Part shown: piece by piece, positions 1 through 64,000 of the stretch
Numbering within the stretch: the stretch's first letter is position 1
How the letters are laid out: each line of letters opens with the position of its first letter
NCBI GenBank assembly: GCA_017444895.1
Contig: JAFSVR010000005.1
Coordinates: forward strand, 1,546-65,545
Direction: 5' to 3'
Length of the DNA: 64,000 bases
Source of the DNA: Clostridia bacterium
Lineage (GTDB): Bacteria > Bacillota > Clostridia > Christensenellales > UBA1242
Made by a program: the position numbers and the translations under genes
Notes under the pieces: generated by a model
The model's input: only the letters and a program-made list of their open reading frames with translations
The model's database searches: none
Told to the model about the DNA's origin: nothing

Positions 1-1817
1 ACTATGTTCCTTTTATGGCGGTTGCAATAAAATCAATCACGGAAAATTATAACAAAGATTATAGATACAAAATTCATGTGCTCAACACGGGGATATCAAA
101 AGACAACAGAAAAAAACTGCTTGATCTTGAAACTGAAGACATGCGCATTGAATTTAATGATGTTTCTGAAAGAATAAACGCAATTAAGCAGTTGCTTGAT
201 GATAATTTGCGCGACTATTATAGCGATGCAATATATTATAGGCTTTTCATCCCAACAATGTTCGCTGAATACAAAAAAGCAATCTATATTGATTGTGATG
301 TTGTTTTGGTTGACGACATTTCGAAGATGTTTAATATTGATTTGAAAGACAATCTTTTAGGTTCTGTGCTTGACGAAGTTGCGCCAGCATTCCCAGAATT
401 TATTGATTATGTTGAAAATGCGGTTGGTGTTCCATTAAACCAGTATTTTTGCAGTGGGGTATTGTTAATGAACCTTGCTGGCTTGCGCGAGTTTAAGATT
501 GAAGAAAAATTTATTGGATTGCTTTCAAAATATAACTTTGGAACAATTGCGCCAGACCAAGACTACCTTAACGTTATGTGCAAAAACAAGGTTTTATATT
601 TGCATCCGGGTTGGGATAAGCAGTCTAATGATGTGCCATATGATGATGACTTATATTTGATACACTACAATATGTTCAGAAAGCCTTGGCGATTTAAGAA
701 TGTTCCTTATGAAGAATATTTCTGGAAATATGCCGAAATGACAACAGATTTTTATGATGACGTTTTGGAAATACAATCTGAATATACAGATGAAAAGAGA
801 GAGGCGGATATTGCTGGTGCTGGGCGAATGATTGAGATGGTTAAAAACATTATGAATAGCCCAGTAACATTTAAGTCTGTTCTTGGACATAAGAGCATTG
901 ATGCTGCGCTTAAAGAAACGAAGGCAAGTAAAAAAGAAAAGAGGCGCGCTGAAAAAAGAGCATCAAAAGAACAACAAAGGCAAGAGAGAATTAAGGCAAG
1001 GCAAGACGTTCTTGCAAAGATTGCTCTCTATGAGAAGGCAGGGAAGTTTAATGAAGATGTTGAAAACGACCCACCAGCAAAAGAACTATTGCCTGAAAAT
1101 GTTGACTATTTGCATAAAAAACTTTCAAGCAAGATTAAAGAAAAAATTGCTTTCAGTTTGGCACATAAGGTGGTGCGTAAACTTGAAAAAATGAATATGT
1201 TTGTTATTAAAGACTATGTTGGTCTTGAGAATTTGGCAAAATTAAAAACTGGCGCTGTTTTAACATGTAATCATTTCAACCCTTTTGATAGTTTTGCTAT
1301 TCAGCTCACATATGAAAAAACAAAAACAAAACGCAAATTATATAGGGTAATAAAAGAAGGCAACTATACAAGTGTTGATGGCTTCTATGGGCTTTTAATG
1401 CGCAACTGTAATACTTTGCCACTGAGCTCTAACAGAAAAACAATGAAAGAGTTTTTGAGCGCAGTTAGAATTATTCTGGCTCGTGGAGATTTGGTTTTGG
1501 TTTATCCAGAACAGAGCATGTGGTATAATTACCGTAAGCCTCGCCCTAGGAAAGAGGGGGCGTTCAATCTTGCAGTAAAGAACAATGTTCCAATTCTTCC
1601 AATGTTTATCACAATGGAAGACACTGATCAGCTTGATGATGAGAATTTGCCAGTTCAGGCATACACAATCCATATTGGCCAACCTATTTATTCAGACAAT
1701 GATCTTTCAAGCAAAGAGAATATTGAAATGATGAGGAAAAAAGAATATGCGTTTTGTGTTCAAACATATGAGCAGGCTTATGGTAAAAAACTTGTTTATG
1801 ACACTGAGGAGAAATAG
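1..1817 (+). CDS. Glycosyltransferase family 8 domain fused to a C-terminal PlsC-type (lysophospholipid) acyltransferase domain. The 5' end is cut by the window edge.
   Basis: The frame stays open to nt 3 (YVPF precedes the first Met at 15). The N-terminal half has GT8-like AVAIKSI, DCDVVLVDD (DxD) and LIHYNMFRKPW motifs. A K/E/R-rich linker follows (KKEKRRAEKRASKEQQRQERIKARQ). The C-terminal half has NHFNPFD (HX4D) and VYPEQS acyltransferase blocks. Confidence 0.75.
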   Translation, partial: YVPFMAVAIKSITENYNKDYRYKIHVLNTGISKDNRKKLLDLETEDMRIEFNDVSERINAIKQLLDDNLRDYYSDAIYYRLFIPTMFAEYKKAIYIDCDVVLVDDISKMFNIDLKDNLLGSVLDEVAPAFPEFIDYVENAVGVPLNQYFCSGVLLMNLAGLREFKIEEKFIGLLSKYNFGTIAPDQDYLNVMCKNKVLYLHPGWDKQSNDVPYDDDLYLIHYNMFRKPWRFKNVPYEEYFWKYAEMTTDFYDDVLEIQSEYTDEKREADIAGAGRMIEMVKNIMNSPVTFKSVLGHKSIDAALKETKASKKEKRRAEKRASKEQQRQERIKARQDVLAKIALYEKAGKFNEDVENDPPAKELLPENVDYLHKKLSSKIKEKIAFSLAHKVVRKLEKMNMFVIKDYVGLENLAKLKTGAVLTCNHFNPFDSFAIQLTYEKTKTKRKLYRVIKEGNYTSVDGFYGLLMRNCNTLPLSSNRKTMKEFLSAVRIILARGDLVLVYPEQSMWYNYRKPRPRKEGAFNLAVKNNVPILPMFITMEDTDQLDDENLPVQAYTIHIGQPIYSDNDLSSKENIEMMRKKEYAFCVQTYEQAYGKKLVYDTEEK

Positions 1818-1819
1818 CC

Positions 1820-2410
1820 GTGGTTCTTTATCTATCTATCATATTTATTGGAATGGTTATTGTTTCGTTGCTTAATATTTTTCTTGCACTAGACTATCTC
1901 CAAACAAACGCCGGAATTGTTGTTTTGGTTGTTTTGGCAGGTGTTGCATTCGTTTTCTTGATTGATGGGCTTTGTGCAATTGTTGTGCATAATTTGCCAG
2001 ACAAGTGGTTTGGGAAAGACAGAAAAATTTCTTACGTTAGTGGCCTAGAAAAGAGAATGCATAGATTTTTTCAAGTTAAAAAATGGAAAGACTATGTTTG
2101 GGAAATAGGTGCACTTGGCGGGTTTAGCAAAAAATCGCTAGAAAACCCAAAAGACAAGGAATATGTTGAAAGATTCATTATTGAAAACAACAAGGGAGTT
2201 ATTGTTCACGATTGTGGAATGATTTTTGGTTTTCTTGTTATGATCATCTTGCCTCTTAAATTTGCTTTAACAATTTCGCTTCCAATTGCGCTTGTTAACG
2301 TTCTTCTTAACACGATGAGCAATATGGTGCTTAGATATAACACACCTAAACTTATGACGTTATATAAATCGCTTGCGAGAAAAGAAAGCAGGCAGAATCA
2401 AGATGCATAA
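1820..2410 (+). CDS. Small polytopic membrane protein; CrtO-like (glycosyl-4,4'-diaponeurosporenoate acyltransferase family) candidate
   Basis: GTG start lies 3 nt after the upstream TAG, with GAGGAG 8 nt upstream (translational coupling). TM helices sit at both ends. The pattern LPDKWF..VKKWKD..ENNKGVIVHD..VLRYNTPKL parallels S. aureus CrtO (IPDKYF..VRKWKHK..RAELIHW..VQRYNRPRL) as I recall it. Confidence 0.55.
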   Translation: MVLYLSIIFIGMVIVSLLNIFLALDYLQTNAGIVVLVVLAGVAFVFLIDGLCAIVVHNLPDKWFGKDRKISYVSGLEKRMHRFFQVKKWKDYVWEIGALGGFSKKSLENPKDKEYVERFIIENNKGVIVHDCGMIFGFLVMIILPLKFALTISLPIALVNVLLNTMSNMVLRYNTPKLMTLYKSLARKESRQNQDA

Positions 2411-2415
2411 TGAAC

Positions 2416-2450
2416 AAGTCTTGCGTGAAAACCACACAAGACTTTTTTAT
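2416..2450 (+). terminator. Rho-independent terminator after the CrtO-like gene
   Basis: Stem AAGTCTTG (2416-2423) pairs with CAAGACTT (2437-2444) and is followed by T6. Confidence 0.7.
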
Positions 2451-2617
2451 TTTTCAAAAAATGCTTTGGTTTTGTTTTGGAAAAGTGGCCAGATGTAGTA
2501 ATATAAATAGCGTAATGCTTCAGTTCAAGTTGTTTAGTAGTTAACATAAAATTTGTTAATTTGTTAAAAATTACTAATATTTTATTACATCAAATATTAT
2601 AATGCTAGAGGAAAGAA

Positions 2618-4363
2618 ATGCTTTTTAAGTCGTTTTCAAAAAGAGATTATTGTTTTTTATTTATTGCTCTTGTTTTGATTGTTGGGCAGGTTTGGCTAGA
2701 TTTAACAATGCCAGATTACACGGCGAATTTAACTCGCTCGGTTTCAAGTGGCAATCTTCAAATGAGCGATATTTGGTATAATGGGCTGATGATGCTTTTA
2801 TGCGCACTTGGAAGCCTTGCTTGTTCACTATGTTGTGGGTTTTTGGTTGCGCAAATTGCAAGTTCATTTTCAAAAGTTACTCGCAAAAGGTTGTTCGGGA
2901 AGATAACAACTTTTTCTTCAACCGAGATTAACAGGTTTGGTGCGCCAAGCCTTATTACAAGAACAACAAATGATGTTGATCATCTGCATCGTTTTATTGC
3001 AATGGGCCTTCAAATGATAATCAAGGCCCCAATTCTTGCTGTTTGGGCAATTTGCAAGATTTCTGTTTCTTCGTTTGAGTGGACACTTGCAACTGGTATA
3101 TGTGTTGCGGTTATTGTTGTTTTTGTTAGCATAATTGTTTTGCTATGTATTCCAAAATTCAAAAAAGTTCAAAAACTCACGGATAATTTGAACAATGCAA
3201 CCAGAGAGAATCTTTCAGGCGTGCGAGTTGTGCGTGCGTTTAATGCGGAAGAATACCAAGAAAAAAAGTTTGATGAAGCAAATGTTAATCTTATGAAAAA
3301 CCAGCTGTTTACGGCCAAAGCAACGGGCTTGATTTCACCTGTGCTGACTATTTGTTTGAACGGGCTGACTCTTGCAATCTATTGGATTGGAGCGGTTTTA
3401 ATCAATAATGCTCAAATTATTGAAAGGGCAACAATTATTGGGAATATGACCGCATTTACGCAATATGCCTTGCAGGTTGTTTTTGCATTTATGATGCTCA
3501 TCTTTATGTTTATTATCCTGCCAAGGGTGATTGTTTCAGCAAAAAGAATAAATGAAGTTTTGCGAGCAGAGCCAGTTATTAATGAAAGCAAATCAAACGA
3601 TAAGCCAGCAGAGAAAGAAGGCGAAGTTGAGTTCAAAAATGTTAGCTTTTGTTTCCCAGATGGAGCGAGCAATGCCCTTGAAGACATTAGCTTTAAGATT
3701 GAAAAGGGAGAAACTGTTGCAATTATTGGAGCAACCGGAAGCGGGAAAACAACAATTTTGGATTTGTTAGAAAGAGTGTATGATGTGTCTTCTGGTGAAG
3801 TTCTGGTTGATGGCAAAAATGTTAAAGAGTTTTCCTTTAAGCAGTTGCAAAGCAAAATCTCAATGGTCAGCCAAAAAGCTGTTTTGTTCAAAGGAACAAT
3901 CAAATCCAACATAACATATGGGGCAGATGAAGAAGTTGCAGATGATGATGAAAGGCTTAAAGCGGCAATAGAAATTTCTGAAGCGGGTTTTGTTTATGAT
4001 TTAGATGGTGGTGTTAATGCTCATGTTGCGCAGGGTGGAACAAATTTTTCTGGCGGACAGAAACAACGCCTTTCAATTGCAAGGGCAATTTTTAAGGGTT
4101 CGGAGATAATTGTTTTTGATGATAGTTTTTCAGCGCTAGACTATAAAACCGATGCAACTATCAGGGGAAAAATAAGGCAACAATTAAAAGATAAAACTAT
4201 TATCATTGTTGCGCAGCGAATTGGAACTATTATCAATGCCGATAAGATTATTGTTATTGATGATGGCAAGATTGTTGGCATTGGCAAGCATAAAGAATTG
4301 CTTGAAACCTGTTCTTTATATAATGAGATTGCACTTTCACAGCTTTCAAAGGAGGAACTATAA
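2618..4363 (+). CDS. ABC exporter half-transporter (TMD-NBD); subunit contributing the degenerate ATP site
   Basis: N-terminal multi-TM domain. Walker A GATGSGKTT and signature FSGGQ are present. Walker B is IIVFDD, with Asp where the catalytic Glu is expected. The H-loop position is Gln (IVAQR). Confidence 0.9.
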   Translation: MLFKSFSKRDYCFLFIALVLIVGQVWLDLTMPDYTANLTRSVSSGNLQMSDIWYNGLMMLLCALGSLACSLCCGFLVAQIASSFSKVTRKRLFGKITTFSSTEINRFGAPSLITRTTNDVDHLHRFIAMGLQMIIKAPILAVWAICKISVSSFEWTLATGICVAVIVVFVSIIVLLCIPKFKKVQKLTDNLNNATRENLSGVRVVRAFNAEEYQEKKFDEANVNLMKNQLFTAKATGLISPVLTICLNGLTLAIYWIGAVLINNAQIIERATIIGNMTAFTQYALQVVFAFMMLIFMFIILPRVIVSAKRINEVLRAEPVINESKSNDKPAEKEGEVEFKNVSFCFPDGASNALEDISFKIEKGETVAIIGATGSGKTTILDLLERVYDVSSGEVLVDGKNVKEFSFKQLQSKISMVSQKAVLFKGTIKSNITYGADEEVADDDERLKAAIEISEAGFVYDLDGGVNAHVAQGGTNFSGGQKQRLSIARAIFKGSEIIVFDDSFSALDYKTDATIRGKIRQQLKDKTIIIVAQRIGTIINADKIIVIDDGKIVGIGKHKELLETCSLYNEIALSQLSKEEL

Positions 4364-4364
4364 T

Positions 4365-6167
4365 ATGCCAGGGCCAATGAAAGGTGGGCCTATGGGCAAT
4401 AGGCTTGGAAAGAAAGAGAAACTGGATTTTAAGGCACTTATGAAAGTGTATGCTTTTTGCAAGCCATATTCTTTTGGGATTGTGGTTAGCATTTTATGTG
4501 CTATTGTTGGGGCAATAACAACAATAATAGGGCCAGATAAGATTGCACATTTGATGGATATAATAACTGGCGGAATTTTCACCGGCATTGATATGGGTGC
4601 GTTTGTTGAGACGGGAATGTTTCTTATTTGCCTTTATGTTGTTGGAAGTGTTTTTGCTTATGCGCAACAATATATAATGGCAATTATAACGCAAAAGGCT
4701 TCAAAACGCTTGCGCACAGAAATTGACAAGAAGATCAACCGTCTTCCGCTTTCCTTTTTTGATAGCACAACGCGAGGGGATGTTCTTTCAAGGGTTACCA
4801 ATGATGTTGATGTTATTTCTCAAACGCTTGGATCTGCACTTGCAAACCTAATAAGTTCAGTTGTTTTGTTCTTTGGATTAATAATCAAGATGTTTCTTTC
4901 AAATTGGCTTCTCGCAATTGTAACAATCGTTTCTTCATTTTTGGGATTTGGTTTTATGGCGCTTATTTTATCAAAGTCACAAAAATACTTTAACAAAAAA
5001 CAGGAGTATGTTGGCGAGATTAATGGGCAGGTCGAAGAAGTGTACACAAACTATAAGGTTGTAAAATCTTATGGCGCTGTTCAAAAGGAAAAGAACTCAT
5101 TTGACCAAAAAAATGACCGCATTTGCACGGTTGATTGGAAATCTCAGTTTTTGTCTGGAATGATGATGCCAATTATGGTTTTTGTTGGAAATCTTAGTTA
5201 TGTTCTCATTTTTGTTGTTGGAGTTTCCATAATTTTGGGTGGCGGTTCAGCCGTAACAATTGGAACGCTTATTTCGTTTGTTATCTATGCAAAACTATTC
5301 TCACAGCCACTTTCAACTTTTGCTCAAAGCATGACGTCTTTCCAACAATCCTCTGCGGTCTCAAAACGTGTTTTTGAAATTTTGGAAGCAAAAGAGATGG
5401 AAGATGAAACAAACAAAAACATTAAGCTGGAAAATGTTAAAGGTCATGTTGAATTCAAAAACATTGTGTTTGGATATGACGAAAACAAAACAATCATCAA
5501 AGATTTTTCTGCCGATTTGAAGCCTGGGCAAAAGGTTGCAATTGTTGGACCAACCGGAGCGGGGAAAACCACAATTGTTAATTTGCTTATGCGCTTCTAC
5601 GATGTTGATAGTGGGGATATTCTCATTGATGGTGTTTCAACAAAAGATATGAAAAGGGAAGATGTTCGCTCATTATTTGATATGATTTTGCAAGACACCT
5701 GGCTGTTTGGCGGAACGCTTAGAGAGAACCTGGTATATAACAAACAAAATGTTTCAAACGAGGAGCTTGATGCGGTTTGCGAGGCCGTTGGGCTAGGGCA
5801 TTTTGTTAAGACATTGCCAAACGGCTATGACACGGTTTTAGAGGAAAATTCAGCACTTTCAGAAGGGCAAAAACAGCAACTTACTATTGCGCGTGCAATG
5901 ATAAAAAACAGCCCGCTTTTGATCTTAGACGAGGCAACCAGCAATGTTGACACGCGCACCGAACTGATTATACAAAATGCAATGGATGAACTAACAAAAG
6001 GGCGAACAAGTTTTGTTATTGCACACCGTCTTTCAACAATTAAGAATGCTGATTTGATTTTGGTTATGCGGGATGGTGAAATTGTTGAAAGTGGAACGCA
6101 TAGCGCACTGCTTGCTAAAAATGGTTTTTATGCTGAGTTATATAACAGTCAGTTCAATTTAGTGTAA
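4365..6167 (+). CDS. ABC exporter half-transporter (TMD-NBD); consensus-site subunit
   Basis: ATG 4365 lies one nt after the upstream TAA, with GGAGGA at 4351-4356. The ORF-track extension 4206-4364 overlaps the upstream gene. Walker A GPTGAGKTT, Walker B LLILDEAT and H-loop IAHR are canonical. The signature deviates (LSEGQ). Confidence 0.9.
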   Translation: MPGPMKGGPMGNRLGKKEKLDFKALMKVYAFCKPYSFGIVVSILCAIVGAITTIIGPDKIAHLMDIITGGIFTGIDMGAFVETGMFLICLYVVGSVFAYAQQYIMAIITQKASKRLRTEIDKKINRLPLSFFDSTTRGDVLSRVTNDVDVISQTLGSALANLISSVVLFFGLIIKMFLSNWLLAIVTIVSSFLGFGFMALILSKSQKYFNKKQEYVGEINGQVEEVYTNYKVVKSYGAVQKEKNSFDQKNDRICTVDWKSQFLSGMMMPIMVFVGNLSYVLIFVVGVSIILGGGSAVTIGTLISFVIYAKLFSQPLSTFAQSMTSFQQSSAVSKRVFEILEAKEMEDETNKNIKLENVKGHVEFKNIVFGYDENKTIIKDFSADLKPGQKVAIVGPTGAGKTTIVNLLMRFYDVDSGDILIDGVSTKDMKREDVRSLFDMILQDTWLFGGTLRENLVYNKQNVSNEELDAVCEAVGLGHFVKTLPNGYDTVLEENSALSEGQKQQLTIARAMIKNSPLLILDEATSNVDTRTELIIQNAMDELTKGRTSFVIAHRLSTIKNADLILVMRDGEIVESGTHSALLAKNGFYAELYNSQFNLV

Positions 6168-6169
6168 TA

Positions 6170-6205
6170 AAAAAGATAAGCGATGGATGCTTATCTTTCT
6201 TTTTC
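6170..6205. terminator. Bidirectional terminator between convergent genes
   Basis: AGATAAGC (6174-6181) pairs with GCTTATCT (6189-6196). An A-run lies on the left and a T-rich run on the right. It overlaps the stop of the minus-strand ORF. Confidence 0.65.
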
Positions 6206-6613
6206 TTCTTCACTGCAATTTGTAAGCGGTTCATATTTTATTAGCCATTCAGGCTTAAATTTGTTTGCGTCAATGGCAAATTCAATACGCGTTTCCATTT
6301 GGAAATCATAACCGCGATTTTTTAATGCGTCATTTGAATAATAGTATCCTTTTCCAACGCTGGAAATAAGGTCTATTATGGGGACTGAAAAGGTGCAAAC
6401 ATAATAGTCGTCAAGGTTTCGTTGGTTGCATTTGAGAATATATTTTATATTTTCGGAAGCCTTTTTATTGAGGAAAAAATGTATGTATTTTGTTTCCCGT
6501 TTGTATTTATGTGTGTTTGACCTTGTTTCTAAGAAAAAGTTGCCAAGCGTGTTGGTTTTTTTGCCTAAAATATCGTCCAATTCCTTGTAATAAACAACCC
6601 TATAAATTTTCAT
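6191..6613 (-). CDS. Hypothetical protein (140 aa from ATG 6613); no motif recognised
   Basis: Intact ORF. ATG 6613 sits 6 nt downstream of a TATAAT box, and the track's start at 6619 is a TTG. There is no SD, signal peptide or TM helix. Confidence 0.5.
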   Translation of the reverse strand: MKIYRVVYYKELDDILGKKTNTLGNFFLETRSNTHKYKRETKYIHFFLNKKASENIKYILKCNQRNLDDYYVCTFSVPIIDLISSVGKGYYYSNDALKNRGYDFQMETRIEFAIDANKFKPEWLIKYEPLTNCSEEEKER

Positions 6614-6619
6614 ATACAA

Positions 6620-6648
6620 ATTATATCACTAGTTTTTTTCAATTTCAA
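6620..6648 (-). promoter_or_regulatory. Sigma-A-type promoter TTGAAA-17-TATAAT, 6 nt upstream of ATG 6613 (leaderless candidate)
   Basis: On the minus strand the -35 TTGAAA is at 6648-6643 and the -10 TATAAT at 6625-6620. TTGTAT and then the ATG follow. Confidence 0.55.
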
Positions 6649-6754
6649 TAGGCATTAAAAATTTATTGAAAAAAGTTCTTAAAAAGCATCTAAGTTAAGT
6701 ATGTTTATTAGTTCGGGTAAAATAAAAATGGCGTTCCCATCAGGGCGACTGCGT

Positions 6755-6782
6755 AAAAAAAACAACCTGAATGGTTGTTTTT
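6755..6782 (-). terminator. Terminator-like A/T-flanked hairpin inside repeat body 1
   Basis: A-run, CAACC (6763-6767), loop TGAAT, GGTTG (6773-6777), T-run. The structure is symmetric, so it could act on either strand. Confidence 0.45.
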
Positions 6783-6900
6783 AGCACAAAGCGGGGAGAA
6801 AACTTGCAAAAATTTTCGGTCTGACCGACAGGGCGAACCCGAGTCTGCTTACATTAGTTCGGGTAAAATAAAAATGGCGTTCCCATCAGGGCGACTGCGT

Positions 6901-6926
6901 AAAAAACAACCTGAATGGTTGTTTTT
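6901..6926 (-). terminator. Terminator-like hairpin inside repeat body 2; the first one encountered downstream of tRNA-Arg
   Basis: A6, CAACC (6907-6911), TGAAT, GGTTG (6917-6921), T5. Confidence 0.45.
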
Positions 6927-7018
6927 AGCACAAAGCGGGGAGAAAACTTGCAAAAGTTTTCGGTCTGACCGACAGGGCGAACCCGAGTCTGCTTACATTA
7001 GTTCGGGTAAAATAAAAA

Positions 7019-7093
7019 TGGCGTTCCCATCAGGATTCGAACCCGAACTAATGGTTCCGAAGACCATTGTGCTATCCATTACACCATGAGAAC
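7019..7093 (-). tRNA. tRNA-Arg (anticodon UCG), with CCA encoded
   Basis: A 75-nt cloverleaf folded by hand. Acceptor GTTCTCA/TGGGAAC, D-stem GTGT/GCAC, anticodon arm ATGGT-CTTCGGA-ACCAT, T-arm TCGGG-TTCGAAT-CCTGA, discriminator G, then CCA. Confidence 0.9.
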
Positions 7094-7127
7094 AATTATG
7101 TGAGAGGTATTATTCGCTTGCGAAAAC

Positions 7128-7156
7128 ATTATAACTTTTTATGAATCAAAAATCAA
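7128..7156 (-). promoter_or_regulatory. Promoter TTGATT-17-TATAAT for tRNA-Arg
   Basis: On the minus strand the -35 is at 7156-7151 and the -10 at 7133-7128, about 28 nt upstream of the mature 5' end. Confidence 0.55.
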
Positions 7157-7192
7157 TAATATTGATAAAGTTTTCTTTTAAGTGCCAAATCT

Positions 7193-7222
7193 TTGACAAT
7201 GATTATTGCCTAATGCTAGAAT
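7193..7222 (+). promoter_or_regulatory. Promoter TTGACA-18-TAGAAT (TGn-extended) for the YhhN-family gene
   Basis: TTGACA at 7193-7198 and TGCTAGAAT ending at 7222. GGGTGGAGGG (SD) precedes ATG 7243. Confidence 0.55.
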
Positions 7223-7242
7223 GAGGGTGGAGGGAATAGGTT

Positions 7243-7944
7243 ATGAACACAATGGTTTATGTTATGCTTGCAATCGCAGTTGTGATGGCAACGGTTTTTG
7301 TTGTTTTAAGCAAAGGTCAAAGGGGATTGCTTTCGCTTTCACTTAAAAGCATTGCAAGTTTTTGCTTTACGGTTTTGGCTTTAACAATTTGCTATTATAA
7401 GGGGCTTGGCAGGTTTGGGTTGTTCATTTCCATTGGCTTGGTTGCAAGCTGTTTCGGAGATGTGATCCTTGGGTTGCCAGATATGCCAGAAATGAAGAAA
7501 AAGGCAACTGTCTTAACCCTGATTGGTGGGCTGGCTTTTGCGCTTGCTCATGTTTTCTATCTTAGTGCAATGATAATGAGATTTGGATTTGAGTGGTGGG
7601 TTATCTTGGTTGCAATTGCCCTTGGGTTTGTGTTCTTCTTTGGCAACAAGTTCATTGGCAAACTTAACTATGGTAAGCTTGGCGCAGGGATGCCTGTTTA
7701 TGCAACTTTTGTTTCACTAGTTGTTGCAGAGAGCATAATGGCATTTGTTAGTGGGGCAAACACTTATGGCGCAATTATGATTTTGATTGGCTTTATAATG
7801 TTCTGGATAAGCGATATTGTTTTGATGAATATTTACTTTGGTGGGCACAATGATAAGGCTAACCAAAAACTATATTACTATAACTTGGCTTCATATTATC
7901 TTGGCCAAATTTTAATTGCGTCATCACTAATCTTTTTAATTTAG
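7243..7944 (+). CDS. YhhN-family (lysoplasmalogenase-like) integral membrane protein
   Basis: Eight predicted TM helices. The FGDVILG and FALAHVFY motifs are typical of YhhN/TMEM86 proteins. Confidence 0.7.
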   Translation: MNTMVYVMLAIAVVMATVFVVLSKGQRGLLSLSLKSIASFCFTVLALTICYYKGLGRFGLFISIGLVASCFGDVILGLPDMPEMKKKATVLTLIGGLAFALAHVFYLSAMIMRFGFEWWVILVAIALGFVFFFGNKFIGKLNYGKLGAGMPVYATFVSLVVAESIMAFVSGANTYGAIMILIGFIMFWISDIVLMNIYFGGHNDKANQKLYYYNLASYYLGQILIASSLIFLI

Positions 7945-7950
7945 CTTCTA

Positions 7951-7990
7951 AAAACAAACAACCTCCATCAATTTGATGGAGGTTGTTTTA
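7951..7990. terminator. Bidirectional terminator
   Basis: A long perfect inverted repeat, AAACAACCTCCATC / GATGGAGGTTGTTT, flanked by A- and T-runs and lying between convergent genes. Confidence 0.75.
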
Positions 7991-8059
7991 TGCAAAATTT
8001 TAAGTGTTATGTGTGGTAGAGCTTCCCATTTTTTCTAGCAATAAAAGGTGAGTGCCAAA

Positions 8060-8956
8060 CTATTTGAATGTTATGATAACGCCGTTTTGCTTCGTTGCAT
8101 ATATCTCATTTGTGAACTTAATATCTCCAAGCAGATTAATTCCTTCAAGAACAATTTTTCCAAATTCGGTGTTAAGACCATCAAGATTCATATTGTCTTC
8201 AGCAGGGAAGATGAAGTTAATGAGAAGGTTAAGAAGGATTTCGCTTTGAGTGCTAGTTCGCCCATTAACGCCGATTGTGCTGTTAGAGTATTGCCATTGT
8301 TCTCCACTTATGTCTAGGTTAAAGTTAACTTCAATATAAAGCGTTTTTGGAATGATCATATTAAGTAAGAACAGAGGCATTTGCATTTCATCTGCCATTT
8401 GGGTTTTGATTCCTGTTGTGTTAAGTTTGAGCATAAATTCCATTTTGGCGCTGTTTGGGTTAAGTTCACCGTTCTCAATTTTCGGTTTAATAATAACCTC
8501 CAGAAGTTCCATATTAAGCGTGTTAATGTATTGAAGGCCATTAAGACGCTCAGCCAATATGCCACTTCCAAGCATTCCGTTTAACACGCTTGCGAGTTCC
8601 TTATCCGTGAAGGCTTTTGATTCGTTGCTAAGGGTATAATCACCATCAGCTATTGCTTTATAGTCAAGTTTTCCGCTTTCAAGTGTTGGGAATCCAACAG
8701 ATATCAGCTTGCTTTCTGCTGAAGATAGATCGGCATTTGAAAAACCGTTGCTGACAAGGTTGCTTTCATCTTTTGATGCGTATAGGGTAGACATAACCTG
8801 CGAAAGATCTGCCATATTGTTGATTCCAAAGGCGCTGAAATATTTTGGAACAATCACGCGGTCAAGCAGAAAAAAGCCACCAATTCCGATGGATCCCAAA
8901 ATTGCCAGCACAATTAAAAGGGCAATGAAAAATCGTAAGGTCCTGTTCTTTTTCAC
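8060..8956 (-). CDS. Hypothetical membrane-anchored (N-terminal TM) extracytoplasmic protein
   Basis: GTG start at 8956. The TM helix is FFIALLIVLAILGSIGIGGFFLL. No catalytic or known domain motif was recognised. Confidence 0.7.
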   Translation of the reverse strand: MKKNRTLRFFIALLIVLAILGSIGIGGFFLLDRVIVPKYFSAFGINNMADLSQVMSTLYASKDESNLVSNGFSNADLSSAESKLISVGFPTLESGKLDYKAIADGDYTLSNESKAFTDKELASVLNGMLGSGILAERLNGLQYINTLNMELLEVIIKPKIENGELNPNSAKMEFMLKLNTTGIKTQMADEMQMPLFLLNMIIPKTLYIEVNFNLDISGEQWQYSNSTIGVNGRTSTQSEILLNLLINFIFPAEDNMNLDGLNTEFGKIVLEGINLLGDIKFTNEIYATKQNGVIITFK

Positions 8957-9069
8957 TAATTCACCGCCGCATACAAACTTCCTCTGAAGATAATAACCGC
9001 AATGATTGCGCCTATGAGTAAAATAAGAAGAAGTTTAAGAATACTAAATTTTTTACCAAACAAACCCAA
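8956..9069 (-). CDS. Candidate 37-aa single-TM micro-protein (MGLFGKKFSILKLLLILLIGAIIAVIIFRGSLYAAVN)
   Basis: TTG start with AGGAGA 8 nt upstream. Its TAG stop shares a G with the GTG start of the downstream gene (TAGTG). It is too short for the ORF track and rests on sequence reading only. Confidence 0.3.
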   Translation of the reverse strand: MGLFGKKFSILKLLLILLIGAIIAVIIFRGSLYAAVN

Positions 9070-9128
9070 AATTAGTTTCTCCTGTTTATATAATTATAAT
9101 TCAATAAAGGGGTTTAGTCAAATATTTC

Positions 9129-9157
9129 TTGCTAGAATTGCTGTCTTGTGTTATACT
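9129..9157 (+). promoter_or_regulatory. Promoter TTGCTA-17-TGtTATACT, 6 nt upstream of the mrnC ATG (leaderless candidate)
   Basis: -35 at 9129-9134 and -10 at 9152-9157. TTAACT and then ATG 9164 follow. No SD. Confidence 0.5.
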
Positions 9158-9163
9158 TTAACT

Positions 9164-9619
9164 ATGAAAACTTACCAAGATTTCATAGACAAAATTGCGA
9201 ATGTTCCGGCAAGAAGGGTAAGGAGCAAAGAAGAGATTAAAAATTTGCAACCCCTTGTTTTAGCATTGGTTGGAGATAGCGTTGAGTCGCTTTTATTGCG
9301 CAGGCGTTTTGCAATTTTAACAGATTTCAAAGTTAATGAGATAACAAAAGCAATAAATTCTCTAGTTAACGCATCTGCACAGGCTCAGAGCTTAAAACTT
9401 ATTGAAGATGATTTAACACAAGATGAGCAAGATGTTGCAAGACGAGCAAGAAACACGCACACCCATTCAACTGCTAAGAACTATGATGTGGTTTCATATC
9501 GTCATGCAACTGCCTTTGAGGCGGTTTTAGGGTTCAATTATCTTTCCGGAAATGAAAGGCGCATTGAATTGTTTTTGGATAAAATTTGCAGTTATTTTGC
9601 TAAAAATGGCAAAATTTAG
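9164..9619 (+). CDS. mrnC: Mini-ribonuclease 3
   Basis: LALVGDSVESLLLRR (the RNase III-like signature of Mini-III). The size (151 aa) fits, as does the position upstream of rlmB-sigH, as in Bacillus yazC-yacO-sigH. The track's extension 9002-9163 is not coding. Confidence 0.85.
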   Translation: MKTYQDFIDKIANVPARRVRSKEEIKNLQPLVLALVGDSVESLLLRRRFAILTDFKVNEITKAINSLVNASAQAQSLKLIEDDLTQDEQDVARRARNTHTHSTAKNYDVVSYRHATAFEAVLGFNYLSGNERRIELFLDKICSYFAKNGKI

Positions 9620-9628
9620 GAGAAAAAT

Positions 9629-10360
9629 ATGAATTTTGAAGGTAAAAATGCAGTTTTTGAACTTATTGGTTCAAATAAAACAATTGAAAAAATTTGTATT
9701 CAAGACAAAACAACTGATCAAAAATTGCGAGAAATTGTTTCGCTTGCGCAGGACAAACATGTTAAGCTTGAGTTTATAAGCAAGCAAGCTTTAGATAAAA
9801 TAAGTGAGACCGGACACCACCAAGGCGTTATTGCAGTTGCAACAGACTTTGTTTATGCAGACCTTGATGGAGTTGTTGAAAGCAAGAGGAAAGAAGGAAG
9901 GAGAGTTTTGCTTGTTTTGTTAGACAACGTTGTTGATCCTCATAATCTTGGGAGTATCATAAGGGTTTGTGAGTGCGCTGGTGTAACTGCGGTTGTTATT
10001 CCCAAAAACCGCTCTGCTGTTGTTAACGAAACGGTGGCAAGGATAAGCGCTGGGGCGCTTGCACATTTACCAGTTTGTAAGGTTACAAACATGGCACAAA
10101 CCATAAAAGAACTTAAAGCGAAAAATATTTGGGTGTATTCCGCAGACATGGATGGCACTCCAATGTATGAAACAGATTTGAGTGGAGACATTGCTCTTAT
10201 TGTTGGGAGTGAAGGATTTGGGGTTTCACCGCTGATAAAGAAAGAGAGTGATGGAGTTGTGTCTATTCCAATGTTTGGAAAAGTTAATTCGCTTAATGCA
10301 AGCATTAGTGCTGGCATTGTTGTTTACGAGGCTGTCAGGCAACAACTTAATAAAGAGTAG
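9629..10360 (+). CDS. rlmB: 23S rRNA (guanosine-2'-O)-methyltransferase, TrmH/SpoU family
   Basis: SpoU_sub_bind-like N-terminus. SpoU motifs LLDNVVDPHNLGSIIR, IVGSEGFG and NSLNAS are present. Confidence 0.85.
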   Translation: MNFEGKNAVFELIGSNKTIEKICIQDKTTDQKLREIVSLAQDKHVKLEFISKQALDKISETGHHQGVIAVATDFVYADLDGVVESKRKEGRRVLLVLLDNVVDPHNLGSIIRVCECAGVTAVVIPKNRSAVVNETVARISAGALAHLPVCKVTNMAQTIKELKAKNIWVYSADMDGTPMYETDLSGDIALIVGSEGFGVSPLIKKESDGVVSIPMFGKVNSLNASISAGIVVYEAVRQQLNKE

Positions 10361-10363
10361 AGT

Positions 10364-10921
10364 ATGAAGGAAAACGAGATTGAAGAGATAATTGAATATT
10401 TTTCAGACACCATTAGGGCAATTAGCCGTAAGTATTTTTTGGTTGGTGGAAATAATGAAGATCTTTTTCAAGAAGGAATGATTGGGCTTATTGAGGCGTG
10501 TCGTTCTTTTGATGAAAGCAAGGGGGACTATAAGAGTGAGCAGTTCAAAAGGTTTGCCCTTGTTTGCATCAAAAGACAAATTCTTGATGCAATAAGAAAA
10601 GCAAATGCTAAAAAGAATGGGCCACTTAATAATTATGTTTCTTTCCATCAAAAAAATAGTGAAGACGAAGATTTTGAACTTGAATTTAGCACGATTGTTG
10701 ATGATGGCGCAGATCCTGAAACCCAAGTTATAAGAGAGGAAACCACCGACGAGCAGATTAGGCTGTTAAAGGACAAACTGAGCAAGGCTGAAATGTCAGT
10801 CCTTAAATTATATTTGAGTGGAATGAAGCAATCACAAATGGCAATGGCTCTTAATAAAACACCAAAGCAAATTGATAATACAATTCAAAGAATTAAAAAT
10901 AAGATGAAGGGGAAGCTCTAA
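10364..10921 (+). CDS. sigH: RNA polymerase sigma factor, SigH-like
   Basis: QEGMIGLIEACRSFD..FKRFALVCIKRQILDAIRKA closely parallels B. subtilis SigH region 2. Synteny after mrnC-rlmB also supports the call. Confidence 0.8.
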   Translation: MKENEIEEIIEYFSDTIRAISRKYFLVGGNNEDLFQEGMIGLIEACRSFDESKGDYKSEQFKRFALVCIKRQILDAIRKANAKKNGPLNNYVSFHQKNSEDEDFELEFSTIVDDGADPETQVIREETTDEQIRLLKDKLSKAEMSVLKLYLSGMKQSQMAMALNKTPKQIDNTIQRIKNKMKGKL

Positions 10922-12504
10922 TGTATTTAGCACTATATAGAAAATATCGTCCAAGACAATTTAGTGAGGTTATTGGGCAGGATCATATTATACGAACGCT
11001 TAAGAATCAAATCATTGCTGATAAGATTGGGCATGCCTATTTGTTTTGTGGAAGTCGTGGAACTGGAAAGACTAGCACGGCTAAGATTTTTGCACGTGCA
11101 ATTAATTGCGAAGACAACAAGGATGGTGAGCCTTGCAATAAGTGTGGCGTTTGCACGTCTGTTGATAACGCAAATTTTGATATTTTGGAAATAGATGCTG
11201 CTAGCAATAATGGTGTTGATGAGATAAGGGATCTGCGAGAAAAGGTTAAATACCCACCAGTTGTTGGGAAATATAAAGTGTATATCATAGATGAAGTTCA
11301 TATGCTGTCGTCAAGTGCGTTTAACGCTTTGCTTAAAACCCTTGAAGAACCGCCAGAATTTGTTGTTTTTATTTTGGCAACAACAGAGGTTCATAAACTT
11401 CCACAAACAATACTTTCAAGGTGTATGCGTTTTGATTTTTCTCTTGTTAGTGAGGAAAATCTAATCAGAGAACTGCAGATGGTTTGTGATGATAGCAAGA
11501 TAGAATACACTGACGAAGCCCTGAGTCTTATTGCGAAAGCCGGCGAGGGTTCGGTTAGAGATATGTTATCTATTGCGGATAGGTGTATTGCTTATTGTGG
11601 AGAGAAAATTACCACTGAAGGGGTTGCTGAGGTGTTGGGTGTGGCAAGCCGTGAAATATTGTTTGATCTTGCTTCTGCTGTTGTTGGAAATGATATTGCA
11701 AAAGCGATTGATGTTCTTAACAAAACTCTTAAAGAAGGCAAGAATCCTTTGGTGCTAAGTAGAGATATTATAGGCTTCTTTAGAGATTTGCTGTATCTTG
11801 AGGTTGGCGGAGAAAAGATGATTGGTGTTTCAGGAGAAATGCTTGAAAAGATGAAAAAAATAGCGACACCAAGCAATCATGATAAAATAATGGCAGTTAT
11901 TGAGAAACTGAGCGAGGTTGAAGCGGAGATGAGGTATAGCACTTCACCAAAAACGGTTTTGGAATGCAACCTTATAAATGCAATTGCTCATCAAAGTTAT
12001 GGTGAAAGGCTAAATGCCATCGAGAGCAAATTAAGTGGTGCAAAAGTTGATATCAAAGCAAAAACTGCAGAAAACCCTTCAAAAGGCGAGTGGACCAACG
12101 AGAATAGTGCTCAAAAAGTGCAAAAAGAAGAAGGTTTGAGTGTAAATTCGGCAAAAAATGAAAAACCTAACAATGAAAACCCGCCTGAAACTGTGGGGGA
12201 TGAGCAAGCATCGGTTTTTGGCGAACTGATTCAACTTTTAAGAAAGGAGAAGTCATTTAGTATAATATCGGCAATGAGCCAAGTTAAAAAGGTTAACTAT
12301 GACACCAAAAATGTTGAGTTTGTGTTTGCGGATGAAGATACTATAGACATGATTTCGTCAAGCAAGAATCTTAAAACTGTTGATGACTTTTTTGGTGCTA
12401 GGGGCATGACATATTCATTTGTAACCGAAAAGCAAAGCAAATTGACCAAAGGTAAAACGGGCGATCTTGCAAAATTGCTTGGCGGAAAACTGAAAATTGA
12501 ATAG
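10921..12504 (+). CDS. dnaX: DNA polymerase III subunit gamma/tau
   Basis: YRPRQFSEVIGQ, GSRGTGKTS (Walker A), a CxxC zinc module, DEVHML and SRC motifs. The start overlaps the sigH stop (TAATG). Confidence 0.95.
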   Translation: MYLALYRKYRPRQFSEVIGQDHIIRTLKNQIIADKIGHAYLFCGSRGTGKTSTAKIFARAINCEDNKDGEPCNKCGVCTSVDNANFDILEIDAASNNGVDEIRDLREKVKYPPVVGKYKVYIIDEVHMLSSSAFNALLKTLEEPPEFVVFILATTEVHKLPQTILSRCMRFDFSLVSEENLIRELQMVCDDSKIEYTDEALSLIAKAGEGSVRDMLSIADRCIAYCGEKITTEGVAEVLGVASREILFDLASAVVGNDIAKAIDVLNKTLKEGKNPLVLSRDIIGFFRDLLYLEVGGEKMIGVSGEMLEKMKKIATPSNHDKIMAVIEKLSEVEAEMRYSTSPKTVLECNLINAIAHQSYGERLNAIESKLSGAKVDIKAKTAENPSKGEWTNENSAQKVQKEEGLSVNSAKNEKPNNENPPETVGDEQASVFGELIQLLRKEKSFSIISAMSQVKKVNYDTKNVEFVFADEDTIDMISSSKNLKTVDDFFGARGMTYSFVTEKQSKLTKGKTGDLAKLLGGKLKIE

Positions 12505-12567
12505 CAGTTTGCTTTACTTTTTATATGCAATATGCTATCTTAAAATTGTTTTGAAAGGAGATTGAAA

Positions 12568-12903
12568 ATGGCAAAATTTGGTGGATTTGGCGGTGGATCA
12601 AATATGCAAATGCAGAACCTCATGAGGCAGGCTCAGCAGATGCAACAAAAAGCTCTTGAGGCGCAAGAGGAAATTGATGGCACTGTTTTAGAAGGAACAA
12701 GCGGTGGTGGAATGGTTACTGTGAAAATTTTTGGGAACAAGGAAGTTCAAGAAGTTAAACTTCAAAAAGAAGTTGTTGATCCAGATGACGTTGAAATGCT
12801 AGAAGATATGATTGTTGCGGCTTTTAATGATGCATCACAAAAGGCGGATAAACTTAAAGAAGAAAAACTTGGTGCGTTTGGAGCAATTGGGGGGCTGATG
12901 TAA
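12568..12903 (+). CDS. ybaB: YbaB/EbfC nucleoid-associated protein
   Basis: NMQNLMRQAQQMQQK..GGGMVTVKIFGN is typical of the family. AAAGGAG lies 7 nt upstream of ATG 12568. The gene sits in the dnaX-ybaB-recR order. Confidence 0.9.
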   Translation: MAKFGGFGGGSNMQMQNLMRQAQQMQQKALEAQEEIDGTVLEGTSGGGMVTVKIFGNKEVQEVKLQKEVVDPDDVEMLEDMIVAAFNDASQKADKLKEEKLGAFGAIGGLM

Positions 12904-12904
12904 G

Positions 12905-13501
12905 GTGGCAACCGGAGAAATAGAAAGCGTTTTGAAACTTGCAAATGAATTTTCAAAGTTGCCTGGCGTTGGCAAAAAAACTGCAATGAGATATGCTTAT
13001 TACATTATTGGACTATCTAATGATGGGGCAAAAACCTTCGCTGATTCAATTATGGATGTTAAGGCAAAAGTTAGGCTCTGCGAGGAGTGTGGGAACTTTA
13101 CTGAGGAATCGCCTTGTTCAATTTGTAAAACAAGATCCCAAGAGATTATTTGTGTTGTTAAAGAGCCAAAAGATGTTGTTGCAATTGAAAAAGTTAAGGG
13201 TTTTAAGGGTGTTTATCATGTTCTTCATGGAACACTTAGCCCAATGCAACATATTGGCCCAAATGATATTAGAATAAGAGAACTATTAGACAGGGTTAAT
13301 AGATATGGAACAAAGGAAGTTATAATGGCAACGAACCCCGATGTTGAGGGGGATGCAACAGCGCTCTATATTGCCAACCTATTAAAACCTTTAGGGATAA
13401 AAGTAACACGAATTGCGCAAGGAGTCAGCATGGGAAGTGAACTTGAGTTTGCTGACGAAATTACGCTTTCACGAGCAATTGAGGATAGGAGAGACTTGTA
13501 A
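12905..13501 (+). CDS. recR: Recombination protein RecR
   Basis: HhH motif LPGVGKKTA, a C4 zinc finger (CEECGNFTEESPCSIC) and a Toprim domain. GTG start. Confidence 0.95.
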   Translation: MATGEIESVLKLANEFSKLPGVGKKTAMRYAYYIIGLSNDGAKTFADSIMDVKAKVRLCEECGNFTEESPCSICKTRSQEIICVVKEPKDVVAIEKVKGFKGVYHVLHGTLSPMQHIGPNDIRIRELLDRVNRYGTKEVIMATNPDVEGDATALYIANLLKPLGIKVTRIAQGVSMGSELEFADEITLSRAIEDRRDL

Positions 13502-13520
13502 AAATTTTTGAAATTTCAAT

Positions 13521-13547
13521 AAAAAACACCATTTTGGTGTTTTTTTG
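13521..13547 (+). terminator. Terminator ending the mrnC..recR unit
   Basis: AAACACCA-TTTT-TGGTGTTT followed by a T-run. Confidence 0.75.
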
Positions 13548-13710
13548 ATGGGTATAATGGAAGAAATTGCGTTTTTTACATTATAATTGATGGGTGTTCT
13601 TTGAGACGTTTTCTTACTAAATTTTTGGGAAATTTTTTATAGATTTATTTGACAAATTTCACCATGAATCTTAAACTTGAAAATAGTGAAAAACATGAGA
13701 GGCAATGATT

Positions 13711-15195
13711 ATGAAAATTGGATTTGATAATAACCTATATATCAATCTTCAAACGGAAGCGATAAAAAAACGAGCGTCTAAATTTTCGAACAAACTTTAT
13801 CTTGAGGTTGGTGGAAAATTGTTTGATGACTTGCATGCTTCTCGTGTTTTGCCCGGCTTTGAGCCAGACTCAAAAATTAAGGTTTTGCGTGCGCTCAAAG
13901 ATAAATGTGAAATAGTTTTTGTCATCAACAGTAATGATATTGAAAAGCATAAGATTCGTGCTGATTACGGAATTACTTATGATGTTGACGTTTTAAGGCA
14001 GATAGACAATCTTAGAAAAGAAGGGCTATATGTAAGCTCAATTGTCATCACGCTATACACTGGGCAACCTGGGGCTAAAAGTTTTGCGGAAAAACTAAAA
14101 AGAAAAGGTGAGAAAGTTTATATTCACACGCCAACAAAAGGATATCCAAATGATATCCAAACAGTTGTTAGTGATGATGGCTATGGAGCTAATCCATATA
14201 TTGAAACAACCAAGCCAGTTGTTATTGTAACGGCGCCAGGTCCTGGCAGTGGAAAACTTGCAACATGCCTTAGTCAGCTTTACCATGAGCATAAACGTGG
14301 GGTGGTTGCTGGGTATGCTAAGTTTGAAACCTTCCCAATTTGGAACCTAAGTTTAACCCATCCTGTTAATGTTGCTTATGAGGCTGCAACCGCCGACCTT
14401 AAGGATATTAACATGATAGATAGTTTCCATCTTAAGGCGTATAATAAGGTTGCCGTCAACTATAACCGTGATCTTGAATGTTTCCCAGTTTTGCAAAATA
14501 TATTAACTAGCATAACAGGCAATAGCAAGTTCTATATGTCGCCAACAGATATGGGAATAAATATGGCGGGTTTTGCAATTACGGATGATGAGATAGTTTC
14601 AAAATATGCGTGCAATGAAATAATAAGAAGATATCAAAAAGCGCTTGTTGACTATAAAAACGGCAATGCTAGCATTGATGTTGCAACGAGAATTGAAATG
14701 CTTATGAGTCAAATGGGAATTAAGGTTCAAGACAGGGCAGTTGTTGGCGCCGTTATGGACAAATACCAATCTTCAAAGGTTCATATGCTTGGTATTGAAC
14801 TTGATGATGGAACTTTTGTGTTTGGGAAAAACAAAGAATTAATGACGAGTGGGGCATCTTGTGTTTTGAATGCACTAAAAACACTCGCTCAAATTGACGA
14901 TAAGATTGATCTTATTCCAGAAAACATTTTAAGACCAGTGTGCAAACTTAAAGAGGACTTTTTGGGGGTAGAGAAGGGGCAACTAGGGCTTAAAGATATG
15001 CTAACGGCGCTAGCTATAAGCTCATCTGTTAACCCTGTTGCTGAATGCGCCTTACAGCAATTGCCAAAACTTAAAGCATGCGAGGCTCATGCAACGTGCA
15101 TAATAAGCTCTGCTGATGAGCAAATCCTCAAAAAACTTGGGGTTTATGCAACAAGTGAAGCAAAGTATTCAACCAAAAATTTATATACAATTTAA
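13711..15195 (+). CDS. DUF1846 / UPF0371 family protein
   Basis: MKIGFDN..RVLPGF..VTAPGPGSGKLATCLSQLYHE..AGYAKFETFPIWNL..HPVNVAYEAATADL matches the family consensus as I recall it. The SD GAGAGG favours ATG 13711 over 13705. Confidence 0.85.
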   Translation: MKIGFDNNLYINLQTEAIKKRASKFSNKLYLEVGGKLFDDLHASRVLPGFEPDSKIKVLRALKDKCEIVFVINSNDIEKHKIRADYGITYDVDVLRQIDNLRKEGLYVSSIVITLYTGQPGAKSFAEKLKRKGEKVYIHTPTKGYPNDIQTVVSDDGYGANPYIETTKPVVIVTAPGPGSGKLATCLSQLYHEHKRGVVAGYAKFETFPIWNLSLTHPVNVAYEAATADLKDINMIDSFHLKAYNKVAVNYNRDLECFPVLQNILTSITGNSKFYMSPTDMGINMAGFAITDDEIVSKYACNEIIRRYQKALVDYKNGNASIDVATRIEMLMSQMGIKVQDRAVVGAVMDKYQSSKVHMLGIELDDGTFVFGKNKELMTSGASCVLNALKTLAQIDDKIDLIPENILRPVCKLKEDFLGVEKGQLGLKDMLTALAISSSVNPVAECALQQLPKLKACEAHATCIISSADEQILKKLGVYATSEAKYSTKNLYTI

Positions 15196-15202
15196 TAAAT
15201 AA

Positions 15203-15236
15203 AAAAAACGACTTGCATAAAAGCAAGCCGTTTTTA
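15203..15236. terminator. Bidirectional terminator between convergent genes
   Basis: AAAACGaCTTGC-ATAAAA-GCAAGcCGTTTT with flanking A- and T-runs. Confidence 0.7.
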
Positions 15237-15238
15237 GT

Positions 15239-16093
15239 TTAACCAATGCTTCCGGATATTGTTATGATTGTTTCGCCATCACCTGAAGAGGTTGATGCAG
15301 GAACAGTTATTGTGTTTGTTGAAGAACTGTTTGGAAGTGTTAAGGTGTTTGTTGATGGATCAATGGTATAATCAGCGCTATCCCATGTTGTTGTGGTTGA
15401 GCCAGTTGTGCTCGTGATTGAAGAAACAACAAAGTCTTCTGGCAAGGTGTCTGTTAAAACAACGTTAGTTGCGTCTAGATTTCCAGAATTTGTGAGATCA
15501 AAAATATATGAATATGTTTGGCCTATAATAATATCGGCGTCGCTAACAGATTTTTCTATGTTAACGCTTGCATATAGTGCTTCAGTGATGGTTTCGGTGG
15601 AAGTGTTTGTAACGGTTGTTCCAGTTGGTGAGCCACTATGTGCTGTGGCAGTTGCAGTGTTTGTTATGCTTGAAATGTCGCCGATGTTATCACGGACGGT
15701 TGCAACATAGGTAATAAATGCCGTTTCCCCACTTCTCATCATTGATGGAAGGGTGAAAACTAAAGGATCGGTTGTTGTTGGTGTGATTGCACTTTGCTCG
15801 CCATCAAATATTAAAGTTGCCGTTTCCGTCATATAAACAAGTTCGCTTGATCCGCCAAGATCGTCGGTTAATGTTATGCCGTAAAGATTGCCCGTTCCGG
15901 CATTTGTTATTGCAATTTGGTAGGTCACGTTTTCACCGGGGGTGTAAGTTGAATGCAAGGCATGTTTAACAACTTCAATGCTATACTCGTCAGCAAGGTT
16001 AATGTTTGCCACATTGCTGCTAGATGATTGGGTATCTTTGGCGCCCGTATATGAATATGTAATTGTTCCTTGATTGCTTATGGTTGTCATCAT
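15239..16093 (-). CDS. DUF11-type repeat (Ig-like fold) T/S-rich protein with no signal peptide
   Basis: Two repeats carry ITLTDDLGG and VVLTDTLPEDF motifs typical of the 'conserved repeat domain' DUF11. SD is AAAGGAGG. The N-terminus MMTTISNQGTITYSY is not hydrophobic. Confidence 0.6.
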   Translation of the reverse strand: MMTTISNQGTITYSYTGAKDTQSSSSNVANINLADEYSIEVVKHALHSTYTPGENVTYQIAITNAGTGNLYGITLTDDLGGSSELVYMTETATLIFDGEQSAITPTTTDPLVFTLPSMMRSGETAFITYVATVRDNIGDISSITNTATATAHSGSPTGTTVTNTSTETITEALYASVNIEKSVSDADIIIGQTYSYIFDLTNSGNLDATNVVLTDTLPEDFVVSSITSTTGSTTTTWDSADYTIDPSTNTLTLPNSSSTNTITVPASTSSGDGETIITISGSIG

Positions 16094-16205
16094 ATTTCCT
16101 CCTTTATTATTTGTGTGTTAAGCACACTATCATATTATGCAAATGTGCGAGCCTGTGTTAATGTATAGTAGATATAAAAGGGCTCAAAATTTTTAGCAAA
16201 AAGTG

Positions 16206-16234
16206 TTGACATATCGCCTAATTTCGTATAAAAT
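16206..16234 (+). promoter_or_regulatory. Promoter TTGACA-17-TAAAAT for the tRNA-Met/tRNA-Glu pair
   Basis: -35 at 16206-16211 and -10 at 16229-16234, about 19 nt upstream of the tRNA 5' end. Confidence 0.6.
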
Positions 16235-16252
16235 AATAAAGCATTTAGTTGT

Positions 16253-16329
16253 GGCGGCTTAGCTCAGTTGGCTAGAGCGACCGGTTCATACCCGGTAGGT
16301 CGATGGTTCAAACCCGTCAGCCGCTACCA
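16253..16329 (+). tRNA. tRNA with CAU anticodon. Elongator Met is most likely; Ile2 (lysidine) cannot be excluded.
   Basis: Cloverleaf: acceptor GGCGGCT/AGCCGCT, anticodon arm ACCGG-TTCATAC-CCGGT, T-arm GATGG-TTCAAAC-CCGTC, ACCA end. Confidence 0.88.
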
Positions 16330-16332
16330 CAT

Positions 16333-16407
16333 GGCCCCTTGGTCAATCGGTTAAGACATCGCCCTTTCACGGCGGAGTGAGCAGTTCAACTCTGCTAGGG
16401 GTCACCA
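16333..16407 (+). tRNA. tRNA-Glu (anticodon UUC)
   Basis: GGCCCCTTGGTCAATCGGTTAAGACATCGCCCTTTCACGGCG.. is near-identical in layout to Bacillus tRNA-Glu. The anticodon loop is CTTTCAC and the 3' end is ACCA. Confidence 0.9.
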
Positions 16408-16410
16408 AGA

Positions 16411-16440
16411 AAAAAACACCTCTTTTGAGGTGTTTTTTAT
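16411..16440 (+). terminator. Terminator after the tRNA pair
   Basis: AAACACCTC-TTTT-GAGGTGTTT followed by a T-run. Confidence 0.75.
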
Positions 16441-16507
16441 TATTTGCAAAAATCTGTTGTTTTGTTATGAAATTTGTGGTAAACTAACATCAATAAAGAG
16501 GTGGATT

Positions 16508-16933
16508 ATGTTTTTTGATGTTTTCCAATATATTCTTGCCGCCGTTTTAGTGATCATTGTTGTTTTGTGCATTGTTTTGACGGTTAAGGATGCTGTTAAG
16601 AATAAGAAAAATAAACCAATAAAGGCGAACCCTGTTGAGATAAAAGACAATGTTAGGTATACCCCAACAGATGAAATCAAAAGCGAAGATGGAGATCTCA
16701 AGGTTAGTTATGTTAAGGAAGATATCATTTTGCAACCGCGCAAAATGGTTCAGGTTGGCAAAAAGTGTGCAATTAAGCCTGGCAAATATACCGTTCTTTC
16801 TGCATATGAAAATGAAGCAGAGTTTAACATAAGGATAGGCAACTTTGTTAAGAGCTATCAACATGGTCAAGAGATTGTTTTGGTTGAGGGGGATGAGGTT
16901 TGCCCAACTTCATCAACCATTATCTTGCGTTAG
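16508..16933 (+). CDS. Hypothetical N-terminally TM-anchored protein (141 aa)
   Basis: ATG 16508 is preceded by AAAGAGGTGG. The TM helix is ILAAVLVIIVVLCIVLTV. No motif was recognised, and the track's upstream extension is unlikely to be real. Confidence 0.6.
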   Translation: MFFDVFQYILAAVLVIIVVLCIVLTVKDAVKNKKNKPIKANPVEIKDNVRYTPTDEIKSEDGDLKVSYVKEDIILQPRKMVQVGKKCAIKPGKYTVLSAYENEAEFNIRIGNFVKSYQHGQEIVLVEGDEVCPTSSTIILR

Positions 16934-16980
16934 TAAAAACTTCCAAATTTAGCGAACAACTATGTCAACTACAAAAATTC

Positions 16981-17026
16981 GAGGCGGTCACGTACAAGAA
17001 GTACGCTCCGACCTCTAATTTTTTTG
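16981..17026 (+). terminator. Compound terminator hairpin
   Basis: GAGGCGG-tca-CGTAC-aagaa-GTACG-ct-CCGaCCTC followed by TAATTTTTTT. Confidence 0.6.
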
Positions 17027-17217
17027 TTTCCTTGTTCTTCATCTAAATTTATAAGTTTTAGCGTGCGGGAATGAGCAAAGAAAAAATATAAGTTTAGCGA
17101 AATAGTGCAGGAAATGCGTGTTCGAACCGAACTCACGTACAAGGAGTACGCTTATTAGGTATTGAATACTTTTTTTCTTTTATTCAAATTGGTAAGTTTT
17201 TAATGTGTTGCAATTTA

Positions 17218-17233
17218 TTGAATAAGTATTCAA
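17218..17233. promoter_or_regulatory. Perfect 7-2-7 palindrome TTGAATA-AG-TATTCAA; candidate operator upstream of the XRE regulator
   Basis: It lies 73 bp upstream of the -35 box. The half-sites recur at 17162-17168 (TTGAATA) and 17181-17187 (TATTCAA). Confidence 0.35.
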
Positions 17234-17305
17234 CAACTTTTCACTTTTCACTTCTTTGGCATTTCGAGCGTAGTTGAAAAATTATACAGCTCAACTAATG
17301 GTATG

Positions 17306-17335
17306 TTGACAATGATTTTATATTAGGGGTATATT
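17306..17335 (+). promoter_or_regulatory. Promoter TTGACA-18-TATATT for the XRE regulator
   Basis: -35 at 17306-17311 and -10 at 17330-17335. The SD GAGGAGGGG precedes ATG 17356. Confidence 0.5.
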
Positions 17336-17355
17336 GTTTGAGGAGGGGATAAAAC

Positions 17356-17973
17356 ATGGACACTATTAAAATTGGTGCGTTTATCGCAGAATGTAGAAAA
17401 AAGAAAAATTTAACACAAAAAGATTTGGCAGACAAGTTGTTTGTTACCGATAGGGCGGTTTCCAAGTGGGAGCGAGGAAGGGCAGTGCCTGATTCGTCCA
17501 TAATGCTTGATCTTTGCAATGAACTTAAGATTAGTGTTAATGAACTTTTAGCGGGGGAGTATATTGAAGTGAAAGATTTTAACAAGCATGCGGAAACAAA
17601 TCTAATTGAAATCACGAAACAAAAAGAAGATGCAGACAGAAGGCTTCTTAAAATTGAAATTGTTTTGGGATACATTTGTTCCATATTTTTCATTGCATTA
17701 ATATTTCTCGCAAGTTATATTCAAATGGCAACATGGCTAAGAGTTATGCTTATTGTTGGTGGTTTTGTTTTGTTCTTTATTGGGTGTTTTGTTTGCGTCA
17801 GAATTGAGCAAGTTGCAGGGTATTATGAATGCAAACATTGCCACCATAAATATGTTCCAACTTACGCCCAAACAAATTGGGCAATGCATCTTGGAAGAAC
17901 AAGATATCTTAAATGTCCAAAATGCGGGAAAAAATCATGGAGCAAAAAAGTTATATCTAGAGAAGATTGTTAA
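17356..17973 (+). CDS. XRE-family HTH transcriptional regulator with two TM helices and a C-terminal zinc ribbon
   Basis: HTH_3 motif LTQKDLADKLFVTDRAVSKWERGRAVPD. Two hydrophobic helices follow. The C-terminus is CKHCHHKY..CPKCGKK. Confidence 0.8.
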   Translation: MDTIKIGAFIAECRKKKNLTQKDLADKLFVTDRAVSKWERGRAVPDSSIMLDLCNELKISVNELLAGEYIEVKDFNKHAETNLIEITKQKEDADRRLLKIEIVLGYICSIFFIALIFLASYIQMATWLRVMLIVGGFVLFFIGCFVCVRIEQVAGYYECKHCHHKYVPTYAQTNWAMHLGRTRYLKCPKCGKKSWSKKVISREDC

Positions 17974-17974
17974 A

Positions 17975-18016
17975 ATAAAAAGGCCTAGTTTCATAACTAG
18001 GCCTCTTATTTTTTTA
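17975..18016. terminator. Bidirectional terminator
   Basis: AGGCCTAGTT-TCAT-AACTAGGCCT with an upstream A-run and downstream T7. Confidence 0.8.
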
Positions 18017-18019
18017 TGT

Positions 18020-18928
18020 TTACACATTGTCTAGGAAGAAGTTTTTGATGTCTTTATAGACTTCTGTGCTGTCAATTTCGTTGTGAATTTCATGGCGCAT
18101 TTTTGGATATATTTTCATTGACAAGTTGTCAAAATTGTATTTTTCATATGTTTTTTTCAGCTTTTCAACAAGTTTTGCATTTTTGCTGAACTTGTCTTCC
18201 TCGCCAGCGATAAGCATTATTGGTTTTGTTTTATTAATTTTTTCAAGTTTGTTTTTCTTGTATAGTGGGATTGTTCCGCTCATGAGGTCATAATAGAACT
18301 TTGCGCTGAAAGGGGTGTTGCAAAGTGGATCTTCTTGATATGCTTTGCAAACATCCTTGTTGTGTGATATCCACATTTCGCCCTCAGGAACGCCTTTTGA
18401 GTATGATGAAAAGCTGAGTTTTTCAATCATTTTTGCTGGGGCGTTTTTGCCCTTAAACAACATTGTTATTTTTGCAATGGTTTTTGCCATTTTATTTTCA
18501 AGGGTGTTCATATAGCTTGTTCCGCATAAAATGATTGCTTTGTATAGGTTGCAATCTTCAATATACTTTTGTCCAATTAAAGATCCATAGCTATGCCCAA
18601 AAACAAATAATGGAAGTTTAGAGTATTTCGCCTTCAAAACGTTTGAGATTTCAATTTCGTCTTTAACGGTGTCTTCATATATATTTGTTTCTTTATCATA
18701 TTTCCCAAGGTCTTCGGGAGATTTTGCTGTTTTGCCGTGGGCCCTGTGGTCATCAGCAAAAACAATCAATCCATTTTGGTTGAGGTATTTTGCAAGGCCC
18801 GCATACCTAAGGGAGTGTTCCTTCATGCCATGGATGATTTGAACAACTCCTTGTGGGTTTTCAACATCATCCCACAAATAGCAGACAAGTTTTGTTCCGT
18901 CTGAAGTTTCAAAAAGAGTTTCCTTCAT
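18020..18928 (-). CDS. Alpha/beta hydrolase, monoacylglycerol-lipase / lysophospholipase-like
   Basis: GHSYGS nucleophile elbow and an HG oxyanion motif (IIHGMKEH). ATG 18928 has AAGGAGA upstream. It overlaps the glpK 3' end by 20 nt. Confidence 0.8.
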   Translation of the reverse strand: MKETLFETSDGTKLVCYLWDDVENPQGVVQIIHGMKEHSLRYAGLAKYLNQNGLIVFADDHRAHGKTAKSPEDLGKYDKETNIYEDTVKDEIEISNVLKAKYSKLPLFVFGHSYGSLIGQKYIEDCNLYKAIILCGTSYMNTLENKMAKTIAKITMLFKGKNAPAKMIEKLSFSSYSKGVPEGEMWISHNKDVCKAYQEDPLCNTPFSAKFYYDLMSGTIPLYKKNKLEKINKTKPIMLIAGEEDKFSKNAKLVEKLKKTYEKYNFDNLSMKIYPKMRHEIHNEIDSTEVYKDIKNFFLDNV

Positions 18929-20423
18929 ATTTATTCTCCTTTTTGTTATACAAACATTTATCAACGGCCTTGTGCCAAGATGCGATGCTGTCAATTGTGT
19001 TTATTAGGTTAGATGCCGGCTCATAAACGCCGTTTGTTTCAACTTTGCTTCTTATTTCTTCAATGCTTGAATATGCGCCACTTGCAAGACCTGCAAGATA
19101 GATGGCGCCAAGGCTTGTGCTTTCACTGTTGCTTAGATATATTGTTGCATTGTTAAGGTTGGCTTGGAACTGCATTAAAAATTTGTTTTTGGTTACGCCC
19201 CCGTCAACTCTGATGTTGTTGATTTTTGTTCTGCTTTCTTTTTCAAAAACTTTAATGACGTCGTAAACTGAAAACGCAATGCTTTCAAGACAGGCTCTTG
19301 CAATGTGTGCTGGGGTGGTGGAGCGAGTTATGCCGGTTAGCATTCCCGTTGCATCATTATCCCAATACGGACAGCCAAGCCCCGTGAAAGCGGGAACAAG
19401 ATATACGCCGTCAGATGACTTGATTGTTGCGGCGAGTGCATCCATATCCTTTGGACTTGGAGCAAGGCCAAGCGTTGTGCAGAACCAATCAACAACTGTG
19501 CCACAGTTGTAGATGCTTCCTTCTAAGGCATAAGACGTTTTGTTTCCAATTTTATATGCAATAGTTGTTAATAAGTCTTTTGAATAAATAATTTTTTCGC
19601 CAGTGTTTTCAAGCAGGAAGGCTCCGGTTCCATATGTGTTTTTAAGCTCACCAGGATTGGTGCAACCTTGCCCAAATAGGCTTGATTGCTGGTCGCCAAT
19701 CATTGAGCATATAGGAACGCTGTGCTTGCCGATTCTGGCATCTCCAACTTTTTCACAGTTCGATACAATTTCAGGAAGGATGTGTTTTGGAACTTCAAAA
19801 ATTTCAAGCAGTTCGTCGTCCCACTTGAGCGTTTTTAGGTTCATAAGTTGAGTTCGGCTTGCGTTGGTTACGTCAGTTGCAAAACGCTTGCCTTTTGTTA
19901 AGCGATAAACCAAGAATGCATCAATGGTTCCAATTAAAAGGTCATCATTTTTAAGAGCTTCCTGAACGGCCTTATTATTTCGCAAAAGCCAACGTATTTT
20001 GCTGGCGCTGAAATAGGCATCAGGCAAAAGCCCGGTTTTTTCTTTTATTGCTTCGGCAAAAGATGATTCTTTAAGCTTGTTGCAGAAGCTTGCCGTTCTT
20101 CTGCATTGCCAACAAATTGATGGAGCAAGGGGCTTGCCTGTTTTTTTGCTGAATGCAACAATCGATTCTCTTTGATTTGTTATCCCCAAGGCGTATATTT
20201 CTTCTTGTTTGATTTCACTTGTAATTTTAAGTAATGAGTTTTCAACGATTTCCCAAATTTCTTCAGCGTCATGTTCAACCCAATTGTTTTTTGGAAAATA
20301 TTGTTTGAAGGTTCCACGCGCCTGTTTAACAATCTTGTTTTCTTTTGCATCAAAAAGAACGGCACGAGCGCTGGTTGTGCCTTCGTCAATCCCGATTATA
20401 TATTTCCTAATATCATTGTTCAT
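18909..20423 (-). CDS. glpK: Glycerol kinase
   Basis: FGGY-family motifs: IGIDEGTTSARAVLF, GITNQRES and a full-length C-terminal domain. SD is GGAGGA. Confidence 0.95.
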   Translation of the reverse strand: MNNDIRKYIIGIDEGTTSARAVLFDAKENKIVKQARGTFKQYFPKNNWVEHDAEEIWEIVENSLLKITSEIKQEEIYALGITNQRESIVAFSKKTGKPLAPSICWQCRRTASFCNKLKESSFAEAIKEKTGLLPDAYFSASKIRWLLRNNKAVQEALKNDDLLIGTIDAFLVYRLTKGKRFATDVTNASRTQLMNLKTLKWDDELLEIFEVPKHILPEIVSNCEKVGDARIGKHSVPICSMIGDQQSSLFGQGCTNPGELKNTYGTGAFLLENTGEKIIYSKDLLTTIAYKIGNKTSYALEGSIYNCGTVVDWFCTTLGLAPSPKDMDALAATIKSSDGVYLVPAFTGLGCPYWDNDATGMLTGITRSTTPAHIARACLESIAFSVYDVIKVFEKESRTKINNIRVDGGVTKNKFLMQFQANLNNATIYLSNSESTSLGAIYLAGLASGAYSSIEEIRSKVETNGVYEPASNLINTIDSIASWHKAVDKCLYNKKENKYEGNSF

Positions 20424-20521
20424 AACTTTCCTCCAAAATATAGCAAGAAAGCATCTTTATTGTTAATAGTTTACCAAATTATTGATTTGCAATCAAATGA
20501 ATTGGGCTGATATAAAATAAT

Positions 20522-20550
20522 TTGACATTGTTTGGATAATATTTTAGAAT
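20522..20550 (+). promoter_or_regulatory. Promoter TTGACA-17-TAGAAT, 6 nt upstream of ATG 20557 (leaderless candidate)
   Basis: -35 at 20522-20527 and -10 at 20545-20550. AGGGCT and then the ATG follow. Confidence 0.5.
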
Positions 20551-20556
20551 AGGGCT

Positions 20557-22011
20557 ATGGATAAACAAATTAAAAATCAATATGATGTTGTTGTTATAGG
20601 TGCGGGAATTGTTGGCTCTTTTGTTTGCAATGCGCTAACTCAGCGTGGCGCAAAAGTTTGCCTGTGTGAAGCAGGTGAAGATGTAAGCCTTGGTGCAACG
20701 AAGGCAAACAGCGCCATTATTCACGCAGGTTATGACTGTGTTCCAGGAACAAACAAGGCGAAGTTTAATGTTCTTGGCAACAAAATGTATGAAAAAATTG
20801 CAAAACGTCTTGGCGAAAAGATAATCAAAACGGGCTCGCTTGTTGTGGCAGATAAGGATGGTCTTGATGGCCTTAAAGAACTTTATAGGCGTGGCGAAGC
20901 AAATGGCGTTGCCGGCTTAGAGATTTTAAGTCATAACGAACTTAAGCGCCTTGAACCAAATCTTAGCGATGAGATTGCCTATGGCTTGTATGCTCCAACA
21001 GCAAAACTTATTAGCCCATATAACTTTGCAATTTCTCTTTGCGAAGAATCAATTGTTAATGGTGCTGAACTTAAATTAAACTTCAAGGTTGATAAAATTT
21101 GCAAAAACAGCGGCATTTTTGAAGTAAAAAGCGGTGAAAATGCGGTTTTTGCAAAATATATTGTGAATTGTGCGGGCAGTGGATGTGCTGAAATCAACAG
21201 GCTTGCCGGCGCGGAAAAGATAGATTTGAAGTTCACCAAGGGTGAATATATAATTTTGGATAAAACAGAGGGTGCAGTGGTGAGTCGCCCAATTTTTCCA
21301 TTGCCAACAAAAAAGGGTAAGGGAATTTTGGTTTTGCCAACTGTTTCTGGCAATTTGCTTTTGGGACCAACTGCACAAGATATCAGCGAATATGAAACAT
21401 CGGTTTCAACTGCTGGCATAAGCGAAATTAAGCAAAAAACCTCTGCCATGATAAAGGGGCTTAATTTTAGAAAGGCAATTAAGTTTTATGCCGGAGTTAG
21501 GGTTAAAAGCGGGGATGACTTTATTGTTAAACTTAGCGATAAGGTTGAAAACTTTTTTTATACGGCTGGCATTGCTAGCCCAGGGCTTGCTAGTGCGCCT
21601 GCAATTGCAGAGTATATTGCAGATAGCCTTGAGCGAGCAGGGCTTAAACCAAAAACGGTTAATTGGAAGTTGCGCAAACCTTATACAAATACCAAAAAGT
21701 TATCACTTGGTGAACTTAACGCACTTATTGCAAAAAATGGAAAATACGGAAAGATTGTCTGCAGGTGTGAAGAGATAACTGAGGGGGAAATTGAGGAAGT
21801 GCTAAAAGGGCCAATAAAACCACTCACTGTTGAAGGTGTTAAGCGTAGATTAAGACCAACGATGGGAAGGTGTCAGGGCAGTTTTTGCACACCTCTTTTA
21901 ATTGAAATGATGAGCAGGGCATATAAGGTGCCGGTTGAGGAGATTAGGTTCAGGGGGGAAACACCTTTGATTGTTTCGCCGGTTAAGGAGGGTGGAATTT
22001 ATGAAGGTTGA
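20557..22011 (+). CDS. FAD-dependent glycerol-3-phosphate dehydrogenase/oxidase-like oxidoreductase with a C-terminal BFD-like [2Fe-2S] domain
   Basis: N-terminal VVVIGAGIVG (GxGxxG). The C-terminal CRCEEITEGEI..GRCQGSFC motif is present. The gene is first in the three-gene set common in anaerobic Bacillota. Confidence 0.85.
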   Translation: MDKQIKNQYDVVVIGAGIVGSFVCNALTQRGAKVCLCEAGEDVSLGATKANSAIIHAGYDCVPGTNKAKFNVLGNKMYEKIAKRLGEKIIKTGSLVVADKDGLDGLKELYRRGEANGVAGLEILSHNELKRLEPNLSDEIAYGLYAPTAKLISPYNFAISLCEESIVNGAELKLNFKVDKICKNSGIFEVKSGENAVFAKYIVNCAGSGCAEINRLAGAEKIDLKFTKGEYIILDKTEGAVVSRPIFPLPTKKGKGILVLPTVSGNLLLGPTAQDISEYETSVSTAGISEIKQKTSAMIKGLNFRKAIKFYAGVRVKSGDDFIVKLSDKVENFFYTAGIASPGLASAPAIAEYIADSLERAGLKPKTVNWKLRKPYTNTKKLSLGELNALIAKNGKYGKIVCRCEEITEGEIEEVLKGPIKPLTVEGVKRRLRPTMGRCQGSFCTPLLIEMMSRAYKVPVEEIRFRGETPLIVSPVKEGGIYEG

Positions 22012-23238
22012 TTGCCTTGTTGTTGGTGGCGGTTCGGCTGGAATGGCCAGCGCCATAAAAGCTAGTGAAAAGGCATAAAGGTTGCCATTGTCGAGCGAGA
22101 GAACAGGCTTGGTGGCATATTAAAACAATGTATTCACAATGGATTCGGCCTTAAATACTTTAAGAAGGAAATGACTGGCCCTGAGTATGCTGATGCTTGG
22201 ATTCAAAAACTAAAACAAACCAAAGTTCAGGTTTTTCTTGAAACAATGGTAAACAAAATAGAAAGAAAGCCTGATGGTTCTTTCAAGGTTTTTGTCATAA
22301 GCCCAAATGGTGCAGGATATATTGAAACGAAAAGCATTATTCTTGCAATGGGTTGCAGAGAGCGCCCAGCAGCGGCAATTTCACTTTGTGGAACCCGACC
22401 TGTTGGTGTTATCACCGCTGGCACGGCGCAAAAAATTATAAACACACAAGGCCACATGATTGGCAAGAAAATTGTTATTGTTGGTTCGGGTGATGTTGGG
22501 CTTATAATGGCTCGCAGATTTTATTGCGAAGGAGCCAAGGTTTTGGGGGTTTATGAAATTAGCCAAACGCCATCAGGGCTCAATAGAAATATTGTTCAAT
22601 GCTTAAATGACTATAACATTCCTCTTCATCTTGGCGAAACGGTGATGGAGGTTTTGGGCAAAGATAGAGTTAAAGGTGTTGTTGTTGCGAAAGTTAACCC
22701 AGACTATTCATTTGATCTTTCAACAAAACGCACCATAGCGTGTGACACAGTTGTTTTATCAGTTGGCCTTGTTCCTGAAAATGATTTGGTGAGCGGACTT
22801 GTTGATTTAAGTTCAATTACAAACGGTGCAATTGTTGATGATAATTATATGACAAACGTGCCTGGAATATTTTCTTGTGGAAATGTTTTGCATGTTCACG
22901 ATATTGTTGATGATGTTACATTTGAGGCCGAGCTTGCTGGCGAAAATGCAGGAGAATATGTATTGAATGGCAGAAATAAACAAAAAAATTACAAAACAAT
23001 AACCGGAAATGGTGTAAGATATCTTGTTCCAAGTTCGCTTCATGCTGGAACTGGATTTGTTCAAGTTAAGTTTAGAGTAGGCAAAATTTTTCGAGATGCA
23101 ACATTGTGCGCGATATGTAATGGAGAGATTATTGGAAGCAGAAAATGTAAAATTTTGCTTCCTGCCCAAATGGAACAGATGATGATTGACAGAACGAAAA
23201 TAAAAGGTGATGTTGTTATTGAAGTGAGGGAAGGATAA
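22001..23238 (+). pseudogene. Pyridine nucleotide-disulfide (NAD(P)/FAD) oxidoreductase, second subunit of the glycerol-3-P dehydrogenase-like set; interrupted by a 1-nt frameshift
   Basis: ATG 22001 gives MKVDCLVVGGGSAGMASAIKASEKA and then TAA at 22076. The protein continues perfectly (KGIKVAIVERENRLGGILKQC..) in the frame opening at 22069 and running to 23238. One base is missing in GAAAAGG (22067-22073). Confidence 0.8.
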
Positions 23239-23573
23239 TGGAATTTATATGCATTATGTGCCCAGTTGGGTGCCACTTGACCGTTTCAAAAACCAAGGAT
23301 GGAATTGTTGTTTCTGGCAACGCTTGCCCTAGGGGAGAACTTTTTGGAAAAAGTGAAGCCACTAATCCAACAAGAATGGTAACTTCAATTATGCCATATA
23401 AAAATGGGACAATTTCTGTTAAAACTTCGAACCCAATACCAAAGAATAAAATTAAGAATGTTTTAAGGGAAATAAAGAGTGCACCGGTTCCAAAAACTGC
23501 AAAAATGGGTCAGATTGTTATTCGTGATGTCGCAAAAACGGGCGAAAATGTCATAGTAACTGGAATTAATTAG
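23238..23573 (+). CDS. DUF1667 domain protein (third component of the glycerol-3-P dehydrogenase-like set)
   Basis: The N-terminus CIMCPVGCHLTV..GNACPRG is typical of DUF1667. The start overlaps the upstream stop (TAATG). Confidence 0.8.
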   Translation: MEFICIMCPVGCHLTVSKTKDGIVVSGNACPRGELFGKSEATNPTRMVTSIMPYKNGTISVKTSNPIPKNKIKNVLREIKSAPVPKTAKMGQIVIRDVAKTGENVIVTGIN

Positions 23574-23575
23574 GT

Positions 23576-23600
23576 TTGGAATATTCCAATTTGCTTTTCA
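23576..23600 (+). terminator. Weak terminator candidate built on the 14-bp palindrome TTGGAATATTCCAA
   Basis: The perfect palindrome at 23576-23589 lies 3 nt after the operon stop and is followed by the T-rich TTTGCTTTTC. The stem is short and AT-rich. Confidence 0.35.
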
Positions 23601-23765
23601 TATAGTTTAAGGTGAAAAGAAATAAGTTGGTTCGTGCGCAAAGAAAACTTTATAGGTGTAAATTAAAAAATCTCGAAAAATCTTTTAATGATTTTTTAAC
23701 CATCAAGAAGAACGTTGCGATTGATAATGGCGAAATTCAATTCTATAATTAATTTTCAGTAGGTC

Positions 23766-23794
23766 TTGAATTTTTGCCTATTTAGTGGTAAAAT
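23766..23794 (+). promoter_or_regulatory. Promoter TTGAAT-17-TGgTAAAAT, 7 nt upstream of ATG 23802 (leaderless candidate)
   Basis: -35 at 23766-23771 and -10 at 23789-23794. TGAATTG and then the ATG follow. No SD. Confidence 0.5.
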
Positions 23795-23801
23795 TGAATT
23801 G

Positions 23802-24590
23802 ATGAATAATAATAAGCAGATAAGTTTGCCGGTTTATGAAACTTTTGGGCTTCTGCTATCGGCTCACAATATATATTCTGAAAGCCAGGATGTTAAAACT
23901 GGTGTAATTTTTAATGAAGATTTATTATACTTTCAAATTATGCTGAATGCTAATTTGCGAAATAAGTTCGGTGATAAATTTGGTGGCAAGCAATTTAATG
24001 TTGTTTCAACTTTTTTGCCTGAAAACGGAAACGAAGATGAAGTTATAAACTCAAGATACAAATATAAAAAGTCTATCAAGTGTTCAGTTCTTTTACAAAA
24101 TACTCGTAATGGGCTTCCTCCTTTCAATATTGTTAAGTCTAGATATGATGAAAACTTATTTCAAAAACTTGAATCATTTAATAATCCACAATTAAAAGAG
24201 TTAATCAATAGTTTGTTTGATGAGAGAATAGAAAACTATCCATATAATGACAAAGAAGACCATGTTAAATCTAGATATATGTATTGGTTCACGAAGGACG
24301 AGGTTTTCAAGAATGATCCACTATCAGTATTGAAAGAAAGCGCAAGAGGTGTTGTTCAGGTTCTATGCTCCCAATATGAAGACTTTAGCAAATTGACCTT
24401 CCAGGAAAAGCGTGAAGTTGAAAGAAATATTGCTCAGGTTGTTCATGAAACGCTAAAGCAGTTTGAGAAGCGCAATTTTCTATCTGACAACTATAAGTTT
24501 GTTAGGCAACTTATTGAGGATGAAAGGAAAAGGGTTGAAGAATCAAAAAACAACGAATTTGTTGAAGAAGATCAACCCACTGATGAATAA
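23802..24590 (+). CDS. Hypothetical cytoplasmic protein (262 aa) with an acidic C-terminal tail
   Basis: Intact ORF with no TM helix, signal peptide or recognised motif. The track start at 23766 is a TTG inside the -35 box. Confidence 0.55.
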   Translation: MNNNKQISLPVYETFGLLLSAHNIYSESQDVKTGVIFNEDLLYFQIMLNANLRNKFGDKFGGKQFNVVSTFLPENGNEDEVINSRYKYKKSIKCSVLLQNTRNGLPPFNIVKSRYDENLFQKLESFNNPQLKELINSLFDERIENYPYNDKEDHVKSRYMYWFTKDEVFKNDPLSVLKESARGVVQVLCSQYEDFSKLTFQEKREVERNIAQVVHETLKQFEKRNFLSDNYKFVRQLIEDERKRVEESKNNEFVEEDQPTDE

Positions 24591-24609
24591 AATACGCAAG
24601 CGATAACAT

Positions 24610-24635
24610 GCAAGCTTTTATAGCTTGCTTTTTTT
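24610..24635 (+). terminator. Terminator
   Basis: GCAAGCT-TTTAT-AGCTTGC followed by T7. Confidence 0.75.
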
Positions 24636-24682
24636 AACCTCAAATTTTAGATTTGCATAATATACAACCGAGAGGGACAAGA

Positions 24683-25849
24683 GTGGTTGTTTTGAAGTTT
24701 GGTGGAAGCAGCTTGGCAAGTGTTAGCGCAATAAAAAGTGTTGCCGGGGTTGTTTCAAAATATAGAAAAAAACATAAAAAAGTTGTTGTGGTTGTCAGCG
24801 CAATGGGCAAAACAACAGATTTGCTTATTGGGCAAATTGAGGAACTCGGGGCTGAAAAGTTTGATGATTTGACTGATGGTCTTCTTAATTTAGGAGAATT
24901 GAAAAGCTCATACATGCTTGCCATTGCGCTTAAAAAGCTTGGCGAAAGGGCTGAGGTTTATAACGGCGACAAAGCCAAGATTTTTGTGAGCGGTGGATAC
25001 GGAAATGGATTTATTTCTGGAATAGACGAAACAGCAATAAAAACAGGTCTCGCTGAATTTGATATAATTGTTGTTGCTGGCTTTTGCGGAGTTAATAATA
25101 ACAAAAAAATAGTTACACTTGGGCGGGGTGGCTCTGACACAACGGCGGTAGCATTGGCTTCGGTGTTTAGGGCAAAGTGCTATATTTTCACGGACGTTTG
25201 CAATGTTTGCAGTATTGACCCAAAACTGTTTAATAATGCAAAAAAATACAAAGAGATTGATTATGATAATATGCTTGAACTAGGCGCTTTTGGAGCCAAA
25301 GTTCTAGATGTTAGATGCCTAGAAATTGCAAAAAAGTTTAATACTGAAGTAAAATTAAAAAAGTCCAATGACGAACTTGGCGAAACAAAAATTGTAAGTT
25401 CAAATTTAGAAAGTTTGCAAATTGCAGGAATAGCTATCATAGAAGATTTAACATTGCTTAGAATTGAAATCAAAAATGAGGATAAGCAAACCATTTTGAA
25501 GTTGCTAATTAACAGTTTGCAAAAATTATGGTTCTTCCAGTTCGAAAATTATGGTACAAATACTTATGTAAAATTTGCAATCAACACTAGTAAAAAGCAA
25601 AAAATTTGCGAAATTTTAGAAAAAATTACAATTTCAATATGTGATTTTGACGATTTATCTATGCTGTCCCTGGTAGGCTTAGGGTTCGTTACACACACTG
25701 ATGACGTTTTGAAAATATTGAGCAAAACTAGCGATTGGGGAATAGAAATTTTGAATTTGCAACAATGTGAAAGAGTTCTCAATGTTTTAGTTCATAAAAG
25801 CCGGTGCCAAGAATTAGCAGAAAATCTTAAAAATGAATTTAATTTGTGA
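24683..25849 (+). CDS. lysC: Aspartate kinase
   Basis: VVLKFGGSSL and VVVVSAMGKTTD motifs, with C-terminal ACT-like repeats. GTG 24683 with GAGGGAC upstream gives the canonical N-terminus. Confidence 0.9.
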   Translation: MVVLKFGGSSLASVSAIKSVAGVVSKYRKKHKKVVVVVSAMGKTTDLLIGQIEELGAEKFDDLTDGLLNLGELKSSYMLAIALKKLGERAEVYNGDKAKIFVSGGYGNGFISGIDETAIKTGLAEFDIIVVAGFCGVNNNKKIVTLGRGGSDTTAVALASVFRAKCYIFTDVCNVCSIDPKLFNNAKKYKEIDYDNMLELGAFGAKVLDVRCLEIAKKFNTEVKLKKSNDELGETKIVSSNLESLQIAGIAIIEDLTLLRIEIKNEDKQTILKLLINSLQKLWFFQFENYGTNTYVKFAINTSKKQKICEILEKITISICDFDDLSMLSLVGLGFVTHTDDVLKILSKTSDWGIEILNLQQCERVLNVLVHKSRCQELAENLKNEFNL

Positions 25850-25857
25850 GGTGTTAT

Positions 25858-26724
25858 ATGAGTTTTAGAGGTGTTTATACTGCCCTGGTAACCCCATTTA
25901 ATGATGGGTGTGAAATTGATTATAATTCGTTAGAAAATATCGTTGAAAAACAAATTATGGCTGGCGTTAGCGGTGTTGTTGTTTGCTCAACAACCGGCGA
26001 GGGAATGCTCTTAACACAAAATGAGAAAATAAAAACTGCAAAATTTGTGCAAAAAATTATTAAAAACCGTGCAAAATTAATAATTTCCATGTGCGAGGAT
26101 AATATATTAACACTTTTTGATGATTTAAGGAAATTTGAAAAACTTTCCCCAGATGCTTATTTATTGAGCCTTCCATATTATGTTAAACCTAATTTTAAGG
26201 GGCTTGTGGAGTTTGTTAAAGCGTTTGCAAGCAAAACAAAAACGCCGGTTGTTCTATACTATGCTCCACACCGGTCAAGCCAAGTTTTAACAATTGAGCA
26301 ACTGAAAACGCTTTGCACTTGTTCAAGCAATATAGTTGGCATTAAAGATGCATCTGGTGATTTGATGGTTACGGCATCTTTATGTGGTGTTAAACCAAAC
26401 TTTAGTGTGCTTTGCGGAAATGATGATTTGGTTATTCCTTCAATAAAACTTGGAGCAGTTGGGATTGTTAGCGTTGCGTCAAATGCGTTGCCAAAAAAAT
26501 TTGTTGACATATTCAAAACAAAAGAGCTATATGCTGCAATCTATGATGAGATTAGTGTTTTTGTTGAGTCTCTCAAATGTGATATCAATCCTGTTCCAAT
26601 TAAGTTTGCCATGAATTGCTTTGGCTGTTGCACGAGCAGGGTGAGGCTTCCGCTTTATGAACTTGATAGCAACAAAAAAACAATCATCAGAGAAGCTGTT
26701 TCAAAACTTTCAAAGACAAAATAA
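25858..26724 (+). CDS. dapA: 4-hydroxy-tetrahydrodipicolinate synthase
   Basis: GVYTALVTPF, STTGEG and the Schiff-base Lys context IVGIKDASGD. Confidence 0.9.
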   Translation: MSFRGVYTALVTPFNDGCEIDYNSLENIVEKQIMAGVSGVVVCSTTGEGMLLTQNEKIKTAKFVQKIIKNRAKLIISMCEDNILTLFDDLRKFEKLSPDAYLLSLPYYVKPNFKGLVEFVKAFASKTKTPVVLYYAPHRSSQVLTIEQLKTLCTCSSNIVGIKDASGDLMVTASLCGVKPNFSVLCGNDDLVIPSIKLGAVGIVSVASNALPKKFVDIFKTKELYAAIYDEISVFVESLKCDINPVPIKFAMNCFGCCTSRVRLPLYELDSNKKTIIREAVSKLSKTK

Positions 26725-26746
26725 AAACGGCGGATGCCGTTTTTTA
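26723..26746. terminator. Bidirectional terminator
   Basis: AAAACGGC-GGAT-GCCGTTTT followed by a T-run, between convergent genes. Confidence 0.75.
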
Positions 26747-27664
26747 TTTATTAATTAGTCTGAGGTCTGTGCCTTTAATAAAATGCTTAAAAGTTGTTTG
26801 TTTGCTTGAAAGACGGCTGAAAATTCTTTCGCCGTAGTGGTTTAATATGCCTTCTAAATCTAAGTTTGTGGTTATGATTGTTAGTTTGTCATTTTTCTCA
26901 CGTTCACTCAGAATCAAGTATAAATATTCAATCGTTATGTTCTTTTTGAGGGGCTCAGTGCCTAAGTCGTCAATAAGGAGACAATCGCAATCTAATAGGG
27001 ATGATAGATAGGTGTTGCGAGTTTCGTCAAATGTTGTGTGGTATTTTGTAAATAGTTCGTTCATTGCAAATCCGGAAACATTAAGCACTGTTTTGTTAAG
27101 TTCTTGGAAACTGCCAAGAGTGCTTTCTGCGAGGGTGGTTTTGCCAACGCCGGTGTTTCCGCAAAGCAAAACTGTTTTATATTGAGTTTTTCCGTTTGCC
27201 CATTTTTCTAGAAGGTCAACAATTTTGGTGAGGCTCTCACATTGCTCTGCATTTTTGGTGATTTTAAGTTTGCTCAGTGGGGTGTATTCTTTTGTTTTTT
27301 CTGTTGATGAAAGAATTTTATATAGCCTGTCATTATAGCATTTGCAATAGCCGTTTTGTGTTATGCCTGTGTCTTTGCAAATTTCACAATCAAACTTTGG
27401 CAAAAGGTCTTCAGGTTTGAGCCCAATTGATTTAAGGGCTTTTTCTTTTTTGCTTTTGATTTGGTCAAGAGATTTTTCTAATTGATCGCATGGTCTATCT
27501 TCGCTTAATTCTTTTCCAATTTTAATAACAAGGGCTCGTTCTTGTTTATCAAGTTCCCTAAACTGGGGAAGGGAAAGAGCCTTAAACTTGTTGTCGCTTG
27601 CTACTTGAAGGTTGTGTGCACGAATTTTTTCAAGTTCTTCTTTAACAATTGTTTTTGCGTCCAT
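26744..27664 (-). CDS. dnaI: Helicase loader, DnaI/DnaC-like AAA+ ATPase
   Basis: Walker A GNTGVGKTTLA and Walker B LLIDDLG. The N-terminal Cys cluster is CEICKDTG..CKC. It lies downstream of a DnaD-domain gene, as in the Bacillus dnaB-dnaI arrangement. Confidence 0.8.
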   Translation of the reverse strand: MDAKTIVKEELEKIRAHNLQVASDNKFKALSLPQFRELDKQERALVIKIGKELSEDRPCDQLEKSLDQIKSKKEKALKSIGLKPEDLLPKFDCEICKDTGITQNGYCKCYNDRLYKILSSTEKTKEYTPLSKLKITKNAEQCESLTKIVDLLEKWANGKTQYKTVLLCGNTGVGKTTLAESTLGSFQELNKTVLNVSGFAMNELFTKYHTTFDETRNTYLSSLLDCDCLLIDDLGTEPLKKNITIEYLYLILSEREKNDKLTIITTNLDLEGILNHYGERIFSRLSSKQTTFKHFIKGTDLRLINK

Positions 27665-27676
27665 CTTTCGCCTCCA

Positions 27677-29128
27677 CTAAATTTCAACATCATCAAGAGA
27701 ATCAAAAAGGGCAGAAAGGTCTTGTTTGGTGTAATCTCTTTGAGGAATTTGTGCGGTTTGGGTTGGCTTATTATTAGTTTTTTGTTCTTTTTGGGCAAGG
27801 TTTTTTGATATTTCTTCGTCGGTTTTTATTCCCTTAGAATTCATATCACTTAAGATGCGGTTGATATATGAAAGAGGATATTCTTTTGTTTTTGCCTCAT
27901 TAGCAATAAGCATGATCGCGGATTTTTTGTATCCCCAAACCTCTGTCCAGGTTTTATATAGTTCGCGGTCATAAGAATTAACATTTCTTACAAGCCCCAG
28001 GGTTTCAAGAATTTCTTTTATGCTTGCGTTTTCAGCAATAATTGAACCAATATATTGGCTGATTGCAGTTTCGGTTATTAGCCCAAGTTTGAAGAATTTA
28101 TTTATTGTGTCGTCAACAAGGTCAAGAGTTTTGTAGTTCATTGTGAAACAGTATTTGCTGATTTGGCTGAGCATTTCAGCAGAGAAGCCCTTTTGAACCC
28201 AGTTTGAAACATAGTTTTCAACAACGCTGTCAAGAACTTGATAATATTGGCCGATGTTGCGGGTAACATCTTTTGCAATTGCAAACATATTATCCCTAAG
28301 GGCCCCATAGTTTTCAATTTCTTTTATTGTGAAGAGTTTGAGTTCATAGTATTTTGTTAGGGTTTCATCAAGTTTGTGCATTCCACCGCCGTGCGATTGT
28401 TTTTTTGCAACGTGCAAAATAACGCCGTGGGTGAAGCCATAGCCGTTAGTCCATTTAAGATAAAGGTTGCGCTCGTCAATATCGGCCGAACGCTTTATAG
28501 ATAGGGTGGTCAGGATGCTTTTCAGTTCATCGCTTGCCTTTTCTTGTTCAAGCAGTTTTGCTTCAAGAGCTGTTGCAGTTTTGATATTTTCAACTTCAAA
28601 ACTACGGGCAACTGCGAGAATATATGGGTAGTTTACGCCATCGCCTTTAAGACATGTGCAGTATTTTATTATCATTAATACGGCTTCAGGCTCAAAGTGG
28701 TAGGTCTCAATAAGGGTGTAGTATTCGTTATACTCGTTTGGGCTTATAAGCCTTGCTGGCAAAAGCTCTTGAGCGCGCTTGTTGAAGTCTTCATACTTGT
28801 CTTTTATCCTCAGTTTGCTTGAGCCGGAAAATTGTTTAACAGGCAAAAATTTAACTTCAAGGGGGTTGGTTGAAACGATTTGAACAAGCCCCAATGATTG
28901 CCAATAGTTGAAGTTTGAAATAAGTTCATCTTCCTTAATGTTAAGAGAAGCGCACATCGTTTGAATTGAGTTGTCATCAGTGTCGCCAACAGAGCAAAGA
29001 TAGCGCCCCATAAGATATACTTTGAGGGCTATTTCGGGAGCAGAAGGCAAAAACTCAGTGAAAAACACGTTGTCTAGTTGCGTGTAGCCATTTGAAACTA
29101 GAGAACTAGAGAAAGAACACAGCGCCAT
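27677..29128 (-). CDS. DnaD-domain replication initiation / membrane attachment protein (DnaB-like of Bacillota)
   Basis: The size, position upstream of dnaI and repeated DnaD-like helical segments (..YLKWTNGYGF.., ..YKTWTEVWGY..) support the call. SD is AAAGGAGG. Confidence 0.7.
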   Translation of the reverse strand: MALCSFSSSLVSNGYTQLDNVFFTEFLPSAPEIALKVYLMGRYLCSVGDTDDNSIQTMCASLNIKEDELISNFNYWQSLGLVQIVSTNPLEVKFLPVKQFSGSSKLRIKDKYEDFNKRAQELLPARLISPNEYNEYYTLIETYHFEPEAVLMIIKYCTCLKGDGVNYPYILAVARSFEVENIKTATALEAKLLEQEKASDELKSILTTLSIKRSADIDERNLYLKWTNGYGFTHGVILHVAKKQSHGGGMHKLDETLTKYYELKLFTIKEIENYGALRDNMFAIAKDVTRNIGQYYQVLDSVVENYVSNWVQKGFSAEMLSQISKYCFTMNYKTLDLVDDTINKFFKLGLITETAISQYIGSIIAENASIKEILETLGLVRNVNSYDRELYKTWTEVWGYKKSAIMLIANEAKTKEYPLSYINRILSDMNSKGIKTDEEISKNLAQKEQKTNNKPTQTAQIPQRDYTKQDLSALFDSLDDVEI

Positions 29129-29284
29129 TTTTGCCTCCTTTGTTTGATTTATTATTTTTAGTTGGTTATAATGAAACCGATATAAAAACTAGAATTAGTT
29201 ACTCGGTTATGTTAAACTTATTATAACACAAATATATCACGAAACGATAAAAAGTTCAATGTTTTTTAGGAGTAAAATTCATTT

Positions 29285-30463
29285 ATGAGAATTATACATA
29301 CTGCCGACTGGCATCTGGGCGCAAAAATTGAGGGGCAAGATCGTTTGGTTGAGCAAGAAAAGATTATGGGCGAGCTTTGCCAAATATGTGACGAACAAGA
29401 TGCCAATATTGTTATTGTTGCTGGAGATGTTTTTCACAGCCGTCAACCATCAAGCGAAGCGGAAGATTTATTTTTTAGGACGATTGAGAGGCTTTCCTCT
29501 AGGGGCGACAGATTGGTGTTTATAATTTCTGGAAACCATGATGATGCTAAACGTTTAGGGGCGTCAAAACCTCTTGCAGAGAAGCATAATATTATTCTTG
29601 CAACATCTCTTGATGGGGTTGACATTTTGTTTACTAAGAAAGATGCTCGAAACCGTGTTATTGATGCTGGGAAAGGCTATATTAAGGTTAAGTGCGCGGA
29701 TGAAGAATGTGTTATTGCGTTTTTGCCATATATCAGCCAAGCAAAATGCAAACAGATGGCGGGGGATGCAAATTTTGAATATGGAGAGGCGGTTAGCAAA
29801 CTTGCAATAGAGGGGTGCTCACACTTTTCGGCAGATGCTTTGAACATTTTTGTCAGCCATTTATTTGTTGTTGGGGCAAGCCTTGGAGAAAGGGGCGAGG
29901 TTAGAGTTGGTGATGCGTGCGCTGTTGAACAAAAGTATCTTCCACAAAACGCGCATTACATCGCTCTTGGGCACTTGCATCGCGCACAGAGAATAGGTGA
30001 GAATATTTTTTATCCAGGGGCAACTATCGAACTTAGAGTTAGGGATAATCCACCATCAGTATTTTCAATTGTTGGTGATAAAGAGGGCGTAAAAACTGTA
30101 AAAACAATTCCGCTGAAAAGCGCAAACAGGATAAGAGCAATTAGAGTTAATGGTGTGGCAAATGCTTATAGGGAATTAAGCCTGTCTTCACAAAAAGAGC
30201 TTATTATGCTCACGATTGCTTCTGGGGAGCCCCTTAAAGCGAGCGACATCAAGGAGTTAAGGCGCCTTTTTCCAAACCTTATTTCAATTGACCTTGACCT
30301 TAAACCTGTAAGCAAAATGGGGGGAGCCAATAAGAGCAGAAAGGAAATGGATGATGCTGAATTGTTTGTTGAGTTTTATAAATCGCAAACAGGGGAAATA
30401 CCACCACAAGGCCTTGTGAATATGTTTTTAGAGTGTAGGAGTAATATTGATGCAACCGATTAA
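29285..30463 (+). CDS. sbcD: Exonuclease SbcD (Mre11-type nuclease)
   Basis: Calcineurin-like phosphoesterase motifs: IIHTADWHLG, VAGDVFH, GNHD and GHLH. Confidence 0.9.
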   Translation: MRIIHTADWHLGAKIEGQDRLVEQEKIMGELCQICDEQDANIVIVAGDVFHSRQPSSEAEDLFFRTIERLSSRGDRLVFIISGNHDDAKRLGASKPLAEKHNIILATSLDGVDILFTKKDARNRVIDAGKGYIKVKCADEECVIAFLPYISQAKCKQMAGDANFEYGEAVSKLAIEGCSHFSADALNIFVSHLFVVGASLGERGEVRVGDACAVEQKYLPQNAHYIALGHLHRAQRIGENIFYPGATIELRVRDNPPSVFSIVGDKEGVKTVKTIPLKSANRIRAIRVNGVANAYRELSLSSQKELIMLTIASGEPLKASDIKELRRLFPNLISIDLDLKPVSKMGGANKSRKEMDDAELFVEFYKSQTGEIPPQGLVNMFLECRSNIDATD

Positions 30464-33400
30464 GTTAACACTTTGTTCAATCAATAGTTTCAAAAAGGAA
30501 CAAACCATAGATTTTGAACAGATATCTAATGGTTTTTTTGGCATTTTTGGCGCAACAGGAAGTGGGAAAAGCACCATACTAGACGCTATTATGCTTGCAC
30601 TATATGGCAGAATAAACCGGGCAAAACTAGCCTATGATTTTATATCTATTGGCAGTTCATCAGCATATGTTAAATTTGTTTTTAGGTGTGAAGACACGGC
30701 AGGGCAGTCAACCTTTTTGGTTGAAAGGGATTTTAGGAAAAAGAAAGAGGGGAAGTTGGTTGATTCCCAGGCTGTTATTTACCAACAAGTTGGAACTAGT
30801 TTTGATGTTCGGGCTGAGGGAACAAACAATGTTGATGCTTTCGTTAAAAAATTGCTAGGAATGGGTAGCGATGAATTCTCTAAGTGTATAGCGCTTCCAC
30901 AGGGGCAGTTTGCTGATTTTCTTAAAGCAACTCCGAGTGAAAAAACGGGGCTAATCAGCAATATTTTTAACCTTGTTTCATATGGTGCACCTCTGCAGAA
31001 AAGTGTCAGCGATAAGGAGCAAGGCTTAAAAGTTGAGCTTGCGGAAATTAATGGAAAGCTCGCTCAGTTGGAAGATGTTGATGTTAGATTTGTTGAAGAG
31101 AAGAAGGAAAAGCTTGTAGAAGTTCAAAAAATGGTGCAGGCGCTGATGGAGAGGTTCAAAACAAAAAATGACCAGTTAACAGAGTTTAAGCAAGTGCTTT
31201 ATAAGGTTGAACAAAAGAATAAGGCGCTTAATAGAAAGTTGGCCCTTAATCAGCAAGAAGAGGACTATAAAAATCTTAGGCATAGGGTGGAAATGGCCAA
31301 ACATTTCCAACCATATTTTTCAAAGGCCCTTGAGAAAGAAGAAAAAGCACTTGCTCTTAAGGATATGCAAAACAAATTTGGGCAATGCAAGACCGAGCTC
31401 TTTAATGCTTCCCATGAATATGATGTGATCAAATCAGAAAGTGATAGTTTTGGGGCCGGGTTTGAATCAAGTTATGCAACAGCATTGGCAAAAATTCAGG
31501 CTCTTGAATCGTTAAAGATTAAGCAGGCACAATTACAAAAGTATGCTGAAAATAAAATGGAAATTGAGTCTAAGCATAAGGATATATCTACGCAAATTGC
31601 AGAAGAGAAGAACAAAATTGAAAGTTTGACCTTAGAATCTGAATTTGTTGAAAACGAACTAAGCAAACTAGGAGAACAATCCAAGGAATACGAAATTGAA
31701 ACCAATGTTATGCTTCAAATAAAGAAGGCAGCTGAACTAAAAGCACAACTTGAAATTGCTGAAAAGATAGTTCTTAGAGTTGACGAGCTTAGAAAGAACC
31801 TGCTTGTTAAAGTTGACAATTGCAAGGCGAAAATTGAGAGTGTGGATGAACAAATTGCAGAAAATATGCAGAATAGTAATGCTCAACTAGAAAAAATTAA
31901 ACAAAAACTGCAAATTTATAGCATAAATGTTGAAAATGAATTAAAAAATTGCAAGTCTGAAGAGGCAAAGCTGGAAATTGCTGGAAAAGTTGTTGGCGCA
32001 ATTGAAGATATCTTGAAGAAATATAAAGCTGAAATTGTGACTCTCAACTCTGAACTTTTGAAACTTAAAGATGAAAGGCAAACAATTAAAGAAAATGTTG
32101 ATGCTGCAGAAGTTGCTGTTTCAAGCGCAAATAGAAAGCAAGATAAATTGTTTGACCAGTTTAAGGCGGGTTCAAATGGAAAGGGTGATTTACAGGAAAT
32201 TCTATTTGGCGCATATGAAAGCGCAATAGATGAATATAAGCATGCAGAACAATTGCGCTTTGAATTAAACACGCGAAGTGTTGAATTTGATGGAGCTGCC
32301 AAAAAAATTGAAGCTCAAATTGCAGAACATGAAAAAATTGTTGAATATTTTGAAAAGCAAAAACAGTCTTTAATTAGCATGTTTGTTAGTCCTTATGGAA
32401 ACACAAAACTTGATGAAACAGTTAAGGCAAACAGTGAAAAATTGCAAATTTTGCAGGAGTTTTTGCAAAACACAAAAGTTTTTGAAGAAAAAGCACGGGC
32501 GCTTGCGGTTAAGAAAGCAAGCGCTGAAAGTGAAGCTGTTGCTTTTGAAAATCAACTTGAAATGGTTGAGAATTTGATTTCCCAAATATTTGAAATCAAG
32601 AGTGAAAGAAAGCAAATCATTGACTCCATTGAAAAACGTTTTGGCGGGAAAAGTGTTGATGATTTGATGGTGGAAATTGACAACGCAAACAATGCCATGA
32701 CATCTTTGAATGAAAAGAAGCAAAACTTGCTTGATAGGCAATCGCAGATAAAACTTAATAGGCAAGTTGCAGAAATGAAAGTTAACGATTTGTTGCTTCA
32801 ACAAGAAATAATACAAACTCGCATTAAAGAAATTGATGATCAAGTTGCAAAGATTGAATTTGAATTTAGATCGCTTGGTGTTGGAACTGAAAACCTTCAA
32901 GGAGCAATTGATGCTGAAACAAGAAAGCTTCGTGACTTGCAAGAAAGGAAACAAGAATTGTCTGCCCAACTTGAAAAACTATATCAACAAAAAGTTAATT
33001 TTGAAGGCGAAACTAAAATGCTCTCGGCAAAACTTAATGAGAAGTTTGATGAAATTGAGTTTATAGAATCTGAGTTGAAGCAACTTCAAAAAGAATCAAA
33101 CATTATTGAAGGCGAAGAGATTGAAGAATATAACATTCCGTCTGCGCAGATTGAAGCTTTTGAAAATAAAATTTTGGAATATGACAATGAAGTTAGATTC
33201 ATTGATGGCGAACTAGCATCATTAAAAGATGTTTCTGATAGTTTGGTGAGCAAGGAAGATGGGCAAGAACTTGAAAAGGAAGTTGGAGCTTTGCAGGAGC
33301 AGATAATGCAACTTCAAAGTGAGAGCGGAAAACTTCAAAGTGATGTTGAAAGAATAGAAAAAAGCGTCGCAATCAAGGCGGAACTTTCAGATAAAAAAGT

Positions 33401-33920
33401 TGCAATCACTGCGAATCTGGATTATGCAACAATGCTTTCAAAATTGCTTAGGGGAAAGGCGCTTGCTCAGTTTATTTGTGATGAATATCTTGAAGAAATC
33501 ACCTTGCGTGCAAATGAAATGCTGGCACTTTTAGAAGGCGGGAAATTCACGCTTAAATATGAAAATGGTGATTTTGTTGTTGAAGACAACCTCAATGGTG
33601 GGGAAGTTCGCTCTGCTTGCACATTGTCTGGCGGGGAAACTTTTTTGATTAGTTTGAGTTTGGCTCTTTCAATCAGTGAAACTATTGGTTCTAAGAATGG
33701 CAATTATATGAACTTTTTCTTCCTTGATGAAGGTTTTGGAACGCTAGACAGCGAGTTGTGTGACGTTGTTATATCAGCATTATATAAACTTGAAAACCAC
33801 AACCTTGTTATTGGTGTTATCAGCCATATTGAAATGCTTAAAGACAGAATCAAAAACAAGATTTTGGTTTCAAAAACCGAAAAAGACGGAAGTGTTGCAA
33901 CAATAGAACAAACGATATAA
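30450..33920 (+). CDS. sbcC: Exonuclease SbcC (Rad50-type SMC ATPase)
   Basis: Walker A GATGSGKST, a long coiled coil, signature LSGGE and Walker B FFFLDEGFG. No CxxC is present anywhere in the coiled coil. Confidence 0.9.
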   Translation: MQPIKLTLCSINSFKKEQTIDFEQISNGFFGIFGATGSGKSTILDAIMLALYGRINRAKLAYDFISIGSSSAYVKFVFRCEDTAGQSTFLVERDFRKKKEGKLVDSQAVIYQQVGTSFDVRAEGTNNVDAFVKKLLGMGSDEFSKCIALPQGQFADFLKATPSEKTGLISNIFNLVSYGAPLQKSVSDKEQGLKVELAEINGKLAQLEDVDVRFVEEKKEKLVEVQKMVQALMERFKTKNDQLTEFKQVLYKVEQKNKALNRKLALNQQEEDYKNLRHRVEMAKHFQPYFSKALEKEEKALALKDMQNKFGQCKTELFNASHEYDVIKSESDSFGAGFESSYATALAKIQALESLKIKQAQLQKYAENKMEIESKHKDISTQIAEEKNKIESLTLESEFVENELSKLGEQSKEYEIETNVMLQIKKAAELKAQLEIAEKIVLRVDELRKNLLVKVDNCKAKIESVDEQIAENMQNSNAQLEKIKQKLQIYSINVENELKNCKSEEAKLEIAGKVVGAIEDILKKYKAEIVTLNSELLKLKDERQTIKENVDAAEVAVSSANRKQDKLFDQFKAGSNGKGDLQEILFGAYESAIDEYKHAEQLRFELNTRSVEFDGAAKKIEAQIAEHEKIVEYFEKQKQSLISMFVSPYGNTKLDETVKANSEKLQILQEFLQNTKVFEEKARALAVKKASAESEAVAFENQLEMVENLISQIFEIKSERKQIIDSIEKRFGGKSVDDLMVEIDNANNAMTSLNEKKQNLLDRQSQIKLNRQVAEMKVNDLLLQQEIIQTRIKEIDDQVAKIEFEFRSLGVGTENLQGAIDAETRKLRDLQERKQELSAQLEKLYQQKVNFEGETKMLSAKLNEKFDEIEFIESELKQLQKESNIIEGEEIEEYNIPSAQIEAFENKILEYDNEVRFIDGELASLKDVSDSLVSKEDGQELEKEVGALQEQIMQLQSESGKLQSDVERIEKSVAIKAELSDKKVAITANLDYATMLSKLLRGKALAQFICDEYLEEITLRANEMLALLEGGKFTLKYENGDFVVEDNLNGGEVRSACTLSGGETFLISLSLALSISETIGSKNGNYMNFFFLDEGFGTLDSELCDVVISALYKLENHNLVIGVISHIEMLKDRIKNKILVSKTEKDGSVATIEQTI

Positions 33921-33933
33921 GGTCTAAAGAAAT

Positions 33934-33957
33934 AAACTGGCAAACGCCAGTTTTTTT
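33934..33957 (+). terminator. Terminator after sbcDC
   Basis: AAACTGGC-AAAC-GCCAGTTT followed by a T-run. Confidence 0.8.
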
Positions 33958-34009
33958 ATAGATTGCATTTTGAAACATAAACAAGCATAAGCATTATTGA
34001 GGTGCAAAA

Positions 34010-35527
34010 ATGCAACACAGATTGAAGAAGAAAACAGCCACAATACGAATCATTGCTTGTTTTTTTGCGGTTTTATTTTTTGTTTTTTTGAGCGTTGGGT
34101 GCGGGTTTGGAAACAACGTTAAAAAAGCCAGCAAAAATCTGACAAAATATGATATTACCATAAACTATGACGACCAGACGCAAACGGCGTCTTGTGTTCA
34201 AAACGTTGATTATATTAATCAAACTGGAACAGATTTGTGTGATGTTTGTTTCCATTTATATCCTCGCGCATTCAGGGAAGGTGCAAGCATTGCCCCATAT
34301 ACGGATCTAACAGAAGCACGCTGTTATCCAAATGGCAAAAGTTATGGTTCTCTTACGATAACAGAACTTTCTGTTGGTGGGGAAAACAAGAAGATCTCTT
34401 ATGTTGGCCAAGATGAAGATATTTTGCAAGTTGAACTCTTGGCACCGCTTAAAAATGGCCAGAGAACCAAAATAGCCATCAAATATGTTTTGGCGTTGCC
34501 AAATTGCACTCACCGTTTTGGGTATTATGATGGGTGTGTTAACTTTGGCAATTTTTATCCAATAGTTTGTGCCTTTGAAAATGGGGAGTGGGACACAACG
34601 CCGTATTATCCAACGGGGGATCCGTTTAATAGTGAAGTTGCCAACTATGCCGTTAGCATATCATATCCACCTGGCTATGATGTTGCAGGCTCTGGGAAGC
34701 AAATTGTTGAAAATGTTGACGGGGACAGAAAAACAAGCGCTTTTGAAGCTTTGGCTGTTAGGGATTTTGCAATTGTTCTTGGAAATAATTTTGAGGTTCG
34801 GGGGGCGGTTGAAGGCAAAACCCAAATAACATATTATGGTTTTGCTGGCGATGAAGACCTAGAAGATTTGCTCAAAACGGCGTGTTTAAGTTTAAGGTAT
34901 TTTAACAAGACGTTTGGAGAATATCCATATGAAAAACTTGCTGTTGTTAAAACGGCATTTGTTCAAGGCGGGATGGAATATCCAAATCTTATTATGGTCA
35001 GCCGTTTTGCAAGAACTGCGGAAGAAAAAAACAAGATTATCGTTCATGAAGTTGCTCATCAGTGGTGGTATGGGGTTGTTGGCAATAACGAAATTGTTGA
35101 TGCGTGGATTGACGAGGGGCTTTGCGAATTTTCAACTGTTATGTTTTTTGGGGCAAATCCGCAGTTTAATTTGAGTTATAATGATCAAATCAATGATGCG
35201 CTATCTAGTTATAATCTTTATGTTGAAGTGTTCAAATCAATTGGTCTTGAAGTTAATAACAAAATGAACTTGCCTGTTTATAAGTATGCAAGCGAATATG
35301 AATACACCTATATGATATATGTGCGTGGCGTTTTGATGATGGATAAACTGAAAAGCGAACTGGGGGAAAATGTTGTTATCAAGTCCCTCAAAAAACTATA
35401 CTCAAAATATCAATTCAAAAAAATTGGGCTTGATGAATTCGTTGATTGTTTTGGGGTAAACAAAAATAGGGCACGAGAGATTGTTGTTGGTTTTGTTGAG
35501 GGCAATGCATATATTGATAAAACCTAG
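34010..35527 (+). CDS. M1-family zinc metallopeptidase, lipoprotein
   Basis: Lipobox LSVGC. HEVAHQWW..x18..E (HExxH-E) gluzincin motif. Confidence 0.8.
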   Translation: MQHRLKKKTATIRIIACFFAVLFFVFLSVGCGFGNNVKKASKNLTKYDITINYDDQTQTASCVQNVDYINQTGTDLCDVCFHLYPRAFREGASIAPYTDLTEARCYPNGKSYGSLTITELSVGGENKKISYVGQDEDILQVELLAPLKNGQRTKIAIKYVLALPNCTHRFGYYDGCVNFGNFYPIVCAFENGEWDTTPYYPTGDPFNSEVANYAVSISYPPGYDVAGSGKQIVENVDGDRKTSAFEALAVRDFAIVLGNNFEVRGAVEGKTQITYYGFAGDEDLEDLLKTACLSLRYFNKTFGEYPYEKLAVVKTAFVQGGMEYPNLIMVSRFARTAEEKNKIIVHEVAHQWWYGVVGNNEIVDAWIDEGLCEFSTVMFFGANPQFNLSYNDQINDALSSYNLYVEVFKSIGLEVNNKMNLPVYKYASEYEYTYMIYVRGVLMMDKLKSELGENVVIKSLKKLYSKYQFKKIGLDEFVDCFGVNKNRAREIVVGFVEGNAYIDKT

Positions 35528-35594
35528 ATTATTTTGAGGCCTTTTCCTTTACAAAACTTTGCTTTTATTTATAATTAATTATGAGGTGTCTATA

Positions 35595-36389
35595 ATGCGA
35601 GTTATAAATTTGGCAAGTGGAAGCAAGGGGAATTGTTCTGTTATTCAAACGCAAGTGGGAACAATTATGCTTGATTGTGGGCTCAATATAAAGGATTTGC
35701 TTCAAAGGCTTAGCCAAGCGAATATTGCGCCAGAAAGCGTAGACGCAATTGTTATCACCCATGAACATAATGACCACATCAAAGGTCTTGAACGTTTTTC
35801 AAAAAAATATGGTGCAGGGGTTTGGGCAAATGCCGAAGCCTGGCCAATGATAGACAAGGTTATTATGGTTGCTCCACAAAAGAAAAGAGTTTTTTATGAC
35901 AAGCCTTTTATGGTTGGGGGAGTTAAGATAACACCGTTCCCGGTTAGCCATGATAGCGTGAATTGCCAGGGTTTTTCATTTGAATATAAAAATGCAAAGT
36001 TTTCATACGCAACAGACCTTGGTTTTGTTTCGGGAGAAAATCTTTCACACCTTCTTGGCTCAAAACTTATTTTTATTGAGAGCAACCACGACGAACAGAT
36101 GCTTAAAGATAATCCAAATTATCCAATATACTTGAAGGCAAGAATTAAGAGCTCAAAAGGGCATCTTTCCAATACTCAATGTGCGGAAGCGGTTGTTTAC
36201 CTTGCAAAAAATGGAACGAGATATTTTGCTCTCAGCCACCTTTCTGAGAATAATAATACGCCAGAGCTTGCATTTTCAGTTGTTGCAAATGCTCTTGAAA
36301 ATGAAGGGTTTAGGCTTGAAAAAGACGCTTTTATAAGGCTCACATATCAACACAAGATTGGAAATAATTTTAATTTGAAGGAAGATTAG
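35595..36389 (+). CDS. MBL-fold metallo-hydrolase (YycJ/WalJ-like)
   Basis: THEHNDH motif. ATG 35595 is preceded by GAGGTG. Confidence 0.85.
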   Translation: MRVINLASGSKGNCSVIQTQVGTIMLDCGLNIKDLLQRLSQANIAPESVDAIVITHEHNDHIKGLERFSKKYGAGVWANAEAWPMIDKVIMVAPQKKRVFYDKPFMVGGVKITPFPVSHDSVNCQGFSFEYKNAKFSYATDLGFVSGENLSHLLGSKLIFIESNHDEQMLKDNPNYPIYLKARIKSSKGHLSNTQCAEAVVYLAKNGTRYFALSHLSENNNTPELAFSVVANALENEGFRLEKDAFIRLTYQHKIGNNFNLKED

Positions 36390-37463
36390 ATGGAACAAAG
36401 GGAACTCGTTAAAGAATTTAATGACAACGATGCTGGGCTGGGGTATACGCTTTATGTTATTATAGGCGTTGTTTGTTTCGTTATAGCAAGAGCGCTTATT
36501 GTTTCCGGTGTTGAATACAATGGGATTTTCAGTTTTGTTTATGCCTTTATTGTTGAAGCAATTTTTGCTTTTTCGGTTGCGTTGGTTTGTTTGATCAAGA
36601 AGCGTGATTTCATACCGGCAACAGGGGTTAATAAACCAGTTAACGCAAAGATGTTTGTGATATGTATTGTTATCAGCTTGGTTTGTTTGTTCGGGCTTGG
36701 CAGAGTTAGCGATTTCTTTATCGACATTCTATCTTATTTTGGATATCACACGCAAACAAGCTCTTTGCAGGTTAAAACGGTGCTTGATTTGCTTAAATAT
36801 ACATTTTTGGTTGCGGTTTTGCCAGCGTTTTGTGAGGAATTGCTTTTTAGGGGTTTAATACTAAACGGCCTTAGGAAATATGGGGCAAAGGTTGCAATAT
36901 TCTTTAGTGCGTTTGCGTTTATGATTATGCATGGAAGCCCAGACCAAACAGTGCATCAGTTCATATTGGGTGTTATCTTTGGTTTTATTGTTTATTATAC
37001 TCGTAACATTTGGCTCACAATTATCATACATTTCTTTAACAATTTTATTGTTCTTGTTATAACGTTTATCAGTTCTTTGGGTGAAGTAAGCGGCGAAACG
37101 GTGGCGGGCGTTACAACTCCAAGCACGGCCAATTCGGTTGTTGTTATGATAACCAGCTATGCGATTAATGTTGCCATCGTTGTTCTCAGTGCATTCATCA
37201 TTGTTAAGTCTGTGCAATACCTGATAAAAGAAGTTGAAAAGAAAAACACGCCTGCCGAAGAAGCGGTTGAGGCGGAAGCGGAGATTGAAGAGGTGGCAGA
37301 TTCGGAGCGGAGTATTGTTGTTGAAAAAAGCGCTCCGCCAGTTATGACGCCACTTGAACAAAAGCCAAGAATGGATGTGCTAACACTGGCAATGTTTGTT
37401 GTTACATCAGCATATTTGGTTCTTGAATGGATAACGGCACTTGTTGAGGGTTTTAGTGGTTAA
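36390..37463 (+). CDS. CPBP-family intramembrane glutamic endopeptidase (CAAX protease-like)
   Basis: EELLFRG, FxxxH (FAFMIMHG) and HFFNN motifs in a polytopic protein. The C-terminal tail is acidic. Confidence 0.8.
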   Translation: MEQRELVKEFNDNDAGLGYTLYVIIGVVCFVIARALIVSGVEYNGIFSFVYAFIVEAIFAFSVALVCLIKKRDFIPATGVNKPVNAKMFVICIVISLVCLFGLGRVSDFFIDILSYFGYHTQTSSLQVKTVLDLLKYTFLVAVLPAFCEELLFRGLILNGLRKYGAKVAIFFSAFAFMIMHGSPDQTVHQFILGVIFGFIVYYTRNIWLTIIIHFFNNFIVLVITFISSLGEVSGETVAGVTTPSTANSVVVMITSYAINVAIVVLSAFIIVKSVQYLIKEVEKKNTPAEEAVEAEAEIEEVADSERSIVVEKSAPPVMTPLEQKPRMDVLTLAMFVVTSAYLVLEWITALVEGFSG

Positions 37464-37923
37464 GATTAAAATTATTGCCGTTGGGCAAGAAAAAGATAAG
37501 AATATAAAGCCAATAACTAGCGAATATTATAAGCGTCTTTCTCGTTGGGCGGAAGTTCAAGAGATTTTTGTCAGTGAAGGAAAAGCAAGAAATGAAGGCG
37601 AGATTAAAGTTGCAAAGGCAACTGAAAAAGATGCGATATTGTCTAAGGTTGAGGGCTTTGTTGTTGTGCTTGACAGACGGGGGAAAATGCTTTCAAGTGA
37701 GGAATTTGCAGATAAACTTTCCCTTGCGATGACATCGGGAAACAGTGTTATCAGCTTTGTTATTGGCGGGAGCAATGGCCTTGATGATGAGGTTATTAAA
37801 TCTGCTAGTCTGGTTATAAGTTTTGGAAATATGACTTTGCCACACGAACTTATGCGTGCGGTTCTTGGTGAGCAGATTTATCGTGCTTTTACAATAATGA
37901 ATAAAATTGCATACCACAAGTAG
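37456..37923 (+). CDS. rlmH: 23S rRNA (pseudouridine1915-N3)-methyltransferase
   Basis: GTG 37456 gives MVKIKIIAVG. The SPOUT motifs FVIGGSNG and LSFGNMTLPH are present. The start overlaps the upstream stop. Confidence 0.9.
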   Translation: MVKIKIIAVGQEKDKNIKPITSEYYKRLSRWAEVQEIFVSEGKARNEGEIKVAKATEKDAILSKVEGFVVVLDRRGKMLSSEEFADKLSLAMTSGNSVISFVIGGSNGLDDEVIKSASLVISFGNMTLPHELMRAVLGEQIYRAFTIMNKIAYHK

Positions 37924-37928
37924 AGAAG

Positions 37929-38393
37929 ATGAAGATGACAAACACACAAGATTATGAGTTTTATATGGATAAGGCCCTTGAACTTGCGAAGAAAGCAAGA
38001 GCAAAAGACGAAGTTCCGGTTGGGGCTGTTATTGTTCGTGATGGTAAAATTATTGCCAGCGCATTTAATAAGCGACAAAATAGAAGGGTTGCGACCTATC
38101 ATGCTGAAATTTTGGCGATTGAAAAAGCATGCAAAAAAGTGAAGGATTTTCGTCTTAATGGTTGCACAATTTTTGTTACGCTTGAGCCGTGTGTTATGTG
38201 CATGGGGGCAATAATTAATGCGCGGATTGAAACCCTTGTTTTTGGGGCAGGGATCAACAAGGACAACACTCTTTCTTCAAAAGAAATTGCTGAACGTGCG
38301 GGCCTTAACCACAACCTGAAAATTGTTTCTGGCATCAGGGCAAAAAAATGCTCCATGCTAGTTAGTGAATACTTTTCTCAGAAAAGGAACTAA
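37929..38393 (+). CDS. tadA: tRNA adenosine(34) deaminase
   Basis: Deaminase zinc motifs HAEILAI and PCVMCMGA. Confidence 0.9.
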   Translation: MKMTNTQDYEFYMDKALELAKKARAKDEVPVGAVIVRDGKIIASAFNKRQNRRVATYHAEILAIEKACKKVKDFRLNGCTIFVTLEPCVMCMGAIINARIETLVFGAGINKDNTLSSKEIAERAGLNHNLKIVSGIRAKKCSMLVSEYFSQKRN

Positions 38394-38412
38394 TACTGAT
38401 TAATTTTTGATT

Positions 38413-38440
38413 AAACGCACAACGAGTGCGTTTATTTGTT
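38413..38440 (+). terminator. Terminator after tadA
   Basis: AAACGCAC-AACGA-GTGCGTTT followed by a T-rich run. Confidence 0.7.
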
Positions 38441-38467
38441 TGACAAATAACCAAGCATTATTATAAT
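38440..38467 (+). promoter_or_regulatory. Promoter TTGACA-16-TATAAT for the glmU-like/pth unit
   Basis: -35 at 38440-38445 and -10 at 38462-38467. The SD AAGGAGAG precedes ATG 38490. Confidence 0.6.
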
Positions 38468-38489
38468 ATTTTTTATATAAGGAGAGAGA

Positions 38490-39548
38490 ATGATAACCGA
38501 ACTTAAAACTCAAACAAAACTTGAACTTAAGCAGGGCGAATATAATAATGTCATATGTTTCGTGTTGCTAACGAACAATGAAAATTTCAATTTGCCAGAA
38601 GGGAAGAACTCTTATGAACTTGATCTTCTTGGCAGGCCTATGTTTGAGTTTGTTTCAAGGGTGTGCCCAACAAGACCGGTAACCATTGAATGCAGTGAGG
38701 AAGATAATGTGCTTTCGGTTATCAAGCCATATCTTAGGGACAAAGAACTCGCCCTTGTTTTGTATGGCGACACTCCTTTGCTCACGCAAGGAAACATTAA
38801 AAATATTTTGCGATTTGTTTTAGACAATGACCTTAATGTTTGCAAACTTTCAAGAGGATATGTTTTCAGAACTGAATATATCAAGAGGGTTGATGAAATA
38901 TTTGCCCCTCAAACATATTATTTTGCTGAGGAAGAGTTTACTAGGCCAAACAACCTTGTTGAACTTGCTTCAATTTCAAAAGTGCTTCAAAAGAAAATTA
39001 TTGAATTTCATATGACATCAGGTGTGCGCTTTGTTGATGTGAATGGGGTGTATATTGAAAGTGATGTTTCAATTGGGGCAGGAACGGTTGTTGGAAACAA
39101 TGTTACCCTATGTGGAGAAACGGCAATTGGAAAGAATTGCAGAATTGGTGGAAACGCAAAGATAGTTTCAAGCCAGATTGGGAGCGAGTGCGCCGTTGGA
39201 AGCGCTGTGATTGAAAATAGCGCTATTAAAGATGGCTCAGTTGTTGGAAATAATGTTTCAATAACAAACAAGAGCTTTGTTGGAACAATGTGCGAGATAG
39301 GTGATGGCTCAATAATAAGTCAATCAAGCGTTTCGCAAAACGTGAAAATTAAGGAGGGGTGTTTGCTTAAAAACGCCCGAATATATAGAGATTCAACGCT
39401 ATATGAACGAGCAAGCGTTGTTGGCAAAGCTGATGCGCTTTCAAGGGTTTTGCATGGTGCAGAAATTGGCGCTGGAGCATTTGTTGGCGCTGGGGTTGCG
39501 GTTAAAGAAGAAACGCAAGTTCCAGATTGCAAGGTAATTTTGAATTAG
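38490..39548 (+). CDS. GlmU-like protein (nucleotidyltransferase fold plus left-handed beta-helix) lacking both canonical catalytic signatures
   Basis: LLGRPMFEFV, VLYGDTPLLT and the hexapeptide-repeat region align with B. subtilis GlmU. The LAAGxGTRM loop is replaced by VLLTNNENFNLPEG. About 45 aa of the acetyltransferase C-terminus (the SHLSYVGD..NYDG region) is absent. The protein is 352 aa. Confidence 0.7.
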   Translation: MITELKTQTKLELKQGEYNNVICFVLLTNNENFNLPEGKNSYELDLLGRPMFEFVSRVCPTRPVTIECSEEDNVLSVIKPYLRDKELALVLYGDTPLLTQGNIKNILRFVLDNDLNVCKLSRGYVFRTEYIKRVDEIFAPQTYYFAEEEFTRPNNLVELASISKVLQKKIIEFHMTSGVRFVDVNGVYIESDVSIGAGTVVGNNVTLCGETAIGKNCRIGGNAKIVSSQIGSECAVGSAVIENSAIKDGSVVGNNVSITNKSFVGTMCEIGDGSIISQSSVSQNVKIKEGCLLKNARIYRDSTLYERASVVGKADALSRVLHGAEIGAGAFVGAGVAVKEETQVPDCKVILN

Positions 39549-39560
39549 AAAAGGTTTGAT

Positions 39561-40136
39561 ATGAAATTAATTATTGGACTAGGGAACATAGGAAAAGCAT
39601 ATATAAACACCAACCACAATGTTGGGTTTATGGTGGCAGACAAACTTGCAAAAAACTTAGGAATTAAGTTTTCTCAACAAGATTGCAAAAGTGATGTTGC
39701 CATCGGTTTTTTTGGTGATGAAAAAGTTATCATTGCAAAACCAAGAACCTATATGAATTCAAGCGGAGATGCTCTCCGTGAGTTTTTGAATAAGTATAAA
39801 GACCAAATTGATATTGGTGAAGATGTTGTTATAGTTTATGATGATATTGATCTTCAAGTTGGAACAATAAGGGTTAAAGAAAGCGGAAGCGCTGGAACCC
39901 ACAATGGAATGAAGAGCATAATGACGAACGTTGAAGGTGACAGGATTAAGAGGGTTCGGGTTGGCATTGGTTGCAAACCAGAAAATATGACGCTTGTTGA
40001 TTTTGTCCTTTCACGCATAGGGGAGGGGAGCCCAATTTTTGAGGCAACTAAACTCGCAAGTGAAGGGCTGGCGCAGTGGCTTAACAAAGAAATTTCATTT
40101 AGCACTCTTATGCAAAAGATGAATTCTCAGGGATAA
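39561..40136 (+). CDS. pth: Peptidyl-tRNA hydrolase
   Basis: LIIGLGNIG..Y..T.HNVGF and GSAGTHNG motifs. Confidence 0.95.
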   Translation: MKLIIGLGNIGKAYINTNHNVGFMVADKLAKNLGIKFSQQDCKSDVAIGFFGDEKVIIAKPRTYMNSSGDALREFLNKYKDQIDIGEDVVIVYDDIDLQVGTIRVKESGSAGTHNGMKSIMTNVEGDRIKRVRVGIGCKPENMTLVDFVLSRIGEGSPIFEATKLASEGLAQWLNKEISFSTLMQKMNSQG

Positions 40137-40188
40137 ACAGATAAGAACTCGATAAGCAATTTTTATCGGGCTTTTATTTTGTTTGCTA

Positions 40189-40217
40189 TTGCAAAAATAT
40201 GCTTATGGTGATAAAAT
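40189..40217 (+). promoter_or_regulatory. Promoter TTGCAA-17-TGaTAAAAT, 8 nt upstream of the mfd ATG (leaderless or near-leaderless candidate)
   Basis: -35 at 40189-40194 and -10 at 40212-40217. AGCAGGAA and then ATG 40226 follow. Confidence 0.45.
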
Positions 40218-40225
40218 AGCAGGAA

Positions 40226-43200
40226 ATGAATAAACGCGCAAAAAACTTTTTTGATTTTTCATCATTAGGGGGCAATTATCAGGCCCTCTGTTTTGCTCTT
40301 AATGAAAATAAAAAAGTTTCAGCAATTTCAATGGGACAGGCCGAGAAAGTTGCCATTTTATCTAGTGTTGACCGTCCAGTGTTATGTCTGACGAGTGACT
40401 ATATTGGTGCAACAAGAATTCATAAACAGCTTGAAAGTCTGTTTGGAGATGGAGCGGTCTTGCTCCCAGTTTTTATTGATAACTTGCTCTATAAAAAATC
40501 TCAAACTATTGCGCCAAACCAAGAAAGGATCATTGCTCTTTCAAAATTGGTTTCGGGAAAGGCAAAGGCAGTTGTTGCGAGCATTGATGCTTTGCTTTGT
40601 CCGCTTCCAAACAGACAAAGATTTGAAGATGGTAAAATATGTATCAAAAAGGGTGAAGATGTTGATTTTGAGGCCCTGAAACAAAAGCTTGTTAAAGTAG
40701 GATACAGAAAAACTGAAATTATTGCTAGCGCTGGCGATTTTTCAATTAGGGGCGATATCGTTGATGTTTTTTCTATTCCAAGCGGGCCAATCAGAATTGA
40801 ACTTTTTGGTGATACTATTGATAAAATCGCTTATCTTAATCTTGACAATCTTTCAAGCGAAGCAAGCCTAAATGAGGTCGAAATTTACCCTAACACCGAC
40901 CTGCTTTTAAGTGATGAAGAAAATGAATATTTAACAGAGGCGCTATATTATCTTAAAGAAAAATCAACAGAAAAAGACGGTGGCGGTGGGCAACTGTCAC
41001 TTGCCATAACCGATTGCCTTTCGCGCCTTGAAATGGGGGATAGAGCGTTTTCGCTTGACTATCTTTTCCCTTTAATTATGTCAAATCTTAGCTCGCTTTT
41101 TGATTATCTTCCCAAAGACACAGTTATTGTTATTGATGAAGGGAAGATGTGTTATGACGTCATTGTTAATGCTTCAAGCGAGATTGAAATGCGCCATAAA
41201 AACCTTAAAACCAACAAAGATGCTTTGAATGATAAAGAAACGGGTTTTTTTGATTCAACTTTTGTATTGAATCAGATTGCAAAATATGGCGGAGTTGTTC
41301 ACCAGAGAATAACCAACTCTAATAGGTTTTATAATCCTGAAAAAGTCTTAACTTTCAAAAGTTTGCAACTTTCAAGGTATTATCACAATTTTCCAGAATT
41401 AGTAACTGACTTGCAAAACTGGAAGTTTAATAATTTTGACATTTATTTGCTTGCTGGAACTCCAGACAAGGTTAGAAGCCTTAATGAAAGACTAGAAGCA
41501 AACGATATTTTCTTTGATACATCTTCTGCAACGCTTTCAAGCAAAGGACAATTTATTCTTCCTGTTGAGTTTTCGGGCGGGTTTGTTCTTGCCAGTGAGA
41601 AAAAGGTTGTTGTTTCAACAACCGATTTGTTTGCACCAAAAAAATCTCAGCAAGCAGTTGTGGCATCAAGAAAAAACGTTTTCAGTGTTCCAAGGCAGGG
41701 CGACTATGTTGTGCACTCCTTCCACGGTATTGGAATTTGTGAGGGGGTTACTAATCTTTCATCTAACTTTGGTTCAAAAGACTATGTTATCGTTCGTTAT
41801 GCAGGAGATGACAAGCTTTATGTTCCAATTGATTCTCTTTCTTCGCTTGAAAGATATAGCGGGGCAGAGGCGCCTAAAAAACTTAGTAAAATTGGTGGTG
41901 TTGAATTTGCAAAGGTTAAAGAAAGAGTTAAGGCGTCTGTTAAGAAGATTGCTTTTGACTTAACTGAACTCTACGCGAAGCGAGAGGCTAAGCAGGGTTT
42001 TGCTTTTTCACCAGATTCAAGTTTGCAGAGAGATTTTGAAAACGCTTTTGCTTATATTGAAACAGAGGACCAACTCAAAAGCATTGCTGAGATAAAGAAG
42101 GACATGGAAAGCCATAAGGTTATGGACAGACTTCTTTGTGGAGATGTTGGATTCGGAAAAACCGAAGTTGCAATGCGTGCAATGTTCAAGGCCGTTCTTG
42201 ATGGGAAACAGGTTGCTTTTGTTGCGCCAACAACGATTTTGAGTGAGCAACACTATAACACCTTGAGGGCAAGGCTAGAACCGTTTGGGGTTAAAGTTGC
42301 AGTTCTCAATCGTTTCAGTTCAGCAAAGGAAACAAAAGAAATATTAAATGAACTTTCACATGGGCGTATTGATGTTTTGTGCGGAACACACCGAGTTTTA
42401 TCTGATGATGTTAACTTTAATGATATTGGGTTGGTTGTTCTTGATGAGGAACAGAAATTTGGCGTTGAAGACAAAGAAAAACTTAAAAACAAATATCCAC
42501 TTGTGGATTTCTTAACCCTTTCTGCAACACCAATTCCACGAACACTCCACATGAGCCTTTCAGGGATTAGAGATGTCAGCATAATAAATACTCCGCCAAG
42601 CGAGAGATTGCCAATTCAAACTTTTGTTTGTGAATATAGCGAAAGTTTGCTTAGAGATGCATGTATGCGAGAACTGGCTCGGGGTGGACAGGTTTTCATT
42701 TTGTTTAATAGGGTTGAAAAAATCTATCATTTTGCAGAAGAAGTGCGAAAGGTTTTGCCAGAGGCTAGAGTTTTGGTGGCTCATGGCCAACTTTCCGGCA
42801 AAGAACTTGAAGACACGGTTTATAAGTTCTATAAAAAAGATGCGGATATTTTAATTTGCACAACAATCATTGAAAACGGAATTGATATTGAAAATGCAAA
42901 CACACTTATTGTTTATGATAGTGACAACTTCGGTTTAAGCCAGCTTTATCAAATCAGGGGAAGGGTTGGAAGAGGAAATAGAACGGCGTTTGCTTATTTC
43001 ACATATAAGTTGGATAAGATTTTAAGTGAAGAGGCCTATAAACGCCTTGATGCCATAAGAGAGTTTACTGAATTTGGTTCTGGATTTAAGATTTCCATGC
43101 GAGATTTGGAAATTCGTGGTGGCGGAAACATCTTGGGTGCTGAGCAACATGGCTTTATGGAAAAAGTTGGATATGAAATGTATGCAAAATTGCTTGCAGA

Positions 43201-43702
43201 CGCCATTGCTGAAATTAAAGGGCAAAAGGTTGAAGAAAAGCAAGACACACTTATGCGTATTAGTATTGATGCATATGTTCCTGAGTCTTATATAAAAGAG
43301 CCAAGCAATAGGATGACGACGTATAAGAATATCTCAGCAATTTCTAGTCTTGATGAAAAAATAAGTTTGCAACAAGACTTTGAAAACACTTTTGGCGCCG
43401 TTCCTCAGCCGGTTTTGAATTTGATGGATATTGCTTATGCTAAACTGCTTGCAAGCAACCTTAAAATTGTTGAGATTGTTAGCACCAGCGCTGGAATTAA
43501 GTTTATTTTCTCAAAGCCTGAAGACATAACAGGAAGTGCTTATTTGGGTGAGGCACTATATAAGTTTAAGGATCGATGCGCTCTTGAATTAGGGCTTACT
43601 CCAATGATTAAGATGACGGCAGGGAAAGATGATATAACAAACCTTAAAGATTTGACGGCTTTCTTAGCCGTTGCCAATGAAGCAAAAAAGGGCAAAAAAT
43701 AG
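40226..43702 (+). CDS. mfd: Transcription-repair coupling factor
   Basis: UvrB-homology N-terminus, CarD/RID segment (GDYVVHSFHGIG), SF2 helicase motifs (GDVGFGKTEVA, DEEQKFG, LSATPIPRT) and a TRCF C-terminus. Confidence 0.95.
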   Translation: MNKRAKNFFDFSSLGGNYQALCFALNENKKVSAISMGQAEKVAILSSVDRPVLCLTSDYIGATRIHKQLESLFGDGAVLLPVFIDNLLYKKSQTIAPNQERIIALSKLVSGKAKAVVASIDALLCPLPNRQRFEDGKICIKKGEDVDFEALKQKLVKVGYRKTEIIASAGDFSIRGDIVDVFSIPSGPIRIELFGDTIDKIAYLNLDNLSSEASLNEVEIYPNTDLLLSDEENEYLTEALYYLKEKSTEKDGGGGQLSLAITDCLSRLEMGDRAFSLDYLFPLIMSNLSSLFDYLPKDTVIVIDEGKMCYDVIVNASSEIEMRHKNLKTNKDALNDKETGFFDSTFVLNQIAKYGGVVHQRITNSNRFYNPEKVLTFKSLQLSRYYHNFPELVTDLQNWKFNNFDIYLLAGTPDKVRSLNERLEANDIFFDTSSATLSSKGQFILPVEFSGGFVLASEKKVVVSTTDLFAPKKSQQAVVASRKNVFSVPRQGDYVVHSFHGIGICEGVTNLSSNFGSKDYVIVRYAGDDKLYVPIDSLSSLERYSGAEAPKKLSKIGGVEFAKVKERVKASVKKIAFDLTELYAKREAKQGFAFSPDSSLQRDFENAFAYIETEDQLKSIAEIKKDMESHKVMDRLLCGDVGFGKTEVAMRAMFKAVLDGKQVAFVAPTTILSEQHYNTLRARLEPFGVKVAVLNRFSSAKETKEILNELSHGRIDVLCGTHRVLSDDVNFNDIGLVVLDEEQKFGVEDKEKLKNKYPLVDFLTLSATPIPRTLHMSLSGIRDVSIINTPPSERLPIQTFVCEYSESLLRDACMRELARGGQVFILFNRVEKIYHFAEEVRKVLPEARVLVAHGQLSGKELEDTVYKFYKKDADILICTTIIENGIDIENANTLIVYDSDNFGLSQLYQIRGRVGRGNRTAFAYFTYKLDKILSEEAYKRLDAIREFTEFGSGFKISMRDLEIRGGGNILGAEQHGFMEKVGYEMYAKLLADAIAEIKGQKVEEKQDTLMRISIDAYVPESYIKEPSNRMTTYKNISAISSLDEKISLQQDFENTFGAVPQPVLNLMDIAYAKLLASNLKIVEIVSTSAGIKFIFSKPEDITGSAYLGEALYKFKDRCALELGLTPMIKMTAGKDDITNLKDLTAFLAVANEAKKGKK

Positions 43703-43734
43703 CCGTTTTTTCGCTGTTTGTGCGTTAAAAAAAG

Positions 43735-43762
43735 TTGATTTTATATTAAAATGTGCTATAAT
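43735..43762 (+). promoter_or_regulatory. Promoter TTGATT-16-TGcTATAAT
   Basis: -35 at 43735-43740 and an extended -10 ending at 43762. Confidence 0.55.
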
Positions 43763-43792
43763 TAGTTTATCAAATTCGTGGAGGACCAAACT

Positions 43793-45655
43793 TTGAAAAA
43801 GAAAATTATTGCTCTTATAATTTGCCTATGTATGTGTTTTTCAACCTTTGCTGGTTGTTCTTTGCTGACAAATAACACGGCTTATTCAGATAATTCTGTT
43901 ATTGCTAAAATTGGCAATGTAAACATAACATATAGCGAACTTCTTGAGAAATATAACACTTATAGCCAGTATTTTGCTTACTATGATGAAGATGTTGTTA
44001 TGAAAGTTATTTATGATGAACTTTATCTTAGCAAGATTCAAGAACTTGAAGCTGAAAAGGTTGTTGTTTTAACACAAGAAGATGAAGATGAAATTTGGGA
44101 AGATGTCTTTGAGGCCGTTATCAGTGAGATTGATGGCTATGAGAAAACATATATAGAGAACGCTGGAAAAACTGTTCCAGAAAGGCTCAGCTCAAATAGT
44201 GAAGAAACAACAACAAAGAAATATGAAGAATATGAGTTCAAACTCACAACTCCAATAACATATGATGAGGTGGCAGGCGCTGCACAATCAGATGTTGATG
44301 CAAAGATTGTTGAACTTAAAAACAAAATTTATGATGGCGTTGGAGAATTCCTTTCATATCGCACAAAGGCTTATGATAAATATGTTGCAACCTTGATGTA
44401 TAATTATAAACTTGATGGAACAACCCTTAATGCAGCAGGGGCGTTGAAGAAAAAAGTTGAAGAACTTTATGCGGAAAATCGCAAGAGTAAGATGTCTTCA
44501 CTTTATAAGGAATACATTGAATCAAGAGTGTTTGCAGGCTTAACAAGCGGAACAACGCTCGATGCACAAATTGCAGACGCTGCAATGGCGCAAGCAATTT
44601 TGGATAAATATAATGCATTGCTTAATGAAAGCAAGCAAAAGTATTCAAACGAAGATAACTACGCAGAAGTTATATTCTCAACCTCAAACGCAGACTTGGT
44701 TTTGTATCATTATGATGGGGCATACTACTATTTCACAGTTCAACATATTTTGGCTAAGTTTGATGATGAAATCGTTAACCTTCTTAAGCAATATGAGGGC
44801 TATGATAAAAACAAAGACTATATGTTCAGGCAAGAGTATATTGAGGCAAGGCTAGGATATGCTCAAGACGGGCTTGGAAACTATATTGTTGAAACATCTT
44901 ATAGAGATGAAGATGGCAACACTGTTCAAGTTCAAAAGATTGAAGCAGGCAATCCGGTTTGGGAAACCGATGAAAATGGCGAAGATGTTCTTAATGAAGA
45001 TGGCGAAAAAATCCCTGTTATGGTTGATGATAAAATAACATTGCAAGAGATTTATGACCAGTTTGTTAGTGCAAGAGCAACGGCGCTTGCTGATGCCGAA
45101 GCAGAAAAAGGCTCAGCCTTAACTGATAACGAAAAAGCTCATATTTCAAATGAACTCTTCACTAAGTATGTTTATATGTATACAGGTGATGATGCTTCGC
45201 TTGGAAGCGGAAAAATGATAGATAAACTTGGCTATGCCGGAACCACTGATGAAGATGAGGATGGCGGGCTGATGAGCGAATTTGCTGACAAGGCAAGGGA
45301 TTTATATAACGACTATCTGAGTGGAAGATATATTGGTGAAACAATAGATTTTGCGGTTACTGACTATGGCGTTCATATGATGATTCTATCAAATGTTTTT
45401 GAACAAGGTGCATTTGTTGATGTTTCAGGAGCAAGCAATGCAACAGAGGCTTGCGAGGCATTAAGCAACAAGCTGGTTTCAACTGGAAGTTCTCAAACAG
45501 TTTTGCAATTTGTTTATGAGAAACTTGTTGAAGATAAAACCAACAACTATTTCACAAATTCTCTTTATGAAATTTTGACGAATTTGCAAGAGAATGGGCA
45601 ATTCAAAGAAATTTCAAGACCAACGCATGATGATCTTAAGGCTAGCACAAAATAA
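43793..45655 (+). CDS. Lipoprotein, SurA-N/PrsA-like putative foldase (call uncertain)
   Basis: TTG 43793 lies 7 nt after GGAGGA. Lipobox FAGC. The position after mfd matches Clostridia. The N-terminal ITYSELLEKYN-type segment is present, and the C-terminal DYGVHMMIL resembles a degenerate parvulin strand. Confidence 0.5.
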   Translation: MKKKIIALIICLCMCFSTFAGCSLLTNNTAYSDNSVIAKIGNVNITYSELLEKYNTYSQYFAYYDEDVVMKVIYDELYLSKIQELEAEKVVVLTQEDEDEIWEDVFEAVISEIDGYEKTYIENAGKTVPERLSSNSEETTTKKYEEYEFKLTTPITYDEVAGAAQSDVDAKIVELKNKIYDGVGEFLSYRTKAYDKYVATLMYNYKLDGTTLNAAGALKKKVEELYAENRKSKMSSLYKEYIESRVFAGLTSGTTLDAQIADAAMAQAILDKYNALLNESKQKYSNEDNYAEVIFSTSNADLVLYHYDGAYYYFTVQHILAKFDDEIVNLLKQYEGYDKNKDYMFRQEYIEARLGYAQDGLGNYIVETSYRDEDGNTVQVQKIEAGNPVWETDENGEDVLNEDGEKIPVMVDDKITLQEIYDQFVSARATALADAEAEKGSALTDNEKAHISNELFTKYVYMYTGDDASLGSGKMIDKLGYAGTTDEDEDGGLMSEFADKARDLYNDYLSGRYIGETIDFAVTDYGVHMMILSNVFEQGAFVDVSGASNATEACEALSNKLVSTGSSQTVLQFVYEKLVEDKTNNYFTNSLYEILTNLQENGQFKEISRPTHDDLKASTK

Positions 45656-45657
45656 AT

Positions 45658-45688
45658 AAAACACCCAGCAGGGTGTTTTTTTGTTTTT
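45658..45688 (+). terminator. Terminator
   Basis: AAACACCC-AGCA-GGGTGTTT followed by T7. Confidence 0.8.
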
Positions 45689-45805
45689 GGAAGCAAGACC
45701 TATGCGTGATAGAATACGCCAAATATTCTGAAGGAAACGGCGTTAGTTGACAAGAGGTTGTTGGGATAAATTTGAGTTTAGTTGATAATTTTGGAAAAGA
45801 TTTAA

Positions 45806-45835
45806 TTGACAGTTTCAAGGGGCGTGGTGTAAACT
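45806..45835 (+). promoter_or_regulatory. Promoter TTGACA-18-TAAACT, 8 nt upstream of ATG 45844 (leaderless candidate)
   Basis: -35 at 45806-45811 and -10 at 45830-45835. AATAATAT and then the ATG follow. No SD. Confidence 0.45.
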
Positions 45836-45843
45836 AATAATAT

Positions 45844-47238
45844 ATGAGCAAAAAAGCAAAACAAGAGAAACTTTCTGCTCCAAAAGAAGTGATGGAAGAA
45901 GAAAACATAACGCTGGAACAAACATCTGGCGTTGTTTTGCCTGAGGAAAATTCGAAAGAAGATGGCCCTGCTAAAATACAAGAATTTGTTACAAATGAAA
46001 CGGGCGAAAAGCTTGATGTTTCTGGCGCACTTCTTAACACAGACATTGCTCTTGAAAGGCTTGAAGAGGCTGAACGCTCAGCCGAACCAAAAAAGAAAAA
46101 GAAAAGTGCAATTTGGAATATAGTTTTCTTTGCAATCAACATTTTGTTTATGTTCTTTGTTGTGAGGAGCTTGCTAAAAGAAACAACGGGTTCATCACTT
46201 GGCGAAGTTGTTGCACAACAGGGAACACAACTATATTGGTTGTTTGGGGCTTTTGGTTGCTTTTTGTTAATATATGTTTGTAATGCATTGTCGCTCAGCA
46301 TTTTTGTTAAAAATAGCACGGGGAAACGCCATTTTTTAACGTGTATTGATGCAACTATTCGTGGAAAATATTATGATTATGTAACGCCAATGGCAGTTGG
46401 GGGCCAACCTTCACAGATTTTATCTTTGATGCGAGGAGGAATATCCCCTGGTGTTGCAACAAGTATTCCAATTATAAAAATGATTGTTAACCAACTTGTT
46501 AGGTGGTCTTTAATTGTCATTTTGTTTTTCTGCGTTGCTCCACATATTGAAATGGGCTCGGCTATGGGTAGCTTGCTTGGAACGCTTTGCAAAATTTTAG
46601 CAATTGTTGGAATCATAATAACAACCATCATTTCGATAGGTTTTGTTTTCCTTGGAAGTAGCAAGATGGTAGGGCGGCGAATTGGTAAATGGTGGGTTAA
46701 GCTTGGATATAAACTGCGCATTGTTAAGAACTATCGCAAGAGTTATGACAAGTTTATGCGCACTGTTTTTGAATATCAAAGTTCAATTGCATATCTTGCA
46801 AAAAACAAGCCGGTGATGATTAAATCCGTTTTGCTTTCAATGCTTGAATTTATTGCTTGTTCATCAATGTCGTTCTTCACGTCGCTTGCCTTTTCAACCA
46901 ATCCAGAAATTGTGCTTTCAATGGAAAGCTTTTTGCCGGGAATAGTGTTGTGGATAATAAGCATGGCAAGATATCAGGTTGTTGATATGGCTTCAACCAT
47001 TATGATCCTTCCAGGCGGAACGGGGCTTAAAGAGATTTGCTTTCTTATTATGTTTAGTTTCTTCTTTGGAAATTCAAACACTGTTGCGTGGAGTTCCCTT
47101 ACATGGCGTATTTTTGATTATTATCTTTTCCTTGCGGTTGGTTTTGTTTATCTCATTGTCTGTGGGGTTGTTAAACTTGTTAAGAATCAACGAACAAGAA
47201 AACTGCAAAATTCGCCACCGGCAAACAATATTAATTAA
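45844..47238 (+). CDS. Flippase-like / lysylphosphatidylglycerol-synthase TM-domain (UPF0104) family membrane protein with a ~90-aa acidic N-terminal extension
   Basis: Polytopic. The MAVGGQPSQI and LPGGTGLKE motifs resemble the two conserved GG-E/Q loops of the family. Confidence 0.65.
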   Translation: MSKKAKQEKLSAPKEVMEEENITLEQTSGVVLPEENSKEDGPAKIQEFVTNETGEKLDVSGALLNTDIALERLEEAERSAEPKKKKKSAIWNIVFFAINILFMFFVVRSLLKETTGSSLGEVVAQQGTQLYWLFGAFGCFLLIYVCNALSLSIFVKNSTGKRHFLTCIDATIRGKYYDYVTPMAVGGQPSQILSLMRGGISPGVATSIPIIKMIVNQLVRWSLIVILFFCVAPHIEMGSAMGSLLGTLCKILAIVGIIITTIISIGFVFLGSSKMVGRRIGKWWVKLGYKLRIVKNYRKSYDKFMRTVFEYQSSIAYLAKNKPVMIKSVLLSMLEFIACSSMSFFTSLAFSTNPEIVLSMESFLPGIVLWIISMARYQVVDMASTIMILPGGTGLKEICFLIMFSFFFGNSNTVAWSSLTWRIFDYYLFLAVGFVYLIVCGVVKLVKNQRTRKLQNSPPANNIN

Positions 47239-47303
47239 ATTTTCGGCGTTTATTATTCCATAAAAAGTAAATCATCTTTGCAAAAGCAGAGGTGATTTTT
47301 TAT

Positions 47304-47756
47304 ATGAAGAAATTAGTTGTTTTGTTTTTTGCTGTTGTTGCTATTATTTCTCTTATCAGTTTTGCAACGTGTGAAATTGGGGAAGAATATGAAGCAACAA
47401 AAAGTGGGGTGTATGTTAAAAACCAGGAAAACTTGCCATTTGAAAATATGCTTGAATATGGATACGCCACAGAAATTTCAGGTGTTTCAAAGGCGGAGAT
47501 AAAAAAATATATCAAGGAAAATGAAATTGTTGGCGAGTTTTTTGAAGTTGAAAAAAACAAAATTGACTTAAATCAGTTTGCAAAAGATTTTGGACTGGTT
47601 GTTGTTGAAAGAATTGTTGCGGGGGGAACGGAAAATATATATTGCTATTGTGCATTGCTTCCATATCGCATTGAAAACCGAAAGAGCAATTTGCAAATTG
47701 CAATACGAGAAAATGATTTGACCATTGCAACGCCAATAATTATGGGAAGTTTTTAG
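47304..47756 (+). CDS. Hypothetical secreted/anchored small protein (150 aa)
   Basis: ATG 47304 lies 8 nt after AGAGGTGA. The N-terminal signal-like helix is LVVLFFAVVAIISLISFA. Confidence 0.55.
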   Translation: MKKLVVLFFAVVAIISLISFATCEIGEEYEATKSGVYVKNQENLPFENMLEYGYATEISGVSKAEIKKYIKENEIVGEFFEVEKNKIDLNQFAKDFGLVVVERIVAGGTENIYCYCALLPYRIENRKSNLQIAIRENDLTIATPIIMGSF

Positions 47757-47812
47757 GCAAATGGTATAAATCAAAAATTTTAGGCAACATTTGCTAGCAA
47801 GGAGATGATTTT

Positions 47813-48445
47813 ATGAAATTTAAGAAATTTATGAAAAAGTTTAAGGGCTTTGTTTCAAGAAATGCGTATGCCATAGTTGTGAGTTTATGCGTGTTGGTTG
47901 CCTTTTCGGTCATAACGGCAATATCTGTTGCAGATTTATATCGCACTGACACAACTGTTCAAGTTGAAGACCAAACACCACAGCCTGAGCCAGAAGCAAC
48001 TGAAAATGTCCCAGCATCAACATCAACAGTTATAGTTTTTGATTGCCCAGTAAATGATTGCACTGTCAGCAAAGATTATTATGACAATGAACTTGTTGAA
48101 GATAAAACCAGTGGTGTTTGGAAAACTCATCAAGCCATAGATTATATTGGTGCCGAAAATGCAGAGGTTTATAGTGTGTATGATGGAACGGTTGAAAAAG
48201 TTGAAAACACACTGATGGACGGTGTTGTTATAACGATTAAGCACAACAACTCATTAAAATCAATCTATAAGAGTTTGGGAGAAGCATGCGTTAGTGTTGG
48301 AGATAGCGTAAAAAAAGGTGAACAAATTGGCGTTATGGGAACTTCAACAGGTGAGCAGGCGGAGGGTGTGCATCTTCACTTTGAGGTTATGGAGAACGAT
48401 AAGCTTGTTAACCCAAACAAATTTATTGCAACGGCGGGGAAATAG
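47813..48445 (+). CDS. M23 (LytM) family metallopeptidase, N-terminally TM-anchored
   Basis: HQAIDY (HxxxD) and GVHLHFEV (HxH) motifs. One TM helix. Confidence 0.8.
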   Translation: MKFKKFMKKFKGFVSRNAYAIVVSLCVLVAFSVITAISVADLYRTDTTVQVEDQTPQPEPEATENVPASTSTVIVFDCPVNDCTVSKDYYDNELVEDKTSGVWKTHQAIDYIGAENAEVYSVYDGTVEKVENTLMDGVVITIKHNNSLKSIYKSLGEACVSVGDSVKKGEQIGVMGTSTGEQAEGVHLHFEVMENDKLVNPNKFIATAGK

Positions 48446-48459
48446 CCCACGAGACAAGG

Positions 48460-48483
48460 AGCGTAGAAATACGCTTTTTTGTT
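48460..48483 (+). terminator. Terminator
   Basis: AGCGTA-GAAA-TACGCT followed by T6. Confidence 0.7.
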
Positions 48484-48540
48484 TGCAAAAAATTTTGCAG
48501 ATGATTATACTATTTATAGATAAGCAAAATGAGGGATGAT

Positions 48541-49950
48541 ATGAGAAAAACAAAAATTATTGCAACAATGGGGCCAGCGTGTTCAACGGAACAAGAACTT
48601 GAAAAGATGGTTAAAAGCGGGCTTAATGTTGCAAGGTTTAACATGAGCCATGGCGACCATAACTCACACAAGGTTTTGATTGATGTTGTTAAGAAGGTGC
48701 GGGATAAACTCGGCGTTTCTCTTCCAATTGTGATTGACACTCGTGGCCCAGAAATTCGTATTAAGCAATTCGAAAACGGAAGCGTTGAGCTCAGGCAAAA
48801 AACAAGGTTTATCCTAACAACTAAGAGTGTTCTAGGGAATGAAGATTGTGTTGCCGTTAACTATCGCAAACTTCCTCAGATAGTTGGGAAGGGAACAAAA
48901 ATTTTGATTGCAGATGGGCTCATTGAGCTTCGTGTTTTGGATAAAAACGACACAGATATTTTGTGTGAAGTTGTTGTTGGTGGTAAGCTTTCAAACAACA
49001 AAAGCATAAATATTCCTGGCGTTAAACTTGATTTGCCATATCTAAGCGATATTGACAAGGGGGATTTAACCTTTGCTGTTCAGCAAGGAGCACAATTTGT
49101 TGCAATAAGTTTTGTTTCTAACGCAAATGATGTTAAAACTGTTAGGAACTATTTGAAACTTATTGATGGGGAAAGATTAAAAATCATAAGCAAGATAGAA
49201 AACCAAGATGGGGTGGATAATATTGACGCAATCATTGAGGCGAGCGATGGCATCATGGTTGCGCGCGGAGATTTGGGGGTTGAAGTTCCATTTGAAAGAA
49301 TTCCCGAAATCCAAAAAACAATCATACGCAAATGTAATGAGGCTGGCAAACTTGTTATAACCGCAACTGAGATGCTGGAATCAATGATAACAAACACTCG
49401 TCCAACACGTGCTGAAATAAGTGATGTTGCCAATGCAATACTTGATGGAACAGATGCTATCATGCTTTCTGGGGAAACTAGTGTTGGCGCTCATCCTGCT
49501 CTTGTTGTTTCAGTTATGGCGAAAATTGCTGAAATGGCAGAAATTGGCAAGGTGGGGCATATAGACTATTCCTCTTTTGAGGCCGTTAAGGGTGATCTCA
49601 CTGCCAGCGTTGCGTTTGGTGCCTGCGCTCTTGCTTCTGCAAGCAATGCAAAAGCGATAATCGCCGTAACAAAATCTGGCGTAACTGCAATGCAGATAAG
49701 CCGTTTCAAACCAGTGGCTCCTCTTTTGGGTTGCACTCCTGATGAATTTGTTTTCCACACGCTTGGTGCGTATTATGGCGTTATGCCTATCAAACAAGCA
49801 AAAACTGATTCAATTGATAAACTGCTTGTTCAAGCGCGTTCTGTTGCTTGCGAGGCGGGGCTTGTTAAAAAGGGCGATCTTGTTGTTCAAACCGCCGGCA
49901 AAGAAATCAATATGTCTGGAAGCAATATGCTAATTCTTAATTATATTTAG
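48541..49950 (+). CDS. pyk: Pyruvate kinase
   Basis: MRKTKIIATMGPA, NMSHG, MVARGDLGVE and MLSGET motifs. GAGGGA lies upstream of ATG 48541. Confidence 0.95.
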   Translation: MRKTKIIATMGPACSTEQELEKMVKSGLNVARFNMSHGDHNSHKVLIDVVKKVRDKLGVSLPIVIDTRGPEIRIKQFENGSVELRQKTRFILTTKSVLGNEDCVAVNYRKLPQIVGKGTKILIADGLIELRVLDKNDTDILCEVVVGGKLSNNKSINIPGVKLDLPYLSDIDKGDLTFAVQQGAQFVAISFVSNANDVKTVRNYLKLIDGERLKIISKIENQDGVDNIDAIIEASDGIMVARGDLGVEVPFERIPEIQKTIIRKCNEAGKLVITATEMLESMITNTRPTRAEISDVANAILDGTDAIMLSGETSVGAHPALVVSVMAKIAEMAEIGKVGHIDYSSFEAVKGDLTASVAFGACALASASNAKAIIAVTKSGVTAMQISRFKPVAPLLGCTPDEFVFHTLGAYYGVMPIKQAKTDSIDKLLVQARSVACEAGLVKKGDLVVQTAGKEINMSGSNMLILNYI

Positions 49951-49960
49951 AAACAAAAAT

Positions 49961-49989
49961 AAAAGCCTTGAAGTGTTCAAGGCTTTTTT
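49961..49989. terminator. Bidirectional terminator
   Basis: AAAAGCCTTGAA-GTG-TTCAAGGCTTTT, a 12-bp perfect stem. Confidence 0.85.
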
Positions 49990-49990
49990 A

Positions 49991-50710
49991 TTATGGTTTG
50001 TTTTTATCCCAAAGGTTGTTGCGTTCGGGGTGTGTTATTGCATGAGGAATGTTGATTATGCTTGTTTCAACCTCGGTGTTAATTTGTTTTAAGAGGTTTT
50101 TAACGTATTCTCTTTGTGTGTGCTTGTCTGCGGGGCAGGTGTTCTTAACAACAGGGAGATGCTTGCTGTTTCCAATTATTTCTCCTTCGGTTATATATAA
50201 TAGTGGGCGTATGATTGTTTCACCCGTGCGTGTCATTTCGGTTTTTGGGGAGAATGTTGAAAGGCGCCCTTCATAAATAAGGCTGAGCATGAAGGTTTCA
50301 GTTAAATCATTTTGGTGGTGTCCAAGCGCAATCTTATTCGCCCCGTATTTTTTAGCTGTTGTGCAGAGAGCTCCTCTTCTCATTTTTGCGCATAGTGAAC
50401 AAGGGTTTTTCTCTTTCCTGACATCAAATATGATTGGAAAAATCTCGGTTTGTTCAATATAGTATGGAACGTCAATTGCTTTGCAATATTCTGCAACCTT
50501 AGAAAAATCCATGTCTTTTGCGCCAGGATGGATGGTGATGGCAATGAGTTTGAAGTTGACGTCTGCATATTTTCTATATGCGCTTAATGCTTCAAGCAGA
50601 AAAAGGCTGTCTTTTCCGCCTGACACGCCAACAGCAACGGTGTCGCCATTTTCAATAAGGTTGAACTCTTTAATGGCTTTAACAACTTTTGAAAGTAATT
50701 TTTGAGTCAT
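49991..50710 (-). CDS. ttcA: PP-loop ATPase, tRNA 2-thiocytidine synthetase TtcA-like
   Basis: GVSGGKDS PP-loop and CSLCAKMRRG Cys motif. ATG 50710 has GGAGA upstream. Confidence 0.8.
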   Translation of the reverse strand: MTQKLLSKVVKAIKEFNLIENGDTVAVGVSGGKDSLFLLEALSAYRKYADVNFKLIAITIHPGAKDMDFSKVAEYCKAIDVPYYIEQTEIFPIIFDVRKEKNPCSLCAKMRRGALCTTAKKYGANKIALGHHQNDLTETFMLSLIYEGRLSTFSPKTEMTRTGETIIRPLLYITEGEIIGNSKHLPVVKNTCPADKHTQREYVKNLLKQINTEVETSIINIPHAITHPERNNLWDKNKP

Positions 50711-50903
50711 ATTTTTTCTCCATGCCAAAGTGTAAACTATTTTAAGAAATTTTTCAAGGCTTTTTTGGTTATATTTTGTTTGACATCTTGCAAATGATGA
50801 ATATATAATAATATTGAAATTCTGTATTTATTTGCGCTTATCAGATAATGCTTAATATTTTGACAGAAAAATGCGCAAGATAGATAAAACAAAAAGGGAA
50901 CCG

Positions 50904-51971
50904 ATGAAAAAACTTATTAGTTGTTTATGCATTATGTTTGTTTGTGTTTTTGCTATGGTAGGGTGTGGGGTTGCCGGCTCAGACACTCTAGTTTCTATTG
51001 AGTTTTCAAAACCGGTTTTCTATGTTGATGAAAATTGCCCAACAAAACTTGAATATAAAGTGTATCCTTCAACCGCCAAGAATTATGATGTTGTTTACAC
51101 AACATCTAGCCAAACCATTGGTGAACTTACTGGTGGGATTATAACTGTTGATGAGATATTCAGCAGTGTTAAGATTAATATACAATCAGGCAATAAGACT
51201 GATTCTTGTTATGTTTTAAGAAAGATTTATCCTTCAGTTGAAACGGGCTCGCTAAACAAACCGCTTTCAATTGCTCATCCAAGCCTCGATAATGGGGAAA
51301 TGGTTTTAACAAAAGATGCTGAAACAAGCCTTGGGATATATGCAACATTTTCTCAGGAATGGCAATATGATGCAGTAAATGAAACATATAACCTTGCTAG
51401 CATCAGTGAAACAACAAAACTGTTGGATTATTCAATATATAAGATCAGAGTAACGAGTTCTGATCCAAGTGTTGTTTATGTTCCAGATGCTTCAAGGCCT
51501 GGAATTTGCGGGGTTGGCAGGGGTTCTGCAGAGGTAACTGTTGAACTCGTTAATGATAATGGGGTTGCCCAGAATATCAGTGCAAGCATAACTGTTGAAG
51601 TTGTTAATCCTGTTGACGAAATAAGGTTTTATGACGTAAGCGAAGGCGCTTTCATTTCACCAACAACAAACAGAATAACCAATAAAACAGGAACAAAAAC
51701 ATACTATGTTTTCTTGTTTGATAAAGATGGCGTTGCTATTGATTCTGTGGGGGCGCTTAAAGGTGTTGGAATCAGCATCATTTCTGAAGAAAACAGATTG
51801 AGCGTTGAGGGGGATAAGGCCGTAAACGAAGATCTTTTGGGCGATTTAACAGGCCTTAGTTTCCAGATTACTTATGATGCGATACCTGGTTCAGCCGATA
51901 AGATAATAGTATACTGCGACTATTTATTAACCTCAGCCGGCAAACAATTATATAGGGTTATTGGGTTCTAA
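50904..51971 (+). CDS. Lipoprotein with a bacterial Ig-like (BIG2-type) segment
   Basis: Lipobox AMVGC. VTSSDPSVVYVPD..G.GRGSAEVTVEL resembles Big_2. Confidence 0.6.
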   Translation: MKKLISCLCIMFVCVFAMVGCGVAGSDTLVSIEFSKPVFYVDENCPTKLEYKVYPSTAKNYDVVYTTSSQTIGELTGGIITVDEIFSSVKINIQSGNKTDSCYVLRKIYPSVETGSLNKPLSIAHPSLDNGEMVLTKDAETSLGIYATFSQEWQYDAVNETYNLASISETTKLLDYSIYKIRVTSSDPSVVYVPDASRPGICGVGRGSAEVTVELVNDNGVAQNISASITVEVVNPVDEIRFYDVSEGAFISPTTNRITNKTGTKTYYVFLFDKDGVAIDSVGALKGVGISIISEENRLSVEGDKAVNEDLLGDLTGLSFQITYDAIPGSADKIIVYCDYLLTSAGKQLYRVIGF

Positions 51972-52185
51972 ATACGGCGTTTTAGAGGAGGGGCGGAGCC
52001 CTTTTTCTTTTTGCTTGGGGCTGACCATGAAAAGCAAAATATTTTTTAAGGCAGAACTTGCGTTTTTTTGACACAATTTGCTTAAGATGTAATTGTTTTT
52101 AGCCCAAAAAATGCAAAAACGGCAAAAAACGAGGGTTGTAGAGGTATAAAAACTATAAAAAATATGTTAAAATTCCACTGCGCTA

Positions 52186-52214
52186 TTGACATTAATCTTC
52201 ATTTGGAGTATAAT
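52186..52214 (+). promoter_or_regulatory. Perfect consensus promoter TTGACA-17-TATAAT
   Basis: -35 at 52186-52191 and -10 at 52209-52214. The 57-nt leader carries a direct repeat AAGTGAAA (52221-52228 and 52240-52247) and the SD AAGGAG. Confidence 0.7.
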
Positions 52215-52271
52215 CTAGGCAAGTGAAATGCTAATATATAAGTGAAAATTTATATTAATAAGGAGTTTTCT

Positions 52272-54788
52272 ATGAAAAATAGCGTTATAGTATCAATCAT
52301 TTTGAGTGTTGTTCTCACATTAACACTCGCAATCTCCACACTTGCAAGCGTTCTTGGGCCAGGAAAGCCAGAGGTTCCTAATGTTTATTTAGCATATAGA
52401 ACCAATGATGAATGCGTGGAGTTAAAAGAATATAAGGAAATAACTTTCGGGTTTGACACCCTAGATGCTGAAGCAGTTATCACTTATGATGCTGAAACTC
52501 AAAAATACACTGCATCTAAGGCAACAGAAGCCCCAATCACCGCAACTGCAAAAGATGATGCAGGCAAGAACTACAATTTAACAATTGAAATTTTTGCACA
52601 AGGTGATGGTTCTTCTGCAGAAACCCCTTGGGTTGTTGCAAATGCAAACCACATTGTTGAGCTCAGCGATCTTATCAACGATGATGATGCAACAAATGAT
52701 CCTGCGTTTGTTGAACTTAAAGCTGATGTTAACATGGCTAAAGTAGCAGACTTTATTCCAATTGGAAATGACAACCACAGATATGCTGGAACATTCAACG
52801 GAAATGGTAAAACTATTTCTAACCTTACAATCAATGTAACAAAAGACAATGTTGCTAATTATCTTGTTAAAGTTGATGACAGTGGAACAGATCGTGGAAG
52901 CGTTGAGCTTGGCTTGTTCGGATGCGCAGATGGTGCAACAATTAAGAACGTTGCAATGGATAGAGCATATATTGCGATCGCTGAAGATGTTAAGACATTA
53001 AGTTCTGAGGAGCTTGCGGCACTTGAAGTTGCAAACCTTCAAAGAGTTTCAGTTGGTGCTTTGGTTGCTGATGCTGTTAGCACTCAAATCATTGCTGAAA
53101 ACAACGAAACAATCAATGCAACTCTTAAAGGATACTCATTCAGCGACAGAACTGTTGGCCTATGGTCAAATGGTGTTGGTGGAGTTGCTGGAAGTGCAAC
53201 CTATGGCACAACTATTTCAGGATATGCTGTTAGTGCTTATACAGATGCTCGTGCTGCATATGATGTAAACAACTATGATGGGGCATACTATGCCGGCGTT
53301 GTAGGCTACACATATGGAACTTCTACAGAAAAGGTTATTATTCAAAATGTTGAAGTAACACTTACTGGTGATGTTAACTATGTTGGTCATGAATATATTG
53401 GTGGTGTTGTTGCTTATGCTCACGCATACACCGATGTTGATAGTGTTAATGTTAAAGGCATTGGCCTTGCAGGAAGCGAAAGATTTGCAGACATTGTTTC
53501 TCAGGCTGCTGAGATTGAAGCAAAAGGCGCAAACATTGGTGGCGTTGCTGAATATCTTGCTCCAACATCAACATTAACAAATGCTCAAGTTTCAAATGCA
53601 TCTATTGATGTTAAGGCAAGTGTTGGTGGTGTTGTTTGCACAAACAATGGTGGAACAATATCAAACGCAACATTCAGTGGAAACATCGTTGCTGCAAAAG
53701 CAGCTGGTGTTGCTCTTCAAAATATCAATAATGGTAGAATTGAATACACTGCAGAATTTGCAGGGTTAGCTGTTAACGGAAGCGTTAAAGGTGTTTATGC
53801 AGCTGGTCTTGTTGGAAAGAACACTGCTGGTGCAGTTGTAACAGCTGATAGCGAAAACAAGGCAACTGTTAACGTTGTTGTTAAGAGCCCATCAGGATCT
53901 GCTGTTGAACCTGAAGCAATCTTAGACGAAGCATACACTGCTGGTCTTGCATGGAATAACGAAGGAACAATTGAGAACCTCAGAGTAACAGCCACTGTTG
54001 CCGATGGAATCAATATGGCTGGTCTTGTTAACACACTTGGTGGGGTGCTTCAAAACGTTGAGGCAAATGTTGCGATAACAAGCTATAACACAAAAACAAA
54101 CAGCACAACATATTCAATTGCTGGTGCTGTTGGTGAAGCTAAGAGTGGCGCAGAAGTTAAGAACAACGTTCTTGTTGTTAATGTTAACAAAAACGCTCTT
54201 TCAGATCATAAATATGGAGCTGCCGTTATTGGCGGACTTGTTGGACAAGTTTCTGCAGATGACGTTGCTATAACAGGAAACACTGTTTCAGGCTCAATCT
54301 TTGCAAACTATGCAAAATATCTTAGAACATTAACAATTGGTGAAAACGATTATAGTGTTAACACCATTAACGTTGGTGGATTGGTTGCTGTTATTGCTGA
54401 TGGGGATCAATATAACACCCTTGCTGTTTCAGCATTGAACATCTCAGATAACACAGTTTCAGACTTGGTTATTGATGTTAACTATAATGCAGATAATATT
54501 CCTCTTGTTAAGAATTTAGATGAGAGCCTTAACTCAACACTAATTAAGTTCAGAAACATTGGATACACTGTTGGCTTGGTTAGCGCAACTGGTTCATTAG
54601 ATCTTTCAAATAACGAATTAACAAATGTTACTGTTAGAGCTTATAAGAAAGCGTTTACAACCAACAACATTGAAAATACTGAATACACCAGATATCCAAA
54701 CGCATATTCATACAATAAGAATGGTGGAGTTGATGTAACAGATGTTGCAGACAAAACAACCGCAACTTTTGTTGCTTATGATGACTAA
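52272..54788 (+). CDS. Large (838 aa) N-terminally anchored surface protein rich in A/G/V/N/T with GLUG-like repeats
   Basis: N-terminal TM/signal helix. GG(L/V)(V/A)G motifs recur (IGGLVGQV, AAGLVGKN, VGGLVAVI, GGVAGSA ...). No LPXTG was recognised. Confidence 0.6.
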   Translation: MKNSVIVSIILSVVLTLTLAISTLASVLGPGKPEVPNVYLAYRTNDECVELKEYKEITFGFDTLDAEAVITYDAETQKYTASKATEAPITATAKDDAGKNYNLTIEIFAQGDGSSAETPWVVANANHIVELSDLINDDDATNDPAFVELKADVNMAKVADFIPIGNDNHRYAGTFNGNGKTISNLTINVTKDNVANYLVKVDDSGTDRGSVELGLFGCADGATIKNVAMDRAYIAIAEDVKTLSSEELAALEVANLQRVSVGALVADAVSTQIIAENNETINATLKGYSFSDRTVGLWSNGVGGVAGSATYGTTISGYAVSAYTDARAAYDVNNYDGAYYAGVVGYTYGTSTEKVIIQNVEVTLTGDVNYVGHEYIGGVVAYAHAYTDVDSVNVKGIGLAGSERFADIVSQAAEIEAKGANIGGVAEYLAPTSTLTNAQVSNASIDVKASVGGVVCTNNGGTISNATFSGNIVAAKAAGVALQNINNGRIEYTAEFAGLAVNGSVKGVYAAGLVGKNTAGAVVTADSENKATVNVVVKSPSGSAVEPEAILDEAYTAGLAWNNEGTIENLRVTATVADGINMAGLVNTLGGVLQNVEANVAITSYNTKTNSTTYSIAGAVGEAKSGAEVKNNVLVVNVNKNALSDHKYGAAVIGGLVGQVSADDVAITGNTVSGSIFANYAKYLRTLTIGENDYSVNTINVGGLVAVIADGDQYNTLAVSALNISDNTVSDLVIDVNYNADNIPLVKNLDESLNSTLIKFRNIGYTVGLVSATGSLDLSNNELTNVTVRAYKKAFTTNNIENTEYTRYPNAYSYNKNGGVDVTDVADKTTATFVAYDD

Positions 54789-54801
54789 TTAGAATAATAA
54801 G

Positions 54802-54827
54802 AAACCAGCCAAACGGCTGGTTTTTTA
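54802..54827 (+). terminator. Terminator
   Basis: AAACCAGCC-AAAC-GGCTGGTTT followed by a T-run. Confidence 0.8.
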
Positions 54828-54855
54828 TCTTTATAAGATAAAAGCACTGAAATGT

Positions 54856-54884
54856 TTGACAGGCACATAAGAGATATTTACAAT
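54856..54884 (+). promoter_or_regulatory. Promoter TTGACA-17-TACAAT
   Basis: -35 at 54856-54861 and -10 at 54879-54884. The SD AAGGGA precedes ATG 54934. Confidence 0.6.
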
Positions 54885-54933
54885 AATATTAGAGAAAATT
54901 TATTTTTTGGATAAAATAAATAAGGGATAAGAT

Positions 54934-56715
54934 ATGTCAAAAAAACTCAAGATGATGATATTTATTTCTTCAGCAGTGGTCGTTGTTTTGATCATTGCTA
55001 TTTTGCTTCTTAGTTTAGTTGGAAATGTTTCATCTGTTGAGGTTTATGACTTTAGGGTTTGCCAAGCGCCAGAAAAAGCGGTTACGGCAACCGATATAGA
55101 TAATGTTTATACTTTTTATCTTCTAGATAAGCAAGAAAACAATTCTCATTTCTTTCTTAGCAAACAATCTGAAACGCCAACCTCTCATTATGTTTTTCAA
55201 ATTCAAGATGAAAACGGAGAGGATGTTAATGGCGTTGTTGAAATAGTAAACAAAGAAGACGGCTATTATTTTGATGCTAAAGAAGTTGGTGATGTTGTTG
55301 TTTATGTTTATCTTGAAACGGAACAAGATGGCGGGATTGTTAGGTCTTTAATAGCAAAGGATAGGGTGCGTGTTCTAAAACGACTTGCAATTGTTAACTA
55401 TAATCTTGTTAGTGCTGGCAACAACCGCATGCCTATTTTAATTGAACAGACAACAAATGGGGGGAAAAGTGCTGTGTCTTTTGCTTCTTCAAATCCTGAA
55501 GTTGCAAAAGTAGTTTCTTATAATGACTCTTATTATGTTGAGTTTTATAAAGCAGGAAACACGAAGATTACAGCATATGCAAGTTCTAACCAAGCAATTA
55601 GAGATTATTTTGATGTTAATGTTAATGGCAATGAGCCGAACGATCTTAAGTTTGTTGATGCTGACGGCAACGAGGTAACTCAAAAAACCATTTATACAGA
55701 TGGACAATATTATGAGGTTAATTATCAGTTGTTCTTGGGCGAAGGCGGGCTTTCAAGCGAGGATGGAGATGTTAACTGTGAAAATATTGAAATTGCCGAT
55801 TATTCACACGTTCCAATTTGGCTTGATGGGCTTTCTCATTTAGACAACGGAAATGATTTGCCTTCGTTTGATGGAGATGATGGCTCAGTATTGTCGGCCG
55901 TTGGCAATGGCCTTGTTCTGGATAAAGATAATAGGGTGCTCAAAATTAAAAGGACAGATAATGATAATTTCGCTGATGCGTTGGCTTATATCACTCTTCA
56001 AACATACACGCAAACGGATGGGGAAAATCATATCACAGGCACGTATTCATTGCCAATAGTGATAAAGAAGCTTATGATTAAGGCTCTTCAACTTGAAGTT
56101 TCAAACAAACCTGAGTTTAGTGATACTGAAAAGGTTGTCTACACAACATTGAGCGATGAGGAAGTTCAAGCCTTACCTTGGCCAAAAACTGCCGATGGAA
56201 AAACGGTTAATGTAACGTATATTGATAAAATTTATTTAACCAATAACGAGGTTCATTCATTCTATTATAAGCTTTGGGCAGTGTTTAACAATAGCAATCG
56301 TGAGCTTATTGATCCTAATAGTGGGTTGACATCTAACAGCAATGATGGCATTTTGGAAATTGTTGATGGTGAGCATGATCAAACCACAAATGTTATTGAA
56401 TATTATGTTGCGCAACTGAAAAATGCCACTGCAAGGGTGGGCAAGGTTATTCATTTTGAATTTACTTATGATTCAACAACTCTTGTTGTTGGTGCTTTGA
56501 GTGAAGTTAGTGCAAAAACTGACGGGGCTACAGATTCATATGTTTTAAGTTTGTCTAATGTAATGTTTAAGGATCCAGCAAAGCTTATAAAACTCAAACT
56601 ATATGAATATGACTCAGAAAGTGGGGCGTATAACTTCATTTATTGGGATGATAGGCTTCGTTCGCCTTATGAGATAACAGACGCCAGCGGTCGTGTTATA
56701 GGCTTTGCAGAATAA
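54934..56715 (+). CDS. N-terminally TM-anchored extracytoplasmic protein with a BIG2-like segment
   Basis: TM helix MIFISSAVVVVLIIAILLLSLV. ASSNPEVAKVVSYND..KAGNTKITAYAS resembles Big_2. Confidence 0.6.
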   Translation: MSKKLKMMIFISSAVVVVLIIAILLLSLVGNVSSVEVYDFRVCQAPEKAVTATDIDNVYTFYLLDKQENNSHFFLSKQSETPTSHYVFQIQDENGEDVNGVVEIVNKEDGYYFDAKEVGDVVVYVYLETEQDGGIVRSLIAKDRVRVLKRLAIVNYNLVSAGNNRMPILIEQTTNGGKSAVSFASSNPEVAKVVSYNDSYYVEFYKAGNTKITAYASSNQAIRDYFDVNVNGNEPNDLKFVDADGNEVTQKTIYTDGQYYEVNYQLFLGEGGLSSEDGDVNCENIEIADYSHVPIWLDGLSHLDNGNDLPSFDGDDGSVLSAVGNGLVLDKDNRVLKIKRTDNDNFADALAYITLQTYTQTDGENHITGTYSLPIVIKKLMIKALQLEVSNKPEFSDTEKVVYTTLSDEEVQALPWPKTADGKTVNVTYIDKIYLTNNEVHSFYYKLWAVFNNSNRELIDPNSGLTSNSNDGILEIVDGEHDQTTNVIEYYVAQLKNATARVGKVIHFEFTYDSTTLVVGALSEVSAKTDGATDSYVLSLSNVMFKDPAKLIKLKLYEYDSESGAYNFIYWDDRLRSPYEITDASGRVIGFAE

Positions 56716-56990
56716 TGGATATTTTCTTAAAACTTAAGTATGGAAACATTACAACGTTGGATGTTCATGGTAAAACCCTTGAAGATGCGCGTGCGGATGT
56801 GCTTTATATGCTCTCTTCTCTTGATTATGGCGTTGATGGTCTGCTCGTTATTCATGGCTACCACAGCGGAACAAAAATTCGCCAATGGCTTAGGCATGAG
56901 TTTGTTGACGATCGCGTTATAAAAGTTGTTAACGCTGATGCAGGGGAAACACTATTGCTTTTAACAGAAAATTTAGCAAAATACCAATAA
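56715..56990 (+). CDS. Small stand-alone Smr-domain protein
   Basis: LDVHGKTLEDARADV...LLVIHGYHSGTKIRQWL fits the Smr pattern (DLHG..EA...vIHGkG.g.L). The start overlaps the upstream stop (TAATG). Confidence 0.65.
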   Translation: MDIFLKLKYGNITTLDVHGKTLEDARADVLYMLSSLDYGVDGLLVIHGYHSGTKIRQWLRHEFVDDRVIKVVNADAGETLLLLTENLAKYQ

Positions 56991-57057
56991 TTTTTAGAAA
57001 AGTATAGCAATTTTGGAAATTGTGTGTTATAATCGTATTAACATAAGGAGAGTAATT

Positions 57058-57240
57058 ATGGGATTAAGTAAGAAAGCAATGATTATTGGGGTTGTGTTAA
57101 CATTGGTTTGCGCAATCGTTGGAGTTGTTTGCGTTTGTCTTCTTCCAACAACTTTCACATGGATTATGCTTGGCGCCATTCTTGCCCTTAGCATTTTCCA
57201 AGCTGTTGTTTTGTTCCTTGCAGCAAAGAAAAGCAAATAA
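57058..57240 (+). CDS. Small (60 aa) two-TM membrane protein
   Basis: ATG 57058 follows AAGGAGAG. There are two hydrophobic helices. The track's longer start lacks an SD. Confidence 0.45.
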   Translation: MGLSKKAMIIGVVLTLVCAIVGVVCVCLLPTTFTWIMLGAILALSIFQAVVLFLAAKKSK

Positions 57241-57258
57241 CAAGAAAAACAAAGAATG

Positions 57259-57280
57259 CTCGGCACGGCCGAGTTTTTTG
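57259..57280 (+). terminator. Terminator
   Basis: CTCGGC-ACG-GCCGAG followed by T6. Confidence 0.75.
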
Positions 57281-57325
57281 TTTGAAAAAATTTTATTGGG
57301 GCATACTTGTTTTTAAGGAGATAGG

Positions 57326-57904
57326 ATGGAAGGAAAGAACACTGGTGCTGTTATAGCCTCAATTTTTGTTATTATTCTTAGTGCAATAATTGGCAGTTGC
57401 TTTATGGCGTTTGTTTATGCTGAAAAGAAGGTTGTGGTTAATAACCCCAAAATATATACTAGCGAATCAATATCTGTTGCAAATTCAGATGGACAAGAAC
57501 TGGAAACGCTTAAACTGAGCAAGTCTGCGCTAGGGATCAAGCCCGTAACCAGTGAAGATGATAGTGAAACATTAATTCCGTATAGCGTAACTAGTTCGGT
57601 TGGAAGTGAGGGCCTATACGCATCATTTTTTGTTAAGGCTTCAGTGCCGTGGAGATTGGTTGTCAGGGACGTTGTTGTTAGTTCATCTGGTAATGCCGAA
57701 AAAGAAAGGGAACATATAATGGTTGGGCTTGAAGATGTTAAGCATAGCGCGAAAAACTTAACAGAAGACGAAGTTGTTTTGTATGATGGAAATGCTGGGC
57801 AAGAATATAGAAAGTTTAATTTATTTGTTTGGCTACACAGCCATTCCGGGCAAGACTTGATTGGCGCACAAATCAGCTTTAATCTATATTTTCAGCAGGC
57901 TTAG
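57326..57904 (+). CDS. Hypothetical N-terminally TM-anchored protein (192 aa)
   Basis: SD is AAGGAGA. TM helix AVIASIFVIILSAIIGSCFMAFV. No motif recognised. Confidence 0.55.
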   Translation: MEGKNTGAVIASIFVIILSAIIGSCFMAFVYAEKKVVVNNPKIYTSESISVANSDGQELETLKLSKSALGIKPVTSEDDSETLIPYSVTSSVGSEGLYASFFVKASVPWRLVVRDVVVSSSGNAEKEREHIMVGLEDVKHSAKNLTEDEVVLYDGNAGQEYRKFNLFVWLHSHSGQDLIGAQISFNLYFQQA

Positions 57905-57936
57905 TTAAATATCTGTTTTTTGCACAAACTAGCTTT

Positions 57937-59454
57937 ATGAAGCTAAATGGTTTTGCAAAAGGCACAATAACGTTGTGTGCACTGATGGTTATATCCAAGG
58001 CCATTGGTGCTTTTTATCGTCTTCCATTAACTTATATTTTGGGTGCAACGGGCATGGGAGTGTATCAAACAATTTTTCCTGTTTACAGCCTTCTTCTTGC
58101 TGTTTCTAGTTCAGCAGCCCCGCAAGCGCTTTCAAAGTTAATTAGTGAAAAACACGCAAAATGTGATTATGTGGGTGAACGGCAAATCATGATTTGTGGA
58201 ACTATTTGGCTTGCAGTATTTGGGTCTATTTGTTCGCTATTGATATTCATATTGGCCAAGAATCTAAGCTGTTTTCAGGGCAATGAAAGCATTTTTATCT
58301 GTTATTATGCAATTAGCCCGGCAATTATTTTAACAGCGCTTATATGCGCATATAGGGGATATTATCAAGGGCATCAAAACATGCTTCCAACGGGAATAAG
58401 CAACTTAGTTGAACAAGTTGTTAAACTTGTGCTGGGATTGGTTTTTGCCAAACTTTTAATAGCTCGTGGCATTATATGGGGCGTTTTTGGAGCTCTTTTG
58501 GGTGTTGCGGCATCTGAGTTTATTGCGCTTATCTATCTTTCAATTAAATTCTTTTTCTTTAACCATAATAAGCAGTCAACTATATGTGGATTAAACTTCA
58601 AGCATTGCTCAGCCTCTTTGTTTAGGGTGTGCTTGCCAATAACGATAGGGGGAATCATTTTTCCACTTGTTCAGTTTATAGATAGTGGGCTTATTGTTAA
58701 TCTTTTGGTTAAAGGCGGGGTAAGTGTTCAGCGTGCAACTGCATATTTTGGGCTTTCTAGCGGAGCGGTTGGATCCCTTGTTAATCTTCCAGTTGTTATA
58801 AGTTTGTCGATTAGTAGTGCTGTTTTGCCATCAATATCAGCAAACAAAGCAGTAAAAAACCAAGAAAAGGTTAAAGAGGTTTCAACGAGGGGGCTTTTGC
58901 AGGTTTTATTTTTGGTTATCCCTTGTGCGATTGGTTTGTTTGTGTTTAGTGATGAATTTATTTCAATACTATACGCTAAAGCGCTCACGGCGGAAGAGTT
59001 GGATGTCTGTTCAAGATTGCTTCAAATTGGCGCGCCAGGTGTCATTTTTCTCGGAATTTTGCAGGTTTTGAGTAGTGTTTTACAAGGACAAGGGCGCTAT
59101 TACATTCCAGTTATTGCAATTTTACTTGGAGCAATTGTTAAAGTGGTTTTGAACATTAGTCTTGTTCAAAATGTTAATATTAATATTTTTGGTGATCAAA
59201 TTGCCAATGTTAGTTGTTATTTGTTGGCCTCTGTGTTTTGTTATATTTTTGCAAGTAAGCAAATAAAAGCCAGTTTTTGGCGTGAATTTGCAAAAATTTT
59301 TGTTGTTTCTGCATTTTTTGGTCTTTCCTTGTATGGAATTAGTTGCTTGGCATTTATAAGCAATGTTTATTTATTGCTTGTTGCAATTGCCATCGTTGCT
59401 GTTCTATATCTTTTTGTTGGGTATAAACTTTTTGTTAAAAAATGGTTAGAATAG
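57937..59454 (+). CDS. MOP-superfamily oligosaccharide/lipid II flippase (MurJ/SpoVB-like polysaccharide biosynthesis protein)
   Basis: About 14 TM helices. The N-terminal ISKAIGAFYRLPL motif is typical of MurJ/SpoVB-type proteins. Confidence 0.8.
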   Translation: MKLNGFAKGTITLCALMVISKAIGAFYRLPLTYILGATGMGVYQTIFPVYSLLLAVSSSAAPQALSKLISEKHAKCDYVGERQIMICGTIWLAVFGSICSLLIFILAKNLSCFQGNESIFICYYAISPAIILTALICAYRGYYQGHQNMLPTGISNLVEQVVKLVLGLVFAKLLIARGIIWGVFGALLGVAASEFIALIYLSIKFFFFNHNKQSTICGLNFKHCSASLFRVCLPITIGGIIFPLVQFIDSGLIVNLLVKGGVSVQRATAYFGLSSGAVGSLVNLPVVISLSISSAVLPSISANKAVKNQEKVKEVSTRGLLQVLFLVIPCAIGLFVFSDEFISILYAKALTAEELDVCSRLLQIGAPGVIFLGILQVLSSVLQGQGRYYIPVIAILLGAIVKVVLNISLVQNVNINIFGDQIANVSCYLLASVFCYIFASKQIKASFWREFAKIFVVSAFFGLSLYGISCLAFISNVYLLLVAIAIVAVLYLFVGYKLFVKKWLE

Positions 59455-59462
59455 AAAAAGTA

Positions 59463-59492
59463 TTGTCAAAATTAATAAATAAATGTTAAAAT
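59463..59492 (+). promoter_or_regulatory. Promoter TTGTCA-18-TGtTAAAAT, 7 nt upstream of the dusB ATG (leaderless candidate)
   Basis: -35 at 59463-59468 and -10 at 59487-59492. AAATCAT and then ATG 59500 follow. No SD. Confidence 0.5.
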
Positions 59493-59499
59493 AAATCAT

Positions 59500-60462
59500 A
59501 TGAAACAGAATGGATTTAATATTGGCAATGTTAAGGCAGAAAACAATCTTTTTCTTGCCCCGATGGCGGGGTTTAGCGATGTTGGTTTTCGTTCACTTTG
59601 CAAGAAGTTTGGCGCAGGGTGGACTGAAACTGAAATGATAAGCGCGAAAGCATTGCTTTATAATAATGAAAAAACAAAAAGGATGCTTGCGTGTGCAAGC
59701 AACGAGAAACCAAAGATTGTTCAGCTCTTTGGTCATGAACCGGAAGTTTTTGCAAAAGTTGTTTCCAGCGGGGTGCTATCTTCCTTTGATGTTATTGACA
59801 TTAACATGGGATGCCCAGCACCAAAGATTTATAATAATGGTGATGGCTGTGCACTTATGAAAAACCCTGCTCTTGCACAGAAAATTATTGAGGCAGTTGT
59901 GGGTTCAACAGATAAGCCCGTTATGGTTAAATTTAGGTCTGGCGTTGATGATAAGCACCTGAACTATCTTGAATTTGCAAAAATGTGTGAAAATGCGGGG
60001 GCTTCAGCTGTTGTTTTGCATCCGAGAACTCGTGAACAGTTTTATGCAAACCACTCAAATTGGGAGCATATAAGAGAAGTTGCAGACAGTGTTTCAATTC
60101 CTGTTATCGCTAGTGGCGATGTTAAATCAAGGGCTGATTATGCTAATCTTATTGAAAATTATGGTGCAAGTGGGGTTATGATTGGGCGAGGGGCCCTTGG
60201 AAACCCTAATATTTTCTGCGAATGCATGGGGAAGGAAAACTCACAAGACAAGTATAAATCGCTTATGTATATTCAAAAAACACTTCTGAAATATTTTGAA
60301 GAGGGGTATGTGCTAGGGCAGATGAGAGCCCATCTTGTGCATTTTGTTAAAAATATCCCGTGTGCAGCAGAAACCAAGGTTAAGCTTCTTAAAATAGAAA
60401 CGCTAAAGGAACTTAACAAAGAATTAAGAAATGTTCTAAAAAATGCAAAAACGGTGTTATGA
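59500..60462 (+). CDS. dusB: tRNA-dihydrouridine synthase
   Basis: LAPMAGFSD, INMGCP and KFRSG motifs of the Dus family. Confidence 0.9.
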   Translation: MKQNGFNIGNVKAENNLFLAPMAGFSDVGFRSLCKKFGAGWTETEMISAKALLYNNEKTKRMLACASNEKPKIVQLFGHEPEVFAKVVSSGVLSSFDVIDINMGCPAPKIYNNGDGCALMKNPALAQKIIEAVVGSTDKPVMVKFRSGVDDKHLNYLEFAKMCENAGASAVVLHPRTREQFYANHSNWEHIREVADSVSIPVIASGDVKSRADYANLIENYGASGVMIGRGALGNPNIFCECMGKENSQDKYKSLMYIQKTLLKYFEEGYVLGQMRAHLVHFVKNIPCAAETKVKLLKIETLKELNKELRNVLKNAKTVL

Positions 60463-60540
60463 TAGACATAATATACTAATTTTTCTTGCAAAATAGCGTT
60501 TTTTGCAAAAGCTAGCAAACAAACACATCGGTTAAATTAT

Positions 60541-60569
60541 TTGACACTTTTTTGCAGAAAGGATATAAT
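60541..60569 (+). promoter_or_regulatory. Promoter TTGACA-17-TATAAT for rubrerythrin
   Basis: -35 at 60541-60546 and -10 at 60564-60569. The leader carries AAAGGAGA. Confidence 0.65.
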
Positions 60570-60596
60570 TATGGTAGTTAACAAAGGAGATTAAAT

Positions 60597-61130
60597 ATGG
60601 AATTAAAAGGATCAAGAACAGAACAAAATTTAAGGGCAGCATTTGCTGGTGAGAGCCAGGCGAGAAATAAGTATACTTATTTTGCAAGTGTTGCAAAGAA
60701 AGAAGGATATGAGCAGATAAGCGAGATATTCACGAAAACTGCTGAAAACGAAAAGGAACATGCTAAAATGTGGTTCAAGGAACTAGGCGAGTTGCAAACA
60801 ACAGCAAAAAACCTTGAAGCTGCTGCTGATGGTGAGAACTATGAGTGGACAGATATGTATGAAAATTTTGCAAAAGTTGCTGAGGAAGAGGGCTTTGCTA
60901 GCATAGCATTTAAGTTCAGAGCTGTTGCTAAAATTGAAAAAGCACACGAGGAGCGCTATAGAAAACTTCTGAAAAATGTTGAAATGCAAAAAGTGTTTGA
61001 GAAGAGCGAGGAAACAATGTGGGAATGCCGCAACTGTGGGCACTTGGTTATTGGCAAAAAGGCTCCAGAAGTTTGCCCTGTTTGTGCTCATCCTCAAAGC
61101 TATTTTGAGGTTAGGAAGGAGAACTACTAA
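60597..61130 (+). CDS. rbr: Rubrerythrin
   Basis: Ferritin-like diiron ExxH motifs ([16 protein letters not shown]) and a C-terminal rubredoxin-like CRNCG..CPVCAHP. Confidence 0.9.
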
Positions 61131-61133
61131 TCA

Positions 61134-61400
61134 ATGGAAACATATAACGGCCCAATTTGTCAGAGCTGTGGCATGCCACTGACGAGTGATGATCTTTTAG
61201 GTAGAAATAAAGATGGAAGCGTAAATAAGGACTATTGCAAGTATTGTTATGATAATGGTGAATTCCTGCATAAAGTTTCAATGGAAGAGTTCGTTGATAT
61301 GTGTTCACAATTTGGTGAGCAGGCGGGGATGACCAATGAACAAATGAGAGAGTTTTGTGAAAAAATGTTTCCAACGCTCAAAAGGTGGAAAAAATCTTAA
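61134..61400 (+). CDS. Zinc-ribbon domain protein
   Basis: CQSCGMP..DYCKYCY four-Cys motif. The gene starts 3 nt after the rbr stop. Confidence 0.6.
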   Translation: METYNGPICQSCGMPLTSDDLLGRNKDGSVNKDYCKYCYDNGEFLHKVSMEEFVDMCSQFGEQAGMTNEQMREFCEKMFPTLKRWKKS

Positions 61401-61440
61401 AAAAACAAATGGCTTGCACTAAGCAAGTCATTTGTTCTTG
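61400..61440. terminator. Bidirectional terminator
   Basis: ACAAATGGCTTGC-ACTAA-GCAAGTCATTTGT (13 bp, one G.U), between convergent genes. Confidence 0.75.
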
Positions 61441-61985
61441 GTGTCAATAAATGTAAAATTTGTGCTTTCAAAACTCACTTGAACCCATTTGTCTTTAAGA
61501 TTATGGTGCCCATAATAAAAGACTTTTGCTGTTTGTGGTGAGTTGCTTTTTTCGGTTATATATTCAATCTCAAAAAAGCTGAAACCAAGAATGTTGAGTA
61601 GCGGGTTAATATAGAAGATTTTGTTGTGTATATAAACGATGCCAATTATGGCTAGTATAATGATTGTTGTTGCAAACATTGCCATTTTTGAAATGTCAAA
61701 GCCAAGCGTGAATAGAATAAAAACAGAAATATAACTAAAAAAGTGTTGGTCAGTTATGTTTGTAGAAGAAATAACTTTTATTTTTATTACGTTTTTAGGT
61801 GCCCGCTTAAGGTAATAAATCAAGCCAACAACACCCCAAATTGTTGCCGAAGAAAATATAACAAGGCTGATGGTGTTAAGGGCATTTAGAGTTCGGTTTC
61901 CATTTATTATTTCAAGGATGTTTTGCAATATAAGAAGAATATACATGGGAACAAAAGCGCTGAAATATAGTGAAAGGGATTTCAT
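61428..61985 (-). CDS. Hypothetical membrane protein (about 5 TM) with a short soluble C-terminal domain
   Basis: Intact ORF with hydrophobic helices. No motif recognised. Confidence 0.55.
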   Translation of the reverse strand: MKSLSLYFSAFVPMYILLILQNILEIINGNRTLNALNTISLVIFSSATIWGVVGLIYYLKRAPKNVIKIKVISSTNITDQHFFSYISVFILFTLGFDISKMAMFATTIIILAIIGIVYIHNKIFYINPLLNILGFSFFEIEYITEKSNSPQTAKVFYYGHHNLKDKWVQVSFESTNFTFIDTKNK

Positions 61986-62002
61986 AATTAAATTTTTACC
62001 TA

Positions 62003-62037
62003 AAAAAAATAGTCTTAAACAATAAGACTATTTTTTG
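62003..62037 (-). terminator. Terminator-like hairpin after the DUF362 gene
   Basis: AAAATAGTCTTA-AACAA-TAAGACTATTTT (12-bp perfect stem). It overlaps the stop codon region. Confidence 0.6.
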
Positions 62038-63206
62038 TTACGCTTAAGTTGTTTTCTCTGGATAATTTTATACCCTATAGGCGTTCGAACTTTAACAACA
62101 TGGAAGGGGCATAGTTCTTGGCAACAGAAGCAAGAAATGCATTGTTTGTAGTCAATTTTAGCAAATTTTGTTCCATTCTTACGGTTTTTTATTGAAATTG
62201 CTTTGTTTGGACAATGGTTTTTGCATTTTTCACAGCCCTTGCATTGTTTTGCTTGTATTATTGGAACTTTTTTGAAAAATCTGTTAAAAACTGGTTGAAG
62301 CCATTTGGGGATCACGTGTGCGGATGAGTCCATGGCAACTTTAATATTTTTGAAATTAGGAATTATCATTGATTCAAGAGGTTCGCCAATAACTTTCAAA
62401 TCGTATGATTCAATAATGCCTCGTTCCTTTGCGCATACCAGAAGTGGGGACTCGTTTGGTTCGAGGCCCATAAGTAGGGCTTCACAAATATCGCATGCAT
62501 ATGCATTTGGCGCTCCAATAAGACAGTTGCAGGCGATTGGTGTTCCGCTTGTTGGCCCCGGGCCCTCCATACCAACAATGCCATCAATAATGTTAAATAC
62601 AAGTTTGTTTTTAACTGCGCGTTCAACATCAATAAGGAAGTCGCAGAAGTCGTGAATTTTTGGATAATTTGCGTGCATTTGCGTTTTTATTAAGCCAGGG
62701 ATAAGGCCGAAAAGATTTTTAACAGCCCCAGTGTGGCCGGTTAACGAATGGCTTTTGAATTTTGTGCAGTTAATGATTATGTCTGCGCTTGTTGCTGCAT
62801 CAATAATCTCAATGTTTTTTGCCATTTTTCCATCTTCAACATAAACAAGGTTGGAGTTAAAATTGTCATTTAATTCTGCGCCACTATTTTTTGTTGCATC
62901 AGTTATTTGGCAAACATTGTATACAGCGGAAACATGTTGCCTATTGAAGAACACGGCAGGACTGTCGCCAACAATGCATTTTGCACCTTGCTGAGTTATT
63001 AGTTTTGCCAGTTCTTCAACAACAACTGGGTTGGTGGTGCAGGCCTTTTTGGGATTATATTTTTCAACAAGGTTTATCTTCAAAAACACGGTTGTGTTTG
63101 GTTTTACGATTTTGTCAATTCCGCCAAAGTCGTCAAAGATCTGAGATAGGGCGGTTCTTACTTGGTTATTATCGTAGCTTGTGCATTTGTGAAGGGATAC
63201 TTCCAT
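62028..63206 (-). CDS. DUF362 domain protein with a C-terminal 2x[4Fe-4S] ferredoxin domain
   Basis: CKGCEKCKNHCP and CISCFCCQELCP cluster motifs. ATG 63206 follows GGAGAA. Confidence 0.75.
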   Translation of the reverse strand: MEVSLHKCTSYDNNQVRTALSQIFDDFGGIDKIVKPNTTVFLKINLVEKYNPKKACTTNPVVVEELAKLITQQGAKCIVGDSPAVFFNRQHVSAVYNVCQITDATKNSGAELNDNFNSNLVYVEDGKMAKNIEIIDAATSADIIINCTKFKSHSLTGHTGAVKNLFGLIPGLIKTQMHANYPKIHDFCDFLIDVERAVKNKLVFNIIDGIVGMEGPGPTSGTPIACNCLIGAPNAYACDICEALLMGLEPNESPLLVCAKERGIIESYDLKVIGEPLESMIIPNFKNIKVAMDSSAHVIPKWLQPVFNRFFKKVPIIQAKQCKGCEKCKNHCPNKAISIKNRKNGTKFAKIDYKQCISCFCCQELCPFHVVKVRTPIGYKIIQRKQLKRNKK

Positions 63207-63363
63207 TTTTATTTCTCCTATTCTTAGTATATCAAAAACCAAGTAAAGTGTAAAGTTAAATAGTCTTTTAGATGCTTCCATACGAAGCTAATAAAAACGC
63301 AATTTATATTGCCAAAGTGTTAAAACACATAGAAAAAATGGAAATTATGCCAGACATAGCATA

Positions 63364-63960
63364 TTAAAGCACAATATTTTTTGGAAGGACAATTTCGTAA
63401 TATCCTTGTTTTGCTTTGCACAGTGGACATTCGTCTGGCGCTTCTTTCCCGGTAACAACATGCCCGCAAGACGAGCAAACCCAGCGATTTTCGCCATCTT
63501 TTTTATATAGAGTGCCGCTAGAGAGTTCTTTGTGTAGCCATTCAAATAATTTTTTATGGTTGAGTTCAACGCTTCGTATTTGCTCAAATAGTGTGGCGAC
63601 GTCATCAAAACCTTCTTCCTGTGCTGTTTTTATAAACTTTGCATAGGCTCTTGCTTCATCTGCTTCATCTTCAGCAAGTAGTTTTATGTTGTCGAGCAGG
63701 TCCCATTTTTCCTTAAAAGGCAGGCTTGTGTCAATGTTGATATTGCTGATTTCCTCATTTGAGGCACTTTGCAGTTTTGTGTATAGCATTCGCGCGTGGT
63801 TAAATTCTTGAAAAGCAACTTTATCAATTATGCTTGCAAGAGCATTTTGTCCGTTATATCTTGCTCCATATTCAACAAATTCGTAACGAGTTCGTGCGCT
63901 ACACTCGGCGGTGTAGGCCTTTGCAAGATTTAAGTATGTTTTGCTATTTTTTAGTTTCAT
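63364..63960 (-). CDS. Rubrerythrin-family protein
   Basis: Ferritin-like N-terminus (ARTRYEF, EFNHARM, EARAY, ELNHKKL) and C-terminal CSSCGH..CPLCKA. SD is GGAGGT. Confidence 0.85.
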   Translation of the reverse strand: MKLKNSKTYLNLAKAYTAECSARTRYEFVEYGARYNGQNALASIIDKVAFQEFNHARMLYTKLQSASNEEISNINIDTSLPFKEKWDLLDNIKLLAEDEADEARAYAKFIKTAQEEGFDDVATLFEQIRSVELNHKKLFEWLHKELSSGTLYKKDGENRWVCSSCGHVVTGKEAPDECPLCKAKQGYYEIVLPKNIVL

Positions 63961-64000
63961 ATTATAATACCTCCACTTCTTAATGATGCCAGAAGGTTGC

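Follow-up and report, generated by a model that had tools for sequence, protein, structure and literature searches.

Sigma-A type promoters adjoining start codons suggest leaderless mRNAs in a Clostridia genome segment

Seven genes in a 64,000-nucleotide stretch of Clostridia DNA (the window) carry a sigma-A type promoter whose -10 hexamer ends 6-8 nt before the ATG. These promoters are predicted to give leaderless mRNAs in roughly one of five transcription units, a reading to which a probability of about 0.8 is assigned. Judged from the sequence, the seven genes are probably leaderless, and this is well supported because the start codon follows 6-8 nt after the promoter, no Shine-Dalgarno (SD) sequence is present and the layout is kept in relatives.

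The layout common to the seven sites consists of a TTGnnn -35 element, a spacer of 17-18 nt, a TAnnnT -10 hexamer, 6-8 nt and the ATG, and at all seven the sequence matches the preliminary description exactly. Every site scores 9-11 of 12 as a sigma-A promoter with a spacer of 17 or 18 nt; the -10 hexamer is TG-extended at five of them, and the TTG of the -35 element is invariant in the seven sites and their orthologues. All seven promoter-adjacent genes start with ATG; six SD-led genes of the window start with GTG or TTG. The description of the seven as first genes of transcription units holds for six, which have a divergent neighbour or a terminator upstream, but less clearly for dusB, whose promoter is internal with no upstream terminator.

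The promoter of an orphan gene (6611..6648, minus strand) reads TTGAAA (6648-6643)-17-TGaTATAAT (-10 at 6625-6620)-N6-ATG (6613-6611). The gene spans 6191-6613 and encodes 140 aa, with an identical start in the PGAP annotation (MBQ7452693.1); searches for an orthologue and for a Pfam family found neither. The mrnC promoter (9129..9166, plus strand) is TTGCTA-17-TGtTATACT-N6-ATG, with the -10 ending at 9157 and the ATG at 9164. The gene (mini-RNase III, 9164-9619, 151 aa from the PGAP start) heads a unit continuing with rlmB, a sigH-like gene and dnaX. Its orthologues at the related loci L087 (59% identity) and L088 (51%) have TTGATT-17-TGt/TGcTATACT-N6-ATG, so that the layout is kept in 3/3.

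A glpA-like operon, divergent from glpK, has the promoter TTGACA-17-TAGAAT-N6-ATG (20522..20559, plus strand; -10 ending at 20550, ATG at 20557) and is headed by a FAD oxidoreductase gene at 20557-22011. The layout is kept in three of four cases: L083 and L086 both have TTGACA-17-TAAACT-N6-ATG, counted in L086 from an in-frame ATG that precedes the called start by four codons, and L084/L085 have the same promoter followed by N20 with an SD-like GGGA. The hypothetical gene at 23802-24590 (262 aa) follows TTGAAT-17-TGgTAAAAT-N7-ATG (23766..23804, plus strand; -10 ending at 23794, ATG at 23802). Here the layout is kept in 4/4, with TTGAAA-17-TGtTATCAT-N6 in L083, TTGATT-17-TGcTAAAAT-N8 in L084 and TTGTCA-17-TGaTAATAT-N6 in L086.

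The promoter of mfd (40226-43702) is TTGCAA-17-TGaTAAAAT-N8-ATG (40189..40228, plus strand; -10 ending at 40217, ATG at 40226). Orthologues keep the promoter with -10-to-ATG distances of 7 (L006), 9 (L005), 10 (L003) and 11 nt (L007/L008); the lone SD-led exception is L004, where the gene starts with TTG behind a 28-nt leader containing AGGAG. The flippase-like (LPG_synthase_TM) gene at 45844-47238 follows TTGACA-18-TAAACT-N8-ATG (45806..45846, plus strand; -10 ending at 45835, ATG at 45844). Four lineages keep its layout, the most distant at 35% identity, with TTGACA-17-TAAACT-N6 in L003, TTGACT-17-TAAATT-N6 in L007 and TTGTCA-18-TATAAT-N6 in L012 (35% identity); L010 has N14, and L005 and L009 are ambiguous. 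Finally, dusB (59500-60462) has TTGTCA-18-TGtTAAAAT-N7-ATG (59463..59502, plus strand; -10 ending at 59492, ATG at 59500), placed inside the 45-nt gap after a MurJ-like gene. This layout is kept in 5/5: TTGCTT-17-TAAAAT-N6-GTG (L001), TTGCTA-17-TAAAAT-N6-ATG (L002), TTGCAC-17-TGaTAAAAT-N6-ATG (L090) and TTGTAA-17-TATAAT-N6-ATG (L091).

Two weaker candidates were noted. The MurJ/Polysacc_synt-like gene (57937-59454) is preceded by CAAACT-N6-ATG (57925..57939, plus strand; ATG at 57937), with no SD (+1.3 kcal/mol) and no good -35 element. Its orthologues have xAxACT 6-7 nt before the start (CAAACT-N6-ATG at the second ATG in L001, CATACT-N6-ATG in L002, TAAACT-N7-GTG in L090). The gene for a 185-aa KwaA-like membrane protein (61428-61985) has AAAAAT-N6-ATG (61983..61997, minus strand; ATG at 61985) with a weak SD (-3.8 kcal/mol), and the 12 nt 5' of the ATG are identical in L002. 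It was excluded from the count because its -35 spacing is poor.

The contig is part of an NCBI MAG (locus tags with the prefix IJS68_, 37% GC) of an uncultured Clostridia organism from the gut or rumen. The N-termini of its PGAP proteins are identical to the proposed starts, homologue N-termini, for the genes that have orthologues (6613 has none), align with the proposed ATGs, and the ORFs at 20557, 40226, 45844 and 59500 contain no start codon ahead of the proposed ATG. These observations make it very improbable that the starts were mis-called, that is, that the true starts lie downstream, with an SD inside the presumed coding sequence and ordinary leaders. In-frame candidates with moderate SDs do exist far downstream in some genes, for example 135 nt after 59500 and 234 nt after 40226 (both -7.1 kcal/mol), and the N-terminus is about 20 aa shorter in certain mini-RNase III homologues. 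Downstream starts would, however, delete conserved residues. The dusB protein has a conserved N-terminal length, an IGN motif at residues 8-10 and its Dus domain from residue 19; the glpA-like protein has a FAD-binding GxGxxG at residues 12-17, with the ATG at 20557 as the sole start codon upstream of the motif; and mfd orthologues align from residue 1.

The claim that none of the seven genes has a usable SD is borne out. Paired with the 16S 3' end, the sites give duplex energies of -2.3 (6613), -1.6 (9164), -2.0 (20557), -2.9 (23802), -5.8 (40226), -5.3 (45844) and +1.0 kcal/mol (59500). The two lowest values reflect mis-spaced complementarity: at 40226 an AGGA at -6 to -3 is too near the ATG, and at 45844 the complementary bases lie 5' of the -10 hexamer, in the spacer that follows the -35 box. 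The median is -2.3 kcal/mol at the seven sites vs -8.2 for other genes, typical window genes having -6 to -12. Promoter adjacency is correlated with missing anti-SD complementarity (Fisher P = 8.6e-5). The units given as SD-led contrasts (7243, 12568, 17356, 38490, 52272 and 60597) are indeed so, with energies of -7.7 to -12.0 kcal/mol; in five of the six the promoter -10 ends 20-57 nt before the start, and a search upstream of 12568 found no promoter. SDs of the SD-led neighbours glpK, AA-kinase, DUF1846 and rubrerythrin are kept at the same loci in relatives. One point against the leaderless reading is that the 5' coding ends of the seven genes were no less structured than those of the others.

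At 7 of 52 gene starts there is a promoter scoring at least 9/12 whose -10 hexamer stops 6-8 nt short of the start codon, against a mean of 0.46 when the proximal 60 nt were shuffled 3000 times with dinucleotides preserved. The shuffle maximum was 4, none of the 3000 reached 7, and the Poisson P is ~6e-7. The same search over the 52 starts at offsets 0-2, 3-5 and 9-11, in 3-nt bins, gave zero matches, so that the enrichment predicted for the -10 hexamer is sharp against both shuffles and neighbouring offsets. The -10-to-ATG distance is bimodal, 6-8 nt vs 18-33 nt with the second mode at 18-20 nt, and a promoter-centred distance histogram peaks at d = 6-8. One could argue that TAnnnT with a loose -35 is common in 37% GC intergenic DNA and that the seven sites are coincidences; window-wide, the loose 9/12 pattern is merely ~1.3-fold above shuffles (75 vs 58, 74 vs 55, 72 vs 59). 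Chance is nevertheless effectively refuted, since the start-adjacent signal is position-specific, associated with SD absence, conserved in orthologues and missing from a Bacilli control. In an ORF-based scan independent of annotation, in which control offsets give 0-7, leaderless-type starts number 7/55 in the window, 15/194 in close relatives and 16/331 in more distant Christensenellales-like Clostridia; the same scan found 0/338 in Bacilli.

Each of the computational checks suggested in the preliminary description favoured its reading, including the comparison of orthologous loci, where six of the seven genes keep the distance between promoter and ATG (6613 is without orthologue); the related loci are orthologous neighbourhoods, and counts across them are not independent. 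The geometry, with its 17-18 nt spacer and frequent TGn extension, is retained in orthologues at 35-74% protein identity, while surrounding and spacer sequence has diverged. Conserved alternative SD-led starts were absent from the orthologue sets, SD-led switches being confined to single lineages (mfd in L004, the glpA-like gene in L084/L085).

An unlikely alternative, less so than mis-called starts, is that the mRNAs have leaders and are translated independently of an SD: transcription would come from upstream promoters or read-through, and the A/T-rich stretch would be an unstructured ribosome landing site instead of a -10. A/U-rich bias at non-SD genes has been discussed as a possible S1/unstructured-leader signal (PMC5397173). 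At 23802 a second, stronger promoter-like site (11/12, 23721-23749) lies 52 nt upstream. No terminator was found between the MurJ-like gene and dusB; the dusB promoter is therefore internal, its unit-first status is not clear, and read-through transcripts may also include dusB. On the other hand, an A/U enhancer needs neither a TTG -35 at 17-18 nt nor a TGn, both of which are conserved in orthologues, and it would not leave offsets 0-5 and 9-11 empty while putting the whole signal at 6-8. Both mrnC and the glpA-like gene adjoin divergent promoters or genes with no space for another upstream promoter; a long mrnC leader has no room because a divergent promoter at 9121-9093 fills the region immediately 5' of the mrnC promoter. 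A terminator-like hairpin (40148-40170, after a pth-like gene) precedes mfd, and a strong terminator (45658-45679) precedes the flippase-like gene.

Transcription usually starts ~7 nt beyond the final T of the -10. From this geometry we infer the exact transcription start and the mode of ribosome recruitment. RNA polymerase would begin at the A of the ATG itself or 1-2 nt ahead of it; the resulting mRNAs would have neither a 5' untranslated region nor an SD, and the ribosome with initiator tRNA would bind the 5'-terminal AUG directly. With N8, or N9-N11 in some mfd orthologues, a leader of 1-4 nt is expected instead of none. The leaderless mode would serve about 1/5 of units, mostly low-expression housekeeping genes (mfd, dusB, the mrnC and glpA-like operons, the flippase-like gene and two hypothetical genes), and the remaining units would have very short SD-led leaders.

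The proposed mechanism is a known one that appears, from the layout, unusually common for a low-GC Firmicute. The layout fits published signatures: bacterial leaderless genes have their Pribnow box 6-8 nt ahead of the start codon (PMC6028130), and a TG-extended TAtAAT is the leaderless signal of low-GC Firmicutes (PMC3160421). GeneMarkS-2 group C (Actinobacteria such as Mycobacterium tuberculosis, and Deinococcus-Thermus) shares the -10 at 6-8 nt before first genes, the missing SD and the coexisting SD-led genes; the leaderless share is reported as 25-50% there (PMC6028130; PMC3898074; PMC4007540) vs ~20-25% of units here, as predicted from layout. Group C lineages are high-GC with a bare TAnnnT and a weak or absent -35, whereas the present sites combine 37% GC with a full TTGnnn -35, a TAtAAT-like -10 and a frequent TG; the code-11 members of group C are reported to be nearly all high-GC (bioRxiv 10.1101/2022.07.25.500264). 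The preliminary description was right that leaderless mRNAs are not a textbook trait of low-GC Gram-positives, but a minority of Firmicutes was already predicted to have them (PMC3160421, PMC6028130). The Firmicutes of Zheng et al. 2011 (Lactococcus-Streptococcus, Oenococcus-Leuconostoc, Mycoplasma) share the start-adjacent TG-extended TAtAAT in a minority of genes, with SD dominant; the cases are Lactobacillales and Mycoplasma, with Clostridia unmentioned in the survey text (PMC3160421). Their leaderless fraction has a mean of 4.2% and a maximum of 16.6% (PMC3160421), and the window, with 7/52 genes (13%), comes close to the upper end of that range. Mapped Clostridia (Clostridioides difficile, Clostridium autoethanogenum) belong to the same class, use the same sigma-A promoter type and do have a few mRNAs with a 5' UTR <10 nt. 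Leaderless mRNAs are rare in them: C. difficile has 6 among 1646 start sites (bioRxiv 10.1101/2020.08.10.244764) and C. autoethanogenum ~2% (PMC6873888), thus 0.4-2% vs a layout predicted from sequence at about 7/33 transcription units here. Tentatively, and at slightly under even odds, a low-GC, standard-code clade of gut/rumen Clostridia including the Christensenellales-like relatives may have undergone an independent leaderless expansion to ~20-25% of units, with orthologues switching in both directions between leaderless and SD-led (mfd in L004, the glpA-like gene in L084). Such a clade-wide expansion, if true, would place members of the phylum viewed as most SD-dependent near the level of Actinobacteria.

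The 64-kb sequenced window has a G+C content of 37%, a strong bias of its genes to the plus strand and a positive GC skew. Nine proteins, translated from the proposed starts, are identical to the NCBI annotation of 'MAG: Clostridia bacterium' (MBQ7452693.1 to MBQ7452741.1, IJS68_*). Judged by mfd, the closest genomes are uncultured rumen and gut Clostridia MAGs (58-69% identity), one of them labelled Acutalibacteraceae, followed by Christensenellales-like MAGs (40-49% identity).

The seven promoter/ATG layouts listed in the preliminary description are all present in the sequence exactly as given. Each consists of a TTGnnn -35 box, a spacer of 17 or 18 nt and a TAnnnT -10 hexamer, followed by the ATG after 6 nt (N6) at the hypothetical gene at 6613 (minus strand), mrnC (9164) and the glpA-like gene (20557), after 7 nt (N7) at the hypothetical gene at 23802 and dusB (59500), and after 8 nt (N8) at mfd (40226) and the flippase-like gene (45844). 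The promoters score 9-11/12 overall, with a TGn extension in five of the seven. This layout is the hallmark that defines leaderless genes in bacteria. All seven had been taken for first genes of transcription units, which is supported for mfd and the gene at 45844 by upstream terminators and for mrnC and the glpA-like gene by divergence from their neighbours. A tRNA and terminator-bearing repeats precede the gene at 6613. The assignment is less clear for dusB; because no terminator precedes it, its promoter may be internal to a longer unit. Rfam identified three tRNAs only in the window, and no riboswitch or leader RNA behind any of the seven sites. A second promoter-like site with a better score (TTGATA-17-TATAAT, 11/12) is located at 23721-23749, with 52 nt between it and the ATG at 23802, and could yield an alternative leadered, SD-less transcript of that gene.

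Two of these loci have unusual surroundings. The tRNA-Arg(TCG) gene at 7019-7093 (minus strand) is followed by two further unit copies, spaced 144-146 nt, within 6707-7093 (minus strand); each repeat unit carries a terminator-like hairpin and opens with the final ~17 nt of the tRNA (…CCTGATGGGAACGCCA). The arrangement looks like either a repeated small RNA or nested att-site duplications that arose by integration at the tRNA. Just beyond these units is the orphan leaderless-type gene at 6613. In the glpA-like operon the second gene is broken by a frameshift (22001-22171): one reading frame, beginning at about 22001, encodes the N-terminus (MKVDCLVVGGGSAG…) and then meets a stop, and the remainder forms, in another frame, a 355-aa ORF (22171-23238), the product of which was absent from the protein collection. 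Relatives have an intact 410-411-aa version overlapping the glpA stop. Either this is a pseudogene, or the assembly contains an error close to an A-run.

Shine-Dalgarno (SD) sequences were assessed as the duplex energy of positions -20 to -4 against the 16S 3' end. The reported lack of a usable SD was borne out: the energies are +1.0 to -2.9 kcal/mol at five of the seven sites, and at the other two (-5.3 and -5.8 kcal/mol) the complementarity is misplaced. At 40226 the AGGA match finishes two bases ahead of the ATG, and at 45844 the SD-like match falls between the two promoter boxes, ahead of the -10 hexamer. For most of the window's other genes the energies are -6 to -12 kcal/mol. Strong SDs were found, as previously described, for the units at 7243, 12568, 17356, 38490, 52272 and 60597; five of them have a promoter with the -10 end 20-57 nt before the ATG, and none was found for 12568. 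Across the window, the leaders of SD-led first genes are very short: the -10 end is just 18-33 nt before the ATG (e.g., 7243, 17356, 35595, 38490 and 63206 on the minus strand), so that the 5' UTR would be roughly 12-26 nt, holding little besides the SD. All SD-less genes that are neither coupled to an upstream stop codon nor frameshifted fragments have a -10-like hexamer at N6-N8; 57937 and 61985 (minus strand), which are weaker candidates, are among them. Three SD-less internal operon genes, encoding a sigH-like sigma factor (10364), a tadA-like deaminase (37929) and a 91-aa ORF (56715), start 0-5 nt from the upstream stop codon or overlap it, which suggests translational coupling. The start arrangement of the sigH-like gene is identical in two loci from relatives (L087 and L088).

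Could the layout have arisen by chance? Among 52 curated starts, seven have a promoter scoring at least 9/12 at 6-8 nt. When the proximal 60 nt were shuffled 3,000 times with dinucleotides preserved, the mean was 0.46 and no trial exceeded 4 (Poisson P about 6e-7). Unshuffled, the upstream regions have no such promoter in the bins 0-2, 3-5 and 9-11 nt, and a second mode of seven occurs at 18-20 nt. The distance from the -10 hexamer to the start is bimodal (6-8 nt in SD-less and about 18-33 nt in SD-led genes), and promoter adjacency goes together with SD absence (duplex energy above -6 in 7/7 vs 9/45; Fisher P = 8.6e-5). The loose promoter pattern alone barely exceeds background across the window; the evidence is the positional specificity rather than the mere occurrence of promoter-like strings. 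Chance is excluded by the shuffles together with the conservation described below.

The proposed start codons are well placed. The NCBI pipeline calls the same start at all seven genes, homologue lengths and N-termini agree, and at 20557, 40226, 45844 and 59500 the ATG is the earliest possible start of the ORF. The protein encoded at 20557 has an FAD-binding GxGxxG motif from residue 12, and the Dus domain of the dusB product begins at residue 19. It is very improbable that the true starts are downstream SD-led codons, since conserved residues would be lost. The mrnC frame is open upstream to 9002. That stretch holds a divergent strong promoter (TTGACT-17-TATAAT, 9121-9093, minus strand) and an AGGAG ahead of a small unannotated minus-strand ORF (8957-9121 region), the end of which overlaps the GTG start of a 298-aa gene at 8956. 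The arrangement is kept in L087 and L088 and accounts for the spurious plus-strand extension from 9002 into mrnC. The mrnC orthologues share the N-terminus MK.Y..FI.KI; the 209-aa length of an ENA gene call (vs 151 aa at NCBI) illustrates the error of SD-centred callers. The conserved motif GTTTAGTCAAATA, found ahead of the -35 box of mrnC, is accounted for by the -35 (TTGACT) of the divergent promoter.

Conservation across related genomes is the strongest evidence for the leaderless reading. In dusB all five lineages (55-59% identity) have TTGnnn-17/18-TAAAAT/TATAAT-N6/7-ATG, except for one GTG start and one start mis-extended by the caller. The layout TTGnTn-17-TGnTATACT-N6-ATG is found in 3/3 lineages for mrnC, and the gene at 23802 retains N6-N8 and the TG extension in four lineages in which the rest of the upstream sequence is unalignable. 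The spacing is mostly kept in the glpA-like gene (TTGACA-17-TAnAnT-N6-ATG in three lineages) and in the flippase-like gene, where four lineages, the most distant with 35% protein identity, have N6-N8 and a fifth has N14. For mfd the promoter is kept and the SD absent, but the spacing drifts over 7-11 nt, and one relative (L004, about 9900-10010) is SD-led: it starts at TTG, and its 28-nt leader contains AGGAG. Similarly, a fourth lineage of the glpA-like gene (L084/L085; L084 about 2340-2408) has the promoter at N20 with an SD-like GGGA. These single-lineage SD-led orthologues, served by the same promoter, suggest that the two modes interconvert in evolution. SD-led neighbours in the same loci retained their SDs. 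For the 140-aa product of the gene at 6613, the fetched loci contained no orthologue, and no Pfam family was found.

An annotation-independent pipeline, in which maximal ORFs were tested for an SD or a promoter at each candidate start, assigned 7/55 ORFs of the window, 15/194 of close relatives, 16/331 of more distant Clostridia and 0/338 of Bacilli to the leaderless type, with 0-7 at control offsets. The counts indicate a trend and no genome-wide rate; they are not independent, because the loci are orthologous neighbourhoods. A promoter-centred histogram of the Christensenellales-like group has the same spike, at 6-7 nt, from at least 10 different gene families. In the Bacilli control, a spike at 4 nt was rejected: it stems from a promoter-like string inside a conserved part of the mfd coding region (…MRDLSIRGAGN…), which recurs from one orthologous locus to the next. 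In many Bacilli (L023-L075, about 12750-12870) this string, TTTACA-17-TAAAAT, precedes an internal Met codon by 4 nt.

Sigma-A type promoters normally direct initiation about 7 nt past the -10 hexamer, with a preference for purines, and SD-less translation of leaderless mRNAs is established in other bacteria. We infer that with N6-N8 transcription would start on the A of the ATG itself or 1-2 nt upstream, and that the resulting mRNA would begin with AUG and be translated independently of an SD. An A/U-rich, SD-independent leader at the seven sites is unlikely, as it leaves the conserved -35 box, the fixed 17-18-nt spacer, the TG extension and the empty neighbouring offsets unexplained. Predicted 5' structure over the first 40 nt of coding sequence is neutral for the leaderless reading, as the seven genes do not differ from the others (mean MFE -2.8 vs -2.6 kcal/mol, P = 0.57). 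The leaderless interpretation of the seven genes is well supported by the comparative evidence, with a probability of roughly 0.8.

If start mapping confirms it, frequent leaderless expression would reach beyond high-GC Actinobacteria, Deinococcus-Thermus, archaea and Mollicutes into a group of gut and rumen Clostridia that is abundant and uncultured. Expression of housekeeping genes, among them mfd, dusB and mrnC, would then be governed by promoter strength and 5'-AUG recognition, not by SD strength, and the design of expression constructs for these organisms would have to allow for leaderless starts. Gene-start annotation of such MAGs is affected, as SD-centred callers mis-extend or misplace starts of this type. 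Orthologue pairs differing in mode offer a natural system for studying interconversion.

A literature search found no description of leaderless mRNAs in this lineage or in Christensenellales and relatives. The GeneMarkS-2 leaderless group comprises 90% of Actinobacteria and 97% of Deinococcus-Thermus, but only 36/1064 Firmicutes (PMC6028130); its standard-code genomes are nearly all high-GC (bioRxiv 10.1101/2022.07.25.500264), and in a human-gut set it holds 717/4930 species-level bins (PMC8153819). Zheng et al. predicted leaderless genes in 56/209 Firmicute genomes (mean 4.2% of genes, maximum 16.6%), mainly Lactobacillales and Mycoplasma, with a TG-extended TAtAAT signal resembling the sites of the window (PMC3160421). 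In Clostridia with mapped start sites, leaderless mRNAs are few in C. difficile (6/1646 start sites; bioRxiv 10.1101/2020.08.10.244764) and make up about 2% in C. autoethanogenum (PMC6873888), whereas about 7 of the ~33 units of the window show the layout. The mechanism is of an already known kind, and the modest extension is its frequency (7/52 genes, about 7/~33 units) and its conservation in a group of uncultured Clostridia of low GC.

Follow-up and report, generated by a model that had tools for sequence, protein, structure and literature searches.

The closest described counterpart of the array reported here is the Escherichia coli tyrT operon, whose transcription is terminated in a Rho-dependent manner. 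In strain MG1655 (L077), a unit with a period of 178 nt is repeated 3.1 times with 95% matches, with AATCCTTCCCCCACCACCA, the final 19 nt of tRNA-Tyr, present in every unit. The trailer also contains a 22-nt inverted copy of the T-arm region (86%), within which 10 nt perfectly complement the partial tRNA copy that comes next. Of the operon's repeat units, one encodes rttR (PMC3318445). At this locus, where rttR and tpr are annotated, four matches to the RtT family (RF00391) are found at 133–138 bits; the gathering score of 45 bits was taken as the threshold of membership in this family.

Two further groups of systems are relevant to a repeated sequence behind a tRNA gene. The tRNA 3' external transcribed spacer RNAs, such as 3'ETS-leuZ of E. 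coli, are stable functional RNAs that are cut from the trailer and end at the intrinsic terminator of the operon; these spacers are single-copy and lack reiterated tRNA pieces. The scars of integration at tRNA genes (attL/attR, cis-mobilizable elements or CIMEs, and accretion elements) are characterized by direct repeats of the tRNA 3' portion, a crossover-like junction in the T-loop, a possible tandem arrangement and integrase-less remnants. The integrative elements of Prochlorococcus are known as 'tycheposons'. Tandem att-flanked remnants and partial-tRNA scars are reportedly described in work on CIMEs and accretion (PMC5704250), on ssrA islands (PMC3146451) and on Prochlorococcus integrative elements (bioRxiv 10.1101/2020.12.28.424599).

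Here, we analysed a stretch of 64,000 nt (64 kb, hereafter the window) from the metagenome-assembled genome (MAG) of an uncultured Clostridia bacterium of the gut or rumen. The window consists of ordinary chromosomal DNA. The array is embedded in the order two ABC exporters, a family-less 142-aa ORF, the array with its tRNA gene, YhhN, mini-RNase III, SpoU methylase and DnaX, and RecR, Pth, Mfd, pyruvate kinase and other housekeeping genes lie farther along. The YhhN protein (7243–7944) is 100% identical to that of NCBI locus tag IJS68_00295.

Our comparison reveals that the array shares the architecture of tyrT/RtT and is not RtT by sequence or structure. A cmscan of window positions 6000–8000 at E ≤ 10 gave no match to RF00391, and Rfam assigned the array to no family except tRNA. 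An earlier sequence-only reading of this DNA had stated that no described family matches the array; the Rfam result agrees with it, and yet the statement was wrong in kind, because the 178-bp tyrT repeats (RtT RNA) are built in the same way. We favour, with a probability of about 0.55, the reading that the array is a tandem 3'-trailer unit of tRNA-Arg(UCG), that is, a tyrT/RtT-like trailer-terminator module amplified by unequal recombination.

The features of the array are listed in Table 1. Two independent methods recover the cloverleaf and the anticodon of the tRNA, and Tandem Repeats Finder reports the array with a period of 144, 2.3 copies, 98% matches and a score of 633. All three 38-nt heads are identical (CCTGATGGGAACGCCATTTTTATTTTACCCGAACTAAT), and their first 16 nt correspond to the 3' strand of the T-stem, the 3' strand of the acceptor stem, the discriminator base and the CCA end of the tRNA. 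The 64 kb contain exactly three occurrences of this 16-mer, as compared with zero expected from shuffles. The heads flank, as direct repeats containing the tRNA 3' part, two bodies of 106 nt (6891–6996) and 108 nt (6745–6852), neither of which has an ORF and which differ from each other by one C/U transition (plus strand 6956 G, 6812 A) and by the length of a U-run (U6 or U8). Thus, the description of an intact tRNA-Arg(UCG), three 38-nt heads and bodies of 106 and 108 nt was right in every detail as judged by ARAGORN, Tandem Repeats Finder and sequence comparison, and the array is real and linked to the strand that carries the tRNA.

Table 1 Features of the trailer array and its surroundings, given in window positions
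Feature	Position	Strand	Evidence
Promoter-like site, TTGATT, 17-nt spacer, TATAAT (predicted)	7128–7156	minus	Consensus scan, 10/12 matches
tRNA-Arg(UCG), intact, encoded CCA end	7019–7093	minus	ARAGORN tRNA-Arg(tcg); Rfam RF00005, 60.5 bits
tRNA positions 41–53, CATTAGTTCGGGT, partner of the inverted trailer copies	7041–7053	minus	Repeat search
Whole tandem array, 2.3 units of 144–146 nt	6707–7034	minus	Tandem Repeats Finder
Head 1, last 16 nt of tRNA plus 22 nt of trailer	6997–7034	minus	
Head 2, partial tRNA 3' end plus trailer; includes anti-tRNA segment 2	6853–6890	minus	
Head 3, final copy, followed by unrelated sequence; includes anti-tRNA segment 3	6707–6744	minus	
Anti-tRNA segment 1, ACCCGAACTAATG, begins 10 nt past tRNA end	6996–7008	minus	
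Anti-tRNA segment 2	6852–6864	minus	
Anti-tRNA segment 3	6707–6718	minus	
Module copy 1, 97 nt, CTCGGGTTCGCCCTGTCGGTCAGACCGAAAA to TTTTTTACGCAGTCGC, conserved in L075	6891–6987	minus	Alignment, blastn, fold
8-bp hairpin GAAAACUU-UUGC-AAGUUUUC, copy 1	6942–6961	minus	Folding
Intrinsic-terminator-like hairpin, copy 1: A-tract, CAACC/GGUUG stem, U6	6901–6926	minus	Repeat search and folds
Module copy 2, 99 nt	6745–6843	minus	
8-bp hairpin, copy 2, U.G pair at 6812	6798–6817	minus	
Terminator-like hairpin, copy 2, U8	6755–6782	minus	

The unit (144–146 nt) can be read as four consecutive parts: the final 16 nt of the tRNA, beginning with the T-stem 3' strand and including CCA; a 22-nt trailer whose final 13 nt are the perfect reverse complement of tRNA positions 41–53; a linker of 9 nt; and a module of ~97 nt with small hairpins, the 8-bp hairpin, the putative terminator and the junction sequence ACGCAGUCGC. 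The complementarity of the last 13 nt of the head (ACCCGAACTAATG) to the tRNA is 100% in the repeat search, and in the naive minimum-free-energy fold the segment next to the tRNA pairs with the tRNA body as a helix of 13 bp. The anti-segment may pair transiently with the tRNA body in the precursor. This inverted segment had gone unmentioned in the sequence-only reading.

In the same manner as in tyrT, the units lie in tandem directly 3' of the tRNA gene, and each holds a tRNA 3' segment that starts in the T-loop or T-stem and includes CCA, with a length of 19 nt in E. coli and of 16 nt in the window. Both trailers contain an inverted piece of the tRNA 3' half, 22 nt long at 86% in E. coli and 13 nt long at 100% in the window, and both units carry a T-arm-like stretch together with GC-rich hairpins. 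The copy numbers are similar (3.1 in E. coli and 2.3 in the window), and transcription of the tRNA operon, which ends within the array in E. coli, probably does so in the window as well. By comparison, several features are distinct. The unit is 178 nt in E. coli and 144 nt in the window, and the window unit holds a predicted intrinsic terminator. The inverted segment of E. coli pairs with the next partial tRNA copy, whereas that of the window pairs with tRNA positions 41–53; an rtT-like acceptor helix is thus not evident in the window, because the anti-segment does not complement the following tRNA copy. In addition, the array has neither a tpr-like ORF nor a second full tRNA gene, and its host is an uncultured Clostridia bacterium.

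Folding recovers the GGG-UUCG-CCC, GAAAACUU/AAGUUUUC and A-tract-CAACC/GGUUG-U-tract hairpins in the module, consistent with the three hairpins per body noticed from the letters, and the module also contains a small hairpin UCGGU-CAG-ACCGA. The folding z-scores are –3.2 and –2.3 for the module and range overall from –2.3 to –4.3. The terminator candidate is a 10-bp hairpin composed of five A-U pairs and CAACC/GGUUG, followed by U6 or U8; it is not listed by the consensus terminator scan, because the U-run pairs with the A-tract. A sigma-70-like promoter site is predicted just upstream of the tRNA, and the consensus scan found no promoter-like site inside the array units. The substitution between the two bodies had been taken as evidence for the transcribed strand. 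It does give a G.U pair on the tRNA strand and an A/C mismatch on the other; as strand evidence it is statistically weightless, because only one transition is involved and roughly half of the transitions in a stem would do likewise. Likewise, the segment of the body described as a decayed T-arm and acceptor does not hold up as a copy of the tRNA 3' end: the 9-nt exact match TCGGGTTCG in the first block of the module is marginal, and 80 of 2000 shuffles (4%) score as well.

A homolog of the module was reached through a protein collection, in which the translation of a spurious ORF antisense to the array (frame a) led to two contigs, L075 and L076; a chimeric query built from the five remaining frames gave no match in the same collection, and a HMMER search of 1.84 billion protein representatives gave none either. 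In L075 (ENA contig k141_138720), a tRNA-Arg(ACG) gene is followed by two units homologous to the body. The module aligns to L075 by blastn with 81–85% identity in all (81–82% at E = 8e-17 for copy 1 and 2e-17 for copy 2; 81% over ~100 nt), and it is the sole DNA similarity that blastn detects between L075 and the 64-kb window, the shared proteins being just 31–45% identical. Three blocks are identical or almost identical between the two: CGGGTTCGCCCTGTCGGTC[A/G]GACCGAAAA, CTCCC(C)GCTTTGTGCTAAAAAC and TTTTTTACGCAGTCGC. Conservation is highest in the block ACGCAGTCGC, which follows the U-tract and is located exactly at the junction with the partial tRNA in the two different tRNAs.

The stems of the module are replaced in L075 in a concerted manner. 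Both the 8-bp hairpin and the terminator-like hairpin keep their pairing, with ~five pairs changed on both sides, a covariation that is one comparison since just two independent lineages carry the module; the inner pairs of the 8-bp hairpin are replaced with compensation as GAAAAUG/CAUUUUC. The surroundings of the L075 module follow its own tRNA. The unit is duplicated with a spacing of 166–167 nt, and the module is directly followed by CCCTCCGGTTGCACCA, the local tRNA 3' end starting from the same T-stem point; ahead of the module, 14 nt of the local T-arm are present as an inverted copy (93–100%). In each occurrence, the module is duplicated and lies between two pieces of the local tRNA, one inverted and one direct. 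Judged from the alignment, it is a conserved element that follows at least two different tRNA-Arg genes of distant Clostridia. Conservation behind another tRNA-Arg in a distant organism, together with the compensatory stem changes, supports the view that the body behaves as a selected element rather than a random or neutral scar.

These observations bear directly on a neutral origin, in which slippage or unequal crossing-over would have locally duplicated the tRNA 3' end, the trailer and the terminator in tandem to leave a functionless array. The 98% identity of the two units speaks for such a duplication, as does the position of the downstream units, which are promoterless and lie behind a terminator; moreover, the closest tRNA relative found (L035) has no array. 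Nevertheless, the 81% conservation of the body behind another tRNA in an organism whose proteins are 31–45% identical, with compensated stems, is at odds with the absence of function, and neutral duplication accounts for the copy number, not for the module itself. We consider this origin improbable.

The homolog also bears on the possibility of an assembly artefact. The contig belongs to a short-read MAG, the 144-nt unit is near the read length and the copies differ at two sites only, so that a short-read assembler might have threaded two strain variants of one head-body-head locus into a false tandem. Against this stand a homologous module that is likewise duplicated in an independently assembled contig from another sample, the phasing of both variant sites along the contig, and the recurrence of trailer arrays in the L076 assembly and in the finished E. 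coli genome. In L076, the array lies behind a tRNA-Arg(UCG) gene and consists of 102 nt repeated 3.0 times. An assembly artefact is highly unlikely, because the duplicated homolog was assembled independently.

The distribution of the module was examined with the tRNA itself. The core of D-arm and anticodon arm retrieved 69 loci, nearly all from MAGs of uncultured Clostridia, Christensenellaceae or 'Ca. Onthoplasma'. The body is present in none of these 69 loci with related tRNA-Arg(UCG) genes. The module is thus sporadic, as would be the case for an element that is mobile or was acquired recently. A plain trailer is carried by L035, whose tRNA shares the acceptor stem. No copy of the 25-mer from the tRNA 3' end occurs in 185,579 representative genomes, the array pattern and the 34-mer of the tRNA 3' end have no match in JGI metagenome contigs, and YhhN, the 142-aa ORF and P0001 have no exact match in the contig index. 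Contigs with YhhN homologs (68–86% identity) mostly lack synteny. In related species with the same tRNA, inserts of ~0.8–1.1 kb are found downstream that end in copies of the tRNA 3' part; those of L032 and L041 contain one clear gene each, and that of L029 contains short ORFs only.

These inserts and the sporadic occurrence of the module are among the points in favour of an integration scar. According to this explanation, the array would be a scar or an integrase-less mini-element of the CIME type, left after a tyrosine integrase that targets the T-loop of tRNA-Arg genes inserted an element whose attP carried the tRNA 3' end; the body would then consist of the two attP arms, including the terminator of the element's last gene. 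The direct repeats are composed of the tRNA 3' part and trailer, as in known scars, and two different tRNAs have the junction at an identical T-loop/T-stem 3' point, with the same ACGCAGTCGC on the element side. The shared junction, together with the inserts of relatives ending in partial tRNA copies, fits site-specific recombination. Furthermore, the position of ACGCAGTCGC after the U-tract and at the partial-tRNA junction would be more fitting for a site of DNA recombination than for an RNA with its end at a terminator.

By comparison, site-specific recombination fits poorly with the absent integrase and attP, the identical small boundaries and the inverted pieces. As had been noted from the letters, the window appears to lack an integrase: no Pfam integrase or recombinase family was matched among its ORFs of at least 150 aa, a set that leaves out a few inside longer opposite-strand ORFs. 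No attP-like match to the head, body or block patterns was found in IMG/VR viral contigs, phage records or plasmids; five 18-mer matches in phages were rejected as chance, since they lie inside high-GC phage coding sequence. The 'insert' is only 106–108 nt long and gene-free, and a circle of 146 bp would be very small for recombination. Two independent deletion remnants would not be expected to share a left boundary and a small size, whereas the boundaries are the same in the two distant lineages, and the combination of conserved blocks and compensated stems is not the pattern of a decaying scar. In addition, att scars do not need the inverted tRNA piece. An integration scar is a possible but rather unlikely explanation. 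In this case, the tandem copies would have come from repeated integration or from unequal crossing-over between att repeats. Other candidates were set aside: a group I or II intron or a split tRNA, because the full tRNA is present and the inserts are too small; a serine-integrase att site, because these leave no long direct repeats; and an inverton, because inversion between the inverted repeats would destroy the tRNA.

Under the preferred reading of a trailer-terminator module, the first unit would be transcribed together with the tRNA from the predicted promoter at 7128–7156. Processing of the tRNA 3' end would free a structured RNA from the trailer, ~120 nt in length and with its end at the terminator, which is the fate known from spacers of the 3'ETS-leuZ type. 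Read-through RNA may instead end at the CCA of the next head, a position that would match the annotated 3' end of E. coli rttR. The extra units probably arose by unequal homologous recombination or replication slippage between direct repeats of 38–54 nt; lying behind a terminator and without a promoter, they would serve at most as back-up terminators or be by-products. The original direct and inverted tRNA pieces could derive from T-loop recombination, of the site-specific type or through template switching.

The occurrence of the tyrT build, in which a partial direct tRNA copy, an inverted tRNA piece and a structured module are repeated in tandem, with unrelated sequence behind tRNA-Arg genes of distant uncultured Firmicutes points to a process or function that recurs at the 3' ends of tRNAs rather than a one-off accident. 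The array may thus provide comparative material for trailers as processing or termination devices, as modulators of tRNA folding, or as footprints of T-loop-specific recombination.

The bracketing of a module by local tRNA pieces may extend beyond the trailers. A trailer form is observed in the window and L075, and a 5' leader form in ~16–18 related species. In the leaders, whose structures were obtained from single-sequence folds, the point where the direct copy ends is exactly covered by the inverted piece, and the two pieces vary in concert with the tRNA beside them; Rfam detected no family except tRNA in the leaders of these species. It is conceivable, albeit doubtful at present, that the tRNA-Arg genes of this clade (Christensenellales/'Ca. 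Onthoplasma'-like) carry a family of small structured modules, each bracketed by a direct and an inverted copy of the local tRNA. If true, these modules would represent either a new class of cis-acting RNA that controls how the adjacent tRNA folds or matures, or miniature mobile elements by which segments of the target tRNA are copied on insertion, and the RtT repeats of E. coli would be a distant analogue. We regard this wider pattern of direct and inverted tRNA-Arg pieces, including the conserved 5' leader, as a more intriguing lead than the array itself.

With regard to annotation, the plus-strand ORF at 6775–7089 was rejected as coding, being antisense to the tRNA and itself repetitive. 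Trailer arrays of this kind would account for such spurious ORFs antisense to tRNA trailers, and for breaks of MAG contigs inside tRNA genes.

The full tRNA-Arg(UCG) gene of about 16–18 related species is preceded by a leader in which a promoter is followed by four elements, as seen at the leader loci L008, L011, L012, L017, L019, L022, L023, L027, L044, L045, L056, L059, L060, L061, L064, L066, L068 and L069. The first element is a sense copy of tRNA positions 1–41, shortened to positions 1–26 at L045 and L056, and the second is a structured insert of ~100 nt with a 3' end of the form CCC(C)-hairpin-GGG(G)-N-CCC(C), the stem of which varies in sequence by species with its pairing kept. The third is a ~14-nt reverse complement of tRNA positions 36–49, which therefore straddles the position at which the sense copy stops, and the fourth is an 18–44-nt spacer leading into the tRNA.

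Comparison of each leader with its adjoining tRNA reveals that the acceptor strand of the copy is the same as that of the tRNA in nine loci, comprising five different 7-mers, and unlike it in two (L017 and L069). In addition, an A/T difference at tRNA position 45 is mirrored by the anti-segment of the leader in all 13 of 13 loci. The leader found no match in Rfam, and it seems to be a leader RNA or mini-element that has not been described before. At L056, three tandem repeats of the leader sub-motif CCCC-hairpin-GGGG-A-CCCC (ACCCCACTGCAACATTCGTTTTGTGGGGACCCCAGAATA...) occupy plus-strand positions ~650–925, and the tRNA follows them at 927.

Positions 1–40 of tRNA-Arg(UCG) also occur as orphan copies on other contigs (L015, L034 and L071), each followed by ACATATTTTGGGGTTCGATAATCCCCATAAAAAAA, a T-arm-like hairpin without the acceptor 3' strand; L015 comes from the same MAG as L064, which is a full leader-plus-tRNA locus. 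The goat-rumen MAG contig JAFSXW010000016.1 (GCA_017443885.1; L005 and L013) shares the tRNA–YhhN neighbourhood of the window, YhhN being the protein gene beside the tRNA. The end of this contig (7966) falls exactly at tRNA position 40, the fork point expected in the assembly graph if a leader-type copy of positions 1–41 is present. This suggests that repeats of the leader type are responsible for contigs breaking off within tRNA genes.

Elements on the 3' side of tRNA-Arg(UCG) were likewise observed at other loci (table below). In two 'Ca. Onthoplasma' species (L010 and L044), the tRNA is followed by a conserved, GC-rich insert of ~92 nt (...ATTCTCACCCGCGGGTGCTCGGGACCCCGCC...GCTCCTTAATGC) and then by a copy of tRNA positions 55–76. 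The GCTCCT of the insert is fully complementary to the AGGAGC of the tRNA copy, and the two pair into a minihelix that ends in NCCA. This insert and copy have the same layout as the tandem array behind the tRNA of the window, whereas the module is different. Behind another tRNA-Arg(UCG) (L076), a 102-nt unit is repeated 3.0 times with 93% identity. Every unit begins with the terminator hairpin of the tRNA and contains TATGCTGTAATG, which matches tRNA positions 6–17 at 11 of 12 nucleotides, and the array has the appearance of a tandem tRNA copy that has decayed.

Coordinates of features at the window array and at related tRNA-Arg(UCG) loci
Feature	Position	Strand	Remark
142-aa ORF	window 6191-6648	minus	downstream of array
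104-aa ORF	window 6775-7089	plus	antisense to both array bodies and the tRNA
Leader example	L066:1766-1972	plus	
GC-rich trailer insert	L010:6113-6230; L044:2905-3020	plus	two 'Ca. Onthoplasma' species
Tandem trailer	L076:4049-4373	minus	ENA scaffold_28, 184 kb
Insert-end tRNA copy	L029: +908 (tRNA at 2054); L032: +1188; L041: +965		

Longer inserts of ~0.8–1.1 kb lie 3' of tRNA-Arg(UCG) at L029, L032 and L041. Each of them terminates in a repeat of the 3' portion of the tRNA, beginning within the anticodon loop or stem (position 32, 41 or 42). The L032 insert encodes a 292-aa putative membrane protein and the L041 insert a 189-aa protein, while that of L029 holds short ORFs only; no integrase was found in any of the three. 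These inserts are classical att-type islets.

Comparison of window 15–2410 with the related loci L003 and L005 reveals a different gene order around the tRNA. In the relatives, YhhN is followed on its far side from the tRNA by the genes for glycosyltransferase-8, acyltransferase and CrtO, whereas the window has these genes on the array side of the tRNA, with glycosyltransferase-8 and acyltransferase joined as one ORF. This placement on opposite sides marks the tRNA locus as a rearrangement breakpoint.

The 142-aa ORF beside the array matches no Pfam family. It is preceded by a near-consensus promoter of the extended –10 type (TTGAAA, 17-nt spacer, TG-TATAAT; 11 of 12 matches), and because its ATG lies just ~7 nt past the –10 element, the mRNA is predicted to be leaderless or nearly so. 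The 104-aa ORF contains internal repeats and is spurious. Similar spurious ORFs are present in public protein sets (P0067–P0071), where they provide useful handles to non-coding homologs.
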